From an uncultured Acidobacteriota bacterium (GTDB lineage Bacteria; Acidobacteriota; Thermoanaerobaculia; UBA5066), in NCBI GenBank assembly GCA_963798215.1, contig CAWCSP010000004.1, positions 702,159-766,158 of the forward strand: a stretch of DNA of 64,000 nt. The letters are read 5' to 3'. Below the pieces are notes generated by a model. It searched no databases. It was not told where the DNA came from and worked only from the letters and a program-made list of their open reading frames with translations. This document shows positions 1 to 64,000 of the stretch, in pieces (position 1 is the first letter of the stretch; every line of letters starts with the position of its first letter). The translations under genes were made by a program, and so were the position numbers.

Positions 1-1118
1 CGGACGAGATCGTCGGAGATCCCGGCGGCCTCGCGCTCCGCTCTCGACATGCCGGCGTGCGTCATGGACGCGGGGTGCTCGATGAGCGTCTCGACGCCTC
101 CGAGGCTCACGGCGAGCGTCGCGAGGCGCACGGAGTCGATCAGCGCCTTGCCCGCCTCGAGACCGCCCTTCACGCCGAACGAGAACACGGCGCCGGGACC
201 GGACATCTGCTTCAGCATGAGCGCGTGCTGCGGGTGGCTCGGAAGGCCGGCGTGCCGCACCCACGCGACGCCGGGGTGCGCCTCGAGGAAGCGGGCGACC
301 TCGAGCGCGTTCGCCTGCGCGCGCTCCATCCTCAGGCCCAGCGTCTTGACGCCCCGGAGGATGAGCCACGCCTGGTGCGGGTCCATCGTCCCGCCGAAGG
401 CCGTGTGGACCTTGCGGAGCCTCTCGAGGAGCGCGGGCGCGCCCGCGACGATCGCGCCGCCGACGACGTCCGTGTGCCCGTTGAGGTACTTCGTGAGGCT
501 GTGGACGACGACATCGGCCCCGAGCGCGAGCGGCTGCTGGAGGACGGGCGACGCGAACGTGTTGTCGACGACGAGGAGCGCGCCGTGCGCATGGGCGATG
601 TCGGCGCAGGCGGCGATGTCCGTGAGCTTCATCGTCGGGTTCGCGGGCGACTCGACGTAGACCATCTTCGTCGACGGCCGGATCGCGGCGGCGACGTTCT
701 CCGGGTTCGACGAGTCGACCCACGTCGAGGCGACGCCGAAGCGCGTGTACTCGTTCTCGAGGACGAGACGCGACGGCCCGTAGACGGAGTCCGTCCCGAC
801 GACGTGCGCGCCCTCGCCGAGGAACGTGACGTAGACCGTGTTGATCGCGGCCATTCCCGTCGCGGCGCCGAGCGCGCCGCAGCCGCCCTCGAGCGTCGCG
901 AGGCACTCCTCGAGAGCCGCGACGGTCGGGTTGCCGAGACGCGTGTACTTGTAGCCTGGGTCTTTCCCCTGGAAGCGCGCCGCGCCCTCGTCCGCGTTCT
1001 TGAACGCGAACGTGGAGGTCTGGTAGATCGGCGTCGAGACGGCGCCGGTCGCCGGGTCGGGGTGCTGGCCCGCGTGAATGATCCGGGTGGCGGGATGCAT
1101 CTTTCGGAGGTCGGTCAT
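1..1118 (-). CDS. Cys/Met-metabolism PLP enzyme (methionine gamma-lyase / cystathionine gamma-synthase family); partial, 3' end runs off the window
   Basis: Reverse-strand translation gives MTDLRKMHPATRIIHAGQ...SLTKYLNGHTDVVGG, containing the PLP-lysine motif. Start ATG at 1116-1118. No stop in window, so absent from the ORF track. Confidence 0.8.
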   Translation of the reverse strand, partial: MTDLRKMHPATRIIHAGQHPDPATGAVSTPIYQTSTFAFKNADEGAARFQGKDPGYKYTRLGNPTVAALEECLATLEGGCGALGAATGMAAINTVYVTFLGEGAHVVGTDSVYGPSRLVLENEYTRFGVASTWVDSSNPENVAAAIRPSTKMVYVESPANPTMKLTDIAACADIAHAHGALLVVDNTFASPVLQQPLALGADVVVHSLTKYLNGHTDVVGGAIVAGAPALLERLRKVHTAFGGTMDPHQAWLILRGVKTLGLRMERAQANALEVARFLEAHPGVAWVRHAGLPSHPQHALMLKQMSGPGAVFSFGVKGGLEAGKALIDSVRLATLAVSLGGVETLIEHPASMTHAGMSRAEREAAGISDDLV

Positions 1119-2539
1119 TTCGGTCCCCTTCTCTGCACGGCGGCGGCCGTGCGCCGGGCCCACTCGCCGGTCTCGTCGTTCTGGGAGTAATCCTTTCCGA
1201 TCTCGTGGCCGCGGCGCGCGACGCAGTCCACGCCCTCGAGGAGCGCCTGGAACTCGTCCTCGCTCACGGTCGGCGACAGGCTGATGCGGACCCAGCCCGG
1301 CTTCTCGCCGAGGTGACCCTCGTCGAGCCTGTGGCGGATCGTCTTCGAGCGCTCCTCGTCGATGTGGAGAAGGAGGTGGCCGTACGGGCCCGCGCACATG
1401 CAGCCGGAGCGGACCTGGATTCCGAAGAGGTCGTTCAGGAGCCGTGCCGCGAGGTTGTGGTGGACGCGGCGGAAGATCACGGAGAGGACGCCGAGGCGGC
1501 GCGTCTCGAGGTTGCCGAGGACCGCGAGGTCGTCGCGCCCGCGCCATTCGCGGATGGCGCGCGCGAGGTAGTCCTGCTCGACCCGTTCGGTGCGCGCGGC
1601 CCCGACGGCCGCCTTGAGGTCGAACGCGAGGCCGGCCTGGATCGTCTGGACGATCGGCGGCGTCCCGCCCGTTTCGCGCGACTCGATCGCACCGAGAAAG
1701 CGGTGGTCCCACGGCGACGTGTAGAGGACGGTCCCGCCGCCCGGTTCGCCGGGCACGCGGTTCGTGAAGAGGCGCCGGTGCGCGACGAGGAGACCCGGCG
1801 TTCGCGGCCCGCCGAGGAACTTGTGGACGGAGAAGAAGACGGCGTCGAGGGCGGCTGCGGGGTCGCCCGCGGGGTGCATCTCGACGTCCACGTACGGGCC
1901 CGCCGCCGCGAAGTCGAAGAACGCGAGCGCCCCGTGCCGGTGGAGAACGCGCGCGAGGCCGTGGACGTCGTTCAGGATCCCGGTGACGTTCGACGCGGCG
2001 CTGAACGTCCCGATCTTCCAGGGTCGCCCCGCGTGAGCGGCGAGCTTCCGGTCGAGGTCCTCGAGGCTGATCCTGCCAGCCCCGTCAAACTCGACGTAGA
2101 CGGAATCCCCGATCGTCTCGCGCCACGCGATGTCGTTCGAATGGTGCTCCATGAGCGACCGGAAGACGACGGGCCGGCCCTCGGGCGGGATGCGGGCCGC
2201 GAGGCCGAACCGCTCGTCGAGCTGGTCGGGAAGTCTCAGGCCGAGGACGTGGATGAGGCGGTTGATGGCGCCCGTCGAGCCGGAGCCGACGGGGATCACG
2301 GCGTCGTCCTTCGTCGCGCCCACGTACGCACCGATCTTTCGCAGGGCTCCTTCGTATCGTTCCGTCATGAAGTGGCCCGTGAAGCTGCTCTCCGTGTGCG
2401 TGTTCGCCATGAACGGGAGGACGCGCTCGTTCAGCTCGTCCTCGACGTCGCGGTGGAAGCGCCCCGAGGCGATGAAATCGAAATAGCGGAGGGGGAGGTC
2501 GCCGTCGGGGCCCGGCAACACGGCGCCGGCGCCGATCAC
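1115..2539 (-). CDS. class-V aminotransferase-fold PLP enzyme (cysteine desulfurase-like)
   Basis: ORF 1115..2980(-) trimmed to an in-frame GTG at 2539, because its upstream part overlaps ArsR. Motifs SVHKFLGGP (PLP lysine) and SGCMCAGPYG. The stop TGA overlaps the downstream MGL ATG (ATGA). Start codon is uncertain. Confidence 0.7.
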   Translation of the reverse strand: MIGAGAVLPGPDGDLPLRYFDFIASGRFHRDVEDELNERVLPFMANTHTESSFTGHFMTERYEGALRKIGAYVGATKDDAVIPVGSGSTGAINRLIHVLGLRLPDQLDERFGLAARIPPEGRPVVFRSLMEHHSNDIAWRETIGDSVYVEFDGAGRISLEDLDRKLAAHAGRPWKIGTFSAASNVTGILNDVHGLARVLHRHGALAFFDFAAAGPYVDVEMHPAGDPAAALDAVFFSVHKFLGGPRTPGLLVAHRRLFTNRVPGEPGGGTVLYTSPWDHRFLGAIESRETGGTPPIVQTIQAGLAFDLKAAVGAARTERVEQDYLARAIREWRGRDDLAVLGNLETRRLGVLSVIFRRVHHNLAARLLNDLFGIQVRSGCMCAGPYGHLLLHIDEERSKTIRHRLDEGHLGEKPGWVRISLSPTVSEDEFQALLEGVDCVARRGHEIGKDYSQNDETGEWARRTAAAVQRRGPK

Positions 2540-2658
2540 GCGGCTGCGCAGATGCGCAAGGAATGCCGCTTCCTCGGCGGGCGAGCCCGTGACGACGGGG
2601 CCGCGCGGCGCGGCGGAGGCCGCGTCGACGAGACGGGGCGGCCCGGATGCGGCGGGGC

Positions 2659-3018
2659 TCAGCGGGAACCTCGGCGGGGGCGCCCGAGGATCGCGTCGGC
2701 CTTCTCGCGGGCGCCGCGTTCGACGCCCTCGCAGACGATCGAGCAGATCTTCAGGAGGGTCGGGTCCGCGATCCGGTAGACCGTCCGCGTGCCGTCCTTG
2801 CGGCGCTCCACGAGCGCGGAGCCATGCAGAACGGCGAGGTGTTTGCTGACGTTCGCCTGCGTTCCGCCGACGTCGTCGAGGATCTCGCCGACGGAGGCCT
2901 CGCTCCGGAACAGGCGGCGCAGGATCTTGAGGCGCATGGGCTCGGAGAGCGCCCGGAATCGCAGGGCCACCGCGTCGCACCCGGCGTCCGTGAGCGGCAG
3001 GTGCCCGTGCATCGCCAT
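2659..3018 (-). CDS. ArsR/SmtB family transcriptional regulator (paralog 1)
   Basis: 119 aa with HTH ...MRLKILRRL...ANVSKHLAVLH; Cys in DAGC and ICSIVCEG. About 80% identical to the second copy at 7479..7841. Confidence 0.85.
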   Translation of the reverse strand: MAMHGHLPLTDAGCDAVALRFRALSEPMRLKILRRLFRSEASVGEILDDVGGTQANVSKHLAVLHGSALVERRKDGTRTVYRIADPTLLKICSIVCEGVERGAREKADAILGRPRRGSR

Positions 3019-3026
3019 ATGGCGAT
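3011..3026. promoter_or_regulatory. 16-bp perfect palindrome ATCGCCATATGGCGAT overlapping the ArsR start codon; candidate ArsR operator
   Basis: Read directly from the sequence. One perfect 16-bp palindrome is about the chance expectation for 64 kb, so the support is positional only. Confidence 0.3.
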
Positions 3027-3082
3027 CATAGGGCGCCCGCCTCCGCCCGGGTCAATGATGCTTGTGGAGGGGCCGGGCCGGC

Positions 3083-3607
3083 CTACGTGCGGACGCGCCG
3101 GCGCCGTCCGGAGGTCGACTCGTCGAGCAGGGCGGCGGCGACGGCCGCGAGGAGATCGGCCGCCGGCCGGAGCCGGGGCTCGGGGATCCCGGCGAGGACC
3201 TGCGCGACGACGGCCTCGACGGTGCCGGGGGAGTACGTGTCGAACCTCCGGCCCCGTGACGTGAGCCTGAGAAGCGTCCGGCGCCGGTCCGCGGCATCGG
3301 GAGCCCTTCGGACGAGCCCCTTGACCTCGAGGCGGTGCAGGACGCCCGTCAGGGTGCTCGGATGGACCCGGAGGACGTTCGCGAGGGCGCCCGCCGAGAT
3401 CCCCGGCCTCCGCCCGAGGACCCGGAGCGCGACTCGCTGCGGACCCGTGAGGCCGAGGGTCGCGTGCATTTTTTTGGAGAGGGACTGCAGGCCGTGGTCG
3501 AGAGCCCAGATCAGTCGCATGAAATCGAGGACCTTGCCGAGGTGAACCACCTCTCCGCCCGTCGCCTTCATGCGGGCGATGTTCTCACGCCATTGATTTG
3601 ACCTCAA
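3083..3607 (-). CDS. MarR family transcriptional regulator
   Basis: 174 aa with a winged-helix MarR signature ...LTGPQRVALRVLGRRPGISAGALANVLRVHPSTLTGVLHRLEVKGLV... Confidence 0.8.
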   Translation of the reverse strand: MRSNQWRENIARMKATGGEVVHLGKVLDFMRLIWALDHGLQSLSKKMHATLGLTGPQRVALRVLGRRPGISAGALANVLRVHPSTLTGVLHRLEVKGLVRRAPDAADRRRTLLRLTSRGRRFDTYSPGTVEAVVAQVLAGIPEPRLRPAADLLAAVAAALLDESTSGRRRRVRT

Positions 3608-3648
3608 ACTAAAAAAGGAAGAGACTCCGGCTCCGAAAGGAGCTCCCG

Positions 3649-4203
3649 ATGTCTTTGCGTTTCCGTCTTCTCTCCGCCGGCGCGCTCGCCGCCGCCGGGA
3701 TCCTGGCCGTGTCCTGCTCGACGAAGCCGCCCGCGCAGGTCGCGGCCCCCGCGCCGACTCCCACGCCGACCGTGGTGCGGCTCGAGCCCACGCCCGCCCC
3801 GACGCCGGTGCCGCCGCGCGTCGCCGAGGACACGCTCCCGACGTCGGTGGACGAGATCAACCGCCGCGGCTACCTCAAGGACGCTTTCTTCGAGTTCGAC
3901 AAGTACGACCTCCAGCCCGCCCAGCGGGACGCTCTGGCCGGCGACGCGACGTGGCTGAAGGCCCACCCGACCGTGCGCGCGACGATCGAGGGCCACTGCG
4001 ACGAGCGCGGGACCGCCGCGTACAACATGGCGCTCGGAGAGCGCCGCGCGTCCGCCGCGAAGGAATATCTCGCGAGTCTCGGCGTCGACGGGTCGCATCT
4101 GCGGACGATTTCCTACGGCAAGGAGCGCCCGTTCGCGACGGGGCACGATGAGGCCTCCTGGGCCCAGAACCGCCGTGCACACTTCGTCGTGACGGCCCGC
4201 TGA
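3649..4203 (+). CDS. pal: peptidoglycan-associated lipoprotein Pal (OmpA C-terminal domain)
   Basis: Lipoprotein signal with LAVSCS lipobox; OmpA-like C-terminal domain ...NMALGERRASAAKEYL...; good SD (aaaggag) upstream. Confidence 0.85.
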   Translation: MSLRFRLLSAGALAAAGILAVSCSTKPPAQVAAPAPTPTPTVVRLEPTPAPTPVPPRVAEDTLPTSVDEINRRGYLKDAFFEFDKYDLQPAQRDALAGDATWLKAHPTVRATIEGHCDERGTAAYNMALGERRASAAKEYLASLGVDGSHLRTISYGKERPFATGHDEASWAQNRRAHFVVTAR

Positions 4204-4205
4204 TC

Positions 4206-5657
4206 GTGGAGCCGGAGGAGCAGCCGCCGCCGAGGCTCGCCGACGAGACGCGCTGGTACACCGAGCACGCTGCTCTCGTCATCAGCACGCTCAAGTGGGC
4301 GGTCCTCGGCGCGGCGGCCGGCCTCTGCGTCGGCTTCGGGACGCGCGCGTTCCTGTGGGCGCTCACGGCGTCCGGCCTGTGGGTGAGGCGCGTGACGCCG
4401 GGCGGCGTCCATCCGGTCTGGCTCCTCCCTCTCGCTCTGCCGGTGTGCGTGTTTCTCATCCGGGTGTTCGCGCCGACGGCGCGCGGCCACGGGACCGAGG
4501 CCGTCATCGCGGCGATCCACCGCGAGTCCGGCCGGATTCCGTGGAAGGTCGCGCCGATCAAGCTCCTCGCCACCGTCGTCACACTCGCGTTCGGCGGCTC
4601 GGTCGGGAAGGAGGGCCCCTGCGCCCAGATCGGGGCGGCGATCGCGAGCCTCTTCGCCGACATCCTCCGGCTGAACGACAGCGACCGCCGCCGTCTCGTG
4701 ATCTGCGGGATCGGCGGCGGCTTCGCGGCCGTCTTCGGCACGCCGATCTCCGGGGCCATCTTCGGGATCGAGGTGCTCTACCTCGGCCGGATCGAGTACG
4801 CCGTTCTCTTCCCGTGCCTCGTCTCGGGCATCGTCGCCCACCTCGTCTGCGGCGTCCAGGCGCCGGTACCGGCCCTCCACGAGGGGCTCGGCGGTCTGGG
4901 GAAGTCCGAGCTCGTCGGCCTTTCGATCGTGTTCGGAGCCGTCTTCGGCCTCGTCGCGCTCCTCCTGATCGAGGCGATGCGCGGGGTCGAGCGCGGGCTC
5001 CGCCGCTTCGAGCACCACCCGTACCTCGTGGCCGCGGGCGGCGGCGTCTTCCTCGCGGCCTTCTACTCCCTCGTCGGCGACGCGTATGCGGGGCTCGGCG
5101 TCGCGACGATCGAGAGCGCGCTCGCGGCGACGGGCACGATCGCCGTCCTCGCGTTTCTCTGGAAGATCGTCGCGACGGCCGTCACGCTCGAGACCGGCGG
5201 GAGCGGCGGGATCGTGACGCCGCTCTTTTTCATCGGCGCGACGAGCGGCGCGGCGCTCGCGCACCTCCTGCACCTCCCGACCGGACTCTTCGCGGCCTTC
5301 GGCTTCGTGAGCGTCGTCGCGGCCGCTGCGAACACGCCGATCGCGGCGGCCATCATGGGCATCGAGCTCCTGCCTCGGGACGTCGGCGTCTACGCGGCGC
5401 TCGCCGCGGGGACGGCGTTCCTCCTCGTCGGGCATCGGAGCGTCTACGCGAGCCAGAAGATCGGCCTGTCGAAGTCCGCGGGTCTCGACGTCAGGATGGA
5501 TGTTGCGATCGGCGACCTCACGCGGTCGCAGGTGCAGGTCCGGCCGGGGAGCCTCGTCGACAGGGCCCAGCGCGCCGGGAGCCGGATCATCTCGCGCCGG
5601 CCGGGCGAGCCTCCGTCCGAGAGCGGCTCCGGCGGGGGAACCGGGACGCCTCCGTAA
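4206..5657 (+). CDS. ClC family voltage-gated chloride channel (EriC)
   Basis: GTG start; motifs GSVGKEGP, GIGGGFAAVFGTPI, GGIVTPLFFIGA; multi-TM protein of 483 aa. Confidence 0.85.
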   Translation: MEPEEQPPPRLADETRWYTEHAALVISTLKWAVLGAAAGLCVGFGTRAFLWALTASGLWVRRVTPGGVHPVWLLPLALPVCVFLIRVFAPTARGHGTEAVIAAIHRESGRIPWKVAPIKLLATVVTLAFGGSVGKEGPCAQIGAAIASLFADILRLNDSDRRRLVICGIGGGFAAVFGTPISGAIFGIEVLYLGRIEYAVLFPCLVSGIVAHLVCGVQAPVPALHEGLGGLGKSELVGLSIVFGAVFGLVALLLIEAMRGVERGLRRFEHHPYLVAAGGGVFLAAFYSLVGDAYAGLGVATIESALAATGTIAVLAFLWKIVATAVTLETGGSGGIVTPLFFIGATSGAALAHLLHLPTGLFAAFGFVSVVAAAANTPIAAAIMGIELLPRDVGVYAALAAGTAFLLVGHRSVYASQKIGLSKSAGLDVRMDVAIGDLTRSQVQVRPGSLVDRAQRAGSRIISRRPGEPPSESGSGGGTGTPP

Positions 5658-5725
5658 GGGGCGTGATGGGAAAACCCGCTGGCCGGACGGGTGGGCGCGC
5701 TCTATGTTTGTGATGGAGGCGGACG

Positions 5726-6163
5726 ATGCCGAGGAGCAGGACACTCGCGCTACTGGCTTTTGCCGCAGGGCTCGCTCTTCCGACGCGTCTCGGTGCGGAA
5801 GAAAGGGGCGGCACCTACTTCAAGGTCGCGGTGATGACGGCCGACAAGTACTCGCAGGACGCGAAAACCGTCTTTGCGCCCGATGCTCCGGCGATCTACG
5901 CGGTCTACCGAGTCGTCGCGGCCGGACCCGTGAAGGTCAAGGCCATTTTCTGGGCCGACAGCGTCGAAGGCCTCGACCCCAGGACGAAGCTTCTCGAGAA
6001 GACCGTCTCGATCTCCGAGAAGGGCGAGTTCATGGGGGCCATCCCGGCGCTGAAACCGGCAAACGGATGGCCCGTGGGAGCGTATCGCGTGGAGCTCTTC
6101 ATCGGCGATGCGGTGTCGAAGACGCTTTCCTTCAAGGTCGTGAAAGGCGCCGGCGTTCCATGA
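5726..6163 (+). CDS. hypothetical secreted protein (signal peptide)
   Basis: 145 aa ORF with an N-terminal signal peptide and GC-rich third codon positions. No recognisable family. Confidence 0.5.
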   Translation: MPRSRTLALLAFAAGLALPTRLGAEERGGTYFKVAVMTADKYSQDAKTVFAPDAPAIYAVYRVVAAGPVKVKAIFWADSVEGLDPRTKLLEKTVSISEKGEFMGAIPALKPANGWPVGAYRVELFIGDAVSKTLSFKVVKGAGVP

Positions 6164-6219
6164 GGGACGCATAAGATCTGACGTTCACCGCGAGGTGCGA
6201 ACGTCCGGTGTCAATCGCC

Positions 6220-6582
6220 TCAGGCGGACACCCATGCCTTCGCCGCCGCGAGGTCGGAATTTCGGAAGACCTTCACCGGGCAGGCAACGGGAATCCCGAA
6301 GACCTTCACGGCGTTGGCGACCCAGGAGAAATCCGTGACGACCGCGATCCGCTCGACGGACTTGCGGTTCCTCAGACCGACCGTTGCGTCGTCCCAGAGG
6401 GCCGCGGCCGTGAAGCCGACGAACCCGGTGCCGACCCGATAGAGGAAACGGATCCGCTCGTTTCGCGCGCGCGCCCTCTCGACGGCCGGGAGCAACACGG
6501 ATTCGTAATCGTCTCCCGTGACCCGTCCGCTCGCCGAGACCGCGACGACGTTCTCCGGGAGTCCCTCCATCTGCTGCAGCAT
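6220..6582 (-). CDS. STAS/SpoIIAA-like (DUF3478-type) domain protein
   Basis: 120-aa C-terminal part of ORF 6220..7365(-), starting at ATG 6582 (MLQQMEGLPENVVAVSASGRVTGDDYESVLLPAVERA...). The upstream part of that ORF is in a different frame from the real Hsp20-like gene. Confidence 0.6.
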   Translation of the reverse strand: MLQQMEGLPENVVAVSASGRVTGDDYESVLLPAVERARARNERIRFLYRVGTGFVGFTAAALWDDATVGLRNRKSVERIAVVTDFSWVANAVKVFGIPVACPVKVFRNSDLAAAKAWVSA

Positions 6583-6635
6583 GGGTCCTGCTCCTTTCCC
6601 GGCGTCCGTCGCGGTGGGTCGGGCACGGACGAGCG

Positions 6636-7286
6636 TTACGCGCCGTGCTCGAGCTTGTGGAACACGAGGGTGATCTCGTCCTTGCCCTTGCGGACCTCGA
6701 ACCCGTTCGGATCGGCGCCTCGCGGAAGGGGAAGGATCTTCTCGACGTTTTCGGACGTCGCGACGTCGCTGCCGCCCTTCTTCACGTCCTTGGTCGCGTC
6801 GTAATGGAAGCGGATGCGGTTCGCGTTGACGTCGAACTTGACGGAGTCCTCGTTGAGCCCGGGGATCCCGAACGTCACGGCGACGTTCTTGCCCTCGTCC
6901 GCGACCTTCGTCGTGATCCCGGCGAGGTCCATCCGCTTCGAGAACCAGTCGTGGAACGAGCTGCCGAAAAGAGCGCGCTCGGGAGCGCCGAGCCCGTCCT
7001 CGAGCTGCCTGCGGACCCGGTCGACCTCCTCGAAGGGGTCGAAACGGCGGCGGAAGAAGTCGTCCCCGAACAGCTCGTCGAAGTCCTGCTCGCCGAGCTT
7101 GCCCGTCCGCGCGATCTCCTCGTGCAGGCGCTGCTCCCATCGGTCGAGATCCTGCACCGGCGGGGTCGTCGCGTCGGCTGCCGGCGGGGTTGCAGCGGCG
7201 GCACGGTGCGCGACGATGTAGCCCGCCTCGCCGAGACACGCGACCCCGAGAAGCGCGGCAATCCCCCACGAAGCCCTGATTCCCAT
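6636..7286 (-). CDS. secreted Hsp20/alpha-crystallin-like domain protein
   Basis: 216 aa with a signal peptide; ACD-like C-terminus ...NVAVTFGIPGLNEDSVKFDVNANRIRFHYD...KILPLPRGADPNGFEVRKGKDEITLVFHK. Confidence 0.45.
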   Translation of the reverse strand: MGIRASWGIAALLGVACLGEAGYIVAHRAAAATPPAADATTPPVQDLDRWEQRLHEEIARTGKLGEQDFDELFGDDFFRRRFDPFEEVDRVRRQLEDGLGAPERALFGSSFHDWFSKRMDLAGITTKVADEGKNVAVTFGIPGLNEDSVKFDVNANRIRFHYDATKDVKKGGSDVATSENVEKILPLPRGADPNGFEVRKGKDEITLVFHKLEHGA

Positions 7287-7478
7287 CGGACCCTCCTTCC
7301 GGCGGCCGGGAAGATCGGGCCTCTGCGGCCCGCGTCCGGCCGTCGCAACGTCCCCGGCCCTGCAACGCGCGTACCGGCAGGAATGGCGCGGCGACTCGTT
7401 CTCAAAGGGCGACGGCGACGCGCCGGGTGCCTCGTCCGGCAGCCAGATTGGCGCGCCGGTTTCGCGGCGGAAGAACTC

Positions 7479-7841
7479 CTACGGCTCGACGGCCGGGTGC
7501 CCGAGGATCGCGTCCGCCCGCTCGCGCGCGCCGCGCTCGACGCCCTCGCAGACGATCGAACAGATCCTGAGGAGCTTCAGGTCCGCGAGCCGGTAGACCA
7601 TCCGCGTGCCGTCCCGGCGGCGGTCCACGAGGGCCGAGTCGTGCAGGACGGCGAGGTGCTTGCTGACGTTCGCCTGCGTGCCGCCGACCTCGTCCACGAT
7701 CCGGCCGACCGAGGCCTCTCCGCGCGCGAGACAGCGCAGAATCTTGAGACGCGTCGGTTCGGACAGCGCGCGAAAACGGGCCGCGACCTCCTCGCAGCCC
7801 GCGTCCGTCGCCGGGAAGTGGGGGTCAGCCGCCGGCGGCAT
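7479..7841 (-). CDS. ArsR/SmtB family transcriptional regulator (paralog 2)
   Basis: 120 aa, about 80% identical in protein and about 80% in nucleotides to the 2659..3018 gene, with the same Cys pattern. Its 3' end overlaps the start of the DUF302 gene. Confidence 0.85.
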   Translation of the reverse strand: MPPAADPHFPATDAGCEEVAARFRALSEPTRLKILRCLARGEASVGRIVDEVGGTQANVSKHLAVLHDSALVDRRRDGTRMVYRLADLKLLRICSIVCEGVERGARERADAILGHPAVEP

Positions 7842-8235
7842 GCGCGATCACCCGCTGGAGGCTGGCGGCGACCTCGAGGCCGACGGGCACGAGCTCCGGG
7901 TCGCCGAGGAGCCCGAGAACGGAGCGAGGGTCCATCGCGCGGATCACGGTCTTCCCGCCCTCGACCGACACGGTCACGTTGCACGGCAGGAGAACGCCGG
8001 CCTCCGGGGCCGCGGAGAGCGCCTTGAACGCGGACGGCGCGTGACAGGCCCCGAGAATGAGGTACGGCGGCAGGTCCGCGCCGAGCTTCTTCTTCATCGT
8101 CGCCGCCACGTCGATTTCCGTGAGGACGCCGAAGCCCTCGGCTTCGAGCGCCTTTCGCGCGCGGGCGACCGCGTCGTCGAAGGGAAGGGCCGTCTCGGCC
8201 ACGAGAGCGACGGACGTCTTCGAGGGCTGGGTCAT
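7825..8235 (-). CDS. DUF302 domain protein
   Basis: ORF 7825..8415(-) trimmed to ATG 8235, which has a strong SD (AAGGAGG 5 nt upstream). Protein MTQPSKTSVALVAETALPFDDAVARARKALEAEGFGVLTEIDV... Confidence 0.7.
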   Translation of the reverse strand: MTQPSKTSVALVAETALPFDDAVARARKALEAEGFGVLTEIDVAATMKKKLGADLPPYLILGACHAPSAFKALSAAPEAGVLLPCNVTVSVEGGKTVIRAMDPRSVLGLLGDPELVPVGLEVAASLQRVIAHAAGG

Positions 8236-8291
8236 GGAGTCCTCCTTGTGGGCGACGACCGAGAGGGGCCCGACGGGCCCCCGGGTCACCC

Positions 8292-8501
8292 TCACGTGAA
8301 TCGGCCGGAGCCCGGCCCGCAGGAGCCGCCGCCGTCCGTGCCGCCGGAGCCGCCGGAGCCGGACGCGAAGCGGGACACGAGCTTCTCGATCTTCTCGCTC
8401 CCGCATTCGGGGCACGTCACGCCGAGCGTGTCGAAGGTGACGGAGACGAGCTCCTCGAAGGTCGCGCCGCAGTCGGCGCAGGTGAACTCGTAGAGAGGCA
8501 C
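8292..8501 (-). CDS. FmdB-family zinc-ribbon protein
   Basis: Core (M)PLYEFTCADCGATFEEL...VTCPECGS, two CxxC pairs. GTG at 8501 chosen because GGAGG sits 5 nt upstream. An ATG at 8549 is the alternative start. Confidence 0.6.
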   Translation of the reverse strand: MPLYEFTCADCGATFEELVSVTFDTLGVTCPECGSEKIEKLVSRFASGSGGSGGTDGGGSCGPGSGRFT

Positions 8502-8511
8502 GACAACCTCC

Positions 8512-8787
8512 TCAGGCGTCCGGAGAATCCAGGGACCAGGTGACGACATGCGGACACGGGCCCGTGCCCTGCAGCGCGCGCAGGGCCGCGCGCAGCTTCG
8601 GCATCTCCTCGTCCGCGACGAAGGACATGATGATCGTCGACGTCTTCGGGAACGCGGCCGAGCCGAAGTGGCGGCCCGTGGTGCCGAAGCCGCGCGCGTC
8701 GACTTCCGTGTATCCGGAGACGCCGGCGCGCTCGAAGGCGATCTCGACGTCCTCGCGGCAGGCGGTGCCGGCGAGGACCATCAGCAT
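8512..8787 (-). CDS. P-II-like (GlnB-fold, DUF3240-like) small protein downstream of the RND pump
   Basis: 91 aa: MLMVLAGTACREDVEIAFERAGVSGYTEVDARGFGTTGRH... resembles the GlnB beta-alpha-beta pattern. Its ATG is 2 nt after the RND stop; this is the C-terminal tail of ORF 8512..12237(-). Confidence 0.55.
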   Translation of the reverse strand: MLMVLAGTACREDVEIAFERAGVSGYTEVDARGFGTTGRHFGSAAFPKTSTIIMSFVADEEMPKLRAALRALQGTGPCPHVVTWSLDSPDA

Positions 8788-8789
8788 CT

Positions 8790-11700
8790 TCACGCTTCTT
8801 CCTCCTCCGCGGGCGGGGTGCCCGCGGCCTTGACGTACATGTAGTAGAGCAGCGGGATCACGACGAGGGTCAGGGCGGTCGCGACGACGACGCCCGAGAT
8901 GAGCGCTACCGCGAGGCCCTGGAAGATCGGGTCGAGGAGGATGACGGCGCCGCCCGCGACGAGGGCCAGGGCGGTCAGGACGATGGGACGGAACCGAACG
9001 GCTCCCGCCTTCACGACGGCCTCCTCGAGCGGCTCGCCCGCGGCGAGCTCGAGGTTGATGAAGTCCACGAGCAGGATCGAGTTTCTCACGATGATGCCGG
9101 CGAGCGCGATGAACCCGATCATCGAGGTCGCCGTGAAGAAGACGCCGAACGCCGCGTGCGCCGGCAGGATGCCGATCAGCGTGAGCGGAATCGGCGCCAT
9201 GATGATGAGGGGCGTGACGAACGACCGGAACCACCCCACGACGAGGACGTAGATCAGGACGAGGACGGCCCCGAAGGCGATCCCCATGTCCCGGAAGACC
9301 TCGACCGTGACGTGCCACTCGCCGTCCCACTTCAGGGCGTAGCGGTTCGAGTCGGTCGGGAGCGACGTGTTGAAGATCTCGAGCGGCCGGCCGTCGGGCC
9401 CGCGGAGGGCCGCGATGCGGCTCTTCATGTCGAGGATGCCGTAGATCGGGGCCTCGGCGACGCCCGCCATCTCGGCGAGGACGTACGTCACCGGCTGCAG
9501 GTTCTTGTGGTAGATGAACGGCGCCCGCGTCCCGTCGGTCACGGTCACGAGCTCGCGGATCGGGATGAGCTTCCCGGTCATGGAGGGCACGGTCGTCGCC
9601 AGGAGTCCCTCGAGACTGGAGCGCTGGGAGCGGTCGAGCCTGAGGACGATGGGAACGGCCTCGCGGGCGGCGTCCACGTGGAGGAGGCCCGCGTCCATCC
9701 CGTCGAGCGCGATCCGGAGCGTCTTGACGACGACCTCGGGCGTCACGCCGCTTCGCATGGCCTTCTCGCGGTCGATCGAGACCTCGATCTTCGGAGAGGC
9801 GGCCTCGACGAGCCAATCCGTGTCGACGACGCCAGGGGTCGACTCGAAGATTCCGCGGACTTCCTTCGCGAGCGCGATCCGGCGGCCCGCGTCGGGGCCG
9901 TAGACCTCGGCGACCATGGTCGAGAGGACCGGCGGGCCCGGAGGCACTTCGGTGACCTTCACGTTCGCGCCGAGGCGCCTGGCCGCGGGAGCGATCAGGT
10001 TGCGGATCTCCTTTGCCGTCGTGTGGCTGTCCTTCGACCGCTCGTGCTTGGACGCGAGGTTGACCTGCAGGTCCGCGACGAGAGGCCCCGACCTCAGGAA
10101 GTAGTGCCGCACGAGGCCGTTGAAGTTGAAGGGGGCGGACGTGCCGGCGTAGACCTCGACGTCGGCGACCTCGGGCTGCGTCTTGACGAGGACGGCGAGC
10201 TCGCGCGCGGCCGCGGCGGTCGCCTCGAGCGTCGTGCCCTCGGGCATGTCGATGATGACCTGCAGCTCGCTCTTGTTGTCGTAAGGGAGCATCTTGACCT
10301 TGACGCCCCGGACGACGAAGAGACTGCAGGACAGGAGGAGCAGGACGACGACGCCTCCGAGGAGGGCCCAACGGCGCGCCGGGCGCGTGAGGAGCGGCGT
10401 GAAGAGCTTCCGGTAGAACCGCAGGAGGCGGTCCTCGGCCGGAGCCTCGGCGCCCGCCTGGAAGTGAGCCTCGCCCTTGAGGTGCGCCTCGGCGAACTTG
10501 CGGAAGAGGCGGAACGTGAGCCACGGCGAGACGACGAACGCCACGAGGAGCGAGAAGACCATCGCGGCCGAGGCGTTCACGGGAATCGGGCGCATGTACG
10601 GGCCCATGAGTCCCGACACGAACGCGAGCGGGAGGAGGGCGGCGACGACCGCGAACGTCGCGAGGATCGTCGGGTTGCCGACCTCGTCGACCGCGTAGAC
10701 GGTCGCGAGGCGCGGGTCGCCCCAGCCGAGCTCGTAGTGGCGGTGGACGTTCTCGACCACGACGATCGCGTCGTCCACGAGGATGCCGATCGCGAAGATG
10801 AGGGCGAAGAGCGTGACGCGGTTCAGCGTGTACCCGAAGAGGTACGACGCGAAGAGCGTCAGCGCGAGCGTCGCGGGGACGGCGACGAGGACGACGACGG
10901 CCTCCCGGCGGCCCAGGAACAGCGCCATGAGGACGACGACGGAAAGCGTCGCGAGGCCTACGTGGAAGATGAGCTCGGACGACTTTTCGTCGGCCGTCTT
11001 GCCGTAGTCGCGCGTCTTCGTCACGGTGACGTTCGACGGGACGACGGGGCCCTTGAGGCGCTCGAGGCGCGCGTCCAGGTCCTTGACGAGCTCGACGGCG
11101 TTCGTGCCCGGCTTCTTTGCGACGGCGAGCGTCACGGCGGGCGCATCGTCGCCGGCCTTCGTGAGCATCCACGCGTACTGGGAAGGCTCCTCGGGGCCGT
11201 CCGAGACGGTCGCGACGTCCTTGAGCCAGACGGGCTTGCCGTTCACGACGCCGATCACGGCCGAGCCGACGTCCTCGGCGCGGCGGAAGAGCGAGCCCAC
11301 CTCGACGGGGACCTCGGCGTTGCCCGAGGCGAAGCTGCCCGCCGGGAGGCGCCAGTTGAGGCCCGACAGCGCGCCGTACGCCTGGACGAGCGACACGCCG
11401 TACGAGGCGAGCCGGTCGCGGTCGAACGTCACGTTCACCGCGCGGCGCGCGCCGCCGAGGACGGTGACCTGCGCGACGCGCGGGTGCCGCGTGAAGTCGG
11501 CCTTCACCTCGTCGGCGATCTGCCGGAGCTGCATTGCGCTCGCGTCCTTCGACCAGAGCGTGTAGGCCGCGACGGGCACGTCGTCGATCCCGCGCGGGGC
11601 CACGACGGGCGGCAGGGCGCCCGGCGGAAGGTTCGGCTGGAGCTCGGCGAGCTTCGCGTGGACGCGGACGACGGCCTGGTCGGGGTCCGTCCCGACGAGG

Positions 11701-12062
11701 AACCGCACGATCACGATGCCACCCGAGGGTTGCGACGTGGAGTAGATGTAGTCGACGTTCGGGATCTGGTAGAGCGCCTTCTCCACGGGGGAGACGACGC
11801 GCTGCTCGACCTCCTCGGCCGTCGCGCCCGGAAGCGCGACGAAGACGTCGATCATCGGGACCTTGATCTGGGGCTCCTCCTCGCGCGGTGTGATGAGGAG
11901 CGCGAACGCCCCGAGCAGGAGCGACGCGACGACGAGGAGCGGCGTCAGCTTGGACTCGAGGAACGCCTTCGCGATCCGGCCCGAGGCGCCGAGCGGCCGG
12001 CGCGTCATCTTCCGGTGGAGGATCTCGCGGGCGCTCGGCCCTTGGGGGGTGGGCTCGGTCAC
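8790..12062 (-). CDS. efflux RND transporter permease subunit (AcrB/CzcA superfamily)
   Basis: 1090 aa with 12 TM helices, two large periplasmic loops and a VDDAIVVVENV motif. Confidence 0.9.
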   Translation of the reverse strand: MTEPTPQGPSAREILHRKMTRRPLGASGRIAKAFLESKLTPLLVVASLLLGAFALLITPREEEPQIKVPMIDVFVALPGATAEEVEQRVVSPVEKALYQIPNVDYIYSTSQPSGGIVIVRFLVGTDPDQAVVRVHAKLAELQPNLPPGALPPVVAPRGIDDVPVAAYTLWSKDASAMQLRQIADEVKADFTRHPRVAQVTVLGGARRAVNVTFDRDRLASYGVSLVQAYGALSGLNWRLPAGSFASGNAEVPVEVGSLFRRAEDVGSAVIGVVNGKPVWLKDVATVSDGPEEPSQYAWMLTKAGDDAPAVTLAVAKKPGTNAVELVKDLDARLERLKGPVVPSNVTVTKTRDYGKTADEKSSELIFHVGLATLSVVVLMALFLGRREAVVVLVAVPATLALTLFASYLFGYTLNRVTLFALIFAIGILVDDAIVVVENVHRHYELGWGDPRLATVYAVDEVGNPTILATFAVVAALLPLAFVSGLMGPYMRPIPVNASAAMVFSLLVAFVVSPWLTFRLFRKFAEAHLKGEAHFQAGAEAPAEDRLLRFYRKLFTPLLTRPARRWALLGGVVVLLLLSCSLFVVRGVKVKMLPYDNKSELQVIIDMPEGTTLEATAAAARELAVLVKTQPEVADVEVYAGTSAPFNFNGLVRHYFLRSGPLVADLQVNLASKHERSKDSHTTAKEIRNLIAPAARRLGANVKVTEVPPGPPVLSTMVAEVYGPDAGRRIALAKEVRGIFESTPGVVDTDWLVEAASPKIEVSIDREKAMRSGVTPEVVVKTLRIALDGMDAGLLHVDAAREAVPIVLRLDRSQRSSLEGLLATTVPSMTGKLIPIRELVTVTDGTRAPFIYHKNLQPVTYVLAEMAGVAEAPIYGILDMKSRIAALRGPDGRPLEIFNTSLPTDSNRYALKWDGEWHVTVEVFRDMGIAFGAVLVLIYVLVVGWFRSFVTPLIIMAPIPLTLIGILPAHAAFGVFFTATSMIGFIALAGIIVRNSILLVDFINLELAAGEPLEEAVVKAGAVRFRPIVLTALALVAGGAVILLDPIFQGLAVALISGVVVATALTLVVIPLLYYMYVKAAGTPPAEEEEA

Positions 12063-13210
12063 CGGGCGCTTCCTTTCGCGGCGGCGTCCTTCGGATCGGA
12101 AACGGGCGCGCCGTCGGCGGGCGGAGCCGAGAGGCCGACGAGGACCGTCTCGCCGCCCGAGAGTCCGGACAGGATCTCGACCTTTCCTCCCGAGACGGCG
12201 CCGGTCGTGACGGCGCGAGTGCGCGCCTTGCCCGCATCGTCCTTGACGGCGACGAGGCTGACGCCGCCGCTCGCGAGGACGGCGCTCTCCGGGACGAGGA
12301 TCGAAGGCCGGGGCGCGCCGTCGAGGAAGGCGCGGCCGGTGAGGCCGGTCGCCAGCGGACCGCCGGGCAGCTCGAGAGTCGCGGTGTACGTGTGGCTGCC
12401 CGGGTCGGCGCCGGGCGACATCTCGACGACGGTGCCCGTCATGTCGGCGGCGACGCCGTCGATCCGGACGGAGAGCTTCTGGCCGGTCTTGAGGCCCGAC
12501 GCGGCGACGGTGCCCGCCGGGACCTGGACGACGAGCCGGCGGCCCGTGGCGGACTCGACGACGACGAGCGGGCGGCCCGGGGCCGCGAGGTCGCCGGCCT
12601 CGACGAGGCGGGCGGAGACACGGCCTGCGAAGGGCGCCGTCACGCGGGACTCGCGTGCGACGGAGGAGGCTGCTTCCACCGCGCCTTCGCCCTGCTCGAC
12701 GGCGCCCTTCGCCTGCTCGTACTGCATCCGGGTCATGTCGAGCTCGAGCGCGGACGCCGAGCCGGAGGCCGCGAGGCCCTTGTAGCGCTCGTAGTTGCGC
12801 TCGGCGAGGGAGAGCGCGGCACGGGCCTGCGCGAGAGCGCCCTTGGCCTGAGCGACCTGTCCGCTCGCGGTCGCGGCGTCGATCTCGACGAGGACGTCGC
12901 CCGCGGCCACGGACTGGCCGACGCGGGCGGGGACGGCGACGACGTTCGCCATCACGCGCGAGGACACGGCGGCCGACCGGTCGGCGGTCACGGTGCCGTA
13001 TAAAGTCAGACGGTCGGGCAGCGAGGCCCGCTCGACCAGCGCTGTGGCTGCCGCAACGGCGGGAATTTCTTTCTTAGAAGGTGAATGAGTGCCTCCGCAG
13101 CCGAGAAGGGTCCCGGCAGCGACGAGACCTCCCACCACCTTCGAAGAAAATCCGAATCCGGTCTTCTTCCGATCTTTCTCCCTCAAAGAAAATCCGAATC
13201 CTTCTTTCAT
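12059..13210 (-). CDS. efflux RND periplasmic adaptor (membrane fusion protein), lipoprotein
   Basis: 383-aa C-terminal part of ORF 12059..14395(-) from ATG 13210. LLGCGG lipobox; HlyD-like body. The N-terminal 28 aa (MKEGFGFSLREKDRKKTGFGFSSK) are encoded by AT-rich repeat DNA, and a GTG at 13138 is an alternative start. The 4-nt overlap with the RND gene suggests translational coupling. Confidence 0.8.
   Translation of the reverse strand: MKEGFGFSLREKDRKKTGFGFSSKVVGGLVAAGTLLGCGGTHSPSKKEIPAVAAATALVERASLPDRLTLYGTVTADRSAAVSSRVMANVVAVPARVGQSVAAGDVLVEIDAATASGQVAQAKGALAQARAALSLAERNYERYKGLAASGSASALELDMTRMQYEQAKGAVEQGEGAVEAASSVARESRVTAPFAGRVSARLVEAGDLAAPGRPLVVVESATGRRLVVQVPAGTVAASGLKTGQKLSVRIDGVAADMTGTVVEMSPGADPGSHTYTATLELPGGPLATGLTGRAFLDGAPRPSILVPESAVLASGGVSLVAVKDDAGKARTRAVTTGAVSGGKVEILSGLSGGETVLVGLSAPPADGAPVSDPKDAAAKGSAR
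13064..13148. repeat. inverted pair of the AT-rich motif TTTCTTAGAAGGTGAA (13071-13085, forward) and CACCTTCGAAGAA (13136-13148, reverse) inside the adaptor gene 5' region
   Basis: Read by eye from the sequence. The same 15-mer, ttcttagaaggtgaa, recurs at 62818-62832. Confidence 0.5.
13144..13201. repeat. 16-nt direct repeat aagaaaatccgaatcc x2 (13144-13159 and 13186-13201, period 42)
   Basis: Exact copies read from the sequence. They encode the GFGFS...GFGFS repeats in the N-terminal extension of the adaptor protein. Confidence 0.6.
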
Positions 13211-13230
13211 TTCTTCCTTCCTGGTCCTTC

Positions 13231-14613
13231 TCACTTCGTGTCTCCGTTCAATGCCGTTTCGGGGCGGCGCCCCGCCTTGACGGCGAGCGTCAGCGCCGCC
13301 GTGTGCGCGTCGGCCCGGGCGACCAGCTCGCGCGTCTCCGCCTCGCGGCGGGCCGTGGTGGCGTCCAGGAGATCGAGCGTCTTCACGACGCCCGCCCGGA
13401 ACCTCTCTTCGGTGATGCGCTCGGCCTCGCGGGCCGAATCGAGCGCTTTCTTCGCGGTCTCGTGCCGGGCCTGGGCCGTCCGGGCCTCCTCCCAGGCCTG
13501 CCGGACCTCGAGGCGGACGCCGTCGGCGAACCGGGCGACGTCCTCGCGGCCCGCACGGGCCTCCTCGCGCGCCGCGATGGCGGCGGCGCGGTCGCTGCCG
13601 CCCGCGAACACGTTCCACGTCGCGACGGCCGTGATCGAGCCCGACGTGCCCGTCGACCCGAACGGCGTGTCGCCATAGAGCTCGCCCTTGGCGACGAGCG
13701 CCAGCTTCGGCCAGATCGGGGCCTTCTTCACCTGTTCCTCGAGCTCTCCGGCCGCGAGGAGCTTCTTCGCCGAGCCGAGGTCCGCGCGCGTGGCGGCCGT
13801 CGCGAGCCAGCCGTCGACGGGCGAGGCGACGGGACGCGGGTCGGGCAGGGGCGAGAGCGCCCAGGACGTCTCGCCGGGGGCGCCGAGGCGGAACGCGAGG
13901 TTCGCGTTCGCGATCCTCACGCGGCCGTCCGCCTCCGTCACGAGGTCGTCCATCCGGGCGAGCTCGACCTCGGCCCTCAGGAGCTCCGAGCGCACGAGCA
14001 TGCCCTGCGCGACGTAGTCGCCGGCCAGCTTGACGTGCGCGGCGACCGTGTCGCGCGACTTGTGGAGCAGCGACGCGTACTCCTCGGCCTGGGCGACCAT
14101 GACGTAAGCCTCGGCGGCCGCGAGGGCCGCGTTGTCGGCGACCCACGAGGTCGTCTCCGACGCCGACGCGGCGGCGAGCTTCGCCTGGTCGATCCGGCCC
14201 GAGAGCTCTCCGCCCGTGAAAAGGGGGAGGACGACCTCGGCGCGCGTGATCCCGGTATTCAGGGGCGAGGCGTCGTTCGGGTTCGAGGCGACGAACTCCG
14301 GGAACGAGAAGACGCCCTGGTTGAGCTTCAGGGCGAAGACCTCGGCGGGATTGTTCGTGCGCATCCAGAGGGCGGTCAGGTTCACGGACGGCCACCGGAA
14401 GCCCTTCGCCTGCGAGGCGCGGGCCTCGGCCGCGCCCTGGCGGGCCTGCGCCGCCGTGACCTCGCGGGCATTTTCCCGGGCTTTCTGCATCGCGTCCGCG
14501 AGCGTCAGGGTCGGGTCCGGTCCGGTTCCGGACCCGGCCCGGGCGAAGGAGGGTGCCGCGAGGGCGGCCGCCACGAGGACGATCCGGGCGGCTGCACGGG
14601 TCTTGTCATTCAT
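13231..14613 (-). CDS. TolC-family outer membrane efflux protein
   Basis: 460 aa with a signal peptide and two OEP repeats; sits in an operon with the adaptor and RND genes. Confidence 0.8.
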   Translation of the reverse strand: MNDKTRAAARIVLVAAALAAPSFARAGSGTGPDPTLTLADAMQKARENAREVTAAQARQGAAEARASQAKGFRWPSVNLTALWMRTNNPAEVFALKLNQGVFSFPEFVASNPNDASPLNTGITRAEVVLPLFTGGELSGRIDQAKLAAASASETTSWVADNAALAAAEAYVMVAQAEEYASLLHKSRDTVAAHVKLAGDYVAQGMLVRSELLRAEVELARMDDLVTEADGRVRIANANLAFRLGAPGETSWALSPLPDPRPVASPVDGWLATAATRADLGSAKKLLAAGELEEQVKKAPIWPKLALVAKGELYGDTPFGSTGTSGSITAVATWNVFAGGSDRAAAIAAREEARAGREDVARFADGVRLEVRQAWEEARTAQARHETAKKALDSAREAERITEERFRAGVVKTLDLLDATTARREAETRELVARADAHTAALTLAVKAGRRPETALNGDTK

Positions 14614-14684
14614 AGATTTCTCTTATATAACTATATATCGATTGAAGTCAACCGGCTTGAACGCCGGACGACAAGGAGAAAACG
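14614..14684. promoter_or_regulatory. AT-rich divergent promoter region with tandem TATATA hexamers (ttatataactatatat)
   Basis: A 71-nt AT-rich island in 70% GC DNA, lying between the tolC-like gene and the DUF2892 gene; SD aaggag precedes the DUF2892 ATG. Confidence 0.3.
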
Positions 14685-14915
14685 ATGACTCTCAACGACG
14701 CCCTCCGCGGACTCGGCGGCTTCTTCACCCTGGTCTCCGTCGCCCTCGGCTACTGGGTCCACCCCGCGTTCTTCCTCTTCACCGCCTTCGTCGGCGCGAA
14801 CCTGCTCCAGAGCGCCTTCACGAAGACGTGTCCGATGGTCCCGATCCTGAGAAAGGCGGGCCTGACGGACACGCTGCCTGCGGCGAAGGCGCCCGGTTAC
14901 GGCGACGCCGGATGA
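14685..14915 (+). CDS. DUF2892 (YgaP-like) small inner-membrane protein
   Basis: 76 aa with two TM segments and a conserved CP motif (TKTCPMVPILRKAGL); good SD upstream. Confidence 0.6.
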   Translation: MTLNDALRGLGGFFTLVSVALGYWVHPAFFLFTAFVGANLLQSAFTKTCPMVPILRKAGLTDTLPAAKAPGYGDAG

Positions 14916-15367
14916 AATACGACGTCTCGTTTCCCGGCGGCGTCGCGGTCGAGGCGACTGCGAAGGGCCACATCGTGAGGACGGACCAGCCGGCGCCGCT
15001 CGGCGCGGATTCCGCCCCGGCCCCGTTCGACGTCTTCATCGCCTCGATCGCGACGTGCATGGGCTTCTACGCCCTGCGCTTCTGTCAGGAGCGCGGGATC
15101 CCGACCGAGCGGCTCGGCCTCTCCCTCGAGACCGTTCGCGACGAGGAGAGAAAGCGCCTGTCCTCGATCGACGTCTCGATGACGCTCCCCCCGGACTTTC
15201 CCGAGAAGTACCGGCAGGCGATCGCCCGGGCCGTCGACCAGTGCGCGGTCAAGAAGCACATGCTCGAAGCGCCGGCGTTTTCGCTGAAGATCGAGCCGTG
15301 GCGTCAGACGGGCCCGAACAGCCCCCAGGCGAGCGCGGCGAGGACCGCGAGCGTGATGCCGACGTAG
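14912..15367 (+). CDS. OsmC/Ohr family peroxiredoxin-like protein
   Basis: C-terminal part of ORF 14132..15367 from ATG 14912 (ATGA overlap with the DUF2892 stop). Contains ...PFDVFIASIATCMGFYALRFCQERGI... with the two OsmC cysteines. Confidence 0.7.
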   Translation: MKYDVSFPGGVAVEATAKGHIVRTDQPAPLGADSAPAPFDVFIASIATCMGFYALRFCQERGIPTERLGLSLETVRDEERKRLSSIDVSMTLPPDFPEKYRQAIARAVDQCAVKKHMLEAPAFSLKIEPWRQTGPNSPQASAARTASVMPT

Positions 15368-15681
15368 AGCCGGTCCTTCTCGCGGGTGAACTCGACGAGG
15401 CAGAGCGCCACGCGCGCGACGGGAGTCGCGAGGAGGAGAAGGACGCCGATCTGCATGATGCCGCGCGGATCGCCGCGCGCCGCGTCGCCGATCGCGCCCG
15501 TGATCGTCCGGAACGCCGCGGGCTCGCCCCGGAACACGTGGAAATCGGCGTGCCGCCCGCCCTCCCGCAGGAGGAACGGGATGAGGCCGAGAGCGATCAC
15601 GGCGCTCGCGACGATCATGCCGAGACGCAGGATCCCGCCGACCTCGAGCGCGAGGCGGCGCTCGCTGCGCCCGACCGTCAC
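15304..15681 (-). CDS. DUF1634 membrane protein
   Basis: 125 aa from GTG 15681 overlapping the TauE stop (GTGA). Hydrophobic segments. The DUF1634 family assignment rests on DUF1634/TauE gene adjacency recalled from memory, not on a recognised motif. Confidence 0.55.
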   Translation of the reverse strand: MTVGRSERRLALEVGGILRLGMIVASAVIALGLIPFLLREGGRHADFHVFRGEPAAFRTITGAIGDAARGDPRGIMQIGVLLLLATPVARVALCLVEFTREKDRLYVGITLAVLAALAWGLFGPV

Positions 15682-16514
15682 ACGGCCCCCCGCAGCCCCT
15701 GGGTGATCATCTGGATTCCCATCACGAGGACGACGGCCGTGAAGACGATCCTCAGAATCGTCGAGCGCGTCCTCGTGAGGATGCGCGCGCCAAGCGCCGA
15801 GCCCGCGACGACGCCGAGGACGACGGGTGCGGCGAGCACCGGATCGATGTACCCCCGGCCGAAGTAAACGCCCGCGCTTGCCGCGGCCGTCACGCCGATC
15901 ATGAAGTTGCTCGTCGTCGTCGAGACCTTGTAGGGGAGACCGAGGACGTTGTCCATCGAGAGGACCTTGAGCGCCCCCGAACCGATCCCGAGGAGGCCCG
16001 ACACCGCGCCCGCCACGATCATCAGGAGCCATGCGTACGGCACGTGGCGCGGGAAGTAGGTCTGCTCGCCGGTGAGCGAGGGAAAGGAGCCGTTCAGCTT
16101 GAGGCGCGTCGCGATGGGGTCGGGGGAGCGGTTTCCCGGCCCCGCGACGTGCCCGTGCCACGAGAACGCGGTCGAGCCGAGGAGGACGACGCCGAAGATC
16201 ACGGCGATCGCGGACGTCGGCGTCCACGCCGCGAGGTACGCGCCGAGGAGCGCGCCGAGCGTCGTCGCGATCTCGAAGAAGAGGCCGATTCTCACGTTCG
16301 AGAAGCCCTCGCGCACGTACGCGGCGGCCGCGCCGCTCGACGTCGCGATCACGGCGACGAGAGCCGTCCCGATCGCGTACTTGATGTCGACGCCGAGGCC
16401 GAGGGTCAGGAGCGGAACGAGAACGACGCCGCCGCCGAGGCCCGTGAGCGCGCCTACGAAACCCGCGGCCGCCGCGCCGCCGAAGAGAAGCGCCGTGAAG
16501 CCGAGGACGTTCAC
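15678..16514 (-). CDS. sulfite exporter TauE/SafE family permease (DUF81)
   Basis: 278 aa from GTG 16514; duplicated 4-TM halves with Gly-rich motifs GALTGLGGGVVLVP and GLLGIGSGALKV. Confidence 0.75.
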   Translation of the reverse strand: MNVLGFTALLFGGAAAAGFVGALTGLGGGVVLVPLLTLGLGVDIKYAIGTALVAVIATSSGAAAAYVREGFSNVRIGLFFEIATTLGALLGAYLAAWTPTSAIAVIFGVVLLGSTAFSWHGHVAGPGNRSPDPIATRLKLNGSFPSLTGEQTYFPRHVPYAWLLMIVAGAVSGLLGIGSGALKVLSMDNVLGLPYKVSTTTSNFMIGVTAAASAGVYFGRGYIDPVLAAPVVLGVVAGSALGARILTRTRSTILRIVFTAVVLVMGIQMITQGLRGAV

Positions 16515-17233
16515 GCGGCGGGCTCCGGGGACGGGTCGGCGAGGATCCCCGAGAGTCTCGCGACGACTTCCGCGCCCGCGTGCCTGTCGTACGGCGCGGC
16601 GTAGAAGGCGTCGAGGTCCATCGGGGGATGGAGCGTCAGGTGGCACTTCCGGAGGACCTTGCCCGGGATCTGCCGGTAGAGGAGCAGCCGGCGGAACCCG
16701 TCCACGCGCACGGGGACCGCGGTCGCCTTCGTCCGGTGGAGGAGCTGGGCGACGCCGGGCCTGAGCGGAGCGCCCTTCTGCGTCGTCCCGGCGGGGAAAT
16801 GGAGCAGCCAGCCGTTCGCGATCGCTTCCTCGACCTTCGCGACGCCCTCGAGGTCCACGGAGCGCTTCACGTCGCGCCCGCCTTCGCGGAAGCTGCGCCT
16901 GAAGGTGACGGCGCCCGCCTTCGTGAAGAGCCGCATCGCGAGGTTCTTCTGCATCGTCTCCGTCGCCGCCGAGAAACGCGTGAAGGGGTTTTCGAGCGGC
17001 AGCGCGTGCTTGACGTAGACGAGGTCGAAGAACGCGATCGCCTCCATGAAGTACGTCTGGTGGTTGGACAGGAAGACGACGTTCTTCCGCGGAAGCGTGT
17101 CCAGAATCGCGTCGCCCGTCGCGTGGACGCGGTTCAGGAGGCGGAAGTACGGCAGCGTGAACCCGAACGCGAAGCCCGAGATGAGTCCGCGGCGGATCCA
17201 TCGGTCGAAGAACGACTGTTCCAGCGAGGCCAT
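16511..17233 (-). CDS. lysophospholipid acyltransferase (PlsC-like) family protein
   Basis: 240 aa with an NHQTYFMEA motif near the N-terminus. This is an imperfect match to the PlsC HX4D motif. Confidence 0.55.
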   Translation of the reverse strand: MASLEQSFFDRWIRRGLISGFAFGFTLPYFRLLNRVHATGDAILDTLPRKNVVFLSNHQTYFMEAIAFFDLVYVKHALPLENPFTRFSAATETMQKNLAMRLFTKAGAVTFRRSFREGGRDVKRSVDLEGVAKVEEAIANGWLLHFPAGTTQKGAPLRPGVAQLLHRTKATAVPVRVDGFRRLLLYRQIPGKVLRKCHLTLHPPMDLDAFYAAPYDRHAGAEVVARLSGILADPSPEPAA

Positions 17234-17261
17234 GTTTACGCGATTGTAAGGGGACCCCGGC

Positions 17262-17771
17262 TCAGGCGCCGGAGGCCCTCTCGATGCCCCAGACGACGAG
17301 GTCCGTCGCCTTCGGCGCGTGCCCGAGGCGGCGCAGCATCGAGGAGATCTGCCCGCGGTGATACGTCTGGTGGTTCACGACGTGCCACACGACGACGCCG
17401 AAATTCGCAGTCTTGAGCTCACCTTTGAGGTTCTTCCACGAGAAGGGCCCCGCGAGGCGCGCCGCGTCGTACGTCGGGAGAAGGGCCGCGTGCTTCTCCT
17501 GCGCCGCGAGCAGGACGCGGACGGCGTCGTCGAGAGTGGGCAGGTCGTGGATGGTCGGGAGGCGCGTCGCGTCTTTCCCGGCGAAGCGCTCGGCCCATGC
17601 GTCCGTCGCGCCCGCGATGTGGACGAACGTGGCCCTCAGCGACGGCCAGCCCCCGCCCTGCTCTTTCTCGTAGTCGTGCTCCGGGATGGTCCGGAGGGCC
17701 TCGACGACGCGCGCGTTCGCCCAGACGTTGAAGGCGTAAAGGGACGCGAGGTCGTCCGGAGGAAACGTCAT
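17262..17771 (-). CDS. DinB/YfiT-like family protein
   Basis: 169 aa from ATG 17771 (ATGA overlap with the FAH gene); HVVNHQTYHRGQI metal-binding triad motif. Confidence 0.65.
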   Translation of the reverse strand: MTFPPDDLASLYAFNVWANARVVEALRTIPEHDYEKEQGGGWPSLRATFVHIAGATDAWAERFAGKDATRLPTIHDLPTLDDAVRVLLAAQEKHAALLPTYDAARLAGPFSWKNLKGELKTANFGVVVWHVVNHQTYHRGQISSMLRRLGHAPKATDLVVWGIERASGA

Positions 17772-18757
17772 CGGGCGGCGTCCTCGACGATCGTGTTCGT
17801 GAGCGTCCCGAGCCCGTCGATCGTCAGGCTCACGAGGTCGCCCGGCTTGAGCCACTGGTCCTGCGTGACCTTCGAGCCGTTCAGCTCGAGGAAGCAGCCG
17901 GTTCCGACGGTGCCCGAGCCGATGACCTCGCCGGGTTCGAGCGTGACGCCGTCGGCCGCGCGGCGGACGAGCTCCGCGAAGGTCCAGTGCATCTGAGAGA
18001 CGTCTCCGTGGGAGACGGGGACGTGGTTCACGGTCGCCGACATCGCCGCGTGGAGGACGTTGCCTTTCGGCGACGGGCGAAGGCGGTCCGTGAGCTCGTC
18101 CTTCGTGACGAGCCAGGGCCCGAGGCCGGTCGCGAAGTCCTTCCCCTTGGCCGGCCCGAGGTTGAGCTTCATCTCCTCCATCTGGAGGCCCCGCGCCGAG
18201 AAGTCGTTCAGGACGCCGTAGCCGAAGATCGCGTCGTCCGCCTCCGCGAGCGTCGGGTTGATGACGTGCCGGCCGATCACGCAGAAGCACTCGAGCTCGA
18301 AGTCGAGCTTCTCGAGGCGCCGCCTGCCGACACGCAGCTCGCCGGGGCCGATGACCGCGAGGGCGTTCGTGAAGTAGAAGACGGGGAAGTCGTCGAACTC
18401 CGGGATCATCGGGAGGCCGCGGTTCCGCCGGGCCGTCTCGACGTGCTGGCGGAACGCGTAGCCGTCGCGGATGGAGACGGGCCGCGGGAGCGGTGCGAGG
18501 AGCGTCACCGTCGCCTCGGACAGGAAGGCTTCGCGGGGCAGCTCGGACGCCATCCCGACGAGGGCGCGCGCCTCCGGGAGCAGCTCTCCGGAGCGCCTCA
18601 CGAGGTCGAGCATCGTCACGTTCGCGAAGCGCGGGTGGGCGCGCGCGAAGTCGAGGATCCGGTCCTCGCCGATGATCGCCCCGACGCGCGGATGCCGCCG
18701 GAAGACGCCCGACTGCGACGTTTCGCCCTCCGGGGGCATGTACGAGACGAGCTTCAT
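17768..18757 (-). CDS. fumarylacetoacetate hydrolase (FAH) family protein
   Basis: 329 aa from ATG 18757; FAH-fold motifs ...NDFSARGLQ..., ...GTGCFLE..., GDLVSLTIDGLGTL. Confidence 0.8.
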   Translation of the reverse strand: MKLVSYMPPEGETSQSGVFRRHPRVGAIIGEDRILDFARAHPRFANVTMLDLVRRSGELLPEARALVGMASELPREAFLSEATVTLLAPLPRPVSIRDGYAFRQHVETARRNRGLPMIPEFDDFPVFYFTNALAVIGPGELRVGRRRLEKLDFELECFCVIGRHVINPTLAEADDAIFGYGVLNDFSARGLQMEEMKLNLGPAKGKDFATGLGPWLVTKDELTDRLRPSPKGNVLHAAMSATVNHVPVSHGDVSQMHWTFAELVRRAADGVTLEPGEVIGSGTVGTGCFLELNGSKVTQDQWLKPGDLVSLTIDGLGTLTNTIVEDAAR

Positions 18758-18807
18758 CGCGGCCGAGTTTATACGCCCCGCGCTAACATCGGGACGGAGG
18801 GAAACGC

Positions 18808-19860
18808 ATGCCCCGCGCCCTCGGACGCGACCGGCTCGGCGTCGAGACGGGCGGGCGTCTCCTCCTCGACTGCGACGTCCCGAAGGGGTGGCGCGGCCGC
18901 AGCCCGGCAACGCCGACCTCCGCCGAGCACCCGGGCAGCGCCGTGCGCTGGGAGGACGGGTTCTTCGAGGTCCTCGAGGTGCGGCCCCTCGGCGGCGAGG
19001 CCGTCCGGTACGTCCTCGCGCCCTGGGACGAGCGTCACGCGATGCGCGTCGTCGAGACCTACGGCGAAGAGGCGGAGGCCGCCCGCGCCTCCGAGCGCCG
19101 GGACGTCGCGCGGCGGGCGGACCGCCACGTCTACGTCCTCCTCGTCGCGCCGCTCGCCGGCTGCCTCCCGGGCGACGTCCAGGAACGGCTCGAGCACGAA
19201 CTCAACGTTCCCGCCCGCCTCCTGAGCCTCTCGTCGGCGCTCCCGCTGTGGGTGGCAGGTTGGGTCGCCCTCATCCTCCTCCTGGCCTCGTCGATGACCG
19301 GAGACAGCTCCGTCCCGGCGCCGCTCCTCGTGTTCGGCCTCTACCTGCTCGCTGAATCCACGGCCCGCCTCGCCGTGTGTGTCCTGCAGGGCCGGCCGAT
19401 CGGTACGCTCGTCGGAACGCTCGTCTACGAAGGCTGGCGGCGCCTCGGCTGGACGAAGGCGCGGGTGGAGGGGAGGCCGGTCCCGCGCGAGAGGGCCGTG
19501 TGGGAGGTCGAGTCCACGTCGGAGCAGAACGCCCTCGACCGGTACCACGTCCTCGAGCCGGCCGCGGGCCTCCTGCCCGTGGACGACCAGCTCCGTCTCG
19601 CCGAGCGCTACGGGTTCGACGGGATCCGGTGGGGTCGGACGGGCGCGATCTTCCTCCTCGTGATGTTCGGACCGCTCGCGGCGGCGTCCGTCTGGGGAGC
19701 CCTCGCCGTGCCCGAGCTCTCGGACGTCCCGAGAGTCGCCGTCTTCGGCGGCGTCGCCGCCGAGCAGGTCTTCAGGCTCCGGAAGCTCGCAAGCGGGCGC
19801 CTCGCGCCGAGCGTCCTCGGCCTCCTCGTTCGCCCGTTCGCACGGCCGCTTCTCGCCTGA
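18808..19860 (+). CDS. hypothetical membrane protein
   Basis: 350 aa with GC-rich third codon positions and several hydrophobic helices. No recognisable family. Confidence 0.45.
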   Translation: MPRALGRDRLGVETGGRLLLDCDVPKGWRGRSPATPTSAEHPGSAVRWEDGFFEVLEVRPLGGEAVRYVLAPWDERHAMRVVETYGEEAEAARASERRDVARRADRHVYVLLVAPLAGCLPGDVQERLEHELNVPARLLSLSSALPLWVAGWVALILLLASSMTGDSSVPAPLLVFGLYLLAESTARLAVCVLQGRPIGTLVGTLVYEGWRRLGWTKARVEGRPVPRERAVWEVESTSEQNALDRYHVLEPAAGLLPVDDQLRLAERYGFDGIRWGRTGAIFLLVMFGPLAAASVWGALAVPELSDVPRVAVFGGVAAEQVFRLRKLASGRLAPSVLGLLVRPFARPLLA

Positions 19861-19920
19861 GTCAGCCGGCTCAACGGCGATGTCGAGCAGGCGTGCAGCG
19901 CGGGGCCCGACAGGGAACGC

Positions 19921-21876
19921 TCACGTTGAGGGCCCCAACGTCGTGTCCTTGCCGAACGAGGGGGCCTCGATCGGCGTAGAGGACGCCGGTCGCACAGGCT
20001 GCCAGCCCTCCGCCGGCCAGCCGACTCCGGTCACGGACTCGCCAGCCTCGAGGAGGCTGGCAACAGAGACGGCCCAGCTCTCCACGTCGCTCGGGCGCGC
20101 GTCTCGCGCCTTGGCCAGCGCCACGTCGAAGAGCTGATCGACTTCCGGCGCAATCCACGGGAGAAAACGAGAGGGCGGAGGCGGAGGGGCGGAGAGCACA
20201 GTGAACATCACTTCGCCCATGTTCGTCCCCTCCACGAGACGTCTTCCCACCAGCGCCTCCCAGGCGACGGATGCCAGCGAGTAGAGGTCCGATCGGCTGT
20301 CGACGTCTGCGCACTGCAGCTGCTCCGGGGACATGTATGCGGGCGTTCCAACAGCGATGCCGGTCTGGGTCAGGCGCGCGTCGAATCGCGCGGACAGGGC
20401 AAGCCCGAAATCCAGGAGTTTCGCCTGGAAGCCGTCGGATTCGTGGACGAGGAAGATGTTGCCGGGCTTCACGTCCCGATGGATGACCCCTGCGCGGTGC
20501 GCGGCGCTCAATGCCGCTCCCGCCTGGCGGAGAAGGCGGGCGACCTGACGCGGCGTTCCCGCTCCGAACTCGGACAGAAGACCGGAAAGGTCGCGGCCCT
20601 GAAGCAGCTCCATGACGAGAAACGCGGAGCCTCCCTCGAGCTCGCCGGCGTCGAAGACCGCCGTCACCGCCGGGTGGTGGATGCGCGCGACCACCTTGGC
20701 TTCGCGCTGAAGCCGGAATCGCATCGCCGGATCGCCGAGAAACTGCGGCTTGATGATCTTGACGGAGACCTCGCGTTCGAGGGTCTCGTCGTGCGCGGCG
20801 AAGACGGTGCCCATCCCGCCCTCGCCGATCAGACTTGCAAACCGGTAGCGGCCCCCGACCCGGAACGGGAGCACGCGCGACGCGTCGAGCGTTGCGCCGT
20901 CGTCCACGCACTTTGCAGGTCCCGAATCGCCGCGGCCCGCGTCGGGAGTGCAGCGACCGCACTTCGGGCAGATCAGAAGCGTCTCGATGCCCCGCTCGTG
21001 CAGGGCGCGACGCGTCGTGGCCCTTGCCGCCTCGGCATCCGAGAGCTGCCGCTTCAGGGAACGCAGCTCGAAAGCGGTGCCGAGGTGGTGGGCGAGACCC
21101 GAAACGAGGCGCAACTGGGTTTCATCGAGCGGGCCGGCGCTGCCGTCGATGACGAGCGCGCCGCAGGTCTCCCCGGTCATTCCGACGACGGGAACGACCA
21201 TGAGACCCTCGGGCGCTGAAAACGTGACGTCGGACGAAGAGTCTCGCGACCGGAACACGGTTGGCGTCGCGCAGACGCCCGGCGCGATGGGTGAGAGGGC
21301 GTCGCCCTCGAGGGCCCAGACGCCGATTTCCTTCGCGCCGATCGTGCGGGCGACCTCGGACGCCATCGCGCCCGCCCACGCCGTCGTGTTTTCGAGCCGG
21401 CCGGACGAGGGCTCGGCCAGTTTGGCGATCTGCACCTGTGCGGCCCGAATCTGGACGTTTGCGCGTTCGAGGGCCGCATTCTTCGAGTCCGTCTCGCGCT
21501 GGAGACGCGCAACCTTGAGCTGGGTTTCGACGCGAACGACGACCTCTTCGGCCTGGAAGGGTTTCATGACGTAATCGACTCCGCCGGCACGAAAGGCCTT
21601 TACCTTGTCGAGGGGCTCGTCGAGAGCGCTGATGAAGATCACAGGGATGGCGCGGGTCGCCTCATCGGCCTTCAGATCGCGGCAGACCTCGAAGCCGTCC
21701 ATTTCCGGCATCGTGATGTCGAGCATCACGAGCTCGGGCCGCTGGACGCGGATCATCGCGAGGGCCCGTTTGCCCGTGTTCGCGGCGCGAACCCGGAAGC
21801 CGGCGTCCCTCAGGATGCCCGCGAGGAGCGACAGGTTGCTCGAGTTGTCGTCGACGAGAAAGACCTCTCCGGTCAT
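19921..21876 (-). CDS. response-regulator receiver + GAF-like + Ser/Thr protein kinase fusion
   Basis: N-terminal REC domain (FLVDDNSSNL...DITMPEMDGFEV), a CPKCGRC zinc-ribbon-like motif, and a Hanks kinase (HRDVKPGNIFL, DFGLA, GTPAYMSPE). Start ATG overlaps the HK stop (ATGA). Confidence 0.8.
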   Translation of the reverse strand: MTGEVFLVDDNSSNLSLLAGILRDAGFRVRAANTGKRALAMIRVQRPELVMLDITMPEMDGFEVCRDLKADEATRAIPVIFISALDEPLDKVKAFRAGGVDYVMKPFQAEEVVVRVETQLKVARLQRETDSKNAALERANVQIRAAQVQIAKLAEPSSGRLENTTAWAGAMASEVARTIGAKEIGVWALEGDALSPIAPGVCATPTVFRSRDSSSDVTFSAPEGLMVVPVVGMTGETCGALVIDGSAGPLDETQLRLVSGLAHHLGTAFELRSLKRQLSDAEAARATTRRALHERGIETLLICPKCGRCTPDAGRGDSGPAKCVDDGATLDASRVLPFRVGGRYRFASLIGEGGMGTVFAAHDETLEREVSVKIIKPQFLGDPAMRFRLQREAKVVARIHHPAVTAVFDAGELEGGSAFLVMELLQGRDLSGLLSEFGAGTPRQVARLLRQAGAALSAAHRAGVIHRDVKPGNIFLVHESDGFQAKLLDFGLALSARFDARLTQTGIAVGTPAYMSPEQLQCADVDSRSDLYSLASVAWEALVGRRLVEGTNMGEVMFTVLSAPPPPPSRFLPWIAPEVDQLFDVALAKARDARPSDVESWAVSVASLLEAGESVTGVGWPAEGWQPVRPASSTPIEAPSFGKDTTLGPST

Positions 21877-24470
21877 CGGGCGGTCCTCCCAAGTTGTTCG
21901 AAAAGGCTCATGAGCTCGTCGACCTGGAAGCGCGCCACGGCGTCCGCGAGAGCGTCCGCGAGGTGGGGATCCTGCGGACGGATCGACGCCACCGCCCGCG
22001 CCGCGGCTTCGTCATCGCCGATCTCGAGAGCGTCTCGAAGGGGCGCGAGAAGGTGACTCGGGAGCGCCGCGAGGCGCACCGCCGTGAGGACGCCGGAAGG
22101 CAAGGCCTCGGCGGGAGGCACCGCGGACTCGTAGGCGAAGCGGACGCCGAGGTGCACCGTGAGCTTTTCGAAGATGGCGGACTCGCGGAACGGCTTCGCG
22201 AGAAAGTCGTCGCAGCCGGCGGCGATGACGCCGGCGCGCTCGTGTTCGAGGGCGCTTGCGGACAACGCGATGATCTTCACGGGCGACGTTCCCGGCCGGG
22301 CTCGTCGTTCCTCGTCGCGGATGGCCCTCGTCGCCGTGAGTCCGTCCATCACGGGCATCCGCATGTCCATCCAGATCAGACGGGGCGTGAACTCCTTCCA
22401 GAGGGCCATGGCCTCCACGCCGTTCGCGGCCTGGCGAACTTCGAATCCGACGGACTCGAGGAGCTTCCCGAGGAGGATCCGGTTCTCCGAGACGTCGTCG
22501 ACGACGAGGATCCTTCGGTGTTCCTGCCCGGCTTCGAGGCCGACGACCCTTCGCTCCTCGGCGAGTTGCCGGGAGGTTTCTCCCTCCGGTGCAACCGGGA
22601 GATCGAGCGTCACCACGAACGTCGTCCCGCGGCCGCGCACGCTGTCGACGACGATATCTCCCTGCATGAGTCGCGCGAAGTTCCGGCTGATCACGAGGCC
22701 GAGCCCCGTGCCCTCCTTTGCCTTCTCTCCGGTCTCCGTCTGCGTGAATGGCTGGAACAGCGTAGCGACTTCCTCGGGCGTCATCCCGGGGCCGGTGTCC
22801 TCCACCTCGAAGCGGGCGCGGCCGTTCCGCCAGCCGGCCCGGAGCGTGATCCGCCCTTCCCTCGTGAACTTGATCGCGTTGCCGATCAGGTTGATGAGGA
22901 TCTGGCGCAGCTTGCTCTCGTCGCCGTACACGGTGCTCGGCGGTAGGTCGCCGGGCTCGAACGCCATCTCGAGGCCCTTTCCCTCCGCCCGCGTGCGTAA
23001 CATCTCGGACAAGTTCTCGAGGAAGGGCAGAAGGTCGAAGGCGACGGGTGTGAGGATGTCCCGCCCGGCCTCGATCTTGGACAGCGAGAGAACGTCGTTG
23101 ATCAGGCCAAGGAGGTGCTCGCCGCTCCGCACGATGATTCCGAGGTGCTCCCGATGGACGGACGGGAGGGCTCGGTCCCTGTTCATGAGTTGGGCGAACC
23201 CGATCACGGCGTTGAGCGGCGTCCGGAGCTCGTGGCTCATGTTTGCGAGGAACACGCTCTTTGCCTGATTGGCGGCCTCGGCCCGCTTCCGCTCCTCCTC
23301 CGCGAGAAGGCTGTGATCGTCGGCCGCCTTCCTCGCCACCTCCGCCTCGAGGAGCGCCTTGCGGAGCTCGCCTGTGCGCTCTTCGACCTTGCCTTCGAGG
23401 ATGGAGTACGACTCCTTCAGCCGCTGCGCCATGCTGTTGAACTGGCCGGCGAGCGCCTCGAGCTCGTCGCCCGTCTTCACCTCAATCGCCTGATCGAGCG
23501 TGCCGGCGCCGATGCGGGCGGCACCATCCTGAATGGCGCGGATCGGGTCCACCATTCGCCGCACGAGAAGCACGCTGGCCGTCAGGGCGAGGGCGACGCC
23601 GCCGAGGAGCAGGAAGGCCGTTCGCTGGAGCGCGCCGTAGATCGTCGCGAACGCCTCCCCGCTCGGCTGTTCCACGAACACGTACCACCCGAGGGATTCG
23701 ATCGGTGCCCACGCGGTCAGGACGTCAGCCCCCTGGGCGTCCCGCGCGATCAGGGCGGGCAGGCCGTCGACGCTCTCTTTCTTCTCGAGAGCGGCCTTCA
23801 CCTGGAGCAGCGACGAAAGGTCCCGCTTCTGCAACACCTGGCTGATGTCGGGGTGGGCGATCAACCGGCCCCGCGAGTCCACGGCGTAGGCGTGGCCCTT
23901 GCGCCCGATCTTTATCCGCGAGATCACGTCCAGGATGAACTTCAGGTTCACCTCGGCCGACGCGATGCCGGCCGACCCGCTCGCTCCGGCCATCGAGATC
24001 GTGACGTAGGGCTCGGTCTCCTTCCGGAAGTAAACGGGGCTGATGTAGGTCCGCCCCGACTTCGGCACCGTGAACTTCGGATCCTTCGAGTAGTCGTCTC
24101 CGCTCCCGACGACGTTCATGCCCAGCCGAGAAACTCGCAGCTGCTCCTTCCCGTCCAGGTCGAGCTGCGCGAGGTCCGTGATCGCCTGGACCTGGCGCAG
24201 GAGCTTGAGGTAATCGAAGCGGCGCTGCTCGATGGTGTAGGCGCCTTGCTGCGGCAGGAACAGCCAACCGATCTGGTCCTGGATCTCCTTTACGTACGCC
24301 TCGATGCGGTACGCGGCCGTAGACGCCTTCTCCCCCTGGAGACGGAGGAGTGCGAGCTTGTTCTCCTGGTAGTCGAAGTAGAGGCTGATGCCGCCACTCG
24401 CGAGAAGGACCAGCGTCACGAGGCCTGCGAAGTACGCGGCGTACTTGCGGAAGAGGGCGCTGCGGAGCAT
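21873..24470 (-). CDS. hybrid sensor histidine kinase / response regulator (periplasmic Cache-like sensor, HAMP, HisKA, HATPase, REC)
   Basis: 865 aa with 2 TM helices flanking a ~270-aa periplasmic domain; H-box ANMSHELRTPLN; N/G boxes; C-terminal REC (ILVVDDVSENR...MDMRMPVMDG). Confidence 0.85.
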   Translation of the reverse strand: MLRSALFRKYAAYFAGLVTLVLLASGGISLYFDYQENKLALLRLQGEKASTAAYRIEAYVKEIQDQIGWLFLPQQGAYTIEQRRFDYLKLLRQVQAITDLAQLDLDGKEQLRVSRLGMNVVGSGDDYSKDPKFTVPKSGRTYISPVYFRKETEPYVTISMAGASGSAGIASAEVNLKFILDVISRIKIGRKGHAYAVDSRGRLIAHPDISQVLQKRDLSSLLQVKAALEKKESVDGLPALIARDAQGADVLTAWAPIESLGWYVFVEQPSGEAFATIYGALQRTAFLLLGGVALALTASVLLVRRMVDPIRAIQDGAARIGAGTLDQAIEVKTGDELEALAGQFNSMAQRLKESYSILEGKVEERTGELRKALLEAEVARKAADDHSLLAEEERKRAEAANQAKSVFLANMSHELRTPLNAVIGFAQLMNRDRALPSVHREHLGIIVRSGEHLLGLINDVLSLSKIEAGRDILTPVAFDLLPFLENLSEMLRTRAEGKGLEMAFEPGDLPPSTVYGDESKLRQILINLIGNAIKFTREGRITLRAGWRNGRARFEVEDTGPGMTPEEVATLFQPFTQTETGEKAKEGTGLGLVISRNFARLMQGDIVVDSVRGRGTTFVVTLDLPVAPEGETSRQLAEERRVVGLEAGQEHRRILVVDDVSENRILLGKLLESVGFEVRQAANGVEAMALWKEFTPRLIWMDMRMPVMDGLTATRAIRDEERRARPGTSPVKIIALSASALEHERAGVIAAGCDDFLAKPFRESAIFEKLTVHLGVRFAYESAVPPAEALPSGVLTAVRLAALPSHLLAPLRDALEIGDDEAAARAVASIRPQDPHLADALADAVARFQVDELMSLFEQLGRTAR

Positions 24471-24608
24471 TACTCGACCACGTTGTCGGCGAGGAGCGGC
24501 ACCTCAGGCGGGATCGTAAGCCTGGGCGCGTTCGCAGTCTCGCGAACGCGGGGCGTGACCCACCTCGAGGCGTCGAAGGTCGGAGCTATATGGTAGTATG
24601 GCACTCGT

Positions 24609-24905
24609 ATGGCAAAGGTGAAGATGACGTTCACGCTGGACGCCGAAACCGCCGCCAGTCTCCGGCAGGCTTCCGAAAGACTTTCCAGGCCCCAGAGCGC
24701 GGTCGTGAACGAGGCGATCCAGGACTTCAGCGAGCGGGTCGGACGCCTGAGCGAGCGCGAGCGGCTGCGGATGCTGGAGGTCTTCGACGCGGTCGTCGCG
24801 CCCCTGCCTTCAAGGTCGATGGCCCGGGCGAGACGCGAGATCGAGGAGATCCGGCAGGCGCGTCGCAGCGGCGGGCGGAGCGGCCGCTCGGACGCGCCCC
24901 GGTGA
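24609..24905 (+). CDS. vapB: ribbon-helix-helix antitoxin (VapB/CopG-like)
   Basis: 98 aa, MAKVKMTFTLDAETAASLRQASERL...; GTGA overlap with the downstream PIN gene. Confidence 0.6.
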   Translation: MAKVKMTFTLDAETAASLRQASERLSRPQSAVVNEAIQDFSERVGRLSERERLRMLEVFDAVVAPLPSRSMARARREIEEIRQARRSGGRSGRSDAPR

Positions 24906-25294
24906 TCCTGCTCGATACGTCCGTGCTCATCGAGGCCCTCGCGGGTCCCAAGCGGTCCGCGACCGCCCTGCGCGCTGCCATCGAGCGGGGCGAGCGGGTG
25001 CTTGTCCCGGCGCTCGTCCTGTACGAATGGTTGAGGGGCCCGAGAAGGCCCGAGGAGCTGAGAGCTCAGGAGGCGCTCTTCCCGCGAGAGTTCGCCATCC
25101 CGTTCGGCCCGCACGAGGCCGTGCTGGCCGCGAACCTTTACGCCAGAGTGCGAAGGGCGAGAGGCCGGGAGATCGACCTTGCGATCGCCGCGTGCGCGCT
25201 GGCCAGGGGTGCGGATCTCTGGACCCTCAACCTGGAAGACTTCCGGGACATTCCGGATCTGCGAGCCTCGGCGCCGGGCTCCGCTCGGCCCTGA
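24902..25294 (+). CDS. vapC: PIN-domain toxin VapC
   Basis: From GTG 24902: VILLDTSVLIEAL...; conserved acidic residues D5 and E/D ~100 (WTLNLEDF). Confidence 0.7.
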   Translation: MILLDTSVLIEALAGPKRSATALRAAIERGERVLVPALVLYEWLRGPRRPEELRAQEALFPREFAIPFGPHEAVLAANLYARVRRARGREIDLAIAACALARGADLWTLNLEDFRDIPDLRASAPGSARP

Positions 25295-25347
25295 CCCCGA
25301 TACGATCCGGCTCCCTGCGGCCGAGCAGCTCGAGAGAGTGCGGCCCT

Positions 25348-26340
25348 TCACTCGATCACCTTGTCGGCCATCAGCAGCAGTTCCGGCGGAATCGTGAGGC
25401 CGAGCGCCTTCGCCGTTTTGTGGTTGATGACGAGCTCGATCTTCGTCGGCTGCTCGATGGGCAGCTCGCCTGGCTTCGAGCCCTTCAGGATCTTGTCGAC
25501 GAGACCTGCGGCCCGCCGGAACAGATCCACGAGACTCACGCCATAGGAAACGAGTCCGCCGGCCTCGACGCCCTCCGGATACGGGAGCATCACCGGAAGG
25601 CGGCTCTCCACCGAGAGCCTCCCGATCAGGCTCTGGAGGCCGAAAAACGTGCCGTCGTTCAGGACTAGAAGGCCCACAGGGGCCCCATGTGCCAGTCGCT
25701 CAAAGACACGCTCGATCTCTCCGGCGTTCCGCGCCTCAACAGGCATGACGCGCGTTCCGAAAGCCTTGGCGGATTCCCGGCAGCTGGCGAGCATTGCCGC
25801 ATGCGCCGGGGTATCGGGATTGACGAGTACGGCGATCGTGGACAGCCCGGGAGCAAGCGCCTTCAGAAGCTCGACGCGCTTCGGGACGACGTCCATCCCC
25901 ATTGAGGACAGCCCCGTCGTATTTCCGCCCGGCCGCGCGAGGCTTGGCACGACGTGGTTACCCACCGGATCGACCATTGCCGCAAAGACGATCGGAATCG
26001 TGGTCGTGGCTCGCTGGAGCGCAAGCGTCGGGGGCAGCGCGTGCGTGACGAGAACATCGGGCCGTATCGCGGTGAGCTCCGCCGCAAGTTTGGGGAGCCG
26101 CTCGAAGTGATCCTCCGCGAAGCGCGACTCGACGATGAGATTTCGGCCCTCGACGTAGCCGAGGTCACGCATCCCATTCAGCCAGGAGTCGTAGTAGACG
26201 TCGGGGTTCGTCGGCGTCGACCGAAATCGGGCGCCAAGAAACCCTACTCGATACACCTTCTCGGGCTTCTGTGCCGGCGCTGCCGACGCGGCTGAAAACA
26301 GGACGGCCCCCAAAGCCAGGAGGAGCGGCGCCCGCGTCAT
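25348..26340 (-). CDS. ABC transporter substrate-binding protein, ABC_sub_bind (PF04392-like) family, paralog 1
   Basis: 330 aa from ATG 26340; signal peptide; C-terminal motif ...LPIEQPTKIELVINHKTAKALGLTIPPELLLMADKVIE shared by all four copies. Confidence 0.75.
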   Translation of the reverse strand: MTRAPLLLALGAVLFSAASAAPAQKPEKVYRVGFLGARFRSTPTNPDVYYDSWLNGMRDLGYVEGRNLIVESRFAEDHFERLPKLAAELTAIRPDVLVTHALPPTLALQRATTTIPIVFAAMVDPVGNHVVPSLARPGGNTTGLSSMGMDVVPKRVELLKALAPGLSTIAVLVNPDTPAHAAMLASCRESAKAFGTRVMPVEARNAGEIERVFERLAHGAPVGLLVLNDGTFFGLQSLIGRLSVESRLPVMLPYPEGVEAGGLVSYGVSLVDLFRRAAGLVDKILKGSKPGELPIEQPTKIELVINHKTAKALGLTIPPELLLMADKVIE

Positions 26341-27341
26341 TCGATCACCTTGTCGGCGAGGAGCAGCAGCTCGGGCGGGATCGTGAGCCCGAGCACCTTC
26401 GCCGTCTTCCGGTTGATGACGAGCTCGAATGCAATTGGCTGCTCCACGGGCAGAGTCGCCGGCGTGGCACCGCTCAAGATCCGATCGACGAAATGGGCCA
26501 GTCGTTTCCACTGTTCGGGGAGCTTCGCGCCATAGGACATGAGGGCGCCGGCCTCAACGTGCTCCTTGATGGCGGCCAGGGTCGGGATCCGGTGCGCGAG
26601 CGTGAACTCGCCGATCTGCTTCGCGTGAGCCTGGAGCATCGCATCCCAGACGATGTACATGCCGTCGGGCTTGCCGCGGGCCACGCGTTTCAGCGCGGGG
26701 CCGATCTCGCTGCCCGCCTTCGCTTCCGCGACTGGCTGAACCGCCATTCGGGCCGCGGACGCGGCGGTCCGGAACTCGCTGAGCGAGAGCACGTTCGCGG
26801 GGTTCGTCGGATTGAACAGAACACCGACTCTCGAGAGCGCGGGAACGACCTCGCGGAAGAGCTGCAGGCGCTTCGCGATGAGTTCGACGCCGAGCGCGGC
26901 CACGCCGGTGATGTTGCCGCCCGGACGCCCGAGGCTCTGTACGAGCCCAAGGCGCACCGGGTCGAGCCCGACACCGACCATCACGACGGGGATCGTGCTA
27001 GTCGCTTTCTGGGCGGCGCGGACCGATGGTGTGCCGCTGGCGATGATCACGTCGACATTCCGACGGACGAGCTCGGCCGCGCGCCCGGGAAGCTCGTTGA
27101 CATTGGCGTCCGACGCCTGGTACTCGACGACGTAATCTCGCTGCTCGACACGGCCGACTTCGAGCATCCCCTGCCGGAAGGCGCCCAGCAGGCCGGCGTC
27201 GACACCGTAGCCGAGGATGCCAATGCGAGGGATCCCCCTGGAGGGCTGCGCCGTCGTCTCCTGCGCGTCAAGTGTCCGAGAGAGTTGCAGGATCAAGATC
27301 GCGAAGCACAACGCTGGCAGCCAACGGCGGAGTGGCTTCAT
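26337..27341 (-). CDS. ABC transporter substrate-binding protein (same family), paralog 2
   Basis: 334 aa from ATG 27341; ATGA overlaps at both ends; ...LPVEQPIAFELVINRKTAKVLGLTIPPELLLLADKVIE. Confidence 0.75.
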   Translation of the reverse strand: MKPLRRWLPALCFAILILQLSRTLDAQETTAQPSRGIPRIGILGYGVDAGLLGAFRQGMLEVGRVEQRDYVVEYQASDANVNELPGRAAELVRRNVDVIIASGTPSVRAAQKATSTIPVVMVGVGLDPVRLGLVQSLGRPGGNITGVAALGVELIAKRLQLFREVVPALSRVGVLFNPTNPANVLSLSEFRTAASAARMAVQPVAEAKAGSEIGPALKRVARGKPDGMYIVWDAMLQAHAKQIGEFTLAHRIPTLAAIKEHVEAGALMSYGAKLPEQWKRLAHFVDRILSGATPATLPVEQPIAFELVINRKTAKVLGLTIPPELLLLADKVIE

Positions 27342-28333
27342 TCGATAAGCTTGTCCGCGAGGACGACGAGGTCGAACGGGATTGTGAGCCCCAGCGCCCT
27401 CGCGGTCTTCCGGTTGATGAACAGTTCGAACTTCGTGGGCTGCTCCACGGGGAGGTCGCTCGGCTTCGCTCCGCGCAGGATCTTGTCGACGAAGACGGCA
27501 GCACGCCGGTAGTTCTCGGTCCGATTCGGCCCATAGCTCATCAGCCCGCCGGACTCCGCGTACTCTCGCAGGCCTCCGATTGACGGCAAGTGGTTCTTCG
27601 ACGCGAGGTCCGCGATCTCCTGGCGCTGCTGGATGAGGAAGCCGTCCGTGACCCACGAGACCGCCGAGACTCGCTCGCGAGCGAAAACGGCGAACGCGCC
27701 CTCGATCTCCAGCGGAGTGCTGACCGGGACGTCGAGGACTTTCAGGTTTCGCGAGCTGGCGGCCTCCTGCAACTTCTTGATTGCCGGTGCCGAGAAGGGG
27801 TTCGTCGGGTTCCAGATGACGCCGAGCCGTGCGATGTGCGAGACCATCTCGCCGAGCAGCTCCATCTGCTTGAGATTCGTCTCGCTGGCGACGATCGAGA
27901 TCCCGGTGACGTTCCCGCCGGGCTGGGAGAGGCTCGCAACGAGGCCGTTCGTGACCGGATCGCCGGCGGCCCCGAAGACGATCGGGATCGAGTGTGTGGC
28001 CTTCATCGCCGCGAGCACCGAAGGCGTGCCGTCGGCCGTGACGATGACGTCCACGGGCATCGCGACAAGCTCCCGCGCGAGCGCCGCGAGCCGTTCGTAA
28101 TCCCCCTGCGCGTATCGCCATTCGATCTTGAGGTTCCTGCCTTCCACGTAGCCGAGCTCCCGCATGCCCTGAGGGAAGCCCCCGTGGTAGTCGCCTTCCA
28201 GCGTCGCGGGCCTCCGGCGCGCGGACAGGAATCCCACGTGCCAGACCTTGCCGTCCTTCTGGGCGAGAGCGCGGAAGGGGGCTGCCGCCGCCGCGGCGCC
28301 GAGCGCGAGGAGGAGGTCCCGTCGCGTCCTCAC
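27338..28333 (-). CDS. ABC transporter substrate-binding protein (same family), paralog 3
   Basis: 331 aa from GTG start; Tat-like [17 protein letters not shown] signal; ...[38 protein letters not shown]. Confidence 0.75.
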   Translation of the reverse strand: [331 protein letters not shown]

Positions 28334-29322
28334 TCGATCACCTTGTCCGCGAGGACGAGAAGGTCGGGCGGAATCGTGAGGCCGAGGGCTTTAGCCGTTT
28401 TCCGGTTGATGACCAGGAAGATCTTCGTCGGCTGCTGGACTGGAAGATCCGCGGGACTCGCGCCGCGCAGGATCCTGTCGATGTAGTCCACGACGCCTAT
28501 CCAGGTTTCGGCCGGCCTCGAGCCGTAGTTCAGGAGGCCCCCGAACAGGGCGTAGTCCCAGAAGCCCGAGATCGAGGGCAACCGATGCTTCGCGGCGAGT
28601 CCGGCGAACTGTTGCGCCTGCTGGTTCAGGAACGAGTCCACCGTCCACATGAGCGCCTGGGCCTTGGCCTTTTCGGCCGACAAGAAGGCGTTCACGATCT
28701 CAACGGGGGCCAGGGCCCCGAACGGGAGCACCTGGACGCCCATCTTCAGACCTGCTTTTCGTACCTCTTCGACGAGAGACGGGTGCGCCTCGTTCGCCGG
28801 GTTGAAGACGAGGGCGACGCGCGCGAGGCCGGGCGCCATCCGGGTCAGCAGCTCCAATTGCTTTCCCATCGTCTCGCTCAGGAGAAGGGCGACGCCGGTG
28901 ACATTCCCGCCGGGATGGGCCATCGACTTCACCAGCCCTCGCGCCACGAGGTCAGTGCCTCCGACGAACACGATCGGAACCGAGCTCGTCGCGTTCTCAG
29001 CCGCGCGAATCGACTGCGTCCCGTCTGTGACGATGATGTCGACGCGCGCCTTCACGAGGTCCGCAGCCAGCCCGGGGAGTTTGGCGTAGTCCCCTCCGGC
29101 GAAGCGCCACTCGAAAACGACGTTCCGTCCCTCGACGTAACCTCGTTCCCGAAGACCGCGGGAGACGTTGCCGTACGGGTCCGTCTCGAGCGACTCGGGT
29201 CGGCGGCGGGAAACGAGGATGCCGACTCGCCAGACCTTTTCTGGATCCTGGGCCAGCGACTGAAGCGGCCGGGATGCGAGTGCAAGTCCGAGGACCCGGA
29301 AGAGATCCCGCCGCGTCTTCAA
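28330..29322 (-). CDS. ABC transporter substrate-binding protein (same family), paralog 4
   Basis: About 330 aa from TTG 29322 (LKTRRDLFRVLGLALA signal); ...LPVQQPTKIFLVINRKTAKALGLTIPPDLLVLADKVIE. Upstream of the TTG the frame belongs to the porin gene. Confidence 0.7.
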   Translation of the reverse strand: MKTRRDLFRVLGLALASRPLQSLAQDPEKVWRVGILVSRRRPESLETDPYGNVSRGLRERGYVEGRNVVFEWRFAGGDYAKLPGLAADLVKARVDIIVTDGTQSIRAAENATSSVPIVFVGGTDLVARGLVKSMAHPGGNVTGVALLLSETMGKQLELLTRMAPGLARVALVFNPANEAHPSLVEEVRKAGLKMGVQVLPFGALAPVEIVNAFLSAEKAKAQALMWTVDSFLNQQAQQFAGLAAKHRLPSISGFWDYALFGGLLNYGSRPAETWIGVVDYIDRILRGASPADLPVQQPTKIFLVINRKTAKALGLTIPPDLLVLADKVIE

Positions 29323-29350
29323 TTGTGACGTCCTGCGTTCATGCCTTGCC

Positions 29351-30493
29351 TCAGAAGTAGAAGACCTGAAACTGGATCGTGAACTCGTTCGTCGGTGCCG
29401 CCGAATCGAGCTTGGGAACGAGGCGCGTGTAGGCAGCGGTAACCCTGAGATACTGGCGGTGCACGAGGCAATGGAGGCCGGCCTGGTATCGGCGCGAACT
29501 CTTCGAGTCGTTGGCCGCGTCGGAGTACCTCTGGGTATGAAACTGCAGGAACGGCTGCAGCTTGGCCGCCGCGAAGTAATAGCCTGCCTCGACGAGATAG
29601 TCATTCTGCCGCGGCAGCGACGCGAAGCGAGTTTCTCCGTCGTAGTGGAACCAGTTGATGCTGCCGGTTGCCGCGCCACTCCCGCTTACCGGGATGTCGG
29701 CGAATACATCGGCTGCGTAAGCGTGATAGTCGCCCTGGTTGTCCGAGCCGACGCCGATGGCGACGATTTTTCGGTCTCCGTAATTCGACCCCTGGTAGAC
29801 GTAACCCTGGTGGAGGTAGCCGGTCTCGGTGTCGAAGAGCTCGTATTGAACCCGGGCGGCATAGCGGTAGGAGTTCTTGACGCCGGGCAGCCGCTCCCCG
29901 GAGAAGACGCCGGCCCGATACTGCAGATGATCGTTCAGGAAGAAGCCGGTGGCCCCGAACCCGGTATCGCGAAAGGCATTGCTCTGCGTCTGGGCGTTCG
30001 ATTGGAGTGAGGTCGGGCCGGTATCCAGCGTGAGGGTGGTCGATCCCGCCTGCATGACGTTTCGGCCCAGGGGCACGTAGAACATGCCGCCCAGGAGCTG
30101 GAGCTCCGGGGCCACGTGCCACATCCCGAACGCATCGATGATGCTCGGGGTCGTGGAAAGAGCCGCGGACGACGCCTTGTTCTTTCCGAGGTTCGTGTCG
30201 TCCATCTGGTAGAAGAATGTCACGTCTTCGACGACCTGCCCTCCGGCAAGAAAGCGCCAGCGCCGAATGAATAGGTTCTGGGCGTAACCGGCGGTTGTCG
30301 TTCCATCGGCACTTGCCAGCTGCTGCCAATCGGCCCACGCCTGGAGCTGGACGCCGAGCTTGATGAACGTCGTGTCGCTCGCCTTGATGATCGCCTGTGC
30401 ATGCGCCCTGCCGGCAGGGGCTAGAAGACCCGTGGCCGCCAGGAGTGCTCCGAGATACGCAGGAACTCTCCGCGATAGCGCTGCGTTCGTCAC
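29351..30493 (-). CDS. outer-membrane beta-barrel porin
   Basis: 380 aa from GTG start with strong SD (GGAGGAGAGG); signal peptide; alternating amphipathic beta strands; C-terminal ...FTIQFQVFYF with terminal Phe. Confidence 0.6.
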   Translation of the reverse strand: MTNAALSRRVPAYLGALLAATGLLAPAGRAHAQAIIKASDTTFIKLGVQLQAWADWQQLASADGTTTAGYAQNLFIRRWRFLAGGQVVEDVTFFYQMDDTNLGKNKASSAALSTTPSIIDAFGMWHVAPELQLLGGMFYVPLGRNVMQAGSTTLTLDTGPTSLQSNAQTQSNAFRDTGFGATGFFLNDHLQYRAGVFSGERLPGVKNSYRYAARVQYELFDTETGYLHQGYVYQGSNYGDRKIVAIGVGSDNQGDYHAYAADVFADIPVSGSGAATGSINWFHYDGETRFASLPRQNDYLVEAGYYFAAAKLQPFLQFHTQRYSDAANDSKSSRRYQAGLHCLVHRQYLRVTAAYTRLVPKLDSAAPTNEFTIQFQVFYF

Positions 30494-30513
30494 CCTCTCC
30501 TCCAGTCCTTTGA

Positions 30514-31338
30514 TCAGAGGTCGATGCCGAATCGAGCCCCGAACGCGAGGGCGACGAGCCCCGCACGCGTCGATGCGCCCGTCTTCTGAAACGCGGACAT
30601 CAGGTGCTTGTGTACCGTGTCGGCGGAAACCGACAGGCGGGCTGCGATTTCCTTGTTCGTGAGGCCCTGTGCGGCGAGGCCCACGACGCGCCCCTGGGTG
30701 GCGGTCAGGCCGCAGCGTGCCTGCAGGTGCTCGGTGTCGAGCTCGAAGCTCCCGTCCGCGGGCACGAAGAAGAAGATCCGGGAAGAGTCCGGGTCGGGCG
30801 CGCCTCCGGGATGCCGGGGCGCTGCCGAGCCCGGCACGATTCGGACCGTGCGATTCATAACCGGGACCTCGACCGGCTCGTCGGAAGCCGCAGAGCGCGC
30901 CGCAACGTAGAGAACGGCTTGCGGCACTGCCGGGCCCCCGAAGAGCCGTCCGGCTGCGGGGTTTCCCGCGAGGTAACGGCCGTTGCCGTCGACGGCGATC
31001 GCCGGCACCGGGAGGCAGTCGAGCGCCGCTTCGAGGGCGCGCGTGTGGCGCGAGGCTTCTTCGATAGCCAGCCGCGCCGCTTTCAGATCCTCCAGGAGAG
31101 GCAGCACCATGCGCCCGGCCTCGCGCTCGCTGTCGGTGAAGGAAGCGGAATCGTCCAGAGCCTGCGGCCCATGTTCCGCAAGGCGCTCCCAGAGGCGTCG
31201 TACCGCGTCGAGGCGCATGACGTCCAGTTGTCCGAGGGCGTACGGCCGGCCCGTAATCCGTCCCCCATCTGACTTTGTGCGGCTCGCATTGTAGCGCCCT
31301 CGAACCGTCCGACTCGCGCTTCGAACCCGATGCTCCAT
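30514..31338 (-). CDS. LuxR-family transcriptional regulator (N-terminal PAS-like sensor, C-terminal LuxR HTH)
   Basis: C-terminal HTH LTATQGRVVGLAAQGLTNKEIAARLSVSADTVHKHLMSAFQKTG. Start is uncertain (ATG 31338 or ATG 31218). Confidence 0.7.
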   Translation of the reverse strand: MEHRVRSASRTVRGRYNASRTKSDGGRITGRPYALGQLDVMRLDAVRRLWERLAEHGPQALDDSASFTDSEREAGRMVLPLLEDLKAARLAIEEASRHTRALEAALDCLPVPAIAVDGNGRYLAGNPAAGRLFGGPAVPQAVLYVAARSAASDEPVEVPVMNRTVRIVPGSAAPRHPGGAPDPDSSRIFFFVPADGSFELDTEHLQARCGLTATQGRVVGLAAQGLTNKEIAARLSVSADTVHKHLMSAFQKTGASTRAGLVALAFGARFGIDL

Positions 31339-31434
31339 CGCGTCGGCACTGAATCGGACAGCATGGTGACCTCTGAGTGGGAATCTAGCGACGAGGCCCT
31401 GCCGCCGACATTCCCCGTTTGGGGGATGGCGGAC

Positions 31435-32178
31435 TCAGGCCGCGGGCTTCTCGGCCCGGACGATCCGGAGCGGCGGGAAGACGTCGAGGACGTGCGGCCC
31501 GGTGCGCGTCACCGTCAGCCCCGCGGCCTCGAACGAGCGGACGTAGTCGCCCGTCCGGACGAAATCCGAGACGAGCGCGACGCCGCCCTTCCTGAGGACG
31601 CGCGCGATCTCGTGGCACGCGTCGGCCCGTCCGCCGGCGTCGGGAATGTTGTGGAGGCACAGGTTCGAGAGGACGACGTCGAACGACGCGTCCGGGAAGG
31701 GCATCGACCGCGCGTCCGCGCTGCGCACCTCGACGCGCTCGGCGACGCCCTCGGCCTCGGCGTTCGCGAGGAAGGCGTCCGCGGCGTTCCCGGAGAGATC
31801 CTTCGGGCTCCAGACGTCGACCCCGACGGCCGTCCCCGTCGTGAGCCTCTTCGCGGCGCCGAGCGCGAGGAGGCCGCGGCCCGTGCCGACGTCGAGGACG
31901 AACTCGGCGCCCGTCCACGCGATCATCGCGAGCATCCGGTCGCGGTGGCGGAACTTCCCCCACTCGGCGTACAGGAGCATGAGTGCGCCGCCGAGCAGGC
32001 AGCCGACCGCGGGCCCCGCGAACAGTCCGCGCAGCTCGAACAGGACGTCCTGCCCGGCGATCCGGTACGGGCCGGCGTACGGCGGACTGACGACGAGGGC
32101 CGCGAGGAGAAGGCCGGCGACGACGAACAGGTTCCGGACGACGCCCGGGGCGTCCACGCCGTAGTCCGCCTTGCGCAT
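31435..32178 (-). CDS. class I SAM-dependent methyltransferase with N-terminal TM helices
   Basis: 247-aa C-terminal part of ORF 31435..33297(-) from ATG 32178; motif I VLDVGTGRGLLAL; ...DVVLSNLCLHNIPD... Confidence 0.7.
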   Translation of the reverse strand: MRKADYGVDAPGVVRNLFVVAGLLLAALVVSPPYAGPYRIAGQDVLFELRGLFAGPAVGCLLGGALMLLYAEWGKFRHRDRMLAMIAWTGAEFVLDVGTGRGLLALGAAKRLTTGTAVGVDVWSPKDLSGNAADAFLANAEAEGVAERVEVRSADARSMPFPDASFDVVLSNLCLHNIPDAGGRADACHEIARVLRKGGVALVSDFVRTGDYVRSFEAAGLTVTRTGPHVLDVFPPLRIVRAEKPAA

Positions 32179-32196
32179 TGGTGAGATGCTACCCCC

Positions 32197-34506
32197 GTGA
32201 GCAATCGCCTCGCGGGAGAGACGTCGCCGTACCTCCTCCAGCACGCCCGGAATCCAGTCGACTGGTGGCCATGGGGCGAGGCGGCTTTCGCGAAGGCCCG
32301 CCGGGAGGACCGGCCCATCTTCCTCTCGATCGGCTATTCGTCGTGCCACTGGTGTCACGTCATGGAGAAGGAGTCGTTCGAGAACGTTGCTGTCGCCGAC
32401 GTCCTGAACGAGCACTTCGTCGCGATCAAGGTCGACCGCGAGGAGCGCCCCGACGTGGACGACGTCTACATGACGGCCGTCCAGCTCACAACCGGGCGCG
32501 GCGGCTGGCCGCTCTCCGCGTTCCTCCTGCCGGACGGCAAGCCGTTCTTCGCGGGGACGTACTTCCCGCCCGACGACCGCCACGGCCGCGCCGGATTCCG
32601 GACTCTCCTCCTCCGGATCGCGCAGGCCTGGGGCAACGAGCGCGCGGCGCTCGAGGACTCCGCGCGCCAGATCGCCGCCGAGGTCGCGCGCGCCGCCGAC
32701 CCCGCGGGCCGCGGCCCCGCAGAATCCCTCTCGCGCGACGCGCTGCTCCTCCCGGGCGCGGCGCTCGCGCAGGCCTTCGACCCGCGCCACGGCGGCTTCG
32801 GCGGCGCGCCGAAGTTTCCGCCGCACGTCGCGCTGGAGTGGCTCCTCGCGCGCGGCGCCGGAGGCGACGCCGCGGCGCTGGCGCACGCGATCGGAACGCT
32901 CGACGCCATGGCGCTCGGCGGCATCCGTGACCACCTCGGGGGCGGCTTCCACCGCTACTCGACGGACGCCGAATGGCTCCTCCCGCACTTCGAGAAGATG
33001 CTCACGGACAACGCCCAGCTCCTCGGCGTCTACGCGTGCGCGTACGCCGTCACGGGCGACACGCTCTACGCGCAGGTCGCGCGCGAGACGGGCGACTACC
33101 TCCTCCGCGAAATGCGCGGCACCGAGGGCGGCTTCTTCGCCGCGACGGACGCGGACTCGGAGGGGGAAGAAGGAAAATATTTCTGCTGGGACCCCGAGCA
33201 GATCCTCGAATGCCTCGGCGAATCGGACGGGAGTTATTTCTGCGAATGGTATGGGGTGCGGGAGGGCGGCAACTTCGCCGAGGAAGCGACGGGGCATGGC
33301 ACCGGCGCCTCGGTCCTCTTTCTTTCTAAGAAAATCTCCTCTTCACCGGGCGCCGAAGAACGTCTCGCGCCGCTCAGGCACAAACTTCTCGATGCGCGGA
33401 GCAAGAGAATCCCTCCCTCCCTCGACGACAAGCGCGTCTCGGGCTGGAACGCGCTCGCCGTCTCCGGCTTCGCCGTCGCGGCGCGCGCGCTCGCCGAGCC
33501 GCGCTACCTCGAGGCCGCGCGCGTCGGCGCGCGCTTCCTCTTGAACGTCGCGCGCCTCCCGGACGGCGTCCTCGCGCGGACGTGGAAGGACGGCGAGGCG
33601 AAGATCCCCGCGTTCCTCGAGGACGAGGCGTTCCTCGCGCTCGCGCTCCTCGACCTCGCGGACGCCGAGGGCCCCGGCGCCGCCGGGATCTGGCACGAGG
33701 AGGCGAGGGCCGCGGTGGAGTCGCTGCGCGCGCGCTTCCGCCGGAAGGACGGCCCGGGCTTCCGGTTCTCGGGAGAAGGCAACGAGACCCTGCTCTCGAA
33801 CGGCCGCGACCTCTTCGACAAGGCCGTCCCCTCGGCCTCCGGCGGGGCGGCGCGGGCGCTTGCGCGCCTCGCGCTCGCAACGGGCAACCGCGGGCTCGCG
33901 AGGGAGGCGAAGGACGCCGTCGACGAGGTCGGCTGGCTCATGGCGCGCTCGCCGCACGGCACGGAGTCCTGGTTCTTCGCGCTGGAGGCGCTGTTCGAGT
34001 TCGAGGACCGGTACGGTCTGCTCCCTCTCGCGGACACCCTCAGTGACTCGGGACCCACAGCGGGGCTGGGCGCCGGTGATTTTTCTTCGAAGGTGAATGG
34101 AGGAGAGAACGCCTCAGCGCCCACTTCGCCGGTGCGCGTCGAGGGGGTGGCCGTTGAGCCCAAAGTCGTGCGCGGCGGCGAAGGCGCGCTCATCCTCAGG
34201 ATTTCCGTCGCTCCCGGCTGGCATTTGCAGGGCCCCGACGGGCTGCGCATCGAGGCCTGGGGCGGGTCCGAATTCACCTTCGACGAGGTCCCGTTGCCGG
34301 AGCCCCTGAGGTTGACCAGCTCGGCGCACGACGAGGAGACCGGCTGGTACGGGACGTTCGAGGTTGCGCTCTCGTTCTCCGTCGCCCCGAGGGCGGCGAA
34401 AGGGAAGAGAGACGTGAGCGTGCGCGTGGCGTATCGCGCCTGCGGCGAAGGCGCATGCCGCCCGGACGCGGTGGCGTCGCTCTCGATCCCCGTCGAGATC
34501 GTCTGA
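32197..34506 (+). CDS. thioredoxin-domain protein, YyaL/DUF255 (N-acylglucosamine 2-epimerase-like) family
   Basis: 769 aa from GTG start; DUF255 signature [18 protein letters not shown]; (alpha/alpha)6-barrel-like middle region; extra C-terminal domain. Confidence 0.8.
34078..34100. repeat. single copy of the motif variant gatttttcttcgaaggtgaatgg within the yyaL-like gene
   Basis: 17 of 19 identical to 13069-13087. Confidence 0.4.
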
Positions 34507-34510
34507 GCGG

Positions 34511-35287
34511 TCAGCCGGCGGCGCCGAAGTACGCCGCGGCCCCGTTCTTCAGGAGCGCCGTGACGTTGTGGAGGAGGATGCGGTGGCCCTTGGCCATCAG
34601 CTCCTTCGCGCGCGCGCCGGTCGCGGCGACCGTCCCGATGAAGAGCCCGGCGTCGAGAACGGTCTTCGTGATCCGGTCGACCGCGGCTTCGACTTCGGGC
34701 CGGGCGGGGCCGCCGGGATAGCCCATCGCCATCGCGAGGTCGCGCGGGCCGATGATGAAGCCGTCCAGCCCGGGGACCTTCACGAGCTCGGGCAGCCTCG
34801 CGACGGCCTCGAGCGTCTCGATCTGCGGCAGGACGAGCGTCTCGTCGTTCACCCGTGTCACGTAGTCCTCGATCTTCTCGGGGCCGAGCGTCCAGCGGTT
34901 CGCGCGCACGGCCGCGATCCCGCGCAGGCCCTTCGGCGGGTACTTCACGGCCTCGACGAGACGGCGGGCCTCCTCCGTCTCCCGCAGCCCGGGCAGCATG
35001 ATCCCCATCGCGCCCGCGTCGAGATACTGGAGGATCAGCTTCGGGTCGAGGCTGCGCGGCCTCACGAGGAGCGACATCCCCGCGATCTCGCAGGCGCGCG
35101 CGGCGTCCTCGGCCTCGCGCGGCCCGGCGGGGCCGTGTTCCGTGTCGAGGATGTAGAGGGAGAAGCCGACGAGGCCGAGCGTCTCGAGCGTCGTCGCCTC
35201 GACGTTGGGGGAGAGGAGGCCGTGAACGGCCTCGCCGGCCTTCAGCCGGGCCTTGAGCGGAACGGGCATCGGAACCTCGGGTGCCAT
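34511..35287 (-). CDS. HpcH/HpaI aldolase family protein (2-keto-3-deoxy-acid aldolase)
   Basis: 258 aa; TIM-barrel aldolase motifs ...FSLYILDTEHGP..., ...LPQIETLEAV..., DGFIIGPRDLAMAMG. Confidence 0.8.
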   Translation of the reverse strand: MAPEVPMPVPLKARLKAGEAVHGLLSPNVEATTLETLGLVGFSLYILDTEHGPAGPREAEDAARACEIAGMSLLVRPRSLDPKLILQYLDAGAMGIMLPGLRETEEARRLVEAVKYPPKGLRGIAAVRANRWTLGPEKIEDYVTRVNDETLVLPQIETLEAVARLPELVKVPGLDGFIIGPRDLAMAMGYPGGPARPEVEAAVDRITKTVLDAGLFIGTVAATGARAKELMAKGHRILLHNVTALLKNGAAAYFGAAG

Positions 35288-35359
35288 CCTATCCCCCGGA
35301 AAGGGGAACGCCGCCGGGCTGCGGGCCGCGGCGGCGTTCGATCCGGGATCCGGGGCGCG

Positions 35360-36703
<1,344 letters not shown>

Positions 36704-36809
36704 GGAAAACCCTCCTTCGGGGGCCCCTTCGGGACTCCAAGTCAGTAGAGGATGAACAGTGGGGAAGACAGCGGAAATGATGAGGATGCGCTAGTGACAT
36801 TCGACAGCT

Positions 36810-36825
36810 TGTGATAAGTTTCACA
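36810..36825. promoter_or_regulatory. perfect CRP/FNR-superfamily site TGTGA-N6-TCACA (cTTGTGAtaagttTCACAAg)
   Basis: Read directly in the gltA / hypothetical-gene divergent intergenic region. Centre is about 114 nt upstream of the gltA ATG and about 37 nt upstream of the 36854 ATG. Confidence 0.45.
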
Positions 36826-36853
36826 AGCGGTCGGTCCCGGTACGATTTCTCTC

Positions 36854-37681
36854 ATGAAGAGAGCTTTCGTCCTCGTGACCGCCCTCGCGCTGTGCCTGGG
36901 AGCGGGTTCGGCCGCCGGCGAGGGGTGCGCCCGGGAGCGGCGGCTCACGGCCGGCGAGAGGGCCACCGTCGACGGCTGGTCCGCCGCGCTCGATAAGCTC
37001 CTCCCCGCGCCGCCGGCGGGCTGGAAGGTCTACGAAGTGACGAGGACGTCCGCCTCGTCCGGGACCGTCTGCGACGACCCGGGCCAGAACGTGCCCTTCT
37101 GGGCCGGGCTCGTCGCGACGTATCTGCCCGCGGATGCCCCGGAGTTCGGCCGCCGGCAGGCCGAGGGAGACCGGGCCGCGTTCGCGTCGGACGCGCAGGA
37201 GCTCACGAAGAACCTGCAGGACGCCGTCCAGAAGGGCGACACGAAGCGGATCCAGGAGATCTCGGCGCGTCTCGCGCAGGCGGCGCAGTCGCCGCAGGCC
37301 GTCGCCGCGCCCCCGCAGGGGAGCTCGCCGCGCCGCGCCGACGTCCGCCTCGAGGTCAACTTCAACGGCTACGGGCTCTGCGCCGCGGCCCGGCCTGCGT
37401 CGGTGCCGGGCGCCGCGTTCTCGTCCCGCTGGGCGGGCGTGAACTGCATGCTCGGCGTCCCGTCCGACGGCCTTGCGGCCGGATTCGGCGATTTCCGCCC
37501 GCGCACGAACTTCCAGGACCGCCTGACGGGATACGAAGCCGGCTTCACGCTCGACGGGCCGGGCCGGCCCCGGACGAAGGTCTACAACTCGTTCGTCGAG
37601 ATCCACGGCGACGCGGCAGCGGTGGACGCGCTCGCGAAGAGCCTCGACGTGGCAGGGCTGAAGAGGCTGACGGAGAAGTGA
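36854..37681 (+). CDS. hypothetical secreted protein
   Basis: 275 aa with a signal peptide and Cys residues; no recognisable family. Confidence 0.5.
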   Translation: MKRAFVLVTALALCLGAGSAAGEGCARERRLTAGERATVDGWSAALDKLLPAPPAGWKVYEVTRTSASSGTVCDDPGQNVPFWAGLVATYLPADAPEFGRRQAEGDRAAFASDAQELTKNLQDAVQKGDTKRIQEISARLAQAAQSPQAVAAPPQGSSPRRADVRLEVNFNGYGLCAAARPASVPGAAFSSRWAGVNCMLGVPSDGLAAGFGDFRPRTNFQDRLTGYEAGFTLDGPGRPRTKVYNSFVEIHGDAAAVDALAKSLDVAGLKRLTEK

Positions 37682-37682
37682 G

Positions 37683-38153
37683 TCAGGCGCCGAAGAGCCT
37701 TCTCGCCATCAGGAGCTGGCCGACGTGGTACGACGTGTGGTCGATCGCGATGAGCACGGAGCGCAGGATGGATTTTCCGGGCCGGCTCGGGACCGAAGCG
37801 AGGAGATCCGGCGTCGTCTTCACGAGTTCCTGGAACGCTTCGCGGTCGGCGGCGATCGCCTGGAGGCTCGCCTTCCACGCACGGGGCGTCGGCGGCGCCG
37901 GGGTCTTCGGCCAGTACGCGTCCGGCCAGTCGCCCTCCACGTAATCCGGGTCGCGGCTGAAATCGAGGAGGTCGCGCTGTGCGAGGCGGATGTGCTCGAG
38001 GAGCTCCCACGGCGAGTGCGCGGAGCCCTTCGGCCTCTTCCCGCGCAGGCGCGCGGGCAGCCCCTTCACGGCGGATGCGAGGCTCATGTGCGCGCTCTCC
38101 CACGAGAGCGCGAGGGAGAGGTGGTCACGGAGGGCGGCGTCGTTTCGGGCCAT
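37683..38153 (-). CDS. DinB-like family protein
   Basis: 156 aa; ...WELLEHIRLAQRDLL... and IAIDHTSYHVGQL, a DinB-type His triad. Confidence 0.55.
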   Translation of the reverse strand: MARNDAALRDHLSLALSWESAHMSLASAVKGLPARLRGKRPKGSAHSPWELLEHIRLAQRDLLDFSRDPDYVEGDWPDAYWPKTPAPPTPRAWKASLQAIAADREAFQELVKTTPDLLASVPSRPGKSILRSVLIAIDHTSYHVGQLLMARRLFGA

Positions 38154-38222
38154 GGCGGATCCAACGCGTCACGAACCCGGCGCATTCCGGGCGCGGCGAA
38201 GAAAGGCGCCGAGACCGGGAGG

Positions 38223-38660
38223 TCAGCCGGAGACTCCGTCGTAGCCGAGATAGGCCTCGAGAACCTGCACCTCGTGCTCGAGGTCGGCGATCCGCTCTTC
38301 CATGACGCCGCGGAACGAGACGACCCCGACGACTTTCTTCTTCGCGTCGACGATCGGGAGGTGCCGGATGTGGCGCTCCGCCATGGTCTGCGCCGCCTCG
38401 GCGCCGTCGCCGGGCGCCGGGATGAAGAGGACGTCGGCGGTCATGACGTCCGCGACGGGCGTTTTCGCGGGGTCGCGCCGGGCGAGGACCACTTTCTCGA
38501 GGACGTCGCGCTCGGAGAAGATGCCGGTCATCTTCCTGCCTTTCATCACGACGACAGCGCCCACCCGTTCCTTCACCATGGTCTTCACCGCCTCGAGGAC
38601 GGTCGCGGTCCGGGGAACGGTGATCGGGGGACGGGACGAGTTCCGGAGCAGCTTCGCCAT
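38223..38660 (-). CDS. CBS domain-containing protein
   Basis: 145 aa from ATG 38660; tandem CBS motifs; last gene of the TetR-nitrilase-CBS run. Confidence 0.65.
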   Translation of the reverse strand: MAKLLRNSSRPPITVPRTATVLEAVKTMVKERVGAVVVMKGRKMTGIFSERDVLEKVVLARRDPAKTPVADVMTADVLFIPAPGDGAEAAQTMAERHIRHLPIVDAKKKVVGVVSFRGVMEERIADLEHEVQVLEAYLGYDGVSG

Positions 38661-38749
38661 GAGGCACTCCTCTCGCAGGCTCACGCCTGAGGCAAACATG
38701 GGAGCCCGCGCCCGGGCTCTCCATGATGCAGGCGGCTCAGAGGAGCGCT

Positions 38750-39538
38750 TCAGCGCGTGTAGAGGGGCCGCCGGTCCGCGAGCGCGGGGAACTTCGCGCG
38801 GGCGTCGGCGACCACCGCGGGGTCGACGTCGGCGATCAGGACCGTCTCGGTCTCGGCCGCGCTGACGAGCGTCTCGCCCCACGGCGACGTCACGGACGAG
38901 TCGCCCATGTGCCGGTTGCCCTTGCCGTCCTCGCCCACGCGGTTCACGCCTGCGACATAGCAGAGGTTCTCCACGGCCCGGGCCTTGAGGAGGAGCCGCC
39001 AGTGCGCCCGGCGGCGCTCGGGCCAGTTCGCGACGACCGCGAAGAGGTCCGTCCCCTCGGCCGCGAGGCGGAAAGGCTCGGGAAAGCGCAGGTCGTAGCA
39101 GACGAGCGGCGTGACGCGCACGCCCTCGATCGTCCACGTGGCGACCTTCGCGCCCTTCGCGTAGACGGCGTCCTCGCCCGCGAACGAGAACGGGTGGAGC
39201 TTCGTGAAGCGCGAGACGTCGCCCTCGGGCGTGACCCAGAGCGCGTTGTTGCACGGGAGCGCCGACGGAGCGCCGGAGGCGTCGCACGTCTCGGCGAGAC
39301 CCGCGATCAGGTGGAGAGAGAGGCCGCGCGCCATGCCGCGCAGCCACTGTTCGCTCGGCCCGCCCGGCGGCTGGGCGATCTTCGCGCCGTCCATCGAGAA
39401 GCCCGTCGCGAACATCTCGGGCAGCAGCGCGAGCGAGGCGCCGTCGTCGGCCGCGCGCTTCAGGAGCCTGGCCGCGCCGGCGTGGTTCGCCTTCCAGTCT
39501 TCCCAGACGAGGTTCATCTGGAGGAGTGCGACGCGCAT
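38750..39538 (-). CDS. carbon-nitrogen hydrolase (nitrilase/amidase superfamily) protein
   Basis: 262 aa from ATG 39538; catalytic triad context LPEMF (Glu), ...HKLHPF... (Lys), LVCYDLRFPE (Cys). Confidence 0.8.
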   Translation of the reverse strand: MRVALLQMNLVWEDWKANHAGAARLLKRAADDGASLALLPEMFATGFSMDGAKIAQPPGGPSEQWLRGMARGLSLHLIAGLAETCDASGAPSALPCNNALWVTPEGDVSRFTKLHPFSFAGEDAVYAKGAKVATWTIEGVRVTPLVCYDLRFPEPFRLAAEGTDLFAVVANWPERRRAHWRLLLKARAVENLCYVAGVNRVGEDGKGNRHMGDSSVTSPWGETLVSAAETETVLIADVDPAVVADARAKFPALADRRPLYTR

Positions 39539-39546
39539 CGGGTCGA

Positions 39547-40323
39547 TTATGAACGGAGCGTGAGGAGGAGTCCCAGCTCTCTCAGGAACCTCTCCTGTCC
39601 CACGCGAAAGCGCGCATCGGACGGGGAAAGACCGGTTACGAGCTCCGCCATCTGCGGGAGCGCCGCAGGCACGAGCGTGAGCGAAACGAGAGCGAGCTGG
39701 AGATAGCGCGCGTCGAAGTCCGGCCGCAGGCGACCCAGGCGCTGCAGATCCTCGAGCCCTTCGGCCGCGGTGCGCCAGAGGGCGCGCCGCTCGGCGGCGC
39801 CCGGGAGACGGCCCGACGGAGGCTCCAGAGCTTCCCACAGCATCACCCGCATGCCGCCCGGCCGCTCGAGGAGGAAACGCTGCCAGAAGACGAGGGCCTC
39901 GGCGAGGTCGGTCGGCGAGGTGCTCCCGGTCGCCCGCAGGGCCCGGGCGCTCGCGGCGAAGACCTCTCTCACGAGGCCGTCGCGGCTTCCGAATGCGGCG
40001 TGGATCGTCTTCGGGTGCACTCCCGCGAGGCGCGCGATGCGCGCGAGCCGGGCGCCTGTGGGGCCATGGGCGCGCACCTCGCGCACGGCCGCGGCGAGGA
40101 TGCGTCGCCGCGTGCGCCGGGCGTCTCGCACGCGCGACGGATCGGGATCGGGGTCTGCCGTAGCGCCGCCGGCCCATCGCGTCCGGGCGGCGCGCCGCGC
40201 GATCTCGCTCCGTTCGCGCGCCGACAAGCTTGCGGCCCGCGCCTTGCCGCCGCGCAGGCCGCCGCGACGCCCGAGCAGGGCCGCCGCCGCCGAGACCCGA
40301 CCTTTCCATGAGCGGTCAAGCAT
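39547..40323 (-). CDS. TetR family transcriptional regulator (with about 65-aa N-terminal extension)
   Basis: HTH TRRRILAAAVREVRAHGPTGARLARIARLAGVHPKTIHAAFGSRDGL. Start ATG 40323 with GGAGG 11 nt upstream; a shorter start is possible. Confidence 0.65.
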   Translation of the reverse strand: MLDRSWKGRVSAAAALLGRRGGLRGGKARAASLSARERSEIARRAARTRWAGGATADPDPDPSRVRDARRTRRRILAAAVREVRAHGPTGARLARIARLAGVHPKTIHAAFGSRDGLVREVFAASARALRATGSTSPTDLAEALVFWQRFLLERPGGMRVMLWEALEPPSGRLPGAAERRALWRTAAEGLEDLQRLGRLRPDFDARYLQLALVSLTLVPAALPQMAELVTGLSPSDARFRVGQERFLRELGLLLTLRS

Positions 40324-40441
40324 AAGATCCGGGTCCTCCACGCCCTTTACGTTCAACGGTTTGGAGCGTCCCGCCACGGCGTGGCCGCGGCCGATGTGCC
40401 GGACATTGTGCTCCCGTTCGGGCGGCGCCACGTTTGGGTCC

Positions 40442-41140
40442 ATGACGACCAACCCGGCTCCGCCCCGGCCCCTCCTCGCCTCCCGCCGGCACACGCTGGT
40501 CTTCCTCGCGATCCTCGCGGCCATTGCCGCCTGGGGCGCCGCCTCCCAGACGCGCTTCGGGGGCGCCGCGGCGGCGCTCTCACCGGCGCAGAAATGGGCG
40601 GCGTACGCGTCCGTCGTGGTCGTCCAGCTCCTTCTCCTGCGGTACATCGCGGTGGGCATCCGAAAGGACGGACGGAGTCTTCTGGATCTCGTGGGAAACC
40701 TCTCGACGGCGCCACGAACCGTCGCCGCCGACCTCGCCCTCGCGGCGGGGTTCGTCGCCGCGTCTCTCGCCCTCTCGCCGCTCCTCGGCCGCGTGCTCGG
40801 CATCCACGACGACGTCGCAAGGGTCATCGGCCCGTCTGGCCCGGCGCAGACCGGGGCGTGGATTCTCGTCTGCGTCTCCGCGGGCGTCGGCGAGGAAATT
40901 TCGTTCCGGGGCTACCTGCAGGGACAGTTCGCACGGGGGACGTCGGCGACGTCCACGGCCGTCCTCCTGCAAGCCGCGGTGTTCGCGGCCGCCCACGCGT
41001 ACCAAGGCTGGATGCCCGCTCTCTTTGCGGGCCTCTACGGGCTCGGGTTCGGCGCGCTCGCCGCGGCGCGCAAGAGCCTGCGCCCCGGGATTCTCGCGCA
41101 CACGCTCGTGGACATCGTCGGAGGCCTTCTCGCGGGCTGA
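40442..41140 (+). CDS. CPBP-family intramembrane metalloprotease (CAAX protease-like)
   Basis: 232 aa with motifs EEISFRGYLQ (EExxxR) and FAAAHAYQG (FxxxH); divergent from the TetR gene. Confidence 0.75.
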   Translation: MTTNPAPPRPLLASRRHTLVFLAILAAIAAWGAASQTRFGGAAAALSPAQKWAAYASVVVVQLLLLRYIAVGIRKDGRSLLDLVGNLSTAPRTVAADLALAAGFVAASLALSPLLGRVLGIHDDVARVIGPSGPAQTGAWILVCVSAGVGEEISFRGYLQGQFARGTSATSTAVLLQAAVFAAAHAYQGWMPALFAGLYGLGFGALAAARKSLRPGILAHTLVDIVGGLLAG

Positions 41141-41150
41141 GCCGGAAGGG

Positions 41151-44027
41151 TCAGGGGCGCGTCGCGCGCTCGACGAGGTGGACGAAGGACCGGTACCGCT
41201 CGCCCGTCGCGCGCGACAGGCCCGCTTCGCACGTGCGGCTGGACGACCAGTGTCCCGCGCCGCCGCCCGCACCCGCCTCGCGCACCTGCGCAGCCTCGAG
41301 TCGCGTGGCCGAGGCCGTCAGCTCCGGGAAGAGGAAGCCGCGGTCGCCCGCGAAGCCGCAGCAGCCGGCGTCCGGCGGGACCGTCGCGCTCTCGGCGCAC
41401 GCGCGGGCCACGGCTTCGAGCTTCGGGACGAGGCCCATCTTCACGAGCGAGCAGACCGGGTGCAGGACGGCCGCCGGCTGCTTCTTCGTCACGGCGAGCT
41501 TCGGGAGCAGCACGTCGTGGACGAACGCAACGCCGTCGAGGATCGTGAGCGCGTCGAAGCGCGCCTTGTTCTCGTCCGTGAGCGCCTCGCGCGCGTGGAG
41601 GAGCCCGTACGTGCACGGGCTCGTGTCGACGAAGACGGGCAGCTTTCCGCCGTCCGACCAGCGCCAGAAGTTCACGATCGCGCGGTTCGCGGCGATCGCG
41701 TGCGCCTCGGTGTAGCCCTTGGACGAGAACGGGACGCCGCAGCACGTCCCCGCGGCGTCGGGAGGCACGTGGACTCTCACGCCGGCGCGCGCCGCGAGCG
41801 CGACCATCGTGTCGACGAGCGGCGGCGCGTCGCCGTCGCCGGCCTCGGGCCCCATCGTTCGCGAGAGGCATGACGGGAAGTAGATCGCCTGTGCGCCCTC
41901 CCGGGACGTCTTCGTCCGCGGGGTGGCCGCGGCGCGCGGCATCTCCGCGCTCCACTGCGGGAACGGCCCGCCCGAGATCGCCTTCAGCGCCTTCGTCAGG
42001 CCCGTCATCGCGCGCGCCCCGAAGAGCGACTGAACGGCGTGACCCGCGCGTAAACCCGTGCGGAGCGCCGGCTCGACGAGGGCAAACGAGCGTGCGACGA
42101 GCGCGGCGGTCCGGCGCGAGGCGGCCGAGTGGCGGACGGCGCGGAAACGCTTCGTGAGCATCCCCGTGTCGATCTTGACCGGGCAGGCGGTCGCGCAGAG
42201 GCCGTCCACGGCGCACGTGTCGAGCGCCTCGTACGGGAAGTCGGCCTCGAGGCTGGCCCTGAGCACGGCGTCGGCCCGCGTCTCGTCCAGGCGGGCGATC
42301 TCGCGGCGCACGACGATGCGCTGGCGCGGCGTGAGCGTCAGGTCGCGGCTCGGGCACTGCGGCTCGCAGAAGCCGCACTCGATGCAGCGATCGACCTCGT
42401 CCTCGACCGACGGGATCGGCTTGAGGTCCTTCAGGTGCGCGCGCGGGTCGGCGTTCACGAGGACGCCGGGATTCAGGAGGCCGGCGGGGTCGGCCAGCTC
42501 CTTGAGGCGTTTCATGACGGCCCAGGCCTCATGGCCCCACTCCGTTTCCACGAACGGCGCCATGTTCCGGCCCGTGCCGTGCTCGGCCTTCAGCGCCCCG
42601 TCGTAGCGCTCGACGACGAGCTTGACCACGTCGTCGATGAAGCGTGCGTACTGGTCGACGGCGCGGCGGTCGCGGAACGACTGCGAGAGGACGAAGTGGA
42701 GGTTCCCGTCGCGCGCATGGCCGAAGATGATCGCGTCGGCGTAGCCGTGCACGCCGAAGAGCGCGTTGAGGTCGACCGCGGCGTCCGCGAGGCGGTCGAT
42801 CGGGAACGCGACGTCCTCGATGATGACGGTCGTCCCGCTCTTCCTCACGGCGCCGACGGACGGGAACATGCCCTGCCGGACGCGCCAGAGGCTTGCCTGC
42901 TCGGCCGGGTCGTGCGTGAAGCGCGCAGGCTCGACGAGCGTGAGCGCCCCGCTCGCCGTCGCGGCGACGCGCCCGAGCTCCACGCGCTCGTCCTCGCCCG
43001 CGGCCTGGAACTCCGCGAGGAGGCCCGCGGCGCCCGGGGGCAGCGACTTCAGCGCCTCGGGCACGCCCGGCTCGTTCTCGACCGAGCGCAGCGCCGCGCG
43101 GTCCATGACTTCGAGCGCCTTGGCGCCGGCGTCGTTCAGCGGAACGATCGCGGCGCAGGCCGCGTGGAGGTTCGGGAAGAGGAGGAGCCCCGTGACCTTC
43201 ACGGGGAGGTCGGGCACGGTCTTCAGGACGGCCTCCGCGACGAACGCGAGCGTCCCCTCCGACCCGACGAGGAGCTGCCGGAAGAGGTCCACGGGCCGGT
43301 CGTAGTCGAGGAACGCGTTCAGCGAGTAGCCGGTCGTGTTCTTCGTCCGGTACTTCGCCCGGACGCGCGCGGCGAGCGGCGCGTCGGCGCGCACGCGGTC
43401 GCGCAGGTCGAGGAGGCCCTGCCAGAGCGCGGGCTCCTTCGCGCGGAAGAGGTCGTCCGCGTCGGGGCGCGCCGTGTCGATCTCGGTGCCGGAAGGGAGG
43501 AGGAACGTGAGCGATTCGAGCGTGTGGTACGCGTTCTGCGCGACGCCGCAGCACATCCCGCTCGCGTTGTTCGCGACGATTCCGCCCACCGTGCACGTCG
43601 CGATCGACGCGGGGTCCGGCCCGATCTTCCGGCCGTACGGCCGCAGGGCGCGGTTCGCGTGGGCGCCGATCACGCCCGGCTGAACGCGGATCCGCGCGCC
43701 GTTCTCCTCGACGGAAAGGCCGCGAAAGAGGCGCGCCGTCTCGACGAGGACGCCGTCCGTGATGGACTGGCCCGAGAGGCTCGTTCCGGCGGAGCGGAAA
43801 ACGAGCGGGACGCCGTGGGCGCGGGAGACCTCGAAGAGGCGCCGCACCTCGTCCGCGCTCTTCGCGTGGACGACGGCGGCCGGGACGAGGCGGTAGAAGC
43901 TCGCGTCCGACGCCCACGCGACGCGGTCGATCGCGCGCGTGAGGAGGCGGTCTTCGCCGACGACGGCCTCGAGAGCGCCGGCGAGGGATGTCGCGGGACG
44001 TTGGGCGCGGGTGGCGGCCGTCGACAT
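41151..44027 (-). CDS. dld: FAD-binding and Fe-S-binding D-lactate dehydrogenase (Dld-II type; GlcD + 4Fe-4S + CCG fusion)
   Basis: 958 aa; FAD-binding PCMH domain, then two ferredoxin motifs CIECGFCEPQCP / CAVDGLCATACP, then Cys-rich CCG repeats. Divergent from lutABC. Confidence 0.85.
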   Translation of the reverse strand: MSTAATRAQRPATSLAGALEAVVGEDRLLTRAIDRVAWASDASFYRLVPAAVVHAKSADEVRRLFEVSRAHGVPLVFRSAGTSLSGQSITDGVLVETARLFRGLSVEENGARIRVQPGVIGAHANRALRPYGRKIGPDPASIATCTVGGIVANNASGMCCGVAQNAYHTLESLTFLLPSGTEIDTARPDADDLFRAKEPALWQGLLDLRDRVRADAPLAARVRAKYRTKNTTGYSLNAFLDYDRPVDLFRQLLVGSEGTLAFVAEAVLKTVPDLPVKVTGLLLFPNLHAACAAIVPLNDAGAKALEVMDRAALRSVENEPGVPEALKSLPPGAAGLLAEFQAAGEDERVELGRVAATASGALTLVEPARFTHDPAEQASLWRVRQGMFPSVGAVRKSGTTVIIEDVAFPIDRLADAAVDLNALFGVHGYADAIIFGHARDGNLHFVLSQSFRDRRAVDQYARFIDDVVKLVVERYDGALKAEHGTGRNMAPFVETEWGHEAWAVMKRLKELADPAGLLNPGVLVNADPRAHLKDLKPIPSVEDEVDRCIECGFCEPQCPSRDLTLTPRQRIVVRREIARLDETRADAVLRASLEADFPYEALDTCAVDGLCATACPVKIDTGMLTKRFRAVRHSAASRRTAALVARSFALVEPALRTGLRAGHAVQSLFGARAMTGLTKALKAISGGPFPQWSAEMPRAAATPRTKTSREGAQAIYFPSCLSRTMGPEAGDGDAPPLVDTMVALAARAGVRVHVPPDAAGTCCGVPFSSKGYTEAHAIAANRAIVNFWRWSDGGKLPVFVDTSPCTYGLLHAREALTDENKARFDALTILDGVAFVHDVLLPKLAVTKKQPAAVLHPVCSLVKMGLVPKLEAVARACAESATVPPDAGCCGFAGDRGFLFPELTASATRLEAAQVREAGAGGGAGHWSSSRTCEAGLSRATGERYRSFVHLVERATRP

Positions 44028-44153
44028 GGCCGCCCGAGACTACTGGAAAACGGGCAGGCCCCCCCCGCGCGCCGGGTGGTCTTCCTGAATCATTCTCGGA
44101 ACTTCCGCCCGAGGAGTAGATTCCACGGCGTCGCGCCAGGGAGGCGCCTCGCG

Positions 44154-44897
44154 ATGGCGGATCGGCCCAGGGCGGTTTACTTCTTCGGCACCTGCGTCGT
44201 GGATCTCTTCTTCCCCGAGGCGGGCCTCGCGGGGATCGAGCTGCTGCGCCGCGAGGGCCTCGAGGTCGTCTTCCCGCCCGGCCAGACGTGCTGCGCCCAG
44301 CCCGCGTTCAACTGCGGCCATCACGAGGAGGCGCGGGCCGTCGCGCGCGCGCAGATCGCGCTCTTCCCGCGGGACCTGCCCGTCGTGGTGCCGTCGGGCT
44401 CGTGCGCCGGGATGATGAAGCACCACTACCCGGACCTCTTCGCGGGCGAGCCCGACGAGGAGGCCGCCCGCTCGTTCGCGGGGCGCGTCGTCGAGCTGAC
44501 GCAGTTCCTCGTGAACGTCCTCGGCGTGCGCCTGACGGACCGTGGGACGCCCGTGAAGGTCACGTGGCACTCGTCCTGCCACGGCCTCCGTGAAATGGGC
44601 CTCGACGCCGAGCCGAAGGCGCTCCTGTCGCAGCTCGCGAACGTCTCCGTCTCCCCGCTCGAGCGCGAGCGCGAGTGCTGCGGCTTCGGCGGGACGTTCT
44701 CCGTCCGCTACCCCGACATCTCGTCCGCGATGGTCGACGACAAGACGGCCGACGTCGAGAGGACCGGGGCGTCCGTCGTCCTCTCGGCGGACGCGGCGTG
44801 CCTGCTGAACATCGGCGGGGCTCTCGAGAAGAAGGGCGCCTCCGCGCGGCCGATGCACCTCGCCGAGTTCCTCTGGGAGCGGACCCGTGAGCGCTGA
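44154..44897 (+). CDS. lutA: lactate utilization protein A, (Fe-S)-binding CCG-domain protein
   Basis: 247-aa C-terminal part of ORF 42129..44897 from ATG 44154; two CCG motifs (...TCCAQPAFNCG..., ...ECCGFGGTF...). Confidence 0.8.
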   Translation: MADRPRAVYFFGTCVVDLFFPEAGLAGIELLRREGLEVVFPPGQTCCAQPAFNCGHHEEARAVARAQIALFPRDLPVVVPSGSCAGMMKHHYPDLFAGEPDEEAARSFAGRVVELTQFLVNVLGVRLTDRGTPVKVTWHSSCHGLREMGLDAEPKALLSQLANVSVSPLERERECCGFGGTFSVRYPDISSAMVDDKTADVERTGASVVLSADAACLLNIGGALEKKGASARPMHLAEFLWERTRER

Positions 44898-46323
44898 GAC
44901 TCGTCCCGCCGACTTTCACGCCTCGTCCTCGCGTGCGCTCCGCGACCCGAAGCTGCGGGCGAACTTCCGCCGCGCGATGGACGGCCTCATGGCCAAGCGC
45001 GCCGCGCTGTTCGCGGACCCGGCCGAGTGGGAGGCGCTGCGCGCGCTCGCGGCCTCGATCCGGGCGCGGACGCTCGCGAAGCTGCCGGACCTCCTCGAGA
45101 AGCTGGAAGCGAAGTGCGCGGCGAACGGGATCCAGGTCCACTGGGCCGAGACGGCGGACGACGCGAACGCGATCGTCCTCGGGATCCTCCGCGCGCGCGG
45201 CGCGACGCGCCTCGTCAAGGGCAAGTCGATGGTCTCCGAGGAGATGCATCTCAACGACTTCCTCGAGAAGAACGGCGTCGAGAGCCTCGAGAGCGACCTC
45301 GGCGAGTACATCATCCAGCTCGACGGCGAAACGCCCTCGCACATCATCATGCCGGCGATCCACAAGAGCCGACAGCAGATCGCGCGCCAGTTCGCGGAGA
45401 AGATCAAGGGCGCCGTCTACACCGAGGACGTCGACGCGCTCACGGCCACGGCGCGCCGCGTCCTGAGAAAGAAGTTCTTCGAGGCGGACGCGGGCATCTC
45501 GGGCGTCAACTTCGCGGTCGCCGAGACGGGCTCGCTCTTCCTCGTCGAGAACGAGGGCAACGGGAGGATGTCGACGCACGTCCCGCCCGTTCACATCGCG
45601 CTCATGGGCCTCGAGAAGGTCGTCGAGAAGCTGGACGACGTCGCACCGCTCTACACGGTCCTCACCCGCTCGGCGACGGGCCAGTCCGTGTCGACGTACC
45701 TGAACGCGATCTCCGGGCCGCGGGGCGCCGGCGAGAAGGACGGACCGCACGAGGTCCACCTCGTGATCCTCGACGCCGGCCGCTCGAGAATCTTCGCGGA
45801 CGCGGCCATGGCCCCGACGCTCCGCTGCATCCGCTGCGGCGCCTGCATGAACCACTGTCCCGTCTACACGCGCGTGGGCGGCCACGCGTACGAGGCCGTC
45901 TACCCGGGCCCGATCGGCTCGATCCTGACGCCGCAGATGGAGGGCCTCGCCGCGCGGCACGACCTCCCGCACGCCTCGAGCCTCTGCCATGCGTGCGTCG
46001 AGGTCTGCCCCGTGCAGATCCCGATCACGCAGATCCTCGTGACGCTCCGCAAGGAGTCCGCCCGTTCCTCGCCGGACTTCAAGGTGAAGGACGCGGGAGG
46101 CGGCCGCGACCGCCTCGAGGACCTCGCGTGGGCCGGCTGGCGGATGGCGCACGCCTCGCCGCTCCTCTACCGGGCGATGGGCGCCGCGCTGCGCGTCTTC
46201 GGGCCGCTCGTCAAAGGCGGCCCGGGCCCGCTGAAGGCCTGGACGCAGTCGCGGACGCTGCCGCGCCGGGCGTCGCACACGCTGCACGAACTCGCGCGAG
46301 AGAAGGGGCTGCCCGATGCCTGA
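44887..46323 (+). CDS. lutB: lactate utilization protein B (LUD domain + 4Fe-4S)
   Basis: 478 aa; CIRCGACMNHCPV and CHACVEVCPV motifs; GTG start overlapping lutA. Confidence 0.85.
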   Translation: MSAETRPADFHASSSRALRDPKLRANFRRAMDGLMAKRAALFADPAEWEALRALAASIRARTLAKLPDLLEKLEAKCAANGIQVHWAETADDANAIVLGILRARGATRLVKGKSMVSEEMHLNDFLEKNGVESLESDLGEYIIQLDGETPSHIIMPAIHKSRQQIARQFAEKIKGAVYTEDVDALTATARRVLRKKFFEADAGISGVNFAVAETGSLFLVENEGNGRMSTHVPPVHIALMGLEKVVEKLDDVAPLYTVLTRSATGQSVSTYLNAISGPRGAGEKDGPHEVHLVILDAGRSRIFADAAMAPTLRCIRCGACMNHCPVYTRVGGHAYEAVYPGPIGSILTPQMEGLAARHDLPHASSLCHACVEVCPVQIPITQILVTLRKESARSSPDFKVKDAGGGRDRLEDLAWAGWRMAHASPLLYRAMGAALRVFGPLVKGGPGPLKAWTQSRTLPRRASHTLHELAREKGLPDA

Positions 46324-46969
46324 CGCGCGCGCGAACATCCTCGGCCGCCTGCGCGCGGTCGCGCCCTCCGCGCCGCCGGCGTCGGACTTCTCCGTCGTCG
46401 AGAGGAAGACGTGGACGCCGGCCGCGCGCCTCGAGCGCTTGCGCGCCGCGATGGCCGCCGTCCACACGGAGTTCCTCGACGCGACCGCGGACGGATGGCC
46501 GGAAACGGTCCGCGCGTTCCTCGTCGCGCAAGGCGCGAAGAACGTTGCGCTCGGGCCCGCAACCCCGGCCGGCCGCCTCCTCGCCGAAGCCTGCACGCGC
46601 GCGGGCGCGCCGGCCGTCGTCCCGTACGACCGGCCCGTCGAGGAGTGGAAGTCCGAGCTGTTCGACGGGATCGATGCCGGCTTCACGTCCGTGAGGAGCG
46701 CGATCGCCGACACGGGCTCGCTCGTCCTCTGGCCGTCGCCGGAGGAGCCGCGACTCCTGTCGCTCGTGCCGCCGCTCCACGTCGCGCTCCTCTCGGCAAG
46801 GGCGATCCGCGACACGCTCCTCGGGGTCATGCGCGAGGAGGGCTGGGCGAAAAGCCTCCCGCCGAACGCCCTACTCGTGTCGGGGCCGAGCAAGACCGCC
46901 GACATCGAGCAGACGCTCGCCTACGGCGTCCACGGCCCGAAGCGCCTCGTCGTCGTCGTCGTGCCCTGA
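46316..46969 (+). CDS. lutC: lactate utilization protein C (LUD domain)
   Basis: 217 aa; ATG overlaps the lutB stop; LUD/YkgG-like. Confidence 0.75.
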
Positions 46970-46983
46970 TACGCTCGTCCGCG

Positions 46984-48399
46984 ATGGGCCGCTCTCTCCT
47001 CTCGAAGGTCTGGGACCTCCACGCCGTCCGCAAGCTCCCGACGGGGCAGACGCAGCTCTTCGTCGGCCTGCACCTCGTTCACGAGGTCACGAGCCCGCAG
47101 GCTTTCGCGATGCTGAGGGAGAAGGGCTGGAAGGTCGCGTTCCCGTCGCGCACCGTCGCGACCGTCGACCACATCATCCCGACGACCAGCGTCGCGCGCC
47201 CCTTCGCGGACGCTCAGGCCGAGGAGATGCTCGCCTCCCTCCAGCGCAACACGAAGGACTTCGGCGTCCCGCTCCACGACCTCGGCGCGCCGGAGCAGGG
47301 CATCGTGCACGTCATCGGCCCGGAGCTGGGCCTCACGCAGCCCGGGATGACGATCGCGTGCGGCGACAGCCACACGTCCACGCACGGCGCGTTCGGGGCG
47401 CTCGCGTTCGGGATCGGGACGTCGCAGGTGCGCGACGTCCTCGCCTCGCAGTGCCTCGCGATGGACCCCATGAAGCTCCGCCGGATCGACGTGACGGGCC
47501 GCCTCGCCCCCGGCGTCTACGCCAAGGACGTCATCCTCGCGATCATCCGGACGCTCGGCGTCAAGGCGGGCGCCGGCTACGCGTACGAGTACGGCGGCGA
47601 GGCCGTCTCCGCGATGTCGATGGACGAGCGCATGACGCTCTGCAACATGTCGATCGAGGGCGGCGCGCGCGCCGGCTACGTGAACCCCGACGCGACGACG
47701 TTCGCGTACCTGAAGGGCCGCCCCGCCGCGCCGAAGGGCGAGGCGTGGGAGCGGGCCGTCGCGCTGGTGGCGCGTCGATGGCGTCGGACGCGGACGCTGC
47801 CTACGACAGCCGGGCGACGCTGGACGGCGCCGCGCTCGAGCCGCACGTCACGTGGGGGATCAACCCCTGCGCAGAGCGCGAGCGTCTCCGGGCGCGTCCC
47901 GAAGGCGGCCGACGCGGCCGCCGGTGACCGCACGCAGGTCGCCGAAGCGCTCGAGTACATGGGCTTCGCCGGCGGCGAGGCGATCGCGGGGACCAAGATC
48001 GACGTCGCCTTCATCGGCTCGTGCACGAACGGGCGCCTGTCGGACCTGCGCGAAGCCGCGCGCGTCGTGAAGGGCCGGAAGGTCGCGAAGGGCGTCAAGG
48101 CGCTCGCGGTCCCGGGCTCGAACGCGGTCAGGCTGGCTGCTGAAAAAGAGGGAATCGACGTCGTCTTTCGGGAGGCGGGCTTCGAGTGGCGCGGCGCCGG
48201 CTGCTCGATGTGCCTCGCGATGAACCCGGACCGGCTGGAGGGGCGGCAGGTCTGCGCGTCCTCGTCCAACCGCAACTTCAAGGGCCGGCAAGGGAGCCCG
48301 ACCGGCCGGACGCTCCTCATGAGCCCCGCGATGGTCGCGGCGGCCGCCGTCGCGGGCGCGGTGACGGACGTGCGTGCTCTCCTCGGGGGAGCGCGATGA
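46984..48399 (+). CDS. leuC: 3-isopropylmalate dehydratase large subunit; two compensating frameshifts in this sequence
   Basis: From ATG 46984 (the ORF-track N-terminal extension was rejected). The conserved segment ...[31 protein letters not shown] is encoded in a different frame between about 47766 and 47858. Frame returns at a CCCC run 47864-47867. Confidence 0.8.
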
Positions 48400-49002
48400 G
48401 CCTGCCCGCGATCCGCCGTCTGGCCGGAACGGCGCGCCCGCTCGTCGGCGACGACATCGACACGGACCGGATCATCCCGGCGCGTTTCCTCGTCTCCGTC
48501 ACGTTCGACGGCCTCGGCGCGCACGCGTTCGAGGACGACCGGAAAGCCGCGAAAGCCCGCGGCGGGATGCACCCGTTCGACGACCCGCGTTACGCCGGCG
48601 CGAGCGTCCTCCTCGTGAACCGCAATTTCGGCTGCGGGTCCTCGCGCGAACACGCGCCCCAGGCGCTCGCCCGCGGCGGTCTCAAGGCCGTGCTCGGCGA
48701 GTCGTTCTCGGAGATCTTCTTCGGGAACTCCGTCGCGATCGGCCTGCCGTGCGTCACGCTTCCCGCACGAGGCGGTCGCGATGCTTCAGGCGCTCGTCGC
48801 GACGGACGCGTCGGTGCTGTTCGCCCTCGATCTCGAGTCGCTGACGCTCGCGGCCGGGGGAGCGGCGTTTCCGGTGTCGATGCCGGAGAACGCGCGCCAG
48901 GCATTCCTGACGGGGCGCTGGGACGGCACGTCGATGCTCCTCGACCGCTTCGAGGCGGTCGAGGAGCTCGCGAAGCGCCTGCCTTACGTCACCGGGTTCT
49001 AG
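48396..49002 (+). CDS. leuD: 3-isopropylmalate dehydratase small subunit; one frameshift in this sequence
   Basis: ATG overlaps the leuC stop (ATGA). The N-terminal 123 aa are in the frame of ORF 48186..49133. The C-terminal 73 aa (...[24 protein letters not shown]...VTGF) are in ORF 48781..49002. The shift is at CCCG 48762-48765. Confidence 0.75.
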
Positions 49003-49011
49003 TTCAGGAGC

Positions 49012-50118
49012 TCACGGGAAGCGGAAGACGGCCACCACGCCCGAATGGTCGGACGCGAACGTGGGGATGTCCGGGATCGGCGGCATGGCGGCGAAAGCGA
49101 GATCCGAGCCGACGATCTCCATGCCCTTCGTGAAGAAGAGGTCGATTCGCTCGAAGGGGACCGAGGGCGCGAAGAAGGGGGGCGGGAGACCGCCTCCGGG
49201 GAACTGGTCCTCCAGGTAGTACGGCCAGGTGAGCCCCTTGTCGCCGACAGCGTGCGTCGCCGGCCAGACCTCGGTGTAGCCCGCCGCCTCGATGAGGCCG
49301 ACGGTCGGCGTGTCGTCCACGGAGGGGCCGACGTCGCTCGCGTCCGCGTTTAAGTCGCCGCAGATCACGACGGGAATCGTGAGGTTGCGGAGCTCGTGAA
49401 TCAGCTCCAGCGCCTGCGCCTCCTGCACGAGCGCAGCTTCCTCAATGCCTTCGATCGGCGTTTCGAGGTGGGTCGTGACGAAGCGGAACTGCCTGTTGCC
49501 GACGTGGACGTCGGCGGAGATCCAGCCCGCCTTGACCGTCAGCTGCTCGGTGAAGGGGAAGGCCGCGTCGAACGCGCGCGCGTGCACGTTGGAGAGATGG
49601 AACTGCGGGGGGCGAAGGTCGGACCGGATGAGCACGGCGTTCCGGTCGGTGAAGCGCAGGGCCCCGATGAGATTCCCCGGGAGGGCGAGATCGCTCAGGT
49701 GGTTCACCGCGACGACGTCGTACGGGACGCCCGCGGATCGGAGCGCCGAGACGAGCATGGCAAGCAGGTCGAACTCGACCTTCGTCGCGGTCTCCGGGGT
49801 GAGCCCGGATCGCCAGAGCGCCGCCTCCTGGATGGCGACGATTTCAGGGTGTTTCGTGGCGATCACACCGGCCATCTTGGCGGCGCGCAATTCGAACGCG
49901 GAATACTGGAGCTCGAGATACGTCAGATCGACGGCCTGCTCCACGGTCGCGGGGAACTGACCCGTCAGGACGCCGATGATGTACGTCTGGTCCGTCCCGT
50001 CGTCCATGTTCTGGGTCATGATCGTCACGGGCGGGTTGGCGTCGGGTTTAGCGGCGTCGGTTCGGAACGCGAGGATTGCGAAGGCACAAACCACAAGGGC
50101 CGCGAGCTTTCGCAGCAT
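49012..50118 (-). CDS. endonuclease/exonuclease/phosphatase (EEP) family secreted protein
   Basis: Signal peptide [18 protein letters not shown] (ATG 50118; an upstream ATG at 50160 is possible); EEP-like motifs ...VAIQEAAL..., ...ICGDLNAD..., ...FASDHSGV. Confidence 0.6.
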
Positions 50119-50270
50119 GAGTCCTCCTTGCTGGCTCGGGGCTCTCCGGAGGTCAGGCACGTATCCGAACAGGACACCGGAGCCGACCTCGGGTCAGTGC
50201 TCAACACATGGGGGCACGGCCGCCGCCCGGCCCTGATGCACCTGAATCAGGCCCGCCGACGACACCGCAT

Positions 50271-51158
50271 TCATCCCGCGGCCCGCTCTTTCCGCACCAT
50301 CTCCAGGAATGCGTGGGCCGCCGGGCCGAAGTTGCCCGCGGCCCGGTAGACGAGGCGGAGGTCGCGCGGGCGGCGCAGCTCCGGCAGCGTCGAGGCCGCG
50401 AGGCGTCCGGACTCGAGCTCGGAGAGCGCCGTCCGGCGCGGGAGGAGCGCGACGCCCATCCCGCGCTCGACGGCGCGCTTGACGGCGTCGAGGCTCGGGA
50501 GCGAGACCTTGATGTTGAGCGGCGTCCCGCGCTCGGCGTACGTGTTGAGGACGCGCTCGCGCGCGGGCGAGCGGTCGCCGTGCGCGATGACGGTCTCGGC
50601 GCCGAACTCCTGCAGCGTCACGCGGACCCGTTTCGCGAACGGGTGCGAGGGATGGGAGAGGACGACGAGCTCGTCCGACGCGAGGACGACGGTCTTGAGC
50701 CCCTCCTCGGCCGGCACGAAGGCGACGATGCCGAAGTCGAGCGCGACCGCGAGGACCTCGGCTCCGAGAAGGCGCGACGGCGAACGCTTCACCTCGAACT
50801 CGACGCCGGGATGCGTCTCGCGGAAGCGTCCGATCAGCGGGAGGAGGACCTCCAGACCCGCCTCGTTCGCGCCGATCACGACGCGCCCGTGCCGGAGGTC
50901 GCGCAGCTCGCGCACGGCTCGCTCGGCCTCCTCCGTCACGGCGAGGACGCGCCGCGCGTGCTCGAGGAGGGTTTTCCCGGCCTCCGTGAGGCGCACGTCG
51001 TGCGTCGTCCGGTCGAAGAGGTCGGCCTTGAGCTCGTCCTCGAGACGGCGCACCGCCTGGCTCACGGCGGACTGCGTCCGGAACAGGCGCACGGCCGCCT
51101 TCGAGAAGCCGCGCTCCTCGGCGACGGCCAGGAAAACGCGCAGCCCGGCGACGTCCAT
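50271..51158 (-). CDS. LysR-family transcriptional regulator, divergent from the ilv-leu operon
   Basis: 295 aa from ATG 51158: MDVAGLRVFLAVAEERGFSKAAVRLFRTQSAVSQAVRRLE (LysR HTH) plus a LysR substrate-binding domain. Confidence 0.8.
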   Translation of the reverse strand: MDVAGLRVFLAVAEERGFSKAAVRLFRTQSAVSQAVRRLEDELKADLFDRTTHDVRLTEAGKTLLEHARRVLAVTEEAERAVRELRDLRHGRVVIGANEAGLEVLLPLIGRFRETHPGVEFEVKRSPSRLLGAEVLAVALDFGIVAFVPAEEGLKTVVLASDELVVLSHPSHPFAKRVRVTLQEFGAETVIAHGDRSPARERVLNTYAERGTPLNIKVSLPSLDAVKRAVERGMGVALLPRRTALSELESGRLAASTLPELRRPRDLRLVYRAAGNFGPAAHAFLEMVRKERAAG

Positions 51159-51186
51159 AAGTAATGCTAATAATAATAGAAAGACT

Positions 51187-51318
51187 ATGAGTTTGAAGAA
51201 TTCCTTCGAATGCGGTCCAATTCGCGCCGTGATGGTTCTCGCCCGCATCGCCGTTCCCGTCCTTCTGCTTTCGAAGGAAATTTCTCTCGTCCTTACGGAG
51301 AGACAGGCGGCGAGCTGA
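51187..51318 (+). CDS. putative ilv-leu operon leader peptide (43 aa, 15 Ile/Val/Leu)
   Basis: [45 protein letters not shown]-rich, uses rare att/gtt/ctt/ttg codons. Its stop lies 28 nt before a terminator hairpin. Confidence 0.4.
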
Positions 51319-51346
51319 CGGGAAACGAGAAACACATCAGCCAGCC

Positions 51347-51373
51347 GCCCCGCAGACGCGGGGCTTTTTTTTT
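51347..51373 (+). terminator. intrinsic terminator / attenuator hairpin (gccccgc-agac-gcggggc followed by T9) 30 nt upstream of ilvD
   Basis: 7-bp GC stem, 4-nt loop and 9 consecutive T, read directly from the sequence. A possible antiterminator pairing is ggcggc 51306-51311 with gccgcc 51344-51349. Confidence 0.55.
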
Positions 51374-51403
51374 GGACCGGATTTCGAGGAGGTCATCGGG
51401 AGC

Positions 51404-53116
51404 GTGAAGAGCGACGCGATCAAGAAAGGCCCGGCGCGGGCTCCCGCGCGCGCGATGCTGCGCGCGACCGGCCTGACGCCCGCCGATCTGGAGAAGCCGC
51501 TCGTGGCGGTCGTCCACCCGTGGACGGACCTCGGCCCGTGCAACTTCACGCTCCGCGCGCTCGCCGAGGAGGTCAAGGCCGGCGTCCGCGAGGCCGGGGG
51601 CACGCCCTTCGAGTTCGGGACGATCGCGATCTCCGACGGGATCTCGATGGGCACGGACGGGATGCGCGCCTCGCTCGTCTCGCGCGAGGTCATCGCGGAT
51701 TCCATCGAGCTGGCCGTTGCGGGCCACGCGCTCGACGCCGTGGTCGCCCTGTGCGGCTGCGACAAGACGATCCCGGGCGCCGCGATGGCGCTCGCGCGGC
51801 TGGACCTCCCGTCGGTCGCGCTCTACGGCGGCTCGATCGAGCCCGGGAAGGTTGCGGGGAAGGACGTCACGATCCAGGAGGTCTTCGAGGCGGTCGGCGC
51901 GCACGCGGCCGGGACGATCTCCGACGCGATGCTCTGCGACGTCGAGGCGGGCGCGTGCCCCGGCGCGGGAGCGTGCGGCGGGCAGTTCACGGCGAACACG
52001 ATGGCGCTGGCGCTGACGTTTCTCGGGCTCTCGCCGATGGGTGCGAACGACGTCCCGGCGACCGACCCCACGAAGGCGGGCGTGGCCCGCGCGGCGGGCC
52101 GCCTCGTGATGGAGCGTCTGAAGGACGGCCTGACGCCGTCGAAGATCCTGACGCGGGCCGCGTTCGAGAACGCGATCGCGTCCGTCGCCGCGGCAGGCGG
52201 CTCGACGAACGCCGTCCTCCACCTCCTCGCGATCGCGCGGGAAGCGGGCGTCCCGCTCTTCCTCGACGACTTCGACGCGATCTCGGCGCGGACGCCGCTC
52301 TTCGTCGACCTCAAGCCCGGCGGCCGCTTCACGGCGCCGGACCTCGCGCGCGCGGGCGGCTCGCGCCTCGTCGCGCGGCGCCTCGTGGAAGCGGGCCTCG
52401 TGAAGAACGCGAAGACGGTCACGGGCCGGACGCTCTTCGACGAGGCGAAGGACGCCGTCGAGACGCCGGGGCAGGAGGTCGTCCGCCCGGTCGCGAAGGC
52501 GCTCAAGCCGCACGGCGGGCTCGCGATCCTGCGGGGCACGCTCGCGCCCGAGGGCGCGGTCGTGAAGCTCGCGGGCCACGAGCGGATGCGCCACACCGGC
52601 CCCGCGCGCGTCTTCGACGGCGAGATCGCCGCGTTCGCGGCTGTCCAGAAGCGCGAGGTCAGGGCAGGCGACGTCGTCGTGATCCGCAACGAGGGGCCGA
52701 AGGGTGCGCCGGGAATGCCCGAGATGCTCGCCGTGACGGCGGCGCTCGTCGGGCAGGGTCTCGGCGAGTCGGTCGCCCTCGTGACGGACGGCCGCTTCTC
52801 CGGCGCCACGCACGGCTTCATGGTCGGCCACGTCTCGCCCGAGGCGGCGGCGGGCGGGCCGATCGCGTACGTGAAGGACGGCGACCCCGTGACGCTCGAC
52901 GTCGTCGCGCGCCGCCTCGACGTCGAGATCGGCGAGGACGACTTCGCCGCGCGCCGCCGGGCGTACCGCGCCCCGGCGCCGCGCGCGACGTCCGGCGCCC
53001 TCGCGAAGTACGCCCGCCTCGTCTCGTCCGCCTCCGAGGGCGCCGTGACGGGGACGTTCGCGGGGGTCGCGGCGTCCGATGCGGCGGTGACCGTTTCCGC
53101 GGGGAGGACCGCGTGA
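51404..53116 (+). CDS. ilvD: dihydroxy-acid dehydratase
   Basis: 570 aa from GTG start; ...CGCDKTIPG..., ...[19 protein letters not shown]... (Fe-S Cys), ...[22 protein letters not shown]... Confidence 0.95.
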
Positions 53117-54825
53117 CCGCACAGGCGAAGGCCCAGCCGCAGACCCGCACGAGCGCCGCGCGCGCCATGGCGGACGAGCTCGTTGCGCTCGGCGTGACCC
53201 ACATCTTCGGGCACCCGGGCGGCGCGGCCCTGCCGCTCTACGACGCGCTCCACGGATCGCCGATCCGGCACCTCCTCATGCGGCACGAGCAGGGCGCCGC
53301 GCACGCTGCGCAGGGGTACGCGCGCGCGACGGGCCGTCCCGGCGTCTGCCTCGCGACGTCCGGCCCGGGCGCGACGAACCTCGTGACCGGCCTGACGGAC
53401 GCGATGATGGACTCGACGCCCGTCGTCGCCCTGACGGCGCAGGTCGCCACGTCGCTCCTCGGCCGCGACGGCTTCCAGGAAGCCGACATCGTCGGGATGA
53501 CGCAGAACGTCACGAAGCACAACTGGCTCGTCCTCGACCCGGACGAGGTTCCCGGCACGATCCGCCACGCGTTCCGCGTCGCGGTCTCCGGCCGCCCCGG
53601 TCCGGTCCTCGTCGACGTGCCGCGCGACGTCCTGCAGGGCGAGACGTCGTGGGAAGGCCCAGACGCCGAGCCCGCGGAAATCCTGCGCCGCGCGGACGCC
53701 GTGTCGCTCCGCCGCGCCGCGTTCGCGATCTCGAACGCGCGCCGCCCGGTCCTGTACGTGGGCGGTGGCGTGATCTCGTCCGGGGCCTCGGCCGAGGTGC
53801 GGCGCCTCGCGTGCAAGGCGCGCATCCCCGTCACGACGACGCTCATGGGCAAGGGCGCCTTCCCCGAGACGGACGCGCTCTCGCTCGGGATGCTCGGGAT
53901 GCACGGCACCGCCTACGCGAACTGGGCGATGCACGACGCCGACCTCATCATCGCCCTCGGCGCGCGTTTTGACGACCGGATCACGGGCAAGCTCGCCACG
54001 TTCGCGCCACACGCGAAGGTCGTCCACCTCGACGTCGACCCCGTCGAGATCGGGAAAAACCGCAAGGCCGACTTCCCGCTGCACGGCGACGCGAAGACCG
54101 TCCTCCGGCAGCTCCTCCCGCTCGTCGGCGCCCCGCACACGAACGGCTGGCTCGAGAAGATCGCCGCGTGGAAGGCCGAGGCGCCGCTCGCCTACGAGCA
54201 GACGGGCGACGTCATCCTCCCGCAGTTCGCGATCGAGACGCTCTGGAAGATGACGCGGGACCGGCGCCCGATCGTCACGACGGACGTCGGCCAGCACCAG
54301 ATGTGGGCCGCGCAGTTCTGGAAGTGCGACGAGCCGAACACGTTCGTGACGTCCGGCGGCCTCGGGACGATGGGCTTCGGCCTGCCGGCCGCGATCGGCG
54401 TGCAGTGCGGGATGCCGGACCGCCTCGTGATCAACCTGAACGGCGACGGCAGCTTCCAGCAGACGATGCAGGCGATGGCGACGGCCGTCGAGGAGAAGCT
54501 CCCGATCAAGGTCGTCGTCCTCGACAACCAGAACCTCGGGATGGTCCGCCAGTGGCAGGACCTCTTCTACGAGCGCCGCTTCTTCGCGGTCGAGCTCCGG
54601 AACCCCGACTTCGCGAAGCTCGCCGAGGCGTTCGGGGCGGCCGCGTTCCGCGTGAGCCGTCCCGAGGAGCTCGTCCCGGCGTACGAGGCCGCGCTCGCCG
54701 TGAACGACCGCCCCGCGCTCGTCCACGTGCGGACGGACGGCAACGAGAACTGCTACCCCATGTGGCCCGCGGGCCAGTCCATCGATTCGATGGTGGTGTC
54801 GGACCCGCGGAAGAAGAAGAGCTGA
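53113..54825 (+). CDS. ilvB: acetolactate synthase large (catalytic) subunit
   Basis: 570 aa from GTG 53113 (GTGA overlap with ilvD); TPP motif ...[35 protein letters not shown]... Confidence 0.9.
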
Positions 54826-54835
54826 GGAGGCTGAG

Positions 54836-55120
54836 ATGCAAGAGACCTATGAAATCAAGGCGAAGGATGCTCCCGGTCTTCTGGCAAGGGTCGAATCACT
54901 CTTCAGGCGCCAGCGCGCGCCCATCCGGAGCTTTTTCTTCGAAGGGTGTGAAGGCGGTCCGGTCGCGAGGCTCGTTCTCGTCGCGGAAGCCGACGAGGAG
55001 CGCTCGAATCTCCTTCAGAAGCAGCTCTTGCGCCTCGAGGACGTGATCGAGGTCGTCCGGTCGCGCGACGCCGTCGCCTTCGCGCAGCCCGAATTCACCT
55101 TCGAAGAAAGAACAGCCTAG
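54836..55120 (+). CDS. ilvN: acetolactate synthase small regulatory subunit, short ACT-only form
   Basis: 94 aa. The ACT domain aligns with IlvH/IlvN residues 1-80, but the C-terminal domain is missing. The gene ends inside an AT-rich repeat-motif cluster. Confidence 0.55.
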   Translation: MQETYEIKAKDAPGLLARVESLFRRQRAPIRSFFFEGCEGGPVARLVLVAEADEERSNLLQKQLLRLEDVIEVVRSRDAVAFAQPEFTFEERTA

Positions 55121-55185
55121 AAGGTTGAGAGAAGGCCGCTCGCAGCGCGCCGGCGGCGCCCAGCCCCTTTCCACCTTCTAAGAAA
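55094..55185. repeat. cluster of three motif copies at the ilvN 3' end and ilvN-ilvC intergenic region (55094-55108 reverse; 55116-55128 forward, degenerate; 55173-55185 reverse) forming a stem-loop-capable inverted pair
   Basis: ttcaccttcgaagaa / cctagaaggttga / caccttctaagaa, read from the sequence. Confidence 0.5.
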
Positions 55186-55232
55186 AATAGCATCACCTGA
55201 GCCAAACCATCAACACGACGAGGATCGAAGAC

Positions 55233-56247
55233 ATGGCGACAATCTGGTACGACAAGGACGCCGACATCTCCCGCCTCAAGGGGCGGACGGTCGCGATCAT
55301 CGGTTACGGCAGCCAGGGGCACGCGCACGCCCTGAACCTCCGCGACAGCGGGGTCTCGGTCGTCGTGGGCCTCCACGCGACGTCGAAGTCCGCCGCGAAG
55401 GCGAAGGCCGAGGGGCTGACGGTCCTGCCGGTCGACGAGGCCGCGAAGCGCGCGGACGTCGTCATGATCCTGACGCCCGACACGGGCCAGAAGAAGCTCT
55501 GGGACGAGTCGATTGCGCCGCACATGAAGGCCGGCAAGACCGTCATGTTCGCGCACGGCTTCAACATCCGCTTCGGCCAGATCGTGCCCGCCGCACGACG
55601 TGGACGTGTCGATGGTCGCGCCGAAGTCGCCGGGCCACCGCGTCCGCGAGCTGTACGTGGAGGGCGCGGGCACGCCGGCGCTCCTCGCCGTCGAGCAGAA
55701 CGCGACCGGCCACGCGCGCGAGGACGCGCTGGCCTACGCGAAGGCGCTCGGGACGACGCGCGCCGGCGTCCTCGAGACGACGTTCGCCGAGGAGACGGAG
55801 ACGGACCTCTTCGGCGAGCAGGCCGTCCTCTGCGGCGGCACGTCCGCGCTCGTGAAGGCCGCGTTCCAGACGCTCGTCGACGCGGGCTACCAGCCGGAGG
55901 TCGCGTACTTCGAGTGCCTCCACGAGCTGAAGCTCATCGTCGATCTCATGTACCGCGGCGGTCTCAACTACATGCGTTACTCGATCAGCGACACGGCCGA
56001 GCACGGCGACTACACCGCGGGTCCGCGCATCGTGACGGACGCGACCCGGCGCGAGATGAAGAAGATCCTCGAGGAGATCCAGGAGGGCGTCTACGCCGAG
56101 AACTGGATCGCCGAGAACCGAGCGGGCCGCCCGAACTTCGAGGCGACGCGCGAGAAGGAGCGGACCCAGCTCCTCGAGACCGTCGGCGCGGAGCTGCGCG
56201 AGAAGATGCCGTTTCTCCATCCCGTCCGCATCGGGAAGGTGGCCTGA
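55233..56247 (+). CDS. ilvC: ketol-acid reductoisomerase; one frameshift in this sequence
   Basis: The N-terminal 118 aa ([36 protein letters not shown]...[12 protein letters not shown]) are in frame 0. The remainder ([22 protein letters not shown]...) is in ORF 55600..56247. The shift is at CCCG 55587-55590. Confidence 0.85.
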
Positions 56248-56248
56248 C

Positions 56249-57529
56249 ATGAGCGCGGAGGGCGACGTCCGGCACCGCATCGCGATCTTCGACACGACGC
56301 TCCGGGACGGCGAGCAGGCGCCGGGCTTCTCGATGCGCGAGGCCGAGAAGGTGCGTCTCGCCGTCAAGCTCGACGAGCTCGGCGTCGACATCCTCGAAGC
56401 CGGGTTCCCGGTCGCCTCGGAGGACGACTTCTCCGGCGTCCGCGCCGTCGCGAAGGCGGTCCGCCGGCCGGTCGTCGCGGCGCTCGCGCGCGCCGTGGAC
56501 GCGGACGTGGACCGCGCGCTCGAGGCCCTCGACGGGTGCGCCCGTCCGCGCCTCCACACGTTCATCGCGACGTCCGACCTCCACCTTTCGCACAAGCTCC
56601 ACATGTCGCGCGGCCAGGCGCTCGAGGCCGCGGCTCGCGCGGTCGCCCGCGCGCGCCGCCACGTCGACGACGTCGAGTTCTCGGCCGAGGACGCGACGCG
56701 CAGCGACGTCGGATACCTCTCGGCCGTCGTGGGGGCCGTGATCCAGGCGGGCGCGACGACCGTGAACCTGCCGGACACGGTTGGCTACTCGACGCCCGAC
56801 GAGATCTACAGGTTCTTCACCACGATCCGGGCGAGCGTCGCCGGCGCGGACCGCACGGTCTTCTCGGCGCACTGCCACAACGACCTCGGCCTCGCGGTCG
56901 CGAACAGCCTCGCGGCTCTGGAGGCCGGCTGCCGGCAGATCGAGTGCACGGTGAACGGAATCGGCGAGCGCGCGGGCAACGCGTCCCTCGAGGAGATCGT
57001 CATGACGCTCCGTGTGCGGCCCGACAAGCTGCCGTTCACGACCGGGATCGTCCCGGGCGAGATCTACGCGGCGAGCCAGCTCCTCACCGAGCTCACGGGC
57101 GAAGCCGTCCAGGCGAACAAGGCGATCGTCGGCCGCAACGCGTTCGCGCACGAGGCGGGCATCCACCAGGACGGCATCCTTAAGGACCGCCGCACGTACG
57201 AGATCATGCGTCCCGAGGACGTCGGCGTGCCGAGGACGACGATGGTCCTCGGCAAGCACTCCGGCCGCCACGCGCTCAAGGCCCGCTGCGAGGCGCTCGG
57301 GATCATCCCGGCCCGCCACGAGCTCGACGACCTCTACCGCCGGATGATCGCGCTCGCGGACCGGCAGAAGGTCGTGCACGACCGGGACCTCGTCTCGCTC
57401 TGGTCGGCGATGAAGCGCGCGCCCGCGGCGCGTCCCTCGCACCACGTCGTGCCGATCCGGCCGGCGGCGGCGCACCGAAAGGAGGACGCGCCCGCGGCCG
57501 AGGAAGCCGGCTACGGGTACGGAGTCTGA
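56249..57529 (+). CDS. leuA: 2-isopropylmalate synthase / citramalate synthase family, short form without the LeuA regulatory domain
   Basis: 426 aa; HMGL-like TIM barrel with ...[10 protein letters not shown]..., ...[16 protein letters not shown]..., ...HEAGIHQDG... Confidence 0.8.
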
Positions 57530-58654
57530 ATGGGGAAGCGCGCGCGCATCGCGGTCCTGCCGGGCGACGGCATCGGTCCGGAAGTGACGGCGGGAGCCGT
57601 CGCCGTCCTGAAGGCGGTCGAGGCGCGCTTCTCTCACACGTTCGTCCTCTCCGAGTGGCTCGTCGGCGCGCGCGCCCTGCGCGAGAAGGGGACGCCGCTG
57701 CCCGAGGACACGCTCGTCGCGTGCAAGGACGCGGACGCCGTTCTCATGGGCGCCGTCGGCGACCCGGCGTACGACCTGGCTCCCCGGGACCAGCGGCCCG
57801 AGTACGGCCTCCTCCAGTTGCGCAAGGCGCTCGGCGCCTACGCGAACATCCGGCCGGCGCGCCTCTACCGTGCGCTCGCGGACGCGGGCCCGCTCAAGCC
57901 CGAGGTCGCGCGCGGCCTCGACCTCGTCGTCGTGCGCGAGCTGACGGGAGGGCTTTACTTCGGGACGCCGCGGTCCGTCGACCTCGCGGCGGGGACGGCC
58001 GTGAACACGCTGCCGTACACGCGCATGGAGGTCGAACGCATCGCGGAGATGGCGTTCCGGCTCGCGGCGACGCGGCGGAACAAGGTGACGTCGGTCGACA
58101 AGTCGAACGTCCTCGAGACGTCGCAGCTCTGGCGCGCCGTCGTGACGGAGGTGGGAAAACGCCACCCGGACGTCACGCTCGAGCACCAGCTCGTGGACTC
58201 GTGCGCGATGAACCTCGTCCTTTTCCCGTCGGCGTTCGATGTGGTCGTGACCGAGAACCTCTTCGGCGACATCCTGTCCGACGAGTGTGGCGCGCTCGTC
58301 GGCTCGCTCGGGCTCCTGCCCTCGGCGAGCCTCGGCGACGGTCCCGGCCTCTTCGAGCCCGTGCACGGCTCGGCGCCGCAGATCGCGGGCCGCGACCTCG
58401 CGAACCCGATCGGCGCGATCGCGACGGCCGCAATGCTCCTCGGGGACGGGCTCGGCCTGCACGAGGAGGCGGCCGCGGTCCACCGGGCGATCGAGGCCGC
58501 GCTCGAGAAGGGCGCGCGCACGGCCGACCTCGCGCAGAAGAGCACGCGCGCCCTCGGGACGCGCGAGATGACACGGGCGATCGCCGACGAGATCGCCGCC
58601 GCAACGACGTCGATGGCGCCGGGCCGCGAAGCGGCCTCAGGGGCGCCGCAGTGA
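57530..58654 (+). CDS. leuB: 3-isopropylmalate dehydrogenase
   Basis: 374 aa; ...VDKSNVLETSQLWR..., ...NLFGDILSDE..., ...GSAPQIAGRDLANPIGAI...; ATG directly abuts the leuA stop. Confidence 0.9.
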   Translation: MGKRARIAVLPGDGIGPEVTAGAVAVLKAVEARFSHTFVLSEWLVGARALREKGTPLPEDTLVACKDADAVLMGAVGDPAYDLAPRDQRPEYGLLQLRKALGAYANIRPARLYRALADAGPLKPEVARGLDLVVVRELTGGLYFGTPRSVDLAAGTAVNTLPYTRMEVERIAEMAFRLAATRRNKVTSVDKSNVLETSQLWRAVVTEVGKRHPDVTLEHQLVDSCAMNLVLFPSAFDVVVTENLFGDILSDECGALVGSLGLLPSASLGDGPGLFEPVHGSAPQIAGRDLANPIGAIATAAMLLGDGLGLHEEAAAVHRAIEAALEKGARTADLAQKSTRALGTREMTRAIADEIAAATTSMAPGREAASGAPQ

Positions 58655-58658
58655 GGCT

Positions 58659-59633
58659 GTGATGGGAATGGAATCGAAGTGGATCTGGAAAGACGGCGAC
58701 CTCGTGCCTTACGAGGACGCGACGCTGCACTTCCTCACGCCCGGCCTTCACTACGGGATCGGCGTCTTCGAGGGAATCCGGTGCTACGCGACGAAGGCCG
58801 GCCCGGCGATCTTCCGGCTCCCGGAGCACATCCGGCGCCTGAGGCTCTCCGCGAAGGCCCTGGGCTTTGACGCGCTGCCGTTCTCCGAGGAGGAGCTCGT
58901 CGAGGCGACGAAAGAGACGGTCGCGAAGAACGGCTTCTCCGAGTGCTACATCCGCCCGATGATCTGGCTCGACGGCGGCGGCTGGAACCTGAACCTCGAC
59001 GGCGGCAAGCCGGCGATCGGGATCGCGGCGTGGGAGTGGAAGAACTACCTCGGCGAGGCGGCGCTCGAGAAGGGCGTGCGGGCGAACGTCTCGTCGTTCA
59101 CGCGCCACCACCCGAACGTCTCGATGACGAAGGCGAAGATCAGCGGCAACTACGTGAACAGCTTCCTCGCGAAAACGGAGTCCGTTCGGCTCGGCTTCGA
59201 CGAGGCGATCATGCTCGACCCGAACGGGTACGTTGCCGAGTGCACGGGCGCGAACCTCTTCGTCGTCAAGGACGGGCGCATCGTCACGACGCCGTCCGCT
59301 CCGATCCTCGAGGGGATCACGCGCGACACGCTCCTCGCCCTCGCGAAGGAGCTCGGCTACGAGGTCGTCGAGCAGGCGATCGCGCGCGACCAGCTCTACA
59401 TGGCCGACGAGGTCTTCGTCTGCGGGACGGCCGCCGAGTGCGTCGCACTCCGCGAGGTGGACTTCCGGACGATCGGGGCGGGCGTCACCGGACCGGTCAC
59501 GCGGGCGCTCCAGAAGGCGTACCACTCGGCGGTGCGCGGCGCGCATGCGCGCTCGAAGGAATGGTGCTCTCCGGTCCGCGAGGCGCGGCGGTACCCGGCT
59601 CCCGTCCGGCTCGTCCGCGCCCGGCGCCGCTGA
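58659..59633 (+). CDS. ilvE: branched-chain amino acid aminotransferase
   Basis: 324 aa; ...GLHYGIGVFEGIRCY..., ...SMTKAKISGNYVNS... (PLP Lys), ...EVFVCGTAAEC... Confidence 0.85.
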   Translation: MMGMESKWIWKDGDLVPYEDATLHFLTPGLHYGIGVFEGIRCYATKAGPAIFRLPEHIRRLRLSAKALGFDALPFSEEELVEATKETVAKNGFSECYIRPMIWLDGGGWNLNLDGGKPAIGIAAWEWKNYLGEAALEKGVRANVSSFTRHHPNVSMTKAKISGNYVNSFLAKTESVRLGFDEAIMLDPNGYVAECTGANLFVVKDGRIVTTPSAPILEGITRDTLLALAKELGYEVVEQAIARDQLYMADEVFVCGTAAECVALREVDFRTIGAGVTGPVTRALQKAYHSAVRGAHARSKEWCSPVREARRYPAPVRLVRARRR

Positions 59634-59642
59634 CCGGCCGGG

Positions 59643-60104
59643 TCAGTGCATCCGTTTGACCCTGGGCTCCGTGCGCGGCGCGCGGGCCTTCAGAACCCTG
59701 CGGTCCGGATGCGTCGGGCGGTCGATGCCGCGGCCAAGGATCTCGAGAAGGTCGGACGTCGTGACGATGCCGACCAGGCGTGGCGTCCGGCCGGGCTGGA
59801 CGACGGGGAGGCAGCTGATGTTGCGGCCCCGCATGAGGTTCGCGGCCTGGCGGACGGACATCTCGGGGTCGGCGGTCACGACGTGCGGCGACATGACGTC
59901 GGCCACGCGGTGGTTGCGCCGGAACTCGTCCTGGCTCGGGGCCCCGAGATCGTGCGAGGACACGACGCCGACGAGCGCGGCGTCGTCGTCACGGACGACG
60001 AGGTGGCGGACGTTGAGGGCTTTCATGGTCGCGAACGCGGTTTCCGCGGTCTCCCGGGCCGCGATCGTCCTCACGTCCGGAGTCATCACGTCCTGAACGC
60101 GCAT
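59643..60104 (-). CDS. CBS-pair domain protein
   Basis: 153 aa with two CBS motifs (...VRHLVVRDDDAALVGVVSSHDL..., ...ISCLPVVQPGRTPRLVGIVTTSDLL...). Confidence 0.6.
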   Translation of the reverse strand: MRVQDVMTPDVRTIAARETAETAFATMKALNVRHLVVRDDDAALVGVVSSHDLGAPSQDEFRRNHRVADVMSPHVVTADPEMSVRQAANLMRGRNISCLPVVQPGRTPRLVGIVTTSDLLEILGRGIDRPTHPDRRVLKARAPRTEPRVKRMH

Positions 60105-60205
60105 GGACCCTCCTTACCGGCGCACCTGGCGCGCCTGCATCCGTCTGGAAGGTGGGTCCGCGCGCCCTCCCGCGCATGGAGCAGATGAATCAGGGCGCCG
60201 GACGC

Positions 60206-61864
60206 CTAACGGGACGCGGTCTTCACGGCCACCTTGCCGTGGAGGACCTCTCCGGCTTTCACCTGCGCCTGGCGGGACAGGTCGATCGACTCGGCGAGGA
60301 TGCGGGCCATCTCCTGCGGGGCGTGGAAGCCCATGGAGTTCTCGGCCGCCACCATGTCGAGGCGCCACTGCGCCGCGCGCTGCAGCTCGCCCAGCTCCCT
60401 GATGGCCGGATCCTTGTCCACGACCGTGCGCCACGCGGCGAGGAGGTTCGCCTTCGTCTCGGCGGCCAGCTTCTTGTCCTGGTCTTCCTTGGCGAGCTTC
60501 AGGAAGTCAGCGTCCTTTTCGAGCGTGGCCTTCGCCTTCACGGCCGCGGCGGGGCGGTTCTGCTCGTCGTACGGCGCCCGCACGGCCACGATCGCGTCGA
60601 TCATGGCGACAGCCGCCTGGCCCGCGCGCGTCATGAGCGCGAAGTGCCGGTCCTGGATGGCCTCGACGCGGCTCTTGAGCTCCTCGTCGCTGTACGGGTG
60701 GCACGTGGCACACGAGCGGTTCGCCGAGAGGAGCGGGCTTCGCACCCAGTGCTCGGAGATCTTCTGGGCGCCATCGCGGCGGTACGACATGTGGCAGTCG
60801 GCGCAGGCGACGCCGCTCCGGGCATGGATGCCCTGGCTCCACATCTCGAACTCGGGGTGCTGGGCCTTGAGCACCTCCATGCCGGTTTCGGCATGCGTCC
60901 AGTCCTTGAACCGGGCGCCCTTGACCTGCATGCCGTCGTAGACCTTCTCCATGTCCTCGACCTTCAGTCCCTCGCCCCACGGGAAGAAGATCGTCGTGCC
61001 TTTGCCGCAGAAGTACTCGACGTGGCACTGGCCGCAGACGTACGAGCGCTTCTCCTGCCGCGTCGCGTCGATGTTGGGGTCGTACGGGTGGGCGCGGTCG
61101 CCCTTCCGCCAGCGCTCGATGCTCGGCAGATGCGGCACGTCGGCCTTCGAGGCGGCCAGCTTCTGGATGCCGGCGATGAAGGCCGGGCGCGTCACGCGCA
61201 GCTCCATCGACTTCGGGTCGTGGCAGTCCACGCACGAGACCGGGTGGACCTTGCCGCCGGTCACCTGCTCGAGCGCCTTGTGGGCGTCCCAGTAGCCCAT
61301 CTCGCCGACCTTCTCAAGCCCCTTCTGCAACTGCTCGGCCTCGCTCGCCTGCGGCGCCGCTTCCTTCCCGAGCTTCTTGTAGAGCGGGATGATCGACGCG
61401 TGGCAGTGGAGGCAGTTGCCCGACTGCTTGGCTTCGGCCGGCACGTTGCGCTTCGTGTTCTCCTGGTCGGTCAGCATGAACGCGTGGCCCCGGCGGTCGC
61501 GGTAGTCGACCGCGAAGAGGTACCCCGCGAAGATCCGCGTCAGCCACGGGTCGCGCGCGGCCTTCTCGGGCGGCACGAGGCCCTCGGCCCCGCCCCAGCC
61601 TCCGCCGTACTTCGTGTGCGTCGGCTCGGACGTGCGCTTGTACCCGTCGTACTCGCGCGGCCAGTTTGTGCCCCACTTGGCCGGATCGACGTCGTTCTCC
61701 GTCACCTCGGCGAGCTTGACGTAGGAGTTCTTCGCCTCCTGCTTGCGCTCCGTGATGTTGACGAGCAGGGCGGCGGCGACGAGGGCGACGAGGGCGAAGA
61801 CGCCCGCGACGAGGGCGATGAGGAGCCCGCTCTTTTTTTTGGGCCCGGCGTTGTCTGCGGTCAT
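60206..61864 (-). CDS. nrfA: ammonia-forming cytochrome c nitrite reductase, pentaheme NrfA
   Basis: 552 aa with an N-terminal TM anchor and five CxxCH motifs (CLHCH, CVDCH, CGQCH, CADCH, CATCH); Ca-site residues. Confidence 0.9.
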   Translation of the reverse strand: MTADNAGPKKKSGLLIALVAGVFALVALVAAALLVNITERKQEAKNSYVKLAEVTENDVDPAKWGTNWPREYDGYKRTSEPTHTKYGGGWGGAEGLVPPEKAARDPWLTRIFAGYLFAVDYRDRRGHAFMLTDQENTKRNVPAEAKQSGNCLHCHASIIPLYKKLGKEAAPQASEAEQLQKGLEKVGEMGYWDAHKALEQVTGGKVHPVSCVDCHDPKSMELRVTRPAFIAGIQKLAASKADVPHLPSIERWRKGDRAHPYDPNIDATRQEKRSYVCGQCHVEYFCGKGTTIFFPWGEGLKVEDMEKVYDGMQVKGARFKDWTHAETGMEVLKAQHPEFEMWSQGIHARSGVACADCHMSYRRDGAQKISEHWVRSPLLSANRSCATCHPYSDEELKSRVEAIQDRHFALMTRAGQAAVAMIDAIVAVRAPYDEQNRPAAAVKAKATLEKDADFLKLAKEDQDKKLAAETKANLLAAWRTVVDKDPAIRELGELQRAAQWRLDMVAAENSMGFHAPQEMARILAESIDLSRQAQVKAGEVLHGKVAVKTASR

Positions 61865-61894
61865 GACGTGCTCCTATTCGGGTGGTGACGAATC

Positions 61895-62365
61895 TCAGCG
61901 CGGGTGGCCGACCGACGCGTGGCAGCGGACGCACGAGACGTCGCCGCTTTGGGACATCGAGTCGACGAGATCGGCGTGGCAGCGGCGGCAGTTGGCTTCG
62001 ACGACCGCCGTGCTCTCGGGGCGGGCGCGGATCACGTCCGGGTAGCCGCCCATCGTGAAGGCCCACGAGTGGTGCCAGCCGTTGAGAGCCTTGACGGCAT
62101 ATTTCGAGACCGGCCCGGCCGGGGTGTGGCAGTCGTTGCACGTGGCGGCGCCGTGGTGGGGCCCGGTCAGCCAGCCGGCGTAGTGCCCGGCCATCACGTG
62201 GCAGTTGGCGCACGTTGCGGGGTCGTTTCCCATGTAGGACGAGCCCTTGGCGTACCAGAAGGCGTAGCCGCCGACCCCGAGCGCCAGCCCGGCCGCGGCG
62301 GCGGCGAGCGTCAGGGGGACCGGGAGGAGAGAAAACCCGCGGCTCGACCTCATGCGCGCCCGCAC
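61895..62365 (-). CDS. nrfH: NrfH (NapC/NirT family) tetraheme membrane quinol dehydrogenase
   Basis: 156 aa with an N-terminal TM helix and four CxxCH motifs (CANCH, CNDCH, CRRCH, CVRCH). Confidence 0.85.
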   Translation of the reverse strand: MRARMRSSRGFSLLPVPLTLAAAAAGLALGVGGYAFWYAKGSSYMGNDPATCANCHVMAGHYAGWLTGPHHGAATCNDCHTPAGPVSKYAVKALNGWHHSWAFTMGGYPDVIRARPESTAVVEANCRRCHADLVDSMSQSGDVSCVRCHASVGHPR

Positions 62366-62408
62366 AACGTAGGGGCGCCGGCAATTTCCCGTCGATGAGA
62401 CAGGTGAA

Positions 62409-62927
62409 TCACGGCCGGAAGCCGTTCGCGACGAGCGGCTTGGCGTCGGTCTGGGGGACGTGACAGGTGGTGCAGACGAACCGGCTGCCTGCGATCTCGG
62501 CCCGCTTTACGGTCGGGGCGTTCCGGAGGTCGACGTAGTGACTCGCCGGGGCCTGGACGGGTCCGTCGGCATCGGGCTTGTCCATGGCATGACACGTCAG
62601 GCAACCGTTGTCGGCGCGCGTGATCGGGAGCATGCCGTCGACCGTGTGCGGGATGAGCGGCGGCGCGAAGTCGAACGGGCGGGGGAGAACCTTGCCGTCG
62701 CCGGGGTCCTTCGCTGAATACTCGTACGAGCGCGGCGCCGGAACGCCGGTGACGGGCGACTTTTCGAGGCCGAGGCTCGCGTCCGGGATTCCGGAGACGG
62801 AGGAGGGGACCGAAGATTTCTTAGAAGGTGAAGGGGTCGATGCGCAGGCGACGAGAGCCGCGGCTGCGGCGAGGGCAGCGCTCGCTGCGCACGCCAAGGC
62901 AAGTGGAGATCGGGTCGCTGATCGCAT
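62409..62927 (-). CDS. napB: periplasmic nitrate reductase dihaem cytochrome c subunit NapB (lipoprotein-type signal)
   Basis: 172 aa; LVACAS lipobox-like signal; two haem motifs CLTCH and CTTCH with the spacing typical of NapB. Confidence 0.8.
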   Translation of the reverse strand: MRSATRSPLALACAASAALAAAAALVACASTPSPSKKSSVPSSVSGIPDASLGLEKSPVTGVPAPRSYEYSAKDPGDGKVLPRPFDFAPPLIPHTVDGMLPITRADNGCLTCHAMDKPDADGPVQAPASHYVDLRNAPTVKRAEIAGSRFVCTTCHVPQTDAKPLVANGFRP

Positions 62928-62992
62928 CGTGGCCTGCCTTTCTTCTCTCTACCTTCTAAGCTCTTCTCTTTTTCTTCTTCTTTTCTTTCTCA
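62813..62992. repeat. motif copy in napB 5' coding region (62818-62832), inverted partner accttctaag (62951-60), and a 52-nt pyrimidine-only tract (purine-only on the mRNA) between napA and napB
   Basis: tcttctctctaccttctaagctcttctctttttcttcttcttttctttctca at 62941-62992, read from the sequence. Confidence 0.5.
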
Positions 62993-64000
62993 GGCCTTCG
63001 TCACCTTCACGGCGCACTTCTTGAAGTCGATCTGCTTCGAGATCGGGCACGTCGCGTCGAGGGTCACCTTGTTGATGAGGATGGACTCGTCGAACCACGG
63101 GACGTACACGAGGCCGCGCGGCATCCTGTACCGGCCCGCCGTCTCGACGGAGACCTGGATCTTCCCGCGGCGCGACTCGATCCACGCGATGTCGCGGCGC
63201 TTGAGGCCGCGCTGCGCGGCGTCCTTCTCGTGGATGTAGAGGAGCGCGGCCGGCATTGCCGCGTTCAGCTCGGGGACGCGCCGCGTCATGGTCCCCGAGT
63301 GCCAGTGCTCGAGGACGCGGCCCGTGCAGAGCCACAGGTCGTAGACTGCGTCGGGCACCTCGGCCGGAGCCGCGTACGGCCGGAAGAAGATCTTGGCTTT
63401 CCCCGCGAGCGACACCTTCTCGGAGCCGTCCGGTCTCTCGAGGTCCCCCTTCGGGAGCGACTTCATCGCCTTGCCGTAGAAGTCGAAGCCAGCGCCCTTC
63501 CTTGCGTACGGGTCGTACGCCTCGTTGAAGCGCCAGGGTGTCTCCTTGCCGTCGACGACGGGCCACCTCAGGCCGCGCACGTCGTCGGCGAGGTACCGGT
63601 CGAACGGGGCGAGGTCGTGCCCGTGGCCGCGCCCGAAGCCCGCGTACTCCTCGAAGAGCGCCTTCTCGGGGAACCACGTCGCGCCGAGCTGCGCGGCCGT
63701 CGCATTCGCGTGGCCCTTCGCGATCGGATCAGGCCAGAGGAACTTCCTGCTGCCCGCCGTCGCGAAGAGGACGTCGTAGAGCGTGCTGTCGGGCGTGTAG
63801 CCCATCTTGACGGCGTCCTCGAGGACCGAAGGGAGCCTGCCGTCTGCGAAGCCGTCCGCCTTCAGGCCGGGGACCGGCTGCTCGCCCCAGACGTCCCGGA
63901 GCTTGAAGCGCTTGGCGAACTCGAGGATCTGCCAGACGTCGGTCTTCGCGTCGCCGGGCGCGGGCACCTGCTGGCGCCAGAGCTGCGTGCGGCGCTCGGA
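62990..64000 (-). CDS. napA: periplasmic nitrate reductase catalytic subunit NapA; C-terminal ~336 aa only, gene continues beyond the window
   Basis: C-terminus ...[41 protein letters not shown] closely matches the NapA C-terminal signature. The M at 63967 in the ORF track is internal. Confidence 0.9.

Follow-up and report, generated by a model that had tools for sequence, protein, structure and literature searches.

A recurring AT-rich sequence of 14–20 bases in a 70% GC Thermoanaerobaculia (Acidobacteriota) MAG is conserved at the DNA/RNA level even inside genes, and is therefore a real low-copy cis-element of putative function, neither a chance match nor an abundant mobile repeat. The element is clade-restricted, being confined to a subclade of Thermoanaerobaculia. 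The core sequence is TTTCTT[A/C]GAAGGTG, and its extended form is approximately TTTCTTAGAAGGTGAAGAGG. In the window (the whole 64,000-nucleotide stretch that was analysed), TTCTT[A/C]GAAGGTG occurred six times, with none expected from shuffles. With up to two mismatches allowed, TTCTTAGAAGGTGAA matched at five positions (13071+, 34083+, 55094−, 55170−, and 62818+), compared to 0.00 expected in 100 dinucleotide shuffles of the window, and TTCTNAGAAGGTG matched at seven, compared to 1.44 expected, adding 13136−. Every copy listed in an earlier, sequence-only reading of this DNA was recovered within 1–3 nt of its reported position, and the claim of above-chance occurrence held; one copy, given as 55173-55185, is better placed at 55170-55184. 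We refer to the purine-ended orientation on the mRNA, UUUCUUAGAAGGUG, which is Shine-Dalgarno-like, as the F arm, and to the opposite orientation, CACCUUCUAAGAAA, which is similar to the 3′ tail of 16S rRNA (anti-Shine-Dalgarno), as the R arm. No Rfam match to the motif was seen. The copies and related units are as follows:

13062..13087, minus strand: R arm in the RND adaptor gene (12059-13210, minus strand); motif match and inverted pair
13135..13153, minus strand: adaptor F arm, whose R-arm partner is 52 nt away; motif match and inverted pair
13180..13195, minus strand: second, degenerate F-like unit (sense GGATTTTCTTTGAGGG) within the adaptor n-region, which is rich in repeats; inverted pair
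33316..33337, plus strand: partial R-like copy in the yyaL-like gene, CCTCTTTCTTTCTAAGAAAATC; weak profile match, E 0.059
34078..34105, plus strand: F-type copy in the yyaL-like gene (32197-34506); motif match
54931..54950, plus strand: F-type copy inside ilvN (54836-55120); inverted pair
55092..55112, plus strand: R-type copy forming the final ilvN codons; motif match
55115..55135, plus strand: F arm of the ilvN-ilvC spacer hairpin, GCC TAG AAGGTTGAGAGAAGG; inverted pair
55147..55190, plus strand: R arm and GC-rich flank in the ilvN-ilvC spacer, CGCCGGCGGCGCCCAGCCCCTTTCCACCTTCTAAGAAAAATAGC; alignment
62810..62838, minus strand: R arm in napB (62409-62927, minus strand); motif match
62928..62992, minus strand: AG-rich napA-napB intercistronic spacer module with F arm; inverted pair and alignment

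Both orientations are used in transcribed DNA, mostly at intra-operon cistron junctions (OMF-adaptor, napA-napB, ilvB-ilvN, and ilvN-ilvC) and in two domain linkers. All copies in the window lie 1–4 kb downstream of operon promoters, and its AT-rich divergent promoter regions contain none. Neither the 19 kb flanking the window nor the 627 kb of retrieved loci, scanned with a profile, yielded further copies; the ~130 kb of untargeted DNA sampled from motif-bearing relatives contained one extra copy.

In the adaptor gene, the R arm starts 12 nt past the lipobox Cys codon and reads CAT TCA CCT TCT AAG AAA GAA ATT CC (HSPSKKEIP) on the sense strand. The F arm, GGA TTT TCT TCG AAG GTG G (GFSSKV), directly precedes the hydrophobic core of the signal peptide and is kept in orthologues, while the unit at 13180-13195 is complementary to 13062-13072 (11 nt, 91%). 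The pattern C-x4-[SDHL]PS.. was found in 78 of 108 adaptor homologues; F and R occur together in 76 homologues, and sister clades have neither arm. A sister clade lacking the motif uses GC-rich codons and reads CGHSKEAPGK, and the R arm apparently arose in situ from HS-KEAPG-KNDL, not by insertion of a whole element.

The napB R arm likewise starts 12 nt past the lipobox Cys codon. Its sense letters are CCC CTT CAC CTT CTA AGA AAT CTT CGG, which in frame give ACC CCT TCA CCT TCT AAG AAA TCT TCG (TPSPSKKSS), and its bases are identical in every retrieved NapB DNA lineage of the SPSKK clade. The NapB sister clade lacks the motif, likewise has GC-rich codons there, and reads CATAPPAAKKE, with AAG AAG. 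The F arm of the napA-napB spacer, sense GAGCTTAGAAGGTAGAGAG, lies at 62945-62968. The whole spacer aligns over ~67 nt with the ilvB-ilvN spacers of two lineages, L003 and L005 (score 68–72, z 12–13; controls scored 30). The napB R arm is fully conserved without an F arm in three lineages (L064, L066, and L005), and hence R cannot owe its preservation to pairing with F.

Two of the ilv copies are coding. The F-type copy within ilvN, TTT TTC TTC GAA GGG (FFFEG), is conserved coding sequence in all relatives, and so is the R-type copy, TTC ACC TTC GAA GAA AGA (FTFEER), which reads CCCTCTTCACCTTCGAAGAAAAAAG in them. The sequence-only reading had assigned two R-type copies to the ilvN-ilvC spacer; the 55170 copy is indeed there, but the 55094 copy is the last codons of the 94-aa IlvN ORF (FTFEERTA*). 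Conserved coding sequence without a pairing partner, which that reading would have taken as evidence against a repeat family, describes some copies, namely the IlvN C-terminal one and NapB in the three F-less lineages. The stop codon of ilvN falls within the spacer F arm, which over 33 nt is similar to the F arm of the napB leader (z 10). The spacer R arm, present only in the window, L007, and L063, is non-coding, yet it aligns to the lipobox-plus-linker coding DNA of the adaptor and NapB (z 18.5 for the spacer compared to adaptor lipobox DNA). Alignment of the spacer with the napB leader-to-lipobox unit falls into two blocks (z ~10), and the spacer looks like an internally deleted copy of that unit.

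The copy at 34083 is inside the yyaL-like gene, as had been proposed, and the 33324 partial copy is in the same gene. The former reads GAT TTT TCT TCG AAG GTG AAT GGA GGA G (DFSSKVNGG), lies in the linker preceding a C-terminal DsbD_N-like domain, and is similar to the adaptor F arm over 23 nt; the latter includes TCT AAG AAA (SKK).

Codon choice indicates that the motif is under selection at the nucleotide level. Both lipoproteins encode C-x4-SPSKK as tca cct tct aag aaa, as first noticed by eye; the probability of this spelling is ~4e-6 per gene under window codon usage (CCT 5%, TCT 4%, TCA 2%, and AAA 8%). Among 293 conserved adaptor codon columns in nine lineages, only five have GC3 of 0.2 or less, and these are contiguous and spell the motif, CAT TCA CCT TCT (AAG) AAA. 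The Pro codon of the patch is always CCT, never CCA, and the second Ser is TCT in eight of nine adaptor lineages and in every retrieved NapB sequence. The adaptor orthologues compared are 65–93% identical, and the retention of rare codons among them therefore points to purifying selection. The earlier suggestion that protein-level selection alone cannot account for the motif is thus borne out: rare AT-ending codons are conserved as bases across orthologues, and non-coding copies exist, with the ilvN-ilvC spacer aligning to napB and adaptor DNA.

Similarity between loci reaches 30–90 nt, beyond the 15-mer, and the NapB and adaptor 5′ regions align over 70–90 nt. A comparison of presence and absence at orthologous cistron junctions, advised in the sequence-only reading, revealed patchy occupation among relatives, i.e., insertion polymorphism.

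Repeat search of the window detected inverted motif pairs at four loci. Those at the adaptor 5′ end, ilvN-ilvC, and napA-napB had been described before; the fourth, in ilvN, had not:

13070-13083 / 13136-13149: 14 nt, 93% complementary, 52 nt apart
55118-55131 / 55167-55180: 14 nt, 86% complementary, 35 nt apart
62820-62829 / 62951-62960: 10 nt, 100% complementary, 121 nt apart
54934-54945 / 55098-55109: 12 nt, 100% complementary, 152 nt apart

In all four close pairs, F is 5′ of R. The arms have no hairpin of their own; together, F and R are predicted to form the base of a 70–150 nt stem-loop. Arm pairs closed minimum-free-energy structures of −49.5 (adaptor; z −3.2), −59.5 (napB, with the spacer F arm and the R arm; z −2.8), and −40.7 kcal/mol (z −2.2), but the window's ilvC-spacer fold was no better than shuffles (z −0.8), and the interior structure of this spacer was not conserved between the window and L007. 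The predicted napB loop contains the ribosome-binding site, start codon, and signal-peptide coding region, and the predicted adaptor loop contains the signal-peptide core. In 10 lineages, 9–13 of 16 Watson-Crick pairs of the adaptor stem are kept, and one pair is G-C in L019 and L031 and T-A in most other lineages. A separate TTCCTTCGAA / TTCGAAGGAA pair was observed in an apparent attenuator leader of the ilv operon. Covariation is weak, most single-arm changes being uncompensated (GAAGG to GAAAG in five lineages; HDPSKK-type R arms with V-type F arms).

The explanation we tentatively prefer, as a possibility short of an even chance, is that the copies are cis-acting RNA arms, one Shine-Dalgarno-like and one anti-Shine-Dalgarno-like, tuning expression of the downstream cistron. 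Acting in cis on the RNA, the R arm would pair with the F arm or, in genes lacking F, with their own purine-rich Shine-Dalgarno region, so that the downstream cistron would have its translation and/or mRNA stability set independently of the upstream cistron. Copies may have spread between similar junctions and lipoprotein 5′ ends via local duplication, ectopic gene conversion, or template switching, not transposition.

A selfish or neutral short repeat appears rather unlikely. In this reading, the arms would be the ends of a palindromic element (MITE-, REP/BIME-, or RPE-like) or of duplicated junction fragments; the element would have entered junctions and, in frame, genes, would be kept uniform by gene conversion or template switching, and would itself lack a function. 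Inverted termini around a variable GC-rich interior, patchily occupied orthologous junctions, the resemblance of the ilvC leader to an internally deleted napB unit, a spacer module common to unrelated junctions, similarity of the ilvC spacer to the ilvN 3′ end as if duplicated in tandem (z 9), and concordance of the last arm base within a genome are consistent with such an element, and a template switch might account for the double change from T-A to G-C. However, comparison of filled and empty sites revealed no target-site duplication, the adaptor interior is unrelated to the nap and ilvC interiors, no transposase, RAYT, or recombinase is found among annotated window genes, and the in-place origin of the adaptor R arm and its purifying selection also disagree with it. 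The MITE-like remnant proposed initially is thus not supported, and neither is a REP/BIME analogue or uptake sequence abundant genome-wide, given the very low copy number in every sampled stretch; the non-chance, nucleotide-level, and patchy character of the family stands. An invertible switch, with a site-specific recombinase flipping the inter-arm segment to turn napB or adaptor export off, is highly improbable. While 10–14 bp inverted repeats do surround 35–121 bp segments with a ribosome-binding site, start codon, or signal peptide, and the flipped adaptor segment would keep the reading frame, no flipped orientation was found among >100 adaptor homologues or any retrieved DNA locus, annotated window genes include no recombinase, the adaptor arms differ in their central dinucleotide (CG compared to AG), and a flip of the ilvC leader would have no obvious effect.

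It is also improbable that the motif is a double-stranded DNA site for a sequence-specific protein (a regulator, nucleoid protein, or roadblock) recognising TTTCTT[A/C]GAAGG with its palindromic core, TTCTNAGAA / CTTCGAAG. Paired sites 50–130 bp apart would permit cooperative binding or looping. The positions of the copies 1–4 kb downstream of promoters, their absence from divergent promoters, the lack of a common function among the genes (nitrate reductase, branched-chain amino acid synthesis, efflux, and a thioredoxin-like protein), and conservation running asymmetrically past the palindrome (GGTGAAGAGG) argue against such a site; F-before-R order on the sense strand is unexpected if it is symmetric, and no candidate binding protein was identified. 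Arms are nevertheless conserved singly and in both orientations, their central base varies, and compensating changes are not required; R is kept without F in three NapB lineages, and an embedded site would yield the synonymous-site conservation observed within genes. That each arm is conserved irrespective of orientation is explained equally well by a double-stranded DNA site and by the RNA arms. Similarly doubtful is a lipoprotein feature at the protein or translation level, in which C-x4-SPSKK would serve for tethering, sorting, or modification, its rare codons would be kept as a programmed slow-translation patch, and the other copies would be by-products. Four residues separate Cys from SPSKK in each of the two protein families, the sister NapB clade already has KK at +8/+9, and the patch is a run of the genome's rarest codons; but codon choice is narrower than "any rare codon", only two of three clear window lipoproteins carry the motif, the same 14–31 nt occur in non-coding DNA, and the reverse complement occurs in leaders and non-lipoproteins (yyaL, ilvN, and an L064 oxidoreductase).

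Known systems resemble the element in part. REP/BIME sequences of enterobacteria and pseudomonads are also short inverted pairs, intercistronic within operons, and can fold as mRNA stem-loops setting differential cistron stability; however, REP units are extragenic 20–40 nt hairpins, RAYT-linked and present in hundreds of copies, whereas here single arms are not hairpins, half of the copies are translated, copy number in the sampled DNA is very low, and no RAYT was seen. Rickettsia palindromic elements (RPE) and other in-frame palindromic insertions are likewise translated inside unrelated genes, but RPEs are full-length homologous 100–150 bp insertions in many genes that decay neutrally, whereas here only termini are shared, the interior encodes a working signal peptide, and purifying selection acts on the arms across orthologues. 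MITEs, such as Correia elements of Neisseria, also have inverted repeats at their ends, are polymorphic in their presence at orthologous intergenic sites, and affect the expression of nearby genes via RNA hairpins; here, however, neither target-site duplication, multi-copy distribution, nor parent transposon was found, and homology between interiors was limited to the nap/ilvC resemblance. Translational operator hairpins, where an anti-Shine-Dalgarno-like sequence sequesters the ribosome-binding site, likewise have the initiation region between a pyrimidine-rich CACCUUCU segment and a purine-rich, Shine-Dalgarno-like segment that is complementary to it on one mRNA; here, the F arm is not the functional Shine-Dalgarno sequence, being 27–37 nt upstream of the start codon in the leaders and within the coding region in the adaptor, and the R arm is found 90–140 nt downstream, within the ORF and at a constant distance from the lipobox. 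Lipoprotein sorting or export signals after the +1 Cys (Lol-avoidance, Bacteroidota LES) are likewise short conserved peptides at a set distance from Cys in unrelated lipoproteins of a single lineage, but known ones are at +2 to +6 and amino-acid-defined, whereas this unit is at +5 to +9, is nucleotide-defined including synonymous positions, and also occurs in non-coding DNA.

We found that the 15-mer TTCTTAGAAGGTGAA occurs as identical copies at 13071 and 62818, and with one mismatch at 34083 (+), 55094 (-), and 55170 (-). At two or fewer mismatches, five matches were present in the window, versus 0.00 expected from 100 dinucleotide-preserving shuffles; the 13-mer TTCTNAGAAGGTG gave seven matches versus 1.44 expected, gaining a copy at 13136 (-). 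The sequence-only reading had described a recurrent AT-rich motif in inverted pairs and proposed a comparison with shuffled DNA; these counts bear out the motif within the window, and the pairs were recovered by a repeat search. The motif can be written as TTTCTT[AC]GAAGG or as the profile CCTCTTCACCTTCTAAGAAA, and its copies account for 6-7 of the 15 short low-GC islands of the window, which is 69.8% GC overall. On the mRNA, the F arm reads UUUCUU[A/C]GAAGGUG, and the R arm is its complement, CACCUUC[U/G]AAGAAA. Terminal inverted repeats with arms of 10-14 nt, 86-100% complementary, are present at four loci, of which the one inside ilvN is new relative to the earlier reading. At least six of the 11 motif copies in the window are translated. 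A chance origin is ruled out by the shuffle counts together with codon-usage probabilities, and a sequencing or assembly artefact by the in-frame recurrence of the motif across numerous independently assembled metagenomes (contigs from ENA, JGI, Logan, and NCBI).

Inverted pairs and motif copies in the window, with gene context from Pfam and layout on the sense strand.
13070-83 / 13136-49, gap 52 nt: adaptor gene in the efflux operon OEP - HlyD-type adaptor - ACR_tran; F (GFSSKV) precedes the signal-peptide hydrophobic core, R (HSPSKK) follows the lipobox.
33324 and 34083: partial R (33324) and F (34083) in the gene of a YyaL-like protein (DUF255/thioredoxin plus an extra C-terminal DsbD_N-like domain); F lies in the linker preceding the extra domain.
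54934-45 / 55098-109, gap 152 nt: inside ilvN (94 aa) of ilvD-ilvB-ilvN-ilvC-leuA-leuB-ilvE; F is internal (FFFEG), R forms the final codons (FTFEER).
55118-31 / 55167-80, gap 35 nt: ilvN-ilvC spacer; F overlaps the ilvN stop codon, R lies 35-48 nt further on.
62820-29 / 62951-60, gap 121 nt: napB in napD-napA-napB-nrfH-nrfA; F lies in the AG-rich leader, 27 nt 5' of the ATG, and R forms codons 31-36.

In the YyaL-like protein (32197-34506, +), the extra domain covers residues from about 652 to 757, and the AT-rich linker with the F-type motif that joins it could be the trace of a gene fusion. For this linker, we also considered a relic stop/start junction and dropped it, the frames being incompatible.

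Selection on the bases of the motif was studied in an alignment of nine distinct adaptor lineages from metagenomes, with 293 amino-acid-conserved columns. Mean GC3 across these columns was 0.89, and it fell to 0.2 or less in only five of them, which adjoin one another: CAT, TCA, CCT, TCT, (AAG), AAA. Their shares of the respective synonymous sets in window genes are 9% (CAT), 2% (TCA), 5% (CCT), 4% (TCT), and 8% (AAA). NapB carries the bases TCA CCT TCT AAG AA[A/G/C] in the window genome and its ENA copy (L058), in the sister metagenome-assembled genome (MAG; L063), and in L064/L065, L066, and L005 (L numbers denote loci fetched from related genomes). In both families, 12 nt separate the lipobox Cys codon from the motif. 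An exact C-x4-SPSKK was found in 49 of 108 adaptor homologues and 9 of 37 NapB homologues, and 76 of the adaptor homologues have the F-type and R-type peptides together. Two adaptor sister clades, MKIGIV..CGHSKEAPGKNDL and MKLW..CGGKHEAKE, have no motif and ordinary GC-rich codons, as does a NapB sister clade (CATAPPAAKKE, codons ...GCA GCG AAG AAG GAG). The motif was therefore gained within a subclade in both adaptor and napB and kept afterwards.

The relatives of IlvC, adaptor, and NapB all come from Thermoanaerobaculia/Acidobacteriota MAGs. No further copies were found in the flanks of the window on the source contig (10 kb left, 8.9 kb right), in the window itself with a profile of the 3' arm (nhmmer), or in 627 kb of fetched loci with a core profile. 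In genomes that carry the motif, roughly 130 kb of DNA outside the targeted loci yielded one new copy, the F-type GATTTCTTAGAAGGGAAT (DFLEGN) of L064 (5690-5730). It sits in a minus-strand gene for a GltD-like oxidoreductase (4169-6106), where a linker connects the Fer4_20 domain to the FAD/NAD-binding (Pyr_redox) domain; no other copy turned up away from the nap, ilv, adaptor, and yyaL loci. At orthologous junctions, the comparison with relatives that had been proposed for the dispersed copies gave a patchy distribution.

Presence and absence at orthologous junctions.
ilvN-ilvC spacer/arm: present in the window, L007, and L063; absent from L001-L006 and L008-L010.
napA-napB F arm and spacer: present in the window and L063; absent from L064, L066, and L005.
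ilvB-ilvN spacer/arm: present in L003 and L005; absent from the window and the remaining relatives.

The element is real, selected at the nucleotide level, clade-restricted, and low-copy.

Several copies are related to one another beyond the motif. Across 70-90 nt, the 5' region of the window NapB gene aligned with that of adaptor genes in other genomes, with scores of 64-69 (shuffles, 18.8 ± 2.5). The non-coding R arm of the ilvN-ilvC spacer matched adaptor lipobox-plus-linker DNA at 33 of 38 nt (z 18.5), and the ilvC leader in L007 and L063 retains TGC-N12-TTACCTTCTAAGAAG, which is the lipoprotein spacing, yet is not translated as such. The napB leader-to-R unit matched the ilvC leader in a two-block alignment (z about 10 in three comparisons, one of them intragenomic), where the ribosome-binding site, ATG, and signal-peptide core are deleted from the ilvC leader relative to the napB unit. 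Treated as a tandem duplication of the 3' end of ilvN, the ilvC spacer also scored significantly (z 9), and it may have originated from either source, which the data do not separate. The window napA-napB spacer aligned with the ilvB-ilvN spacers of L003 and L005 over about 67 nt (score 68-72, z 12-13), while control AG-rich spacers without the motif scored 30; the match begins at the stop codon of the upstream gene, crosses one AG-rich tract and GAGCTTAGAAGGTA, and ends in another such tract. Between its arms, the adaptor copy shares no relationship with the nap and ilvC copies. Motif instances are partly paralogous, mainly at intra-operon cistron junctions. The proposal of a small dispersed repeat family stands as far as the copies are related and patchily present; they are neither abundant nor demonstrably mobile, and some are long-conserved coding sequence.

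Comparison with known classes was made feature by feature. Terminal inverted repeats are shared with MITEs. MITEs have many copies homologous over their full length, whereas here the interiors are unrelated, and there are no extra copies in the 19 kb flanks or the 627 kb of loci. No target-site duplication was seen when filled and empty orthologous sites were compared (ilvN-ilvC: window, L007, and L063 versus L002 and L008; napA-napB: window and L063 versus L064, L066, and L005; ilvB-ilvN: L003 and L005 versus the rest), the indels being without flanking direct repeats. The REP/BIME unit is an extragenic imperfect palindrome of 20-40 nt; here, the palindromic core spans just 8-9 bp (TTCTNAGAA / CTTCGAAG), and many copies are translated. 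REP/BIME elements are also present in high copy number together with a RAYT (TnpA_REP); density is low across the roughly 83 kb of the source contig that were covered. Pfam annotation of the window genes revealed no transposase or recombinase. DNA uptake sequences (DUS/USS) occur about once per kb genome-wide, in contrast to four loci in 64 kb and zero in the flanks. MITE, REP/BIME, uptake-sequence, and inverton membership each miss at least one testable defining feature. A literature search found nothing relevant. We rated the element as comparable to short inverted-repeat cis-elements at cistron junctions, the unusual twist being its in-frame position at a fixed offset in lipoprotein genes.

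The arm pairs close predicted minimum-free-energy folds, of -49.5 kcal/mol for the adaptor (z -3.2), -59.5 kcal/mol for napB (z -2.8), and -40.7 kcal/mol for the L007 ilvC leader (z -2.2); the window ilvC leader, at -34.8 kcal/mol (z -0.8), folds no better than shuffles. Stem cores are invariant across orthologues. The 16-nt adaptor stem retains 9-13 Watson-Crick pairs in ten lineages, and at one pair G-C replaces T-A in L019 and L031; other adaptor changes are mostly uncompensated (GAAGG to GAAAG in five lineages, and HDPSKK-type R arms). A G-U tolerance test preferred neither the sense nor the antisense strand. Uncompensated changes in relatives rule out a conserved stem that would join the two coding copies of ilvN over a long range. 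Rfam 15 gave nothing at the gathering threshold in the window and only chance-level matches at three loci (E >=0.37, 11-19 bits versus gathering thresholds of 42-380). There is no tRNA or tmRNA in the window, and a sigma-70 -35/-10 consensus scan of three loci showed nothing promoter-like. The sole terminator-like match (13048-13062, +) is antisense to the adaptor gene and does not involve the motif pair. Within the F arm, AGAAGGUGA can form 8 of 9 pairs with the canonical 16S 3' tail (anti-Shine-Dalgarno), a tail that the R arm resembles. Antisense small ORFs starting from a Shine-Dalgarno-like arm were rejected on reading the sequence, with unsuitable spacing and none at the ilvC leader.

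Because the F-then-R order is constant on the sense strand, the arms lie at junctions, and folds are predicted, we tentatively favor cis-acting RNA arms that would lie on either side of the downstream cistron's start region and adjust how that cistron is translated or how stable it is. Our confidence stays well short of even, since the covariation is weak and either arm is conserved on its own: three NapB lineages carry R without F, so the F-R stem alone cannot account for R conservation. A protein site on double-stranded DNA, which we consider quite unlikely, would be consistent with the separate conservation of each arm; the constant order on the mRNA speaks for the RNA arms. Of similarly low probability is a lipoprotein peptide or rare-codon feature. 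The C-x4-SPSKK shared by adaptor and NapB fits such a feature; pure protein-level convergence is ruled out by the synonymous-site pattern and the non-coding copies. The known post-Cys sorting signal of lipoproteins is a peptide, with residues +2 to +6 setting localization; here, the C-x4-SPSKK spacing is conserved, and conservation is at the nucleotide level. As tests of the generality of this spacing, a 38-aa N-terminal phmmer query against 1.84 billion representatives (0 matches) and a profile of nine NapB N-termini (nothing at E <=10) were technical failures, and the fetched loci contain only a handful of other candidate lipoproteins.

Somewhat less improbable, while still unlikely, is a neutral or selfish low-copy repeat homogenized by conversion or template switching. 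In the window genome, the R-arm base after AAGAA is A in 3/3 copies (13071, 55170, and 62818); in the sister MAG (L063 10093, L063 20236, and L067 10144), it is G in napB and the ilvC leader and C in the adaptor. Such within-genome agreement hints at concerted evolution by gene conversion between copies; the low-GC3 codons of the adaptor point to selection on the bases. A repeat kept uniform in this way would be a mere clade curiosity. An inverton is very improbable: inverted arms are present, but a second orientation was not found, and the adaptor, NapB, and ilvC-leader sequences are all oriented alike.

If the cis-acting arms are functional RNA, they would show how expression of neighboring cistrons (NapB/NapA, efflux adaptor/outer-membrane factor, and IlvC/IlvN) is uncoupled in a high-GC uncultured bacterial class, and would be a clear case of nucleotide-level selection beating strong GC3 bias in signal-peptide-proximal coding sequence. 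More speculatively, and with little confidence, a lineage-specific nucleotide tag exactly 12 nt past the lipobox Cys codon, with its complement in purine-rich leaders, could be a putative undescribed post-transcriptional control module, copied between junctions as a leader/ribosome-binding site/signal-peptide cassette. Two instances would be the unit at napB and, upstream of ilvC, its version with an internal deletion; the cassette would provide a portable start of translation and export for downstream cistrons. The fixed lipobox offset and the non-coding relic raise the idea that 5' leader plus lipoprotein-signal modules may move between genes.

Several other features of these loci were observed. 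In L005 (about 14170-14300, minus strand) and L066 (9940-10100), napA and napB have no stop codon or spacer between them, and the NapA frame continues into the NapB lipoprotein signal peptide (..CAVKVTKVATALLAAVLAGALLAC..), which would imply either that NapA and NapB are fused or that translation initiates internally, at a GTG in the napA 3' end. In this clade, the 10-85 nt between stop codon and ribosome-binding site of an intercistronic spacer typically consist of purines alone, as (GAA/AAG/GAG)n, unusual for a 70% GC genome (window 62928-62992 and 54826-54835; ilvB-ilvN of L003-L010). The cytoplasmic n-region of the adaptor signal peptide (13150-13210, -) varies greatly in length among orthologues (P0001-P0120) and consists of (GGATTC)n and AAGATCGGA-type repeats encoding GFGFGF.. 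and RKIGLRKIG..; this resembles simple-sequence DNA prone to slippage, inserted behind the conserved MKIG start.

The window and ENA ERZ25039489 contig_32982 (455 kb) are copies of one contig that differ by indels. Window ilvC is frameshifted (about 55530) relative to the ENA copy, where IlvC is intact (337 aa), and napA is broken into two ORFs in the ENA copy (L058 7175-9939). Since the two copies differ in this way, the indels are probably long-read errors, because of which exact protein look-ups can fail.

The region upstream of ilvD (51404), at 51187-51400 (+), looks like a classical leader-peptide transcription attenuator of the ilv operon: it has an ORF of 43 codons, rich in those for Val, Leu, and Ile, and downstream of this ORF come a GC hairpin and a run of nine T (T9). 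The leader ORF is conserved in L007 and stop-interrupted in L008, and the attenuator-like leader has its own 10-nt inverted pair, TTCCTTCGAA / TTCGAAGGAA.

What the first reader, a model, noticed from the sequence alone, without database searches (positions are those of the whole stretch)
19921..24470. Hybrid sensor kinase translationally coupled to a REC-GAF-Ser/Thr-kinase fusion
An 865-aa hybrid HK (periplasmic Cache-like domain, HAMP, HisKA, HATPase, REC, and a C-terminal extension) stops with a TGA that overlaps the ATG of a 651-aa protein. That protein has an N-terminal receiver domain, a GAF-like middle with a CPKCGRC zinc-ribbon-like motif, and a complete Hanks-type kinase.

This suggests His-Asp phosphorelay directly gating eukaryotic-like Ser/Thr phosphorylation, an architecture that is uncommon and poorly characterised.
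Basis: partly seen in the sequence, partly recalled or inferred. Interest (0 to 1): 0.5.

Follow-up and report, generated by a model that had tools for sequence, protein, structure and literature searches.

The report
Two-component relay feeding a Ser/Thr kinase
A membrane sensor histidine kinase and, overlapping it by four bases, a response regulator whose output is a eukaryote-like Ser/Thr protein kinase form a conserved pair that probably turns a periplasmic binding-protein signal into Ser/Thr phosphorylation; this wiring is common in uncultured soil bacteria, and I found no experimental study of it.

Summary
On the minus strand an 865-aa hybrid HK (dCache–HAMP–HisKA–HATPase–REC plus a 95-aa tail) ends in TGA inside the ATGA that starts a 651-aa REC–GAF–Zn-knuckle–Hanks kinase. 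All catalytic residues are intact.

Comparative evidence supports a functional link:
- The pair recurs, with the overlap, at 48–69% identity.
- Metagenomic proteins fuse the same dCache–HAMP sensor (62–69% identical) directly to the same GAF–Zn–kinase module (59%), skipping the relay.

- The sensor is always preceded by tandem "orphan" PF04392 solute-binding-protein genes. The window has four, and six of six sampled loci have them, whatever the output.
- Orthologues at 69% identity carry a C-terminal TIGR02999 ECF sigma factor, which points to the likely substrate class.
- The HK has no HPt. Its tail is a conserved helical bundle with no invariant His, so the phosphotransfer route is unresolved.

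REC–kinase fusions are not rare in metagenomes, but I found no characterised example. Verdict: a real, coherent system and a new variant of a known kind. Interest is moderate to good.

The parts
21873..24470 (-). Hybrid sensor histidine kinase gene, 865 aa. TM1 is about res 14-32, the periplasmic region about 33-284, and TM2 about 285-303.
   Evidence: ORF; Pfam; hydropathy; identical protein P0121 in public assemblies.
23619..24374 (-). Periplasmic dCache_1 sensor domain (res 33-284). It is 54-73% identical to the sensors of kinases with other outputs, which is more conserved than the catalytic core.
   Evidence: Pfam dCache_1 at 66.8 bits; identity comparison.
23412..23570 (-). HAMP domain (res 301-353).
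   Evidence: Pfam, 52.1 bits.
22596..23261 (-). HisKA (res 404-469, with H413) and HATPase_c (res 516-625) catalytic core.
   Evidence: Pfam at 74 and 101 bits; motif positions.
22161..22511 (-). Receiver domain fused to the HK (res 654-770; D658, D702, S737, K759).
   Evidence: Pfam, 81.3 bits.
21876..22160 (-). Conserved C-terminal tail of the HK (res 771-865). It is a disordered linker followed by a five-helix bundle. It is not a functional HPt, because it has no invariant His.
21873..21876 (-). ATGA start/stop overlap between the HK and the REC-kinase gene. GGAGG lies at 21885-21889.
   Evidence: Sequence read.
19921..21876 (-). Response-regulator/Ser-Thr kinase fusion gene, 651 aa, cytosolic (no TM segment).
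   Evidence: ORF; Pfam; hydropathy; identical protein P0001.
21529..21864 (-). Receiver domain (res 5-116). D9, D10, D53 and K105 are invariant in the family.
   Evidence: Pfam, 94.4 bits; alignment A3.
21412..21528 (-). Signalling helix (res about 117-155) linking REC to GAF. In the direct-fusion proteins the same helix continues from HAMP.
   Evidence: AF2 helix 2-30 of the model; alignment to P0019.
20995..21411 (-). Compact GAF-fold domain plus a long exit helix (res about 156-294). W167 is invariant.
20887..20982 (-). Cys knuckle / zinc-ribbon-like hairpin (res 299-330): C303-x2-C306-x2-C309 ... C323-x2-D326.
   Evidence: Invariant and near-invariant columns; short beta-strands in the model.
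20089..20847 (-). Hanks-type Ser/Thr protein kinase domain (res 344-596) with the full catalytic motif set.
   Evidence: Pfam Pkinase at 125.8 bits; NCBIfam PknB-type at 246 bits; motifs.
19924..20088 (-). C-terminal tail of the kinase (res 597-651) with an invariant G619-W620 motif. In 69%-identical orthologues an ECF sigma factor is fused beyond this point.
   Evidence: Alignment A3; P0010 architecture.
25348..29322 (-). Four tandem PF04392 (ABC_sub_bind) solute-binding-protein genes with signal peptides and 4-nt overlaps: 25348-26340, 26337-27341, 27338-28333 and 28330-29322. They are 40-50% identical to each other. No transporter genes lie nearby. They are proposed co-sensors of the dCache domain.
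   Evidence: Precomputed Pfam for the same locus; ORFs; pairwise identities. The same family lies upstream of this sensor in six of six sampled loci.

Best explanation
This is a two-gene signalling unit. Together with the four solute-binding-protein genes upstream, it forms one sensory pathway.

Step 1 (inferred): one or more of the exported PF04392 binding proteins capture a periplasmic ligand and dock on the dCache domain of the membrane HK, in the manner of LuxP-LuxQ.

Step 2 (domains shown, activity inferred): the signal passes through TM2 and HAMP and sets the autophosphorylation of H413.

Step 3 (inferred from operon structure, conserved synteny and fusion proteins): the phosphoryl group reaches D53 of the receiver of the downstream protein. 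It may go directly from H413, with the HK's own receiver (D702) acting as a competing sink or modulator. Alternatively it may go via an unlinked HPt.

Step 4 (inferred): receiver phosphorylation is passed through the coiled-coil signalling helix into the dimeric GAF-helix-Zn-knuckle module. This changes the arrangement or activity of the Hanks kinase domains, so that they autophosphorylate (T503/T505) and phosphorylate substrates.

Step 5 (inferred from orthologues only): the likeliest substrate class is a TIGR02999/ECF43-like ECF sigma factor that needs Ser/Thr phosphorylation to bind RNA polymerase. In this organism it would be encoded elsewhere.

In evolutionary terms, this is a sensor-to-Ser/Thr-kinase one-component protein that has been split by insertion of a His-Asp relay, or the reverse.
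For: Anatomy: all domains and catalytic residues are intact.

Coupling: ATGA overlap plus GGAGG.

Conserved pairing:
- L003 (kinase 48% identical): HK sensor 70%, HK core 76%, HK REC 71% and kinase-REC 77% identical, against kinase domain 47% and middle region 35%. The overlap is again 4 nt.
- L085/86 (Thermoanaerobaculia MAG, 69%): the same 865-aa HK abuts the REC-kinase.
- L094: a different (Y_Y_Y) hybrid HK overlaps a 52%-identical REC-kinase by 4 nt.
- L008, L062 and L067: hybrid-HK ORFs lie next to REC-kinase ORFs in Vicinamibacterales and Gemmatimonadota.

Rosetta-stone fusions: P0019, P0024 and P0027 align with HK res 1-377 at 62-69% identity. P0019 aligns with kinase res 97-642 at 59%. 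The fusions occur on several independent contigs.

Modular output: the helix-GAF-Zn module precedes the kinase in about 80 of the top 120 clusters. Its inputs are REC, dCache-HAMP, 7TMR-DISM, Y_Y_Y or GAF.

SBP link: PF04392 genes lie directly upstream of this sensor clade in the window, L003, L085, L089, L091 and L097, whether the output is REC-kinase, a direct kinase fusion or REC-cyclase. No ABC permease or ATPase genes lie beside them. The periplasmic domain is more conserved (54-73%) than the kinase core (40-44%).

Substrate hint: P0009, P0010, P0011 and P0017 are REC-GAF-Zn-kinase proteins with a C-terminal ECF sigma (PF07638 at 181 bits, TIGR02999 at 215 bits). ECF43-type sigmas are activated by Ser/Thr-kinase phosphorylation (PMC8999054, PMC13147305). 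SBP-to-receptor signalling, including to dCache domains and to one Ser/Thr kinase, is established (PMC8050422).
Against: No biochemical step is shown.

Phosphotransfer route: the HK is a hybrid without an HPt. Its tail has no conserved His. No HPt was found among the window genes scanned, so the route from HK to D53 is undefined. One relative sits in an operon with an HK-REC-Hpt protein (L087). Others carry an N-terminal HisKA-only domain before the REC (P0036 and similar). Both cases suggest that some family members use a multi-step relay.

Pairing is not universal: three of the nine family contexts sampled are orphans with no adjacent HK (L093, L095, L096).

Substrate: no ECF sigma, PP2C phosphatase or FHA protein is encoded in the window, so the substrate is extrapolated from orthologues.

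SBP link: in the window a VapBC pair on the other strand separates the SBP array from the HK, so the two are not one transcript here. SBP-dCache contact rests on synteny alone.
Confidence: 0.6

Rival explanations
1. Classical four-step phosphorelay. The HK phosphorylates only its own receiver (D702). An HPt protein encoded elsewhere carries the phosphate to D53 of the kinase protein.
For: Hybrid HKs normally need an HPt step (general knowledge; summarised in PMC5007285). A 49%-identical REC-kinase lies in an operon with an HK-REC-Hpt protein (L087). Related dCache HKs at 45% identity carry an Hpt domain (P0171). Several family members have a HisKA-only domain in front of the REC that could act as a built-in phosphotransferase (P0036).
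Against: No HPt is present in the HK, in the kinase protein or among the window genes scanned. None appears in the syntenic loci L003 and L085. The tight gene overlap and the high co-conservation of HK core and kinase-REC (76% and 77%) fit a direct partner at least as well.
Confidence: 0.25
2. The dCache domain senses a small molecule directly. The PF04392 genes are ordinary transport binding proteins that merely happen to be neighbours.
For: Most characterised dCache domains bind ligands directly in the membrane-distal module (PMC8050422). The three PF04392 proteins with structures listed in the SBP survey bind aromatic amino acids, as expected of uptake proteins (PMC10443332). In the window the SBP array and the HK are separated by an oppositely oriented VapBC pair.
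Against: Six of six loci with this sensor clade have PF04392 genes immediately upstream, often with overlapping stop/start codons, across three different output types. No ABC permease or ATPase genes lie next to the arrays. The periplasmic domain is unusually conserved.
Confidence: 0.2
3. The two genes are co-expressed but belong to separate pathways. The kinase's receiver would be served by another HK or act only as a phosphate sink, and the kinase would be controlled by its GAF domain binding a cytosolic ligand.
For: GAF domains often bind small molecules. One third of the sampled family members are orphans. Variants of the kinase module exist with quite different N-terminal inputs.
Against: Fusion proteins join this very sensor to this very kinase module. 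The HK/REC-kinase adjacency is conserved down to 48% identity and recurs with a second sensor type. The GAF is minimal, with four strands, so a canonical pocket is doubtful.
Confidence: 0.1

Closest known systems
LuxP-LuxQ (Vibrio) and other SBP-stimulated sensor kinases (TorT-TorS, HptA-HptS, ChvE-VirA)
   Same: The binding-protein gene lies next to a membrane hybrid HK whose periplasmic domain is dCache or dCache-like. The binding protein rather than the free ligand is proposed to be what the sensor recognises (PMC8050422). TorS and LuxQ are among the best NCBIfam partial matches of the HK.
   Different: The SBP family here is PF04392, which does not appear in that review's text (searched by accession). 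There are arrays of 3 to 7 or more paralogues instead of one gene. The HK scores far below the equivalog cut-offs of TorS and LuxQ (327 against 676 bits; 245 against 1200 bits). It has no HPt and no LuxU-like partner. The output is a Ser/Thr kinase, not a transcription factor.
GlnH-GlnX-PknG (Mycobacterium / Corynebacterium)
   Same: An extracytoplasmic SBP signals through a membrane transducer to a cytosolic Hanks kinase. That kinase carries a Cys-rich metal-binding (rubredoxin-like) element next to the kinase domain (own knowledge for the rubredoxin domain). The review calls it the only characterised SBP-stimulated Ser/Thr kinase (PMC8050422).
   Different: In PknG the transducer GlnX is a non-enzymatic four-helix-bundle protein that binds the kinase. 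Here the transducer is a true histidine kinase and the coupling goes through a receiver domain. There is no TPR domain. There is no detectable sequence relationship beyond the kinase fold.
PknT-EcfP and PknS-EcfK (ECF43-type sigma factors activated by Ser/Thr phosphorylation)
   Same: Orthologues at 69% identity have a TIGR02999/PF07638 ECF sigma fused to the kinase. In the fused sigma, a QPSA stretch sits where I place the sigma-2.2 'DAED' acidic motif, so a Ser would occupy the position of the phospho-acceptor. That placement is my own reading of the sequence and no alignment was made. The concept is from PMC8999054.
   Different: In the known systems the kinase is a membrane receptor kinase and the sigma is a separate neighbouring gene. 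Here the kinase is cytosolic and driven by a receiver domain. In this window no sigma gene is present.
Yeast Sln1-Ypd1-Ssk1 to Ssk2/22 MAPKKK pathway; plant ETR1 to CTR1
   Same: A His-Asp system controls a Ser/Thr kinase (own knowledge; Sln1 to MAPK is mentioned in PMC1262709).
   Different: In eukaryotes the response regulator and the kinase are separate proteins that interact non-covalently. Here the receiver and the kinase are one polypeptide, and the system is bacterial.
Cyanobacterial dual kinases (HstK family: STK-GAF-HisKA-HATPase)
   Same: Hanks kinase, GAF and two-component parts are combined in one signalling unit (PMC2176072; PMC1262709).
   Different: The order and logic are reversed. 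In HstK the Ser/Thr kinase is N-terminal and the HK is the C-terminal output. Here the HK is upstream and the Ser/Thr kinase is the output of a receiver.
Response regulators with enzymatic outputs (PleD/WspR REC-GGDEF, CheB, RpfG, REC-PP2C)
   Same: A receiver with a complete acid pocket drives an enzyme domain through a helical linker. NCBIfam aligns res 1-143 with PleD.
   Different: The output is a Hanks kinase preceded by a GAF and a Zn knuckle. In the held literature I found no member of this output class with experimental data.

Membership tests
Hybrid sensor histidine kinase (HisKA class) | DHp domain with phospho-accepting His in an H-box | tested here: met
   HisKA at 74 bits; H413 in SHELRTP.
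Hybrid sensor histidine kinase (HisKA class) | HATPase_c with N, G1 and G2 boxes | tested here: met
   101 bits; N531, DTGPGM at 558, GTGLGL at 587.
Hybrid sensor histidine kinase (HisKA class) | Fused receiver with DD / D / S-T / K pocket | tested here: met
   81.3 bits; D658, D702, S737, K759.
Complete His-Asp-His-Asp phosphorelay | HPt domain with a conserved phospho-accepting His, fused or adjacent | tested here: not met
Response regulator (REC + output) | Receiver with conserved D-D, phospho-Asp, S/T and K | tested here: met
   94.4 bits. D9, D10, D53 and K105 are invariant in 16 family members; S83 is present in the window protein, and the aligned position is S or T in all 16 by my reading of the alignment.
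Response regulator (REC + output) | Phosphorylation by the cognate HK | not testable with these tools
   Supported only indirectly, by gene overlap, synteny and fusion proteins.
Hanks-type Ser/Thr protein kinase | Catalytic motifs: G-loop, VAIK Lys, alphaC Glu, HRD, Asn, DFG, APE | tested here: met
   Pkinase at 125.8 bits. K373, E392, H466-R-D468, N473, D489-F-G and E518 are invariant or nearly so.
Hanks-type Ser/Thr protein kinase | Ser/Thr phosphotransfer activity | not testable with these tools
GAF domain | Sequence match above the Pfam gathering score | tested here: not met
   GAF_2 19.6-21.2, GAF_3 19.4-21.4 and GAF 15.5-17.1 bits, against cut-offs of 28.6, 27 and 22.4.
GAF domain | GAF fold | tested here: met
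Zinc ribbon / rubredoxin-like knuckle | Four conserved metal ligands in two knuckles | tested here: inconclusive
   C303, C306 and C323 are invariant; C309 and D326 are at least 90% conserved. Short beta-strands are predicted. The second knuckle is C-x2-D rather than C-x2-C, and some homologues lack C309. Metal binding was not tested.
SBP-dependent sensor kinases | SBP gene adjacent to the sensor gene and not to transporter genes | tested here: met
   Six of six loci of this sensor clade. No permease or ATPase Pfam families next to the arrays.
SBP-dependent sensor kinases | Physical SBP-sensor domain interaction | not testable with these tools
   Would need binding assays or complex prediction.
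Ser/Thr-kinase-activated ECF sigma systems (ECF43-like) | TIGR02999/PF07638-type sigma gene adjacent to or fused with the kinase | tested here: not met
   tblastn of the P0010 sigma domain against the window gave only noise, E at least 3. The feature is met in the orthologues P0009, P0010, P0011 and P0017.

The most novel reading that the evidence does not exclude
The window holds one wiring state of an undescribed modular signalling family. In this family a highly conserved dCache sensor reads out arrays of orphan PF04392 binding proteins as combinatorial co-receptors. The same helix-GAF-Zn-Hanks-kinase output is attached either directly to the sensor or through an inserted His-Asp relay. The kinase's dedicated substrate is a phosphorylation-dependent ECF sigma factor, which is fused in relatives. 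That would chain three of the four 'pillars' of bacterial signalling into one linear pathway: two-component system to Ser/Thr kinase to ECF sigma. It would also add a new SBP family and a new response-regulator output class to the experimentally tractable list.
Probability: 0.35. Interest if true: 0.7.

Novelty: new variant of a known kind. Interest (0 to 1): 0.55.

Why it matters
Two-component systems and Hanks-type kinases are usually treated as parallel signalling systems that meet only through cross-talk.

Here the link is hard-wired: a receiver domain is the input of a Ser/Thr kinase. Nature also supplies the controls, namely the same sensor fused directly to the same kinase, and the same kinase fused to a sigma factor.

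That makes three open questions directly testable in a single family:
- how receiver phosphorylation switches a Hanks kinase;
- why a His-Asp relay is inserted into a one-component design;
- whether ECF sigma phosphorylation is the endpoint.

The finding also suggests a signalling role for PF04392 binding proteins. These occur in large paralogous arrays without transporters, and PF04392 is absent from the text of the review that compiles known SBP-receptor systems.

Tried and rejected
1. Genome-collection scan for relatives. The full-length alignment used generic kinase motifs, so the 80 loci returned were mostly unrelated Ser/Thr kinases. Only L008, L062 and L067 were informative. The source organism was not recovered and its taxon remains inferred from the nearest named homologues (Thermoanaerobaculia MAGs).

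3. Search for an ECF sigma, a second Ser/Thr kinase, PP2C, FHA or HPt in the window. None was found. Window stretches 38.2-41.1 kb, 5.7-6.6 kb and a few short ORFs were not scanned.

4. Promoter and terminator consensus scan around the pair. It found no sigma-70-like promoter and no terminator relevant to the pair, which is uninformative in a 70% GC organism.

5. Second Rosetta-stone case. The Y_Y_Y sensor of the L094 HK is only 26-41% identical to the sensors of the direct Y_Y_Y-kinase fusions. This is supportive but much weaker than the dCache case.

6. Literature. No paper in the held library describes a characterised REC-Hanks-kinase protein or links PF04392 arrays to sensor kinases. Galperin's response-regulator census could not be opened. 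My recollection that it lists REC-kinase fusions is therefore unverified.

7. Cluster-member look-up gave no organism names.
Full report
**Observation.** The junction is GGGAGGACCGCCCGATGACC. The ATG of the second gene overlaps the TGA of the first by four bases (21873-21876), and a GGAGG lies 8 nt upstream at 21885-21889.

Pfam assigns these domains to the first protein: dCache_1 (res 91-267), HAMP (301-353), HisKA (404-469), HATPase_c (516-625) and Response_reg (654-770). The last 95 residues are unassigned. The second protein has Response_reg (5-116, 94 bits) and Pkinase (344-596, 126 bits), with only sub-threshold GAF matches between them. NCBIfam gives partial, sub-threshold matches to TorS, BarA and LuxQ for the HK, and to PknB-type kinases plus PleD/PhoB receivers for the second protein.

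Hydropathy shows two TM segments in the HK (about 14-32 and 285-303) and none in the kinase protein. Every catalytic residue is in place:
- HK: H413, N531, G1, G2, and D658/D702/S737/K759.
- Kinase protein: D9/D10/D53/S83/K105, K373, E392, HRD466-468, N473, DFG489-491, T503/T505 and E518.

**The middle region and the Cys motif.** I cut out residues 125-345 and aligned them with 48 homologous segments. W167, C303, C306 and C323 are invariant. C309 and D326 are conserved in at least 90% of sequences.

So "GAF-like" is right at the fold level, although the sequence is below Pfam thresholds. The Cys motif is a separate knuckle after the GAF exit helix, immediately before the kinase domain. Metal binding is plausible but untested. 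The second half-site is C-x2-D rather than C-x2-C.

It is therefore not a functional HPt, and its role is unexplained. A similar stretch follows the true Hpt domain of a related HK, P0171.

**Are the two genes one system?** Four lines of evidence say yes.

First, there is the start/stop overlap with a Shine-Dalgarno sequence.

Second, the synteny is conserved.
- In L003 (a MAG, kinase 48% identical) an 883-aa dCache hybrid HK overlaps the REC-kinase by 4 nt. The HK sensor, HK core, HK receiver and the kinase's receiver are 70-77% identical to the window. The GAF region and kinase domain are only 35% and 47% identical.
- In L085/L086 (annotated Thermoanaerobaculia bacterium) an 865-aa HK abuts a 69%-identical REC-kinase.
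- In L094 a different hybrid HK (Y_Y_Y sensor) overlaps a 52%-identical REC-kinase by 4 nt.
- Outside this family, hybrid-HK ORFs lie next to REC-kinase ORFs in Vicinamibacterales and Gemmatimonadota MAGs.

Third, there are fusion proteins. P0019, P0024 and P0027 (870-889 aa) align with HK residues 1-377 (dCache plus HAMP) at 62-69% identity. P0019 then continues into the signalling helix, GAF, Zn knuckle and kinase at 59% identity to residues 97-642 of the window kinase. HisKA, HATPase and both receivers are simply missing. These fusions are seen on many independent contigs.

Fourth, the helix-GAF-Zn-kinase unit is a reusable output. It appears behind REC, dCache-HAMP, 7TMR-DISM, Y_Y_Y/Reg_prop or GAF inputs. 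An exhaustive profile search finds 135 50%-identity clusters at E <= 1e-30 among 1.84 billion representatives. About a dozen of these have the length and module position of the REC type, judged by eye from the table.

Not all members are paired. Of nine family contexts sampled:
- four have a hybrid HK directly upstream;
- one sits in an operon with an HK-REC-Hpt protein and a REC-GGDEF (L087);
- one follows a single-domain receiver and another kinase (L004);
- three are orphans.

**What feeds the HK.** Upstream of the HK, on the same strand, are four tandem PF04392 (ABC_sub_bind) genes: 25348-26340, 26337-27341, 27338-28333 and 28330-29322. They have signal peptides and 4-nt overlaps, and are 40-50% identical to one another. 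A porin-like gene and a LuxR-type regulator lie further upstream. No ABC permease or ATPase gene is nearby.

The same arrangement recurs wherever this sensor clade is found:

| Locus | PF04392 genes | Sensor protein and output |
|---|---|---|
| L003 | three upstream, one downstream | dCache hybrid HK with REC-kinase |
| L085 | at least six | dCache hybrid HK with REC-kinase-sigma |
| L089 | at least seven upstream, three downstream | dCache-HAMP-GAF-HK, followed by REC and REC-cyclase genes |
| L091 | four | dCache-HAMP-GAF hybrid HK, with a REC-cyclase nearby |
| L097 | one, overlapping the sensor gene | direct dCache-kinase fusion |

The periplasmic part of the sensor (res 33-284) is 54-73% identical across these proteins, whereas the catalytic cores are 40-44% identical. 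That is unusual for an extracytoplasmic domain, and it is consistent with a conserved protein partner.

SBP-dependent activation of dCache or dCache-like sensor kinases is established (LuxPQ, HptAS and others). The review that compiles these systems states that GlnH/GlnX/PknG is the only characterised SBP-stimulated Ser/Thr kinase, and its text does not mention PF04392 (PMC8050422). In a survey of SBP structures, the three PF04392 proteins listed bind aromatic amino acids (PMC10443332).

I therefore infer that the binding proteins are co-sensors. This rests on synteny only. In the window an oppositely oriented VapBC pair (RHH_3 plus PIN, 24609-25294) has been inserted between the array and the HK.

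**What the kinase acts on.** Nothing in the window answers this. I found no ECF sigma, PP2C, FHA or HPt gene.

However, four orthologous clusters (P0009, P0010, P0011, P0017; 68-70% identical) extend the same protein with a C-terminal ECF sigma factor: PF07638 at 181 bits and TIGR02999 at 215 bits, against a cut-off of 126. In P0010 a QPSA stretch sits where I place the sigma-2.2 "DAED" motif (sequence; my reading, no alignment was made). That would put a Ser where ECF43-type sigmas carry the phospho-acceptor that Ser/Thr kinases such as PknT and PknS modify to permit RNA-polymerase binding (PMC8999054; PMC13147305). Another relative is followed by a STAS-domain gene (L096). Sigma-factor control is thus the best available guess for the output, at moderate confidence.

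**Mechanism.** The shown facts are the domain order, intact active sites, gene overlap, conserved pairing, fusion proteins, the GAF fold and the SBP synteny.

The inferred steps are these. SBP-ligand complexes act on the dCache domain. HAMP controls H413 autophosphorylation. The phosphoryl group reaches D53. The receiver acts through the coiled-coil helix, which is the same helix that HAMP feeds in the fusions, on a dimeric GAF-helix-Zn unit. That unit sets kinase activity.

The weak point is the His-to-D53 route. A hybrid HK without an HPt may transfer directly from H413 to the downstream receiver, with its own receiver acting as sink or modulator. Alternatively it may use an unlinked HPt. 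Relatives with an Hpt-bearing HK (L087), or with a HisKA-only domain in front of the receiver (P0036 and six similar clusters), show that multi-step relays exist in the family.

The pair of architectures (sensor-kinase fusion versus sensor-HK plus REC-kinase) is a clean example of the idea that two-component systems arise by inserting HK and receiver modules into one-component proteins (Ulrich et al. 2005, as summarised in PMC5007285).

**Novelty and verdict.** All parts are known domain families, and REC+Pkinase proteins are frequent in environmental data: 87 of the 120 best clusters carry both, by my count from the Pfam column. The held literature yielded no characterised REC-Hanks-kinase and no report linking PF04392 arrays to sensor kinases. 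I recall from memory that response-regulator censuses list such fusions, but I could not open that paper.

I rate this a new variant of a known kind. It is a two-component pathway whose output is a GAF/Zn-gated Ser/Thr kinase, with a probable multi-SBP input and a probable ECF-sigma endpoint. Interest is moderate to good, because the natural fusion variants make the mechanism directly testable.

The source organism was not identified. The nearest named homologues are Thermoanaerobaculia (Acidobacteriota) MAGs, and the window is about 70% GC.

Noticed in passing
window 24609-25294 (+): A VapBC-type toxin-antitoxin pair lies between the SBP array and the HK, on the opposite strand. It consists of an RHH_3 antitoxin (24609-24905) and a PIN toxin (about 24902-25294). 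The pair is absent from the syntenic loci L003 and L085, where the last SBP gene abuts the HK, so it looks like an insertion that split an ancestral operon.
   Followed up: partly
window 29351-30493 (-) and 30514-31338 (-): Directly upstream of the SBP array, on the same strand, is a 380-aa protein with a signal peptide and a C-terminal ...FQVFYF, which is porin-like. It has no Pfam hit. Next to it is a LuxR/GerE-type regulator. The porin-like protein has no counterpart in L003, L085, L089 or L091 by tblastn.
   Followed up: partly
L085 / L086 8001-10583 (P0010); also P0009, P0011, P0017: These orthologues of the window kinase (68-70% identical) carry a C-terminal TIGR02999 ECF sigma factor. 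They are single polypeptides with receiver, GAF, Zn knuckle, Hanks kinase and sigma factor. I found no description of this architecture.
   Followed up: partly
L089 and L091 (loci of P0133 and P0188): The same dCache sensor clade with arrays of 4 to 7 or more PF04392 genes is wired here to GAF-containing HKs. REC-guanylate/adenylate cyclase genes and cNMP-binding protein genes lie nearby. The SBP-array/dCache input module therefore feeds cyclic-nucleotide outputs in other lineages.
   Followed up: partly
P0036, P0038, P0041, P0048, P0059, P0065, P0087: These family variants have an N-terminal HisKA (DHp) domain, with no HATPase hit in the precomputed Pfam lists (confirmed by Pfam scan for P0036), placed before the receiver: DHp-REC-GAF-Zn-kinase. 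The lone DHp could be a built-in histidine phosphotransferase.
   Followed up: no
P0047, P0052, P0053, P0055, P0066, P0070 (about 805-823 aa): Kinase-REC-kinase proteins: two Hanks kinase domains flank one receiver, without the GAF-Zn module (read from the P0047 and P0052 sequences; the others are inferred from similar length and hit pattern).
   Followed up: no
L096 9961-10302: A STAS-domain gene (anti-sigma-antagonist type) immediately follows an orphan REC-GAF-kinase gene. It is a possible kinase substrate of the partner-switching kind.
   Followed up: no
window 18808-19860 (+): A 350-aa predicted membrane protein with no Pfam match, convergent with the kinase gene. Its 3' end is 60 nt from the kinase stop codon.
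   Followed up: no
window about 27167-27341, compared with L001 2540-2710: The ENA assembly of the same locus (L001) is offset by one base relative to the window upstream of the second SBP gene. Its gene caller truncated that gene to 276 aa. The window reads through from a signal peptide (MKPLRRW...) to give 334 aa. This is probably an assembly indel.
   Followed up: partly
window 55600-59633 (+) and 60206-61864 (-): A branched-chain amino-acid biosynthesis cluster (KARI, HMGL-like synthase, Iso_dh, class IV aminotransferase) and an NrfA-type cytochrome c552 nitrite reductase. This is ordinary metabolic context, unrelated to the finding.
   Followed up: no
window 19924-20088 (kinase res 597-651): An invariant Gly-Trp (G619-W620, usually GWP) motif lies about 25 residues after the kinase domain in all 16 aligned family members. 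Its function is unknown.
   Followed up: no

Follow-up and report, generated by a model that had tools for sequence, protein, structure and literature searches.

Frame changes in a leu/ilv gene cluster

The window analyzed here is the whole 64,000-nt stretch from an uncultured Acidobacteriota bacterium, with coordinates counted from its first letter. It carries a leu/ilv cluster on the plus strand, made up of leuC (46984..48399) and leuD (48396..49002) for the large and small subunits of 3-isopropylmalate dehydratase, ilvD, ilvB, and ilvN (51404..55120), ilvC (55233..56247) for ketol-acid reductoisomerase, and leuA, leuB, and ilvE (56249..59633). A closely related contig, contig_32982 of ENA ERZ25039489 (here called the sibling), runs colinearly along the entire window at 99.6% identity, with 241 SNPs. 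The genes ilvD, ilvB, and ilvN are intact in the window, and leuA, leuB, and ilvE are intact in both the window and the sibling. The broken genes, leuC, leuD, and ilvC, are 3 of about 58 in the window, and all belong to one pathway.

Reading frames were followed by codon-usage Viterbi decoding in all six frames over the whole 64 kb. Only four frame switches without a nearby stop codon were found, at 47769/47770 and 47868/47869 in leuC, at 48758/48759 in leuD, and at 55592/55593 in ilvC; all remaining same-strand switches were normal gene boundaries. Other positions raised as frameshift suspects (2634-2684, 8325, 8529, 12071, 24858, 29140-29353, and 30398-30516) were rejected because the gene calls of the sibling assigned them to gene boundaries or intergenic DNA, and these calls accounted for every ambiguous boundary flagged in the window. 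Alignments located five single-base insertions in coding DNA: leuC has three (47763, 47773/4, and 47868/9), leuD has a single one (48760/1), and so does ilvC (55590). A further two window-private insertions were found in intergenic DNA by alignment to the sibling. One is an extra G at 50250, in the spacer that separates the Exo_endo_phos gene from the LysR gene, where it is bordered by two double mismatches to the sibling, and the other is an extra T at 62986, in the T/C-rich spacer directly downstream of napA, between napA and napB. All 7 of the indels private to the window are +1 insertions relative to the sibling and orthologous DNAs, and no such indel was found between 1 and 47.7 kb in the comparison with the sibling.

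As deposited, leuC is a single open reading frame (ORF) of 471 codons in which codons ~261 to 295 are out of frame, according to three-frame translation, homologues, and profile. Compared with 12 homologues, the deposited product has a dissimilar 35-aa stretch and lacks some 15 residues that are invariant or almost so; the conserved block W-W-x-S-x-A-S-D ... E-P-x-V-T-W-G-I-N-P is absent from the ORF frame and sits in another frame. The first extra base is a G inside GC^C TGG at 47763, in an alignment column (column 29) gapped in 9 of 9 other sequences (the sibling and eight species). The second is C47773 or G47774, in alignment column 37, where eight other species have three bases. At this point, the window reads CGCG and the sibling CGGC, with one base too many in both, and the sibling leuC is frameshifted from the equivalent position onward. 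From 47764 to 47869, the true frame of leuC is offset from the ORF frame, as seen from the translation and from a Viterbi segment in frame +2 (47770-47868). The third extra base, T47868 or G47869, is in a column (column 134) gapped in 9 of 9 other sequences; it lies directly 3' of CCCC 47864-47867 and puts the ORF back in frame. As a separate observation, the insertion site 47763 falls within CCTGG.

After removal of the extra bases, LeuC has 470 aa, LeuD 201 aa, and IlvC 337 aa, and the lengths of the best ~120 listed protein homologues per gene are overwhelmingly 470, 201, and 337 aa. Repaired LeuC scored 619 bits on TIGR00170 (cutoff, 560; profile positions 1 to 465 of 466) and 715 bits on NF004016 (cutoff, 510), and it is 94% identical to its closest intact homologue among those listed, which has the same length of 470 aa. 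By these matches, it is predicted to be a full-length 3-isopropylmalate dehydratase large subunit (TIGR00170/NF004016; Pfam PF00330). Neither the leuC ORF as deposited nor any of several alternative starts for the fragments matched a record in an exact protein look-up.

The leuD gene lies in two frames, as found by three-frame translation and by comparison with the sibling protein and a profile. Its extra base is one T of CTT at 48760..48761, 5' of CCC 48762-48764; the sibling and seven other species have one base fewer. In the public record of the 3,673,862-bp source contig, leuD is represented only by a 73-aa C-terminal fragment (P0362). Repaired LeuD is identical, residue for residue, to the 201-aa LeuD of the sibling. 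It scored 176 bits on NF002458 (cutoff, 167; profile positions 4 to 194 of 202) and 105.6 bits on TIGR00171, slightly under the cutoff of 116.25. The repaired protein is thus predicted to be a 3-isopropylmalate dehydratase small subunit (NF002458/TIGR00171; PF00694), on a score that passes the NF002458 cutoff.

The ilvC gene likewise lies in two frames, according to three-frame translation and profile. An extra G at 55590 splits CCCCC into CCC G CC, where the sibling and five other species have one base fewer. The source record holds a 211-aa C-terminal fragment (55612-56247; P0392), and both this fragment and that of LeuD are recorded on the source contig only. Repaired IlvC scored 539 bits on NF004017 (cutoff, 336; profile positions 1 to 329 of 337) and 445 bits on TIGR00465 (cutoff, 226), is 99% identical to P0241, and is assigned by these profiles as a putative full-length class I ketol-acid reductoisomerase (NF004017/TIGR00465; PF07991 plus PF01450).

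An initial annotation had listed four frameshifts, two in leuC and one each in leuD and ilvC. The frame changes were found where it had placed them, with five insertions as the corrected count. It had explained the entry into the shifted frame of leuC by a missing base; nine orthologous DNAs instead showed that G47763 and C47773/G47774, separated by 10 nt, are both extra, the equivalent of -1 in terms of frame. The peptides it quoted were reproduced by three-frame translation, and deletion of one C per run, as it proposed, yields the same or a nearly identical protein. Its statement that no other gene in the window is disrupted agrees with both the Viterbi decoding and the sibling comparison.

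The sibling contig and other relatives

The sibling is without the extra bases at 47763, 47869, 48760, and 55590 (four of the five in coding DNA) and without both intergenic ones, and its gene calls include an intact leuD (201 aa) and an intact ilvC (337 aa). It has indels of its own: an extra A breaking ilvB at window position 53423, five +1 insertions within 330 nt of napA, a C5 run shortened to C4 in an ABC-binding gene, and the +1 in leuC at the site of the second insertion of the window. Each of the two near-identical genomes therefore shows 3 to 4 privately broken housekeeping genes per 64 kb, a signature of assembly quality and not of biology.

Orthologues from eight other species were retrieved by a scan of GTDB genomes (best match, 86% among the matches listed). 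The same indels had been proposed for a search in orthologues of related genomes; all five coding insertions were absent from the DNA of these species, with eight species covering the leuC sites, seven the leuD site, and five the ilvC site. A JGI scan with the exact ilvC-site pattern gave no match. A degenerate pattern recovered five contigs, from other species and only 82 to 92% identical, all with the 29-nt form lacking the extra base. Judging from sequence, several haplotypes of the window's population exist: contigs of run ERR12035936 are near-identical to the window and agree with it at most SNPs, but with the sibling at 9099. None of these contigs extends to a lesion; one of them (L009) ends at 55318, 272 nt short of the ilvC site. 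No lesion-bearing independent contig was found among the sibling, the eight other species, and the five JGI contigs, although 47773/4 is also aberrant, in another spelling, in the sibling. Most of the nearest species-level genomes among the matches listed are Microflora Danica MAGs, whose contigs bear names of the same Flye style, and closely related genomes came from a Nanopore-only Flye plus Medaka pipeline.

Sequence context and origin of the extra bases

The private insertions of both assemblies averaged 1.8 SNPs within ±30 nt, compared with 0.23 expected (permutation P of ~0.0007), and a C-run (at least three C's) lay within 2 nt of 4 of the 7 insertions private to the window, versus 11% of window positions (binomial, ~0.004). 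Therefore, the lesions lie in an error-prone context. When the window-private insertions were scored for SNP proximity (six sites, with 47773 left out), three of the six, at 47869, 55590, and 62986, had no SNP within 30 nt, so strain mixing does not visibly account for every one of them. Relative to the sibling, the most parsimonious insertions are of G at 47869 (following CCCCT), of T at 48760 (preceding CCC), and of G at 55590 (interrupting CCCCC). In three of the five coding insertions, the inserted base is unlike both neighbors and is therefore no product of replication slippage. The long runs in the window (T9, T8, and C8) are identical in the sibling. A reading of the coding insertions as two synonymous alleles in tandem is suggestive, fitting 9 of 12 against a null of 0.48 (P = 0.054, nonsignificant). 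The 9-mer CCCGCACGA is common to the leuD and ilvC sites, which points to a possible context-specific error; no common sequence or methylation motif was evident by eye across all 14 private insertions.

These results bear on the type of lesion first proposed. The association with C-runs holds as adjacency, and the sibling comparison does not support the extra base itself being a C. Instead of a change in homopolymer length, a different base is inserted beside C-runs of 3 to 5 nt in SNP-dense patches. The concentration of lesions in leu/ilv genes, which the initial annotation had called striking, is above chance (P of 0.004 to 0.02, depending on the null) and stays somewhat high after SNP-density weighting (P of ~0.02).

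The extra bases are, very probably, consensus errors in a strain-mixed long-read metagenome assembly. Different-base insertions beside C-runs in SNP-dense patches fit consensus errors arising where strains mix. In such a process, reads of several near-identical strains, and perhaps of related species at very conserved genes, would collapse into one consensus. Haplotype differences at nearby sites, together with short C-runs, would then shift read alignments, and the polisher would retain a surplus base. The outcome would, in several cases, resemble both alleles of a synonymous SNP placed side by side: GC[G/C], CG[C/G], CT[T/C], and CC[C/G]. The platform would be Nanopore with Flye plus Medaka, in data of the Microflora Danica type, and cross-recruitment of reads to very conserved genes may account for the concentration in leu/ilv genes. 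Collapsed-haplotype assemblies are reported to accumulate both INDEL errors and apparent frameshifts at closely spaced allelic variants (PMC8445201). The two spellings at 47773/4, a third-position site with C or G, fit a consensus error that recurred; for a shared mutation to read CGCG in the window and CGGC in the sibling, two more substitutions, side by side, would be required. The sequencing- or assembly-error alternative of the initial annotation is thus upheld, the lesions being private, the sibling leuD and ilvC intact, and the substitutions mostly synonymous.

We consider it improbable that the lesions record a genuine, very recent loss of leucine and isoleucine/valine biosynthesis, with early pseudogenes in an emerging auxotroph fed by its community. 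They are present in the deposited sequence, with leuD and ilvC fragments recorded on the source contig; a single pathway is affected, in three genes of ~58; and the deposited leuC product is short of the conserved residues described above. The sibling lesions in leuC, at the same spot, and in ilvB can even be read as an onset in a common ancestor. However, the two contigs spell this "shared" leuC lesion in different ways, and the six other genes of the cluster are intact. The codon differences between the window and the sibling in leuC, leuD, and ilvC amount to 16 synonymous versus 4 nonsynonymous, so there is no relaxed selection on these genes; the intact neighbors are alike in this respect (8:3 in ilvD and 6:1 in ilvE). 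Five neutral indels should be accompanied by tens of substitutions, mostly nonsynonymous. Bacterial mutation is biased toward deletions, and here only insertions were found, three of the five being no slippage products. The five insertions within 330 nt of the sibling napA show that an error process of this type acts in such data, independent of the pathway. The early decay of branched-chain amino acid biosynthesis raised in the initial annotation therefore finds no support, as substitutions are mostly synonymous and lesions assembly private. Still less probable is the specific scenario in which all five insertions are real, as multiple hits confined to leuC, leuD, and ilvC in a free-living Thermoanaerobaculia strain no more than a few thousand generations into losing leucine and isoleucine/valine biosynthesis, with the sibling losing leuC and ilvB in parallel.

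Consensus building could also have picked real frameshift alleles from minority variants, making the sequence a chimera of real haplotypes. Several haplotypes of the species do co-occur or recombine, and the lesions lie within SNP-dense patches. This account would, however, need five loss-of-function alleles in three genes under purifying selection; it meets the same insertion-only and nonslippage oddities, and not one of the lesions was found on any independent contig. We regard it as more doubtful than either version of pathway loss. Programmed recoding, in which ribosomal +1 frameshifting or transcriptional slippage at C-runs restores the proteins, deserves hardly any credence: three sites adjoin short C-runs and two share CCCGCACGA downstream, but in leuC alone three distinct events would have to fall within 107 nt, and no stop or rare codon and no prfB-type upstream Shine-Dalgarno-like stimulator is evident in the sequence. 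Programmed frameshift sites are conserved among relatives, and 9 of 9 orthologous DNAs, including that of the 99.6%-identical strain, are single frame at these sites and need no recoding; the absence of frameshifts in orthologues effectively refutes this possibility.

Meaning and comparison with known systems

Consensus error thus being preferred, the frameshifts in leuC, leuD, and ilvC of this soil genome are most likely an ordinary assembly artifact and no real feature, and the living cells (uncultured Thermoanaerobaculia, Acidobacteriota) most likely have intact leuC, leuD, and ilvC. Caution is needed because, at face value, this genome would be annotated without LeuC, LeuD, and IlvC and be scored as a branched-chain amino acid auxotroph. 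The diagnostic pattern, insertion only, beside short C-runs, in strain-variable patches, and recurring at one polymorphic codon in two assemblies, may be of use for recognizing and correcting such errors in metagenome-assembled genomes built from long reads. Real lesions, which the evidence speaks against, would represent a very early stage of pathway loss and offer a view of community-dependent auxotrophy as it emerges in soil.

The locus resembles the frameshift pseudogenes of genome reduction in that disrupted ORFs are concentrated in a dispensable biosynthetic pathway. Unlike those pseudogenes, it has no relaxed selection and no deletion bias, the lesions are not common to a 99.6%-identical sibling, and the operon is otherwise intact. 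A passage in PMC11017572 indicates that apparent frameshift pseudogenes can be technical artifacts. It shares further features with the indels of long-read (Nanopore/PacBio) assemblies, which polishing and frameshift-aware annotation are meant to remedy: private single-base indels split ORFs, full-length proteins return after base removal, and the public record holds gene fragments (the 73-aa LeuD and 211-aa IlvC). Textbook Nanopore errors are length changes of long homopolymers, mostly deletions, whereas here there are only insertions, at runs of 3 to 5 nt, by comparison with the sibling the inserted base is usually unlike the run, and the long runs T9, T8, and C8 are unaffected. The locus also resembles collapsed-haplotype artifacts, for which allele-specific assembly resolved the apparent frameshifts (Cosentino et al. 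2021, PMC8445201). That case was a diploid eukaryote with two known haplotypes, whereas co-occurring bacterial strains, presumably present in the source sample, would play this part here. As in that system, the insertions are enriched in SNP-dense patches and several resemble tandem alleles, and one polymorphic codon is wrong in both assemblies, which place its alleles in reversed order.

Extra bases in leuC, leuD, and ilvC

A codon-usage model was trained on the long ORFs of the window, the G+C content of which is 70%, and all six frames were decoded with the Viterbi algorithm. Each same-strand frame switch was checked for a stop codon ending the upstream frame at that point. Only four switches lacked such a stop, at 47769/47770, 47868/47869, 48758/48759, and 55592/55593, and these are the same four places, two in leuC and one each in leuD and ilvC, at which the initial annotation had read frameshifts. 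The peptides it quoted were recovered in three-frame translations: the conserved block of leuC sits in a different frame, and the continuation lies one frame over after LPCVTLP in leuD and after GQIVP in ilvC. As deposited, leuD and ilvC are split, and leuC, in which the shifts cancel out, still forms a single open reading frame of 471 codons. Public records place the 73-aa LeuD fragment, the 211-aa IlvC fragment, and LeuA together on one 3,673,862-bp contig (NCBI, ENA); therefore, the frameshifts belong to the deposited sequence. The decoder also flagged 24624-25294 at first, but this is no frameshift: the region holds an ordinary pair of toxin-antitoxin genes, in which a small antitoxin-like ORF (93 aa) overlaps a PIN-domain toxin gene (130 aa) by 4 nt.

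The places were thus right, but not the count. Alignment with the sibling (ENA ERZ25039489 contig_32982) and with eight species-level relatives, taken from among the matches listed in a GTDB scan, gave five insertions: three surplus bases in leuC, one in leuD, and one in ilvC. The first shift in leuC had been ascribed to a missing base. No base is missing there in the ortholog alignment; instead, two extra bases lie ten nt apart, G47763 and either C47773 or G47774, which together shift the frame just as a single deletion would and so account for the apparent loss. The third extra base, at 47868/9, restores the frame. The other shifts had been attributed to an extra C in C-runs, but compared with the sibling, most of the insertions are of a base other than C.

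Removal of the five bases gave LeuC, LeuD, and IlvC proteins of 470, 201, and 337 residues. Nearly all of the 120 top homologues listed per gene have these lengths; the homologues are labelled as Thermoanaerobaculia/Acidobacteriota MAGs. The repaired LeuC also has the length of 12 aligned LeuC sequences, and the repaired LeuD is identical to that of the sibling. All three repaired proteins matched the corresponding NCBIfam models end to end, with scores above the cut-off. The other six genes of the cluster, ilvD, ilvB, ilvN, leuA, leuB, and ilvE, are intact in the window. LeuA (56249-57529) is short, at 426 aa; of the 516 positions in the 2-isopropylmalate synthase model, it matches just 4-384 and so appears, from its sequence, to lack the C-terminal regulatory (leucine-binding) domain; the LeuA proteins of all close relatives are likewise 426-432 aa long. 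Upstream of the cluster, 15 nt separate leuC from the end of a lactate-utilization lutABC-like operon (44154-46969; CCG, LUD_dom/4Fe-4S, and LUD_dom proteins), which is preceded on the opposite strand by an FAD/Fe-S D-lactate-dehydrogenase-like gene (41160-44027; 958 aa).

Comparison with the sibling contig

The sibling was found by exact-protein look-ups as four overlapping pieces (loci L001, L004, L005, and L007) of one 455,609-bp contig. These are colinear with the window and tile all of it; they differ from it by 241 substitutions in 63.7 kb (99.6% identity). Relative to the sibling, the window carries single extra bases at 47763, 47869, 48760, 50250, 55590, and 62986, and none private to the window was found between 1 and 47.7 kb. 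The sibling has intact gene calls for leuD (201 aa) and ilvC (337 aa), and it has lesions of its own: ilvB holds a surplus A (window position 53423) and napA five surplus bases over 330 nt (63352-63681), an ABC-binding gene is truncated by a change from C5 to C4 (27234), and leuC has one base too many. This last lesion falls in the same codon as the second leuC lesion of the window but is spelled differently (CGGC versus CGCG), and every other aligned species has three bases at this site.

Several other differences between the two assemblies were observed. The single-base insertions in napA of the sibling, five in number, share a patch of about 450 nt (63257-63704, minus strand) with a dozen substitutions, and its gene is thereby split into 99-aa and 727-aa pieces; in the window, napA is open in one frame here. 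This patch is a second example of poor consensus in the sibling. A 293-bp segment (49853-50145) found in the window and not in the sibling encodes the signal-peptide-like N terminus of an Exo_endo_phos gene on the minus strand, called at 290 aa in the sibling versus about 369-382 aa in the window; either the strain of the sibling has really lost the segment or its assembly is wrong here. A hypervariable patch at 30000-31450, with nearly identical flanks, accounts for 69 of the 241 substitutions and for several compensating indels (30.2-31.3 kb). It contains, both on the minus strand, genes for a 380-aa protein without a Pfam hit (29353-30495) and a GerE-type regulator (30516-31364), and it has the look of a segment specific to the strain, either recombined or evolving fast. 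At 25348-29324, an ABC-transporter substrate-binding protein (PF04392) is present as four paralogues in tandem, of about 330 aa each, with the near-identical sequence cggacaaggtgatcga upstream of every copy; the second copy is the one truncated in the sibling.

Sequencing error or pathway decay

The initial annotation left two readings, sequencing or assembly error and early decay of the pathway. Our results support the first, with the extra bases being very probably an ordinary assembly artefact. The window and the sibling, only 0.4% apart, each have three or four privately broken housekeeping genes within 64 kb, which is the look of an imperfect consensus and not of free-living bacteria. At the second leuC site, both spellings would follow simply from an error that recurs where the third codon position is C or G; common ancestry would require two more adjacent substitutions. 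Private insertions also lie in SNP-dense patches: in both assemblies, the 30 nt on either side hold a mean of 1.8 substitutions, versus 0.23 expected (permutation P about 0.0007). Of the seven window-private insertions, four have a stretch of at least three C no more than 2 nt away, versus 11% of positions.

Real, very recent decay of the pathway is improbable, being contradicted by these unrelated lesions of the sibling, by the intact remainder of the operon, by the selection signal, and by the nature of the insertions. Codon differences between the window and the sibling in the three broken genes were 16 synonymous and 4 non-synonymous, as in the intact neighbors. Purifying selection has acted on leuC, leuD, and ilvC for as long as the two have diverged; pseudogenes with five neutral indels would be expected to carry a corresponding load of non-synonymous changes. 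All seven window-private indels are +1 insertions, and in three of the five coding cases the inserted base, judged against the sibling, differs from both neighbors (G in GC^C, C/G in CG^G, and G in CCCCC), which replication slippage does not yield. The insertions are not simple homopolymer-length errors, as had been suggested. Uptake by the consensus of minority loss-of-function alleles is slightly less probable still than decay. Programmed frameshifting can in effect be ruled out: at 47763, 47869, 48760, and 55590, none of the orthologues, that of the sibling included, has a frameshift to recode. In practice, the genome would be mistaken for that of a branched-chain amino-acid auxotroph.

The clustering noted in the initial annotation is real: five of seven independent events from both assemblies fall in leu/ilv genes, versus 16% of the window (P = 0.0016). 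Part of it arises because SNP density relative to the sibling is several-fold higher at 47-64 kb than at 7-29 kb or 32-46 kb; after weighting for SNP density, P was about 0.02. We conjecture that very conserved leu/ilv genes also recruit reads of related species during polishing (identity to relatives, 94% for LeuC and 96-99% for IlvC). In addition, the 9-mer CCCGCACGA lies directly 3' of both the leuD and the ilvC insertions (48762-48770 and 55589-55598), and two of its only five true occurrences in the window are hit. This hints at a context-specific basecalling or polishing error, or it could be a modified-base motif.

Collapsed haplotypes as a possible source of the insertions

Among the matches listed in the GTDB scan, most of the nearest species-level genomes are MAGs from Microflora Danica; they have names in the Flye style (contig_NNNNN), as does the sibling. 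That project worked with Flye assemblies of Nanopore data only, given one Medaka polishing round, and treats microdiversity as a limit on genome recovery (PMC12313526). The length of the deposited contig, in an organism of this kind, points to a long-read assembly of a metagenome as the source here, and the platform was presumably also Nanopore.

Several haplotypes of the species exist. Contigs from ERR12035936 (loci L002, L006, and L009), 99.8-100% identical to the window, follow the window at most variable sites and the sibling at 9099, and have a private dinucleotide at 6217-6218; these alleles imply at least three haplotypes in public data. A contig from ERZ27241286 (L003) is a fourth, at 98.7% identity. 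Reads of several strains may have collapsed into a single consensus; alignments would shift wherever haplotypes have differences close together, and the polisher would then leave one base too many. In four of the five coding insertions, the sequence can be taken as two synonymous third-position alleles in tandem (GCG/GCC, CGC/CGG, CTT/CTC, and CCC/CCG); the fifth can be taken as TCG/GCG, its residue being variable among relatives (S, A, or G). This tandem-allele reading fits 9 of the 12 coding insertions of both assemblies, versus 0.48 expected (P = 0.054), and is suggestive only. [quoted passage not shown]
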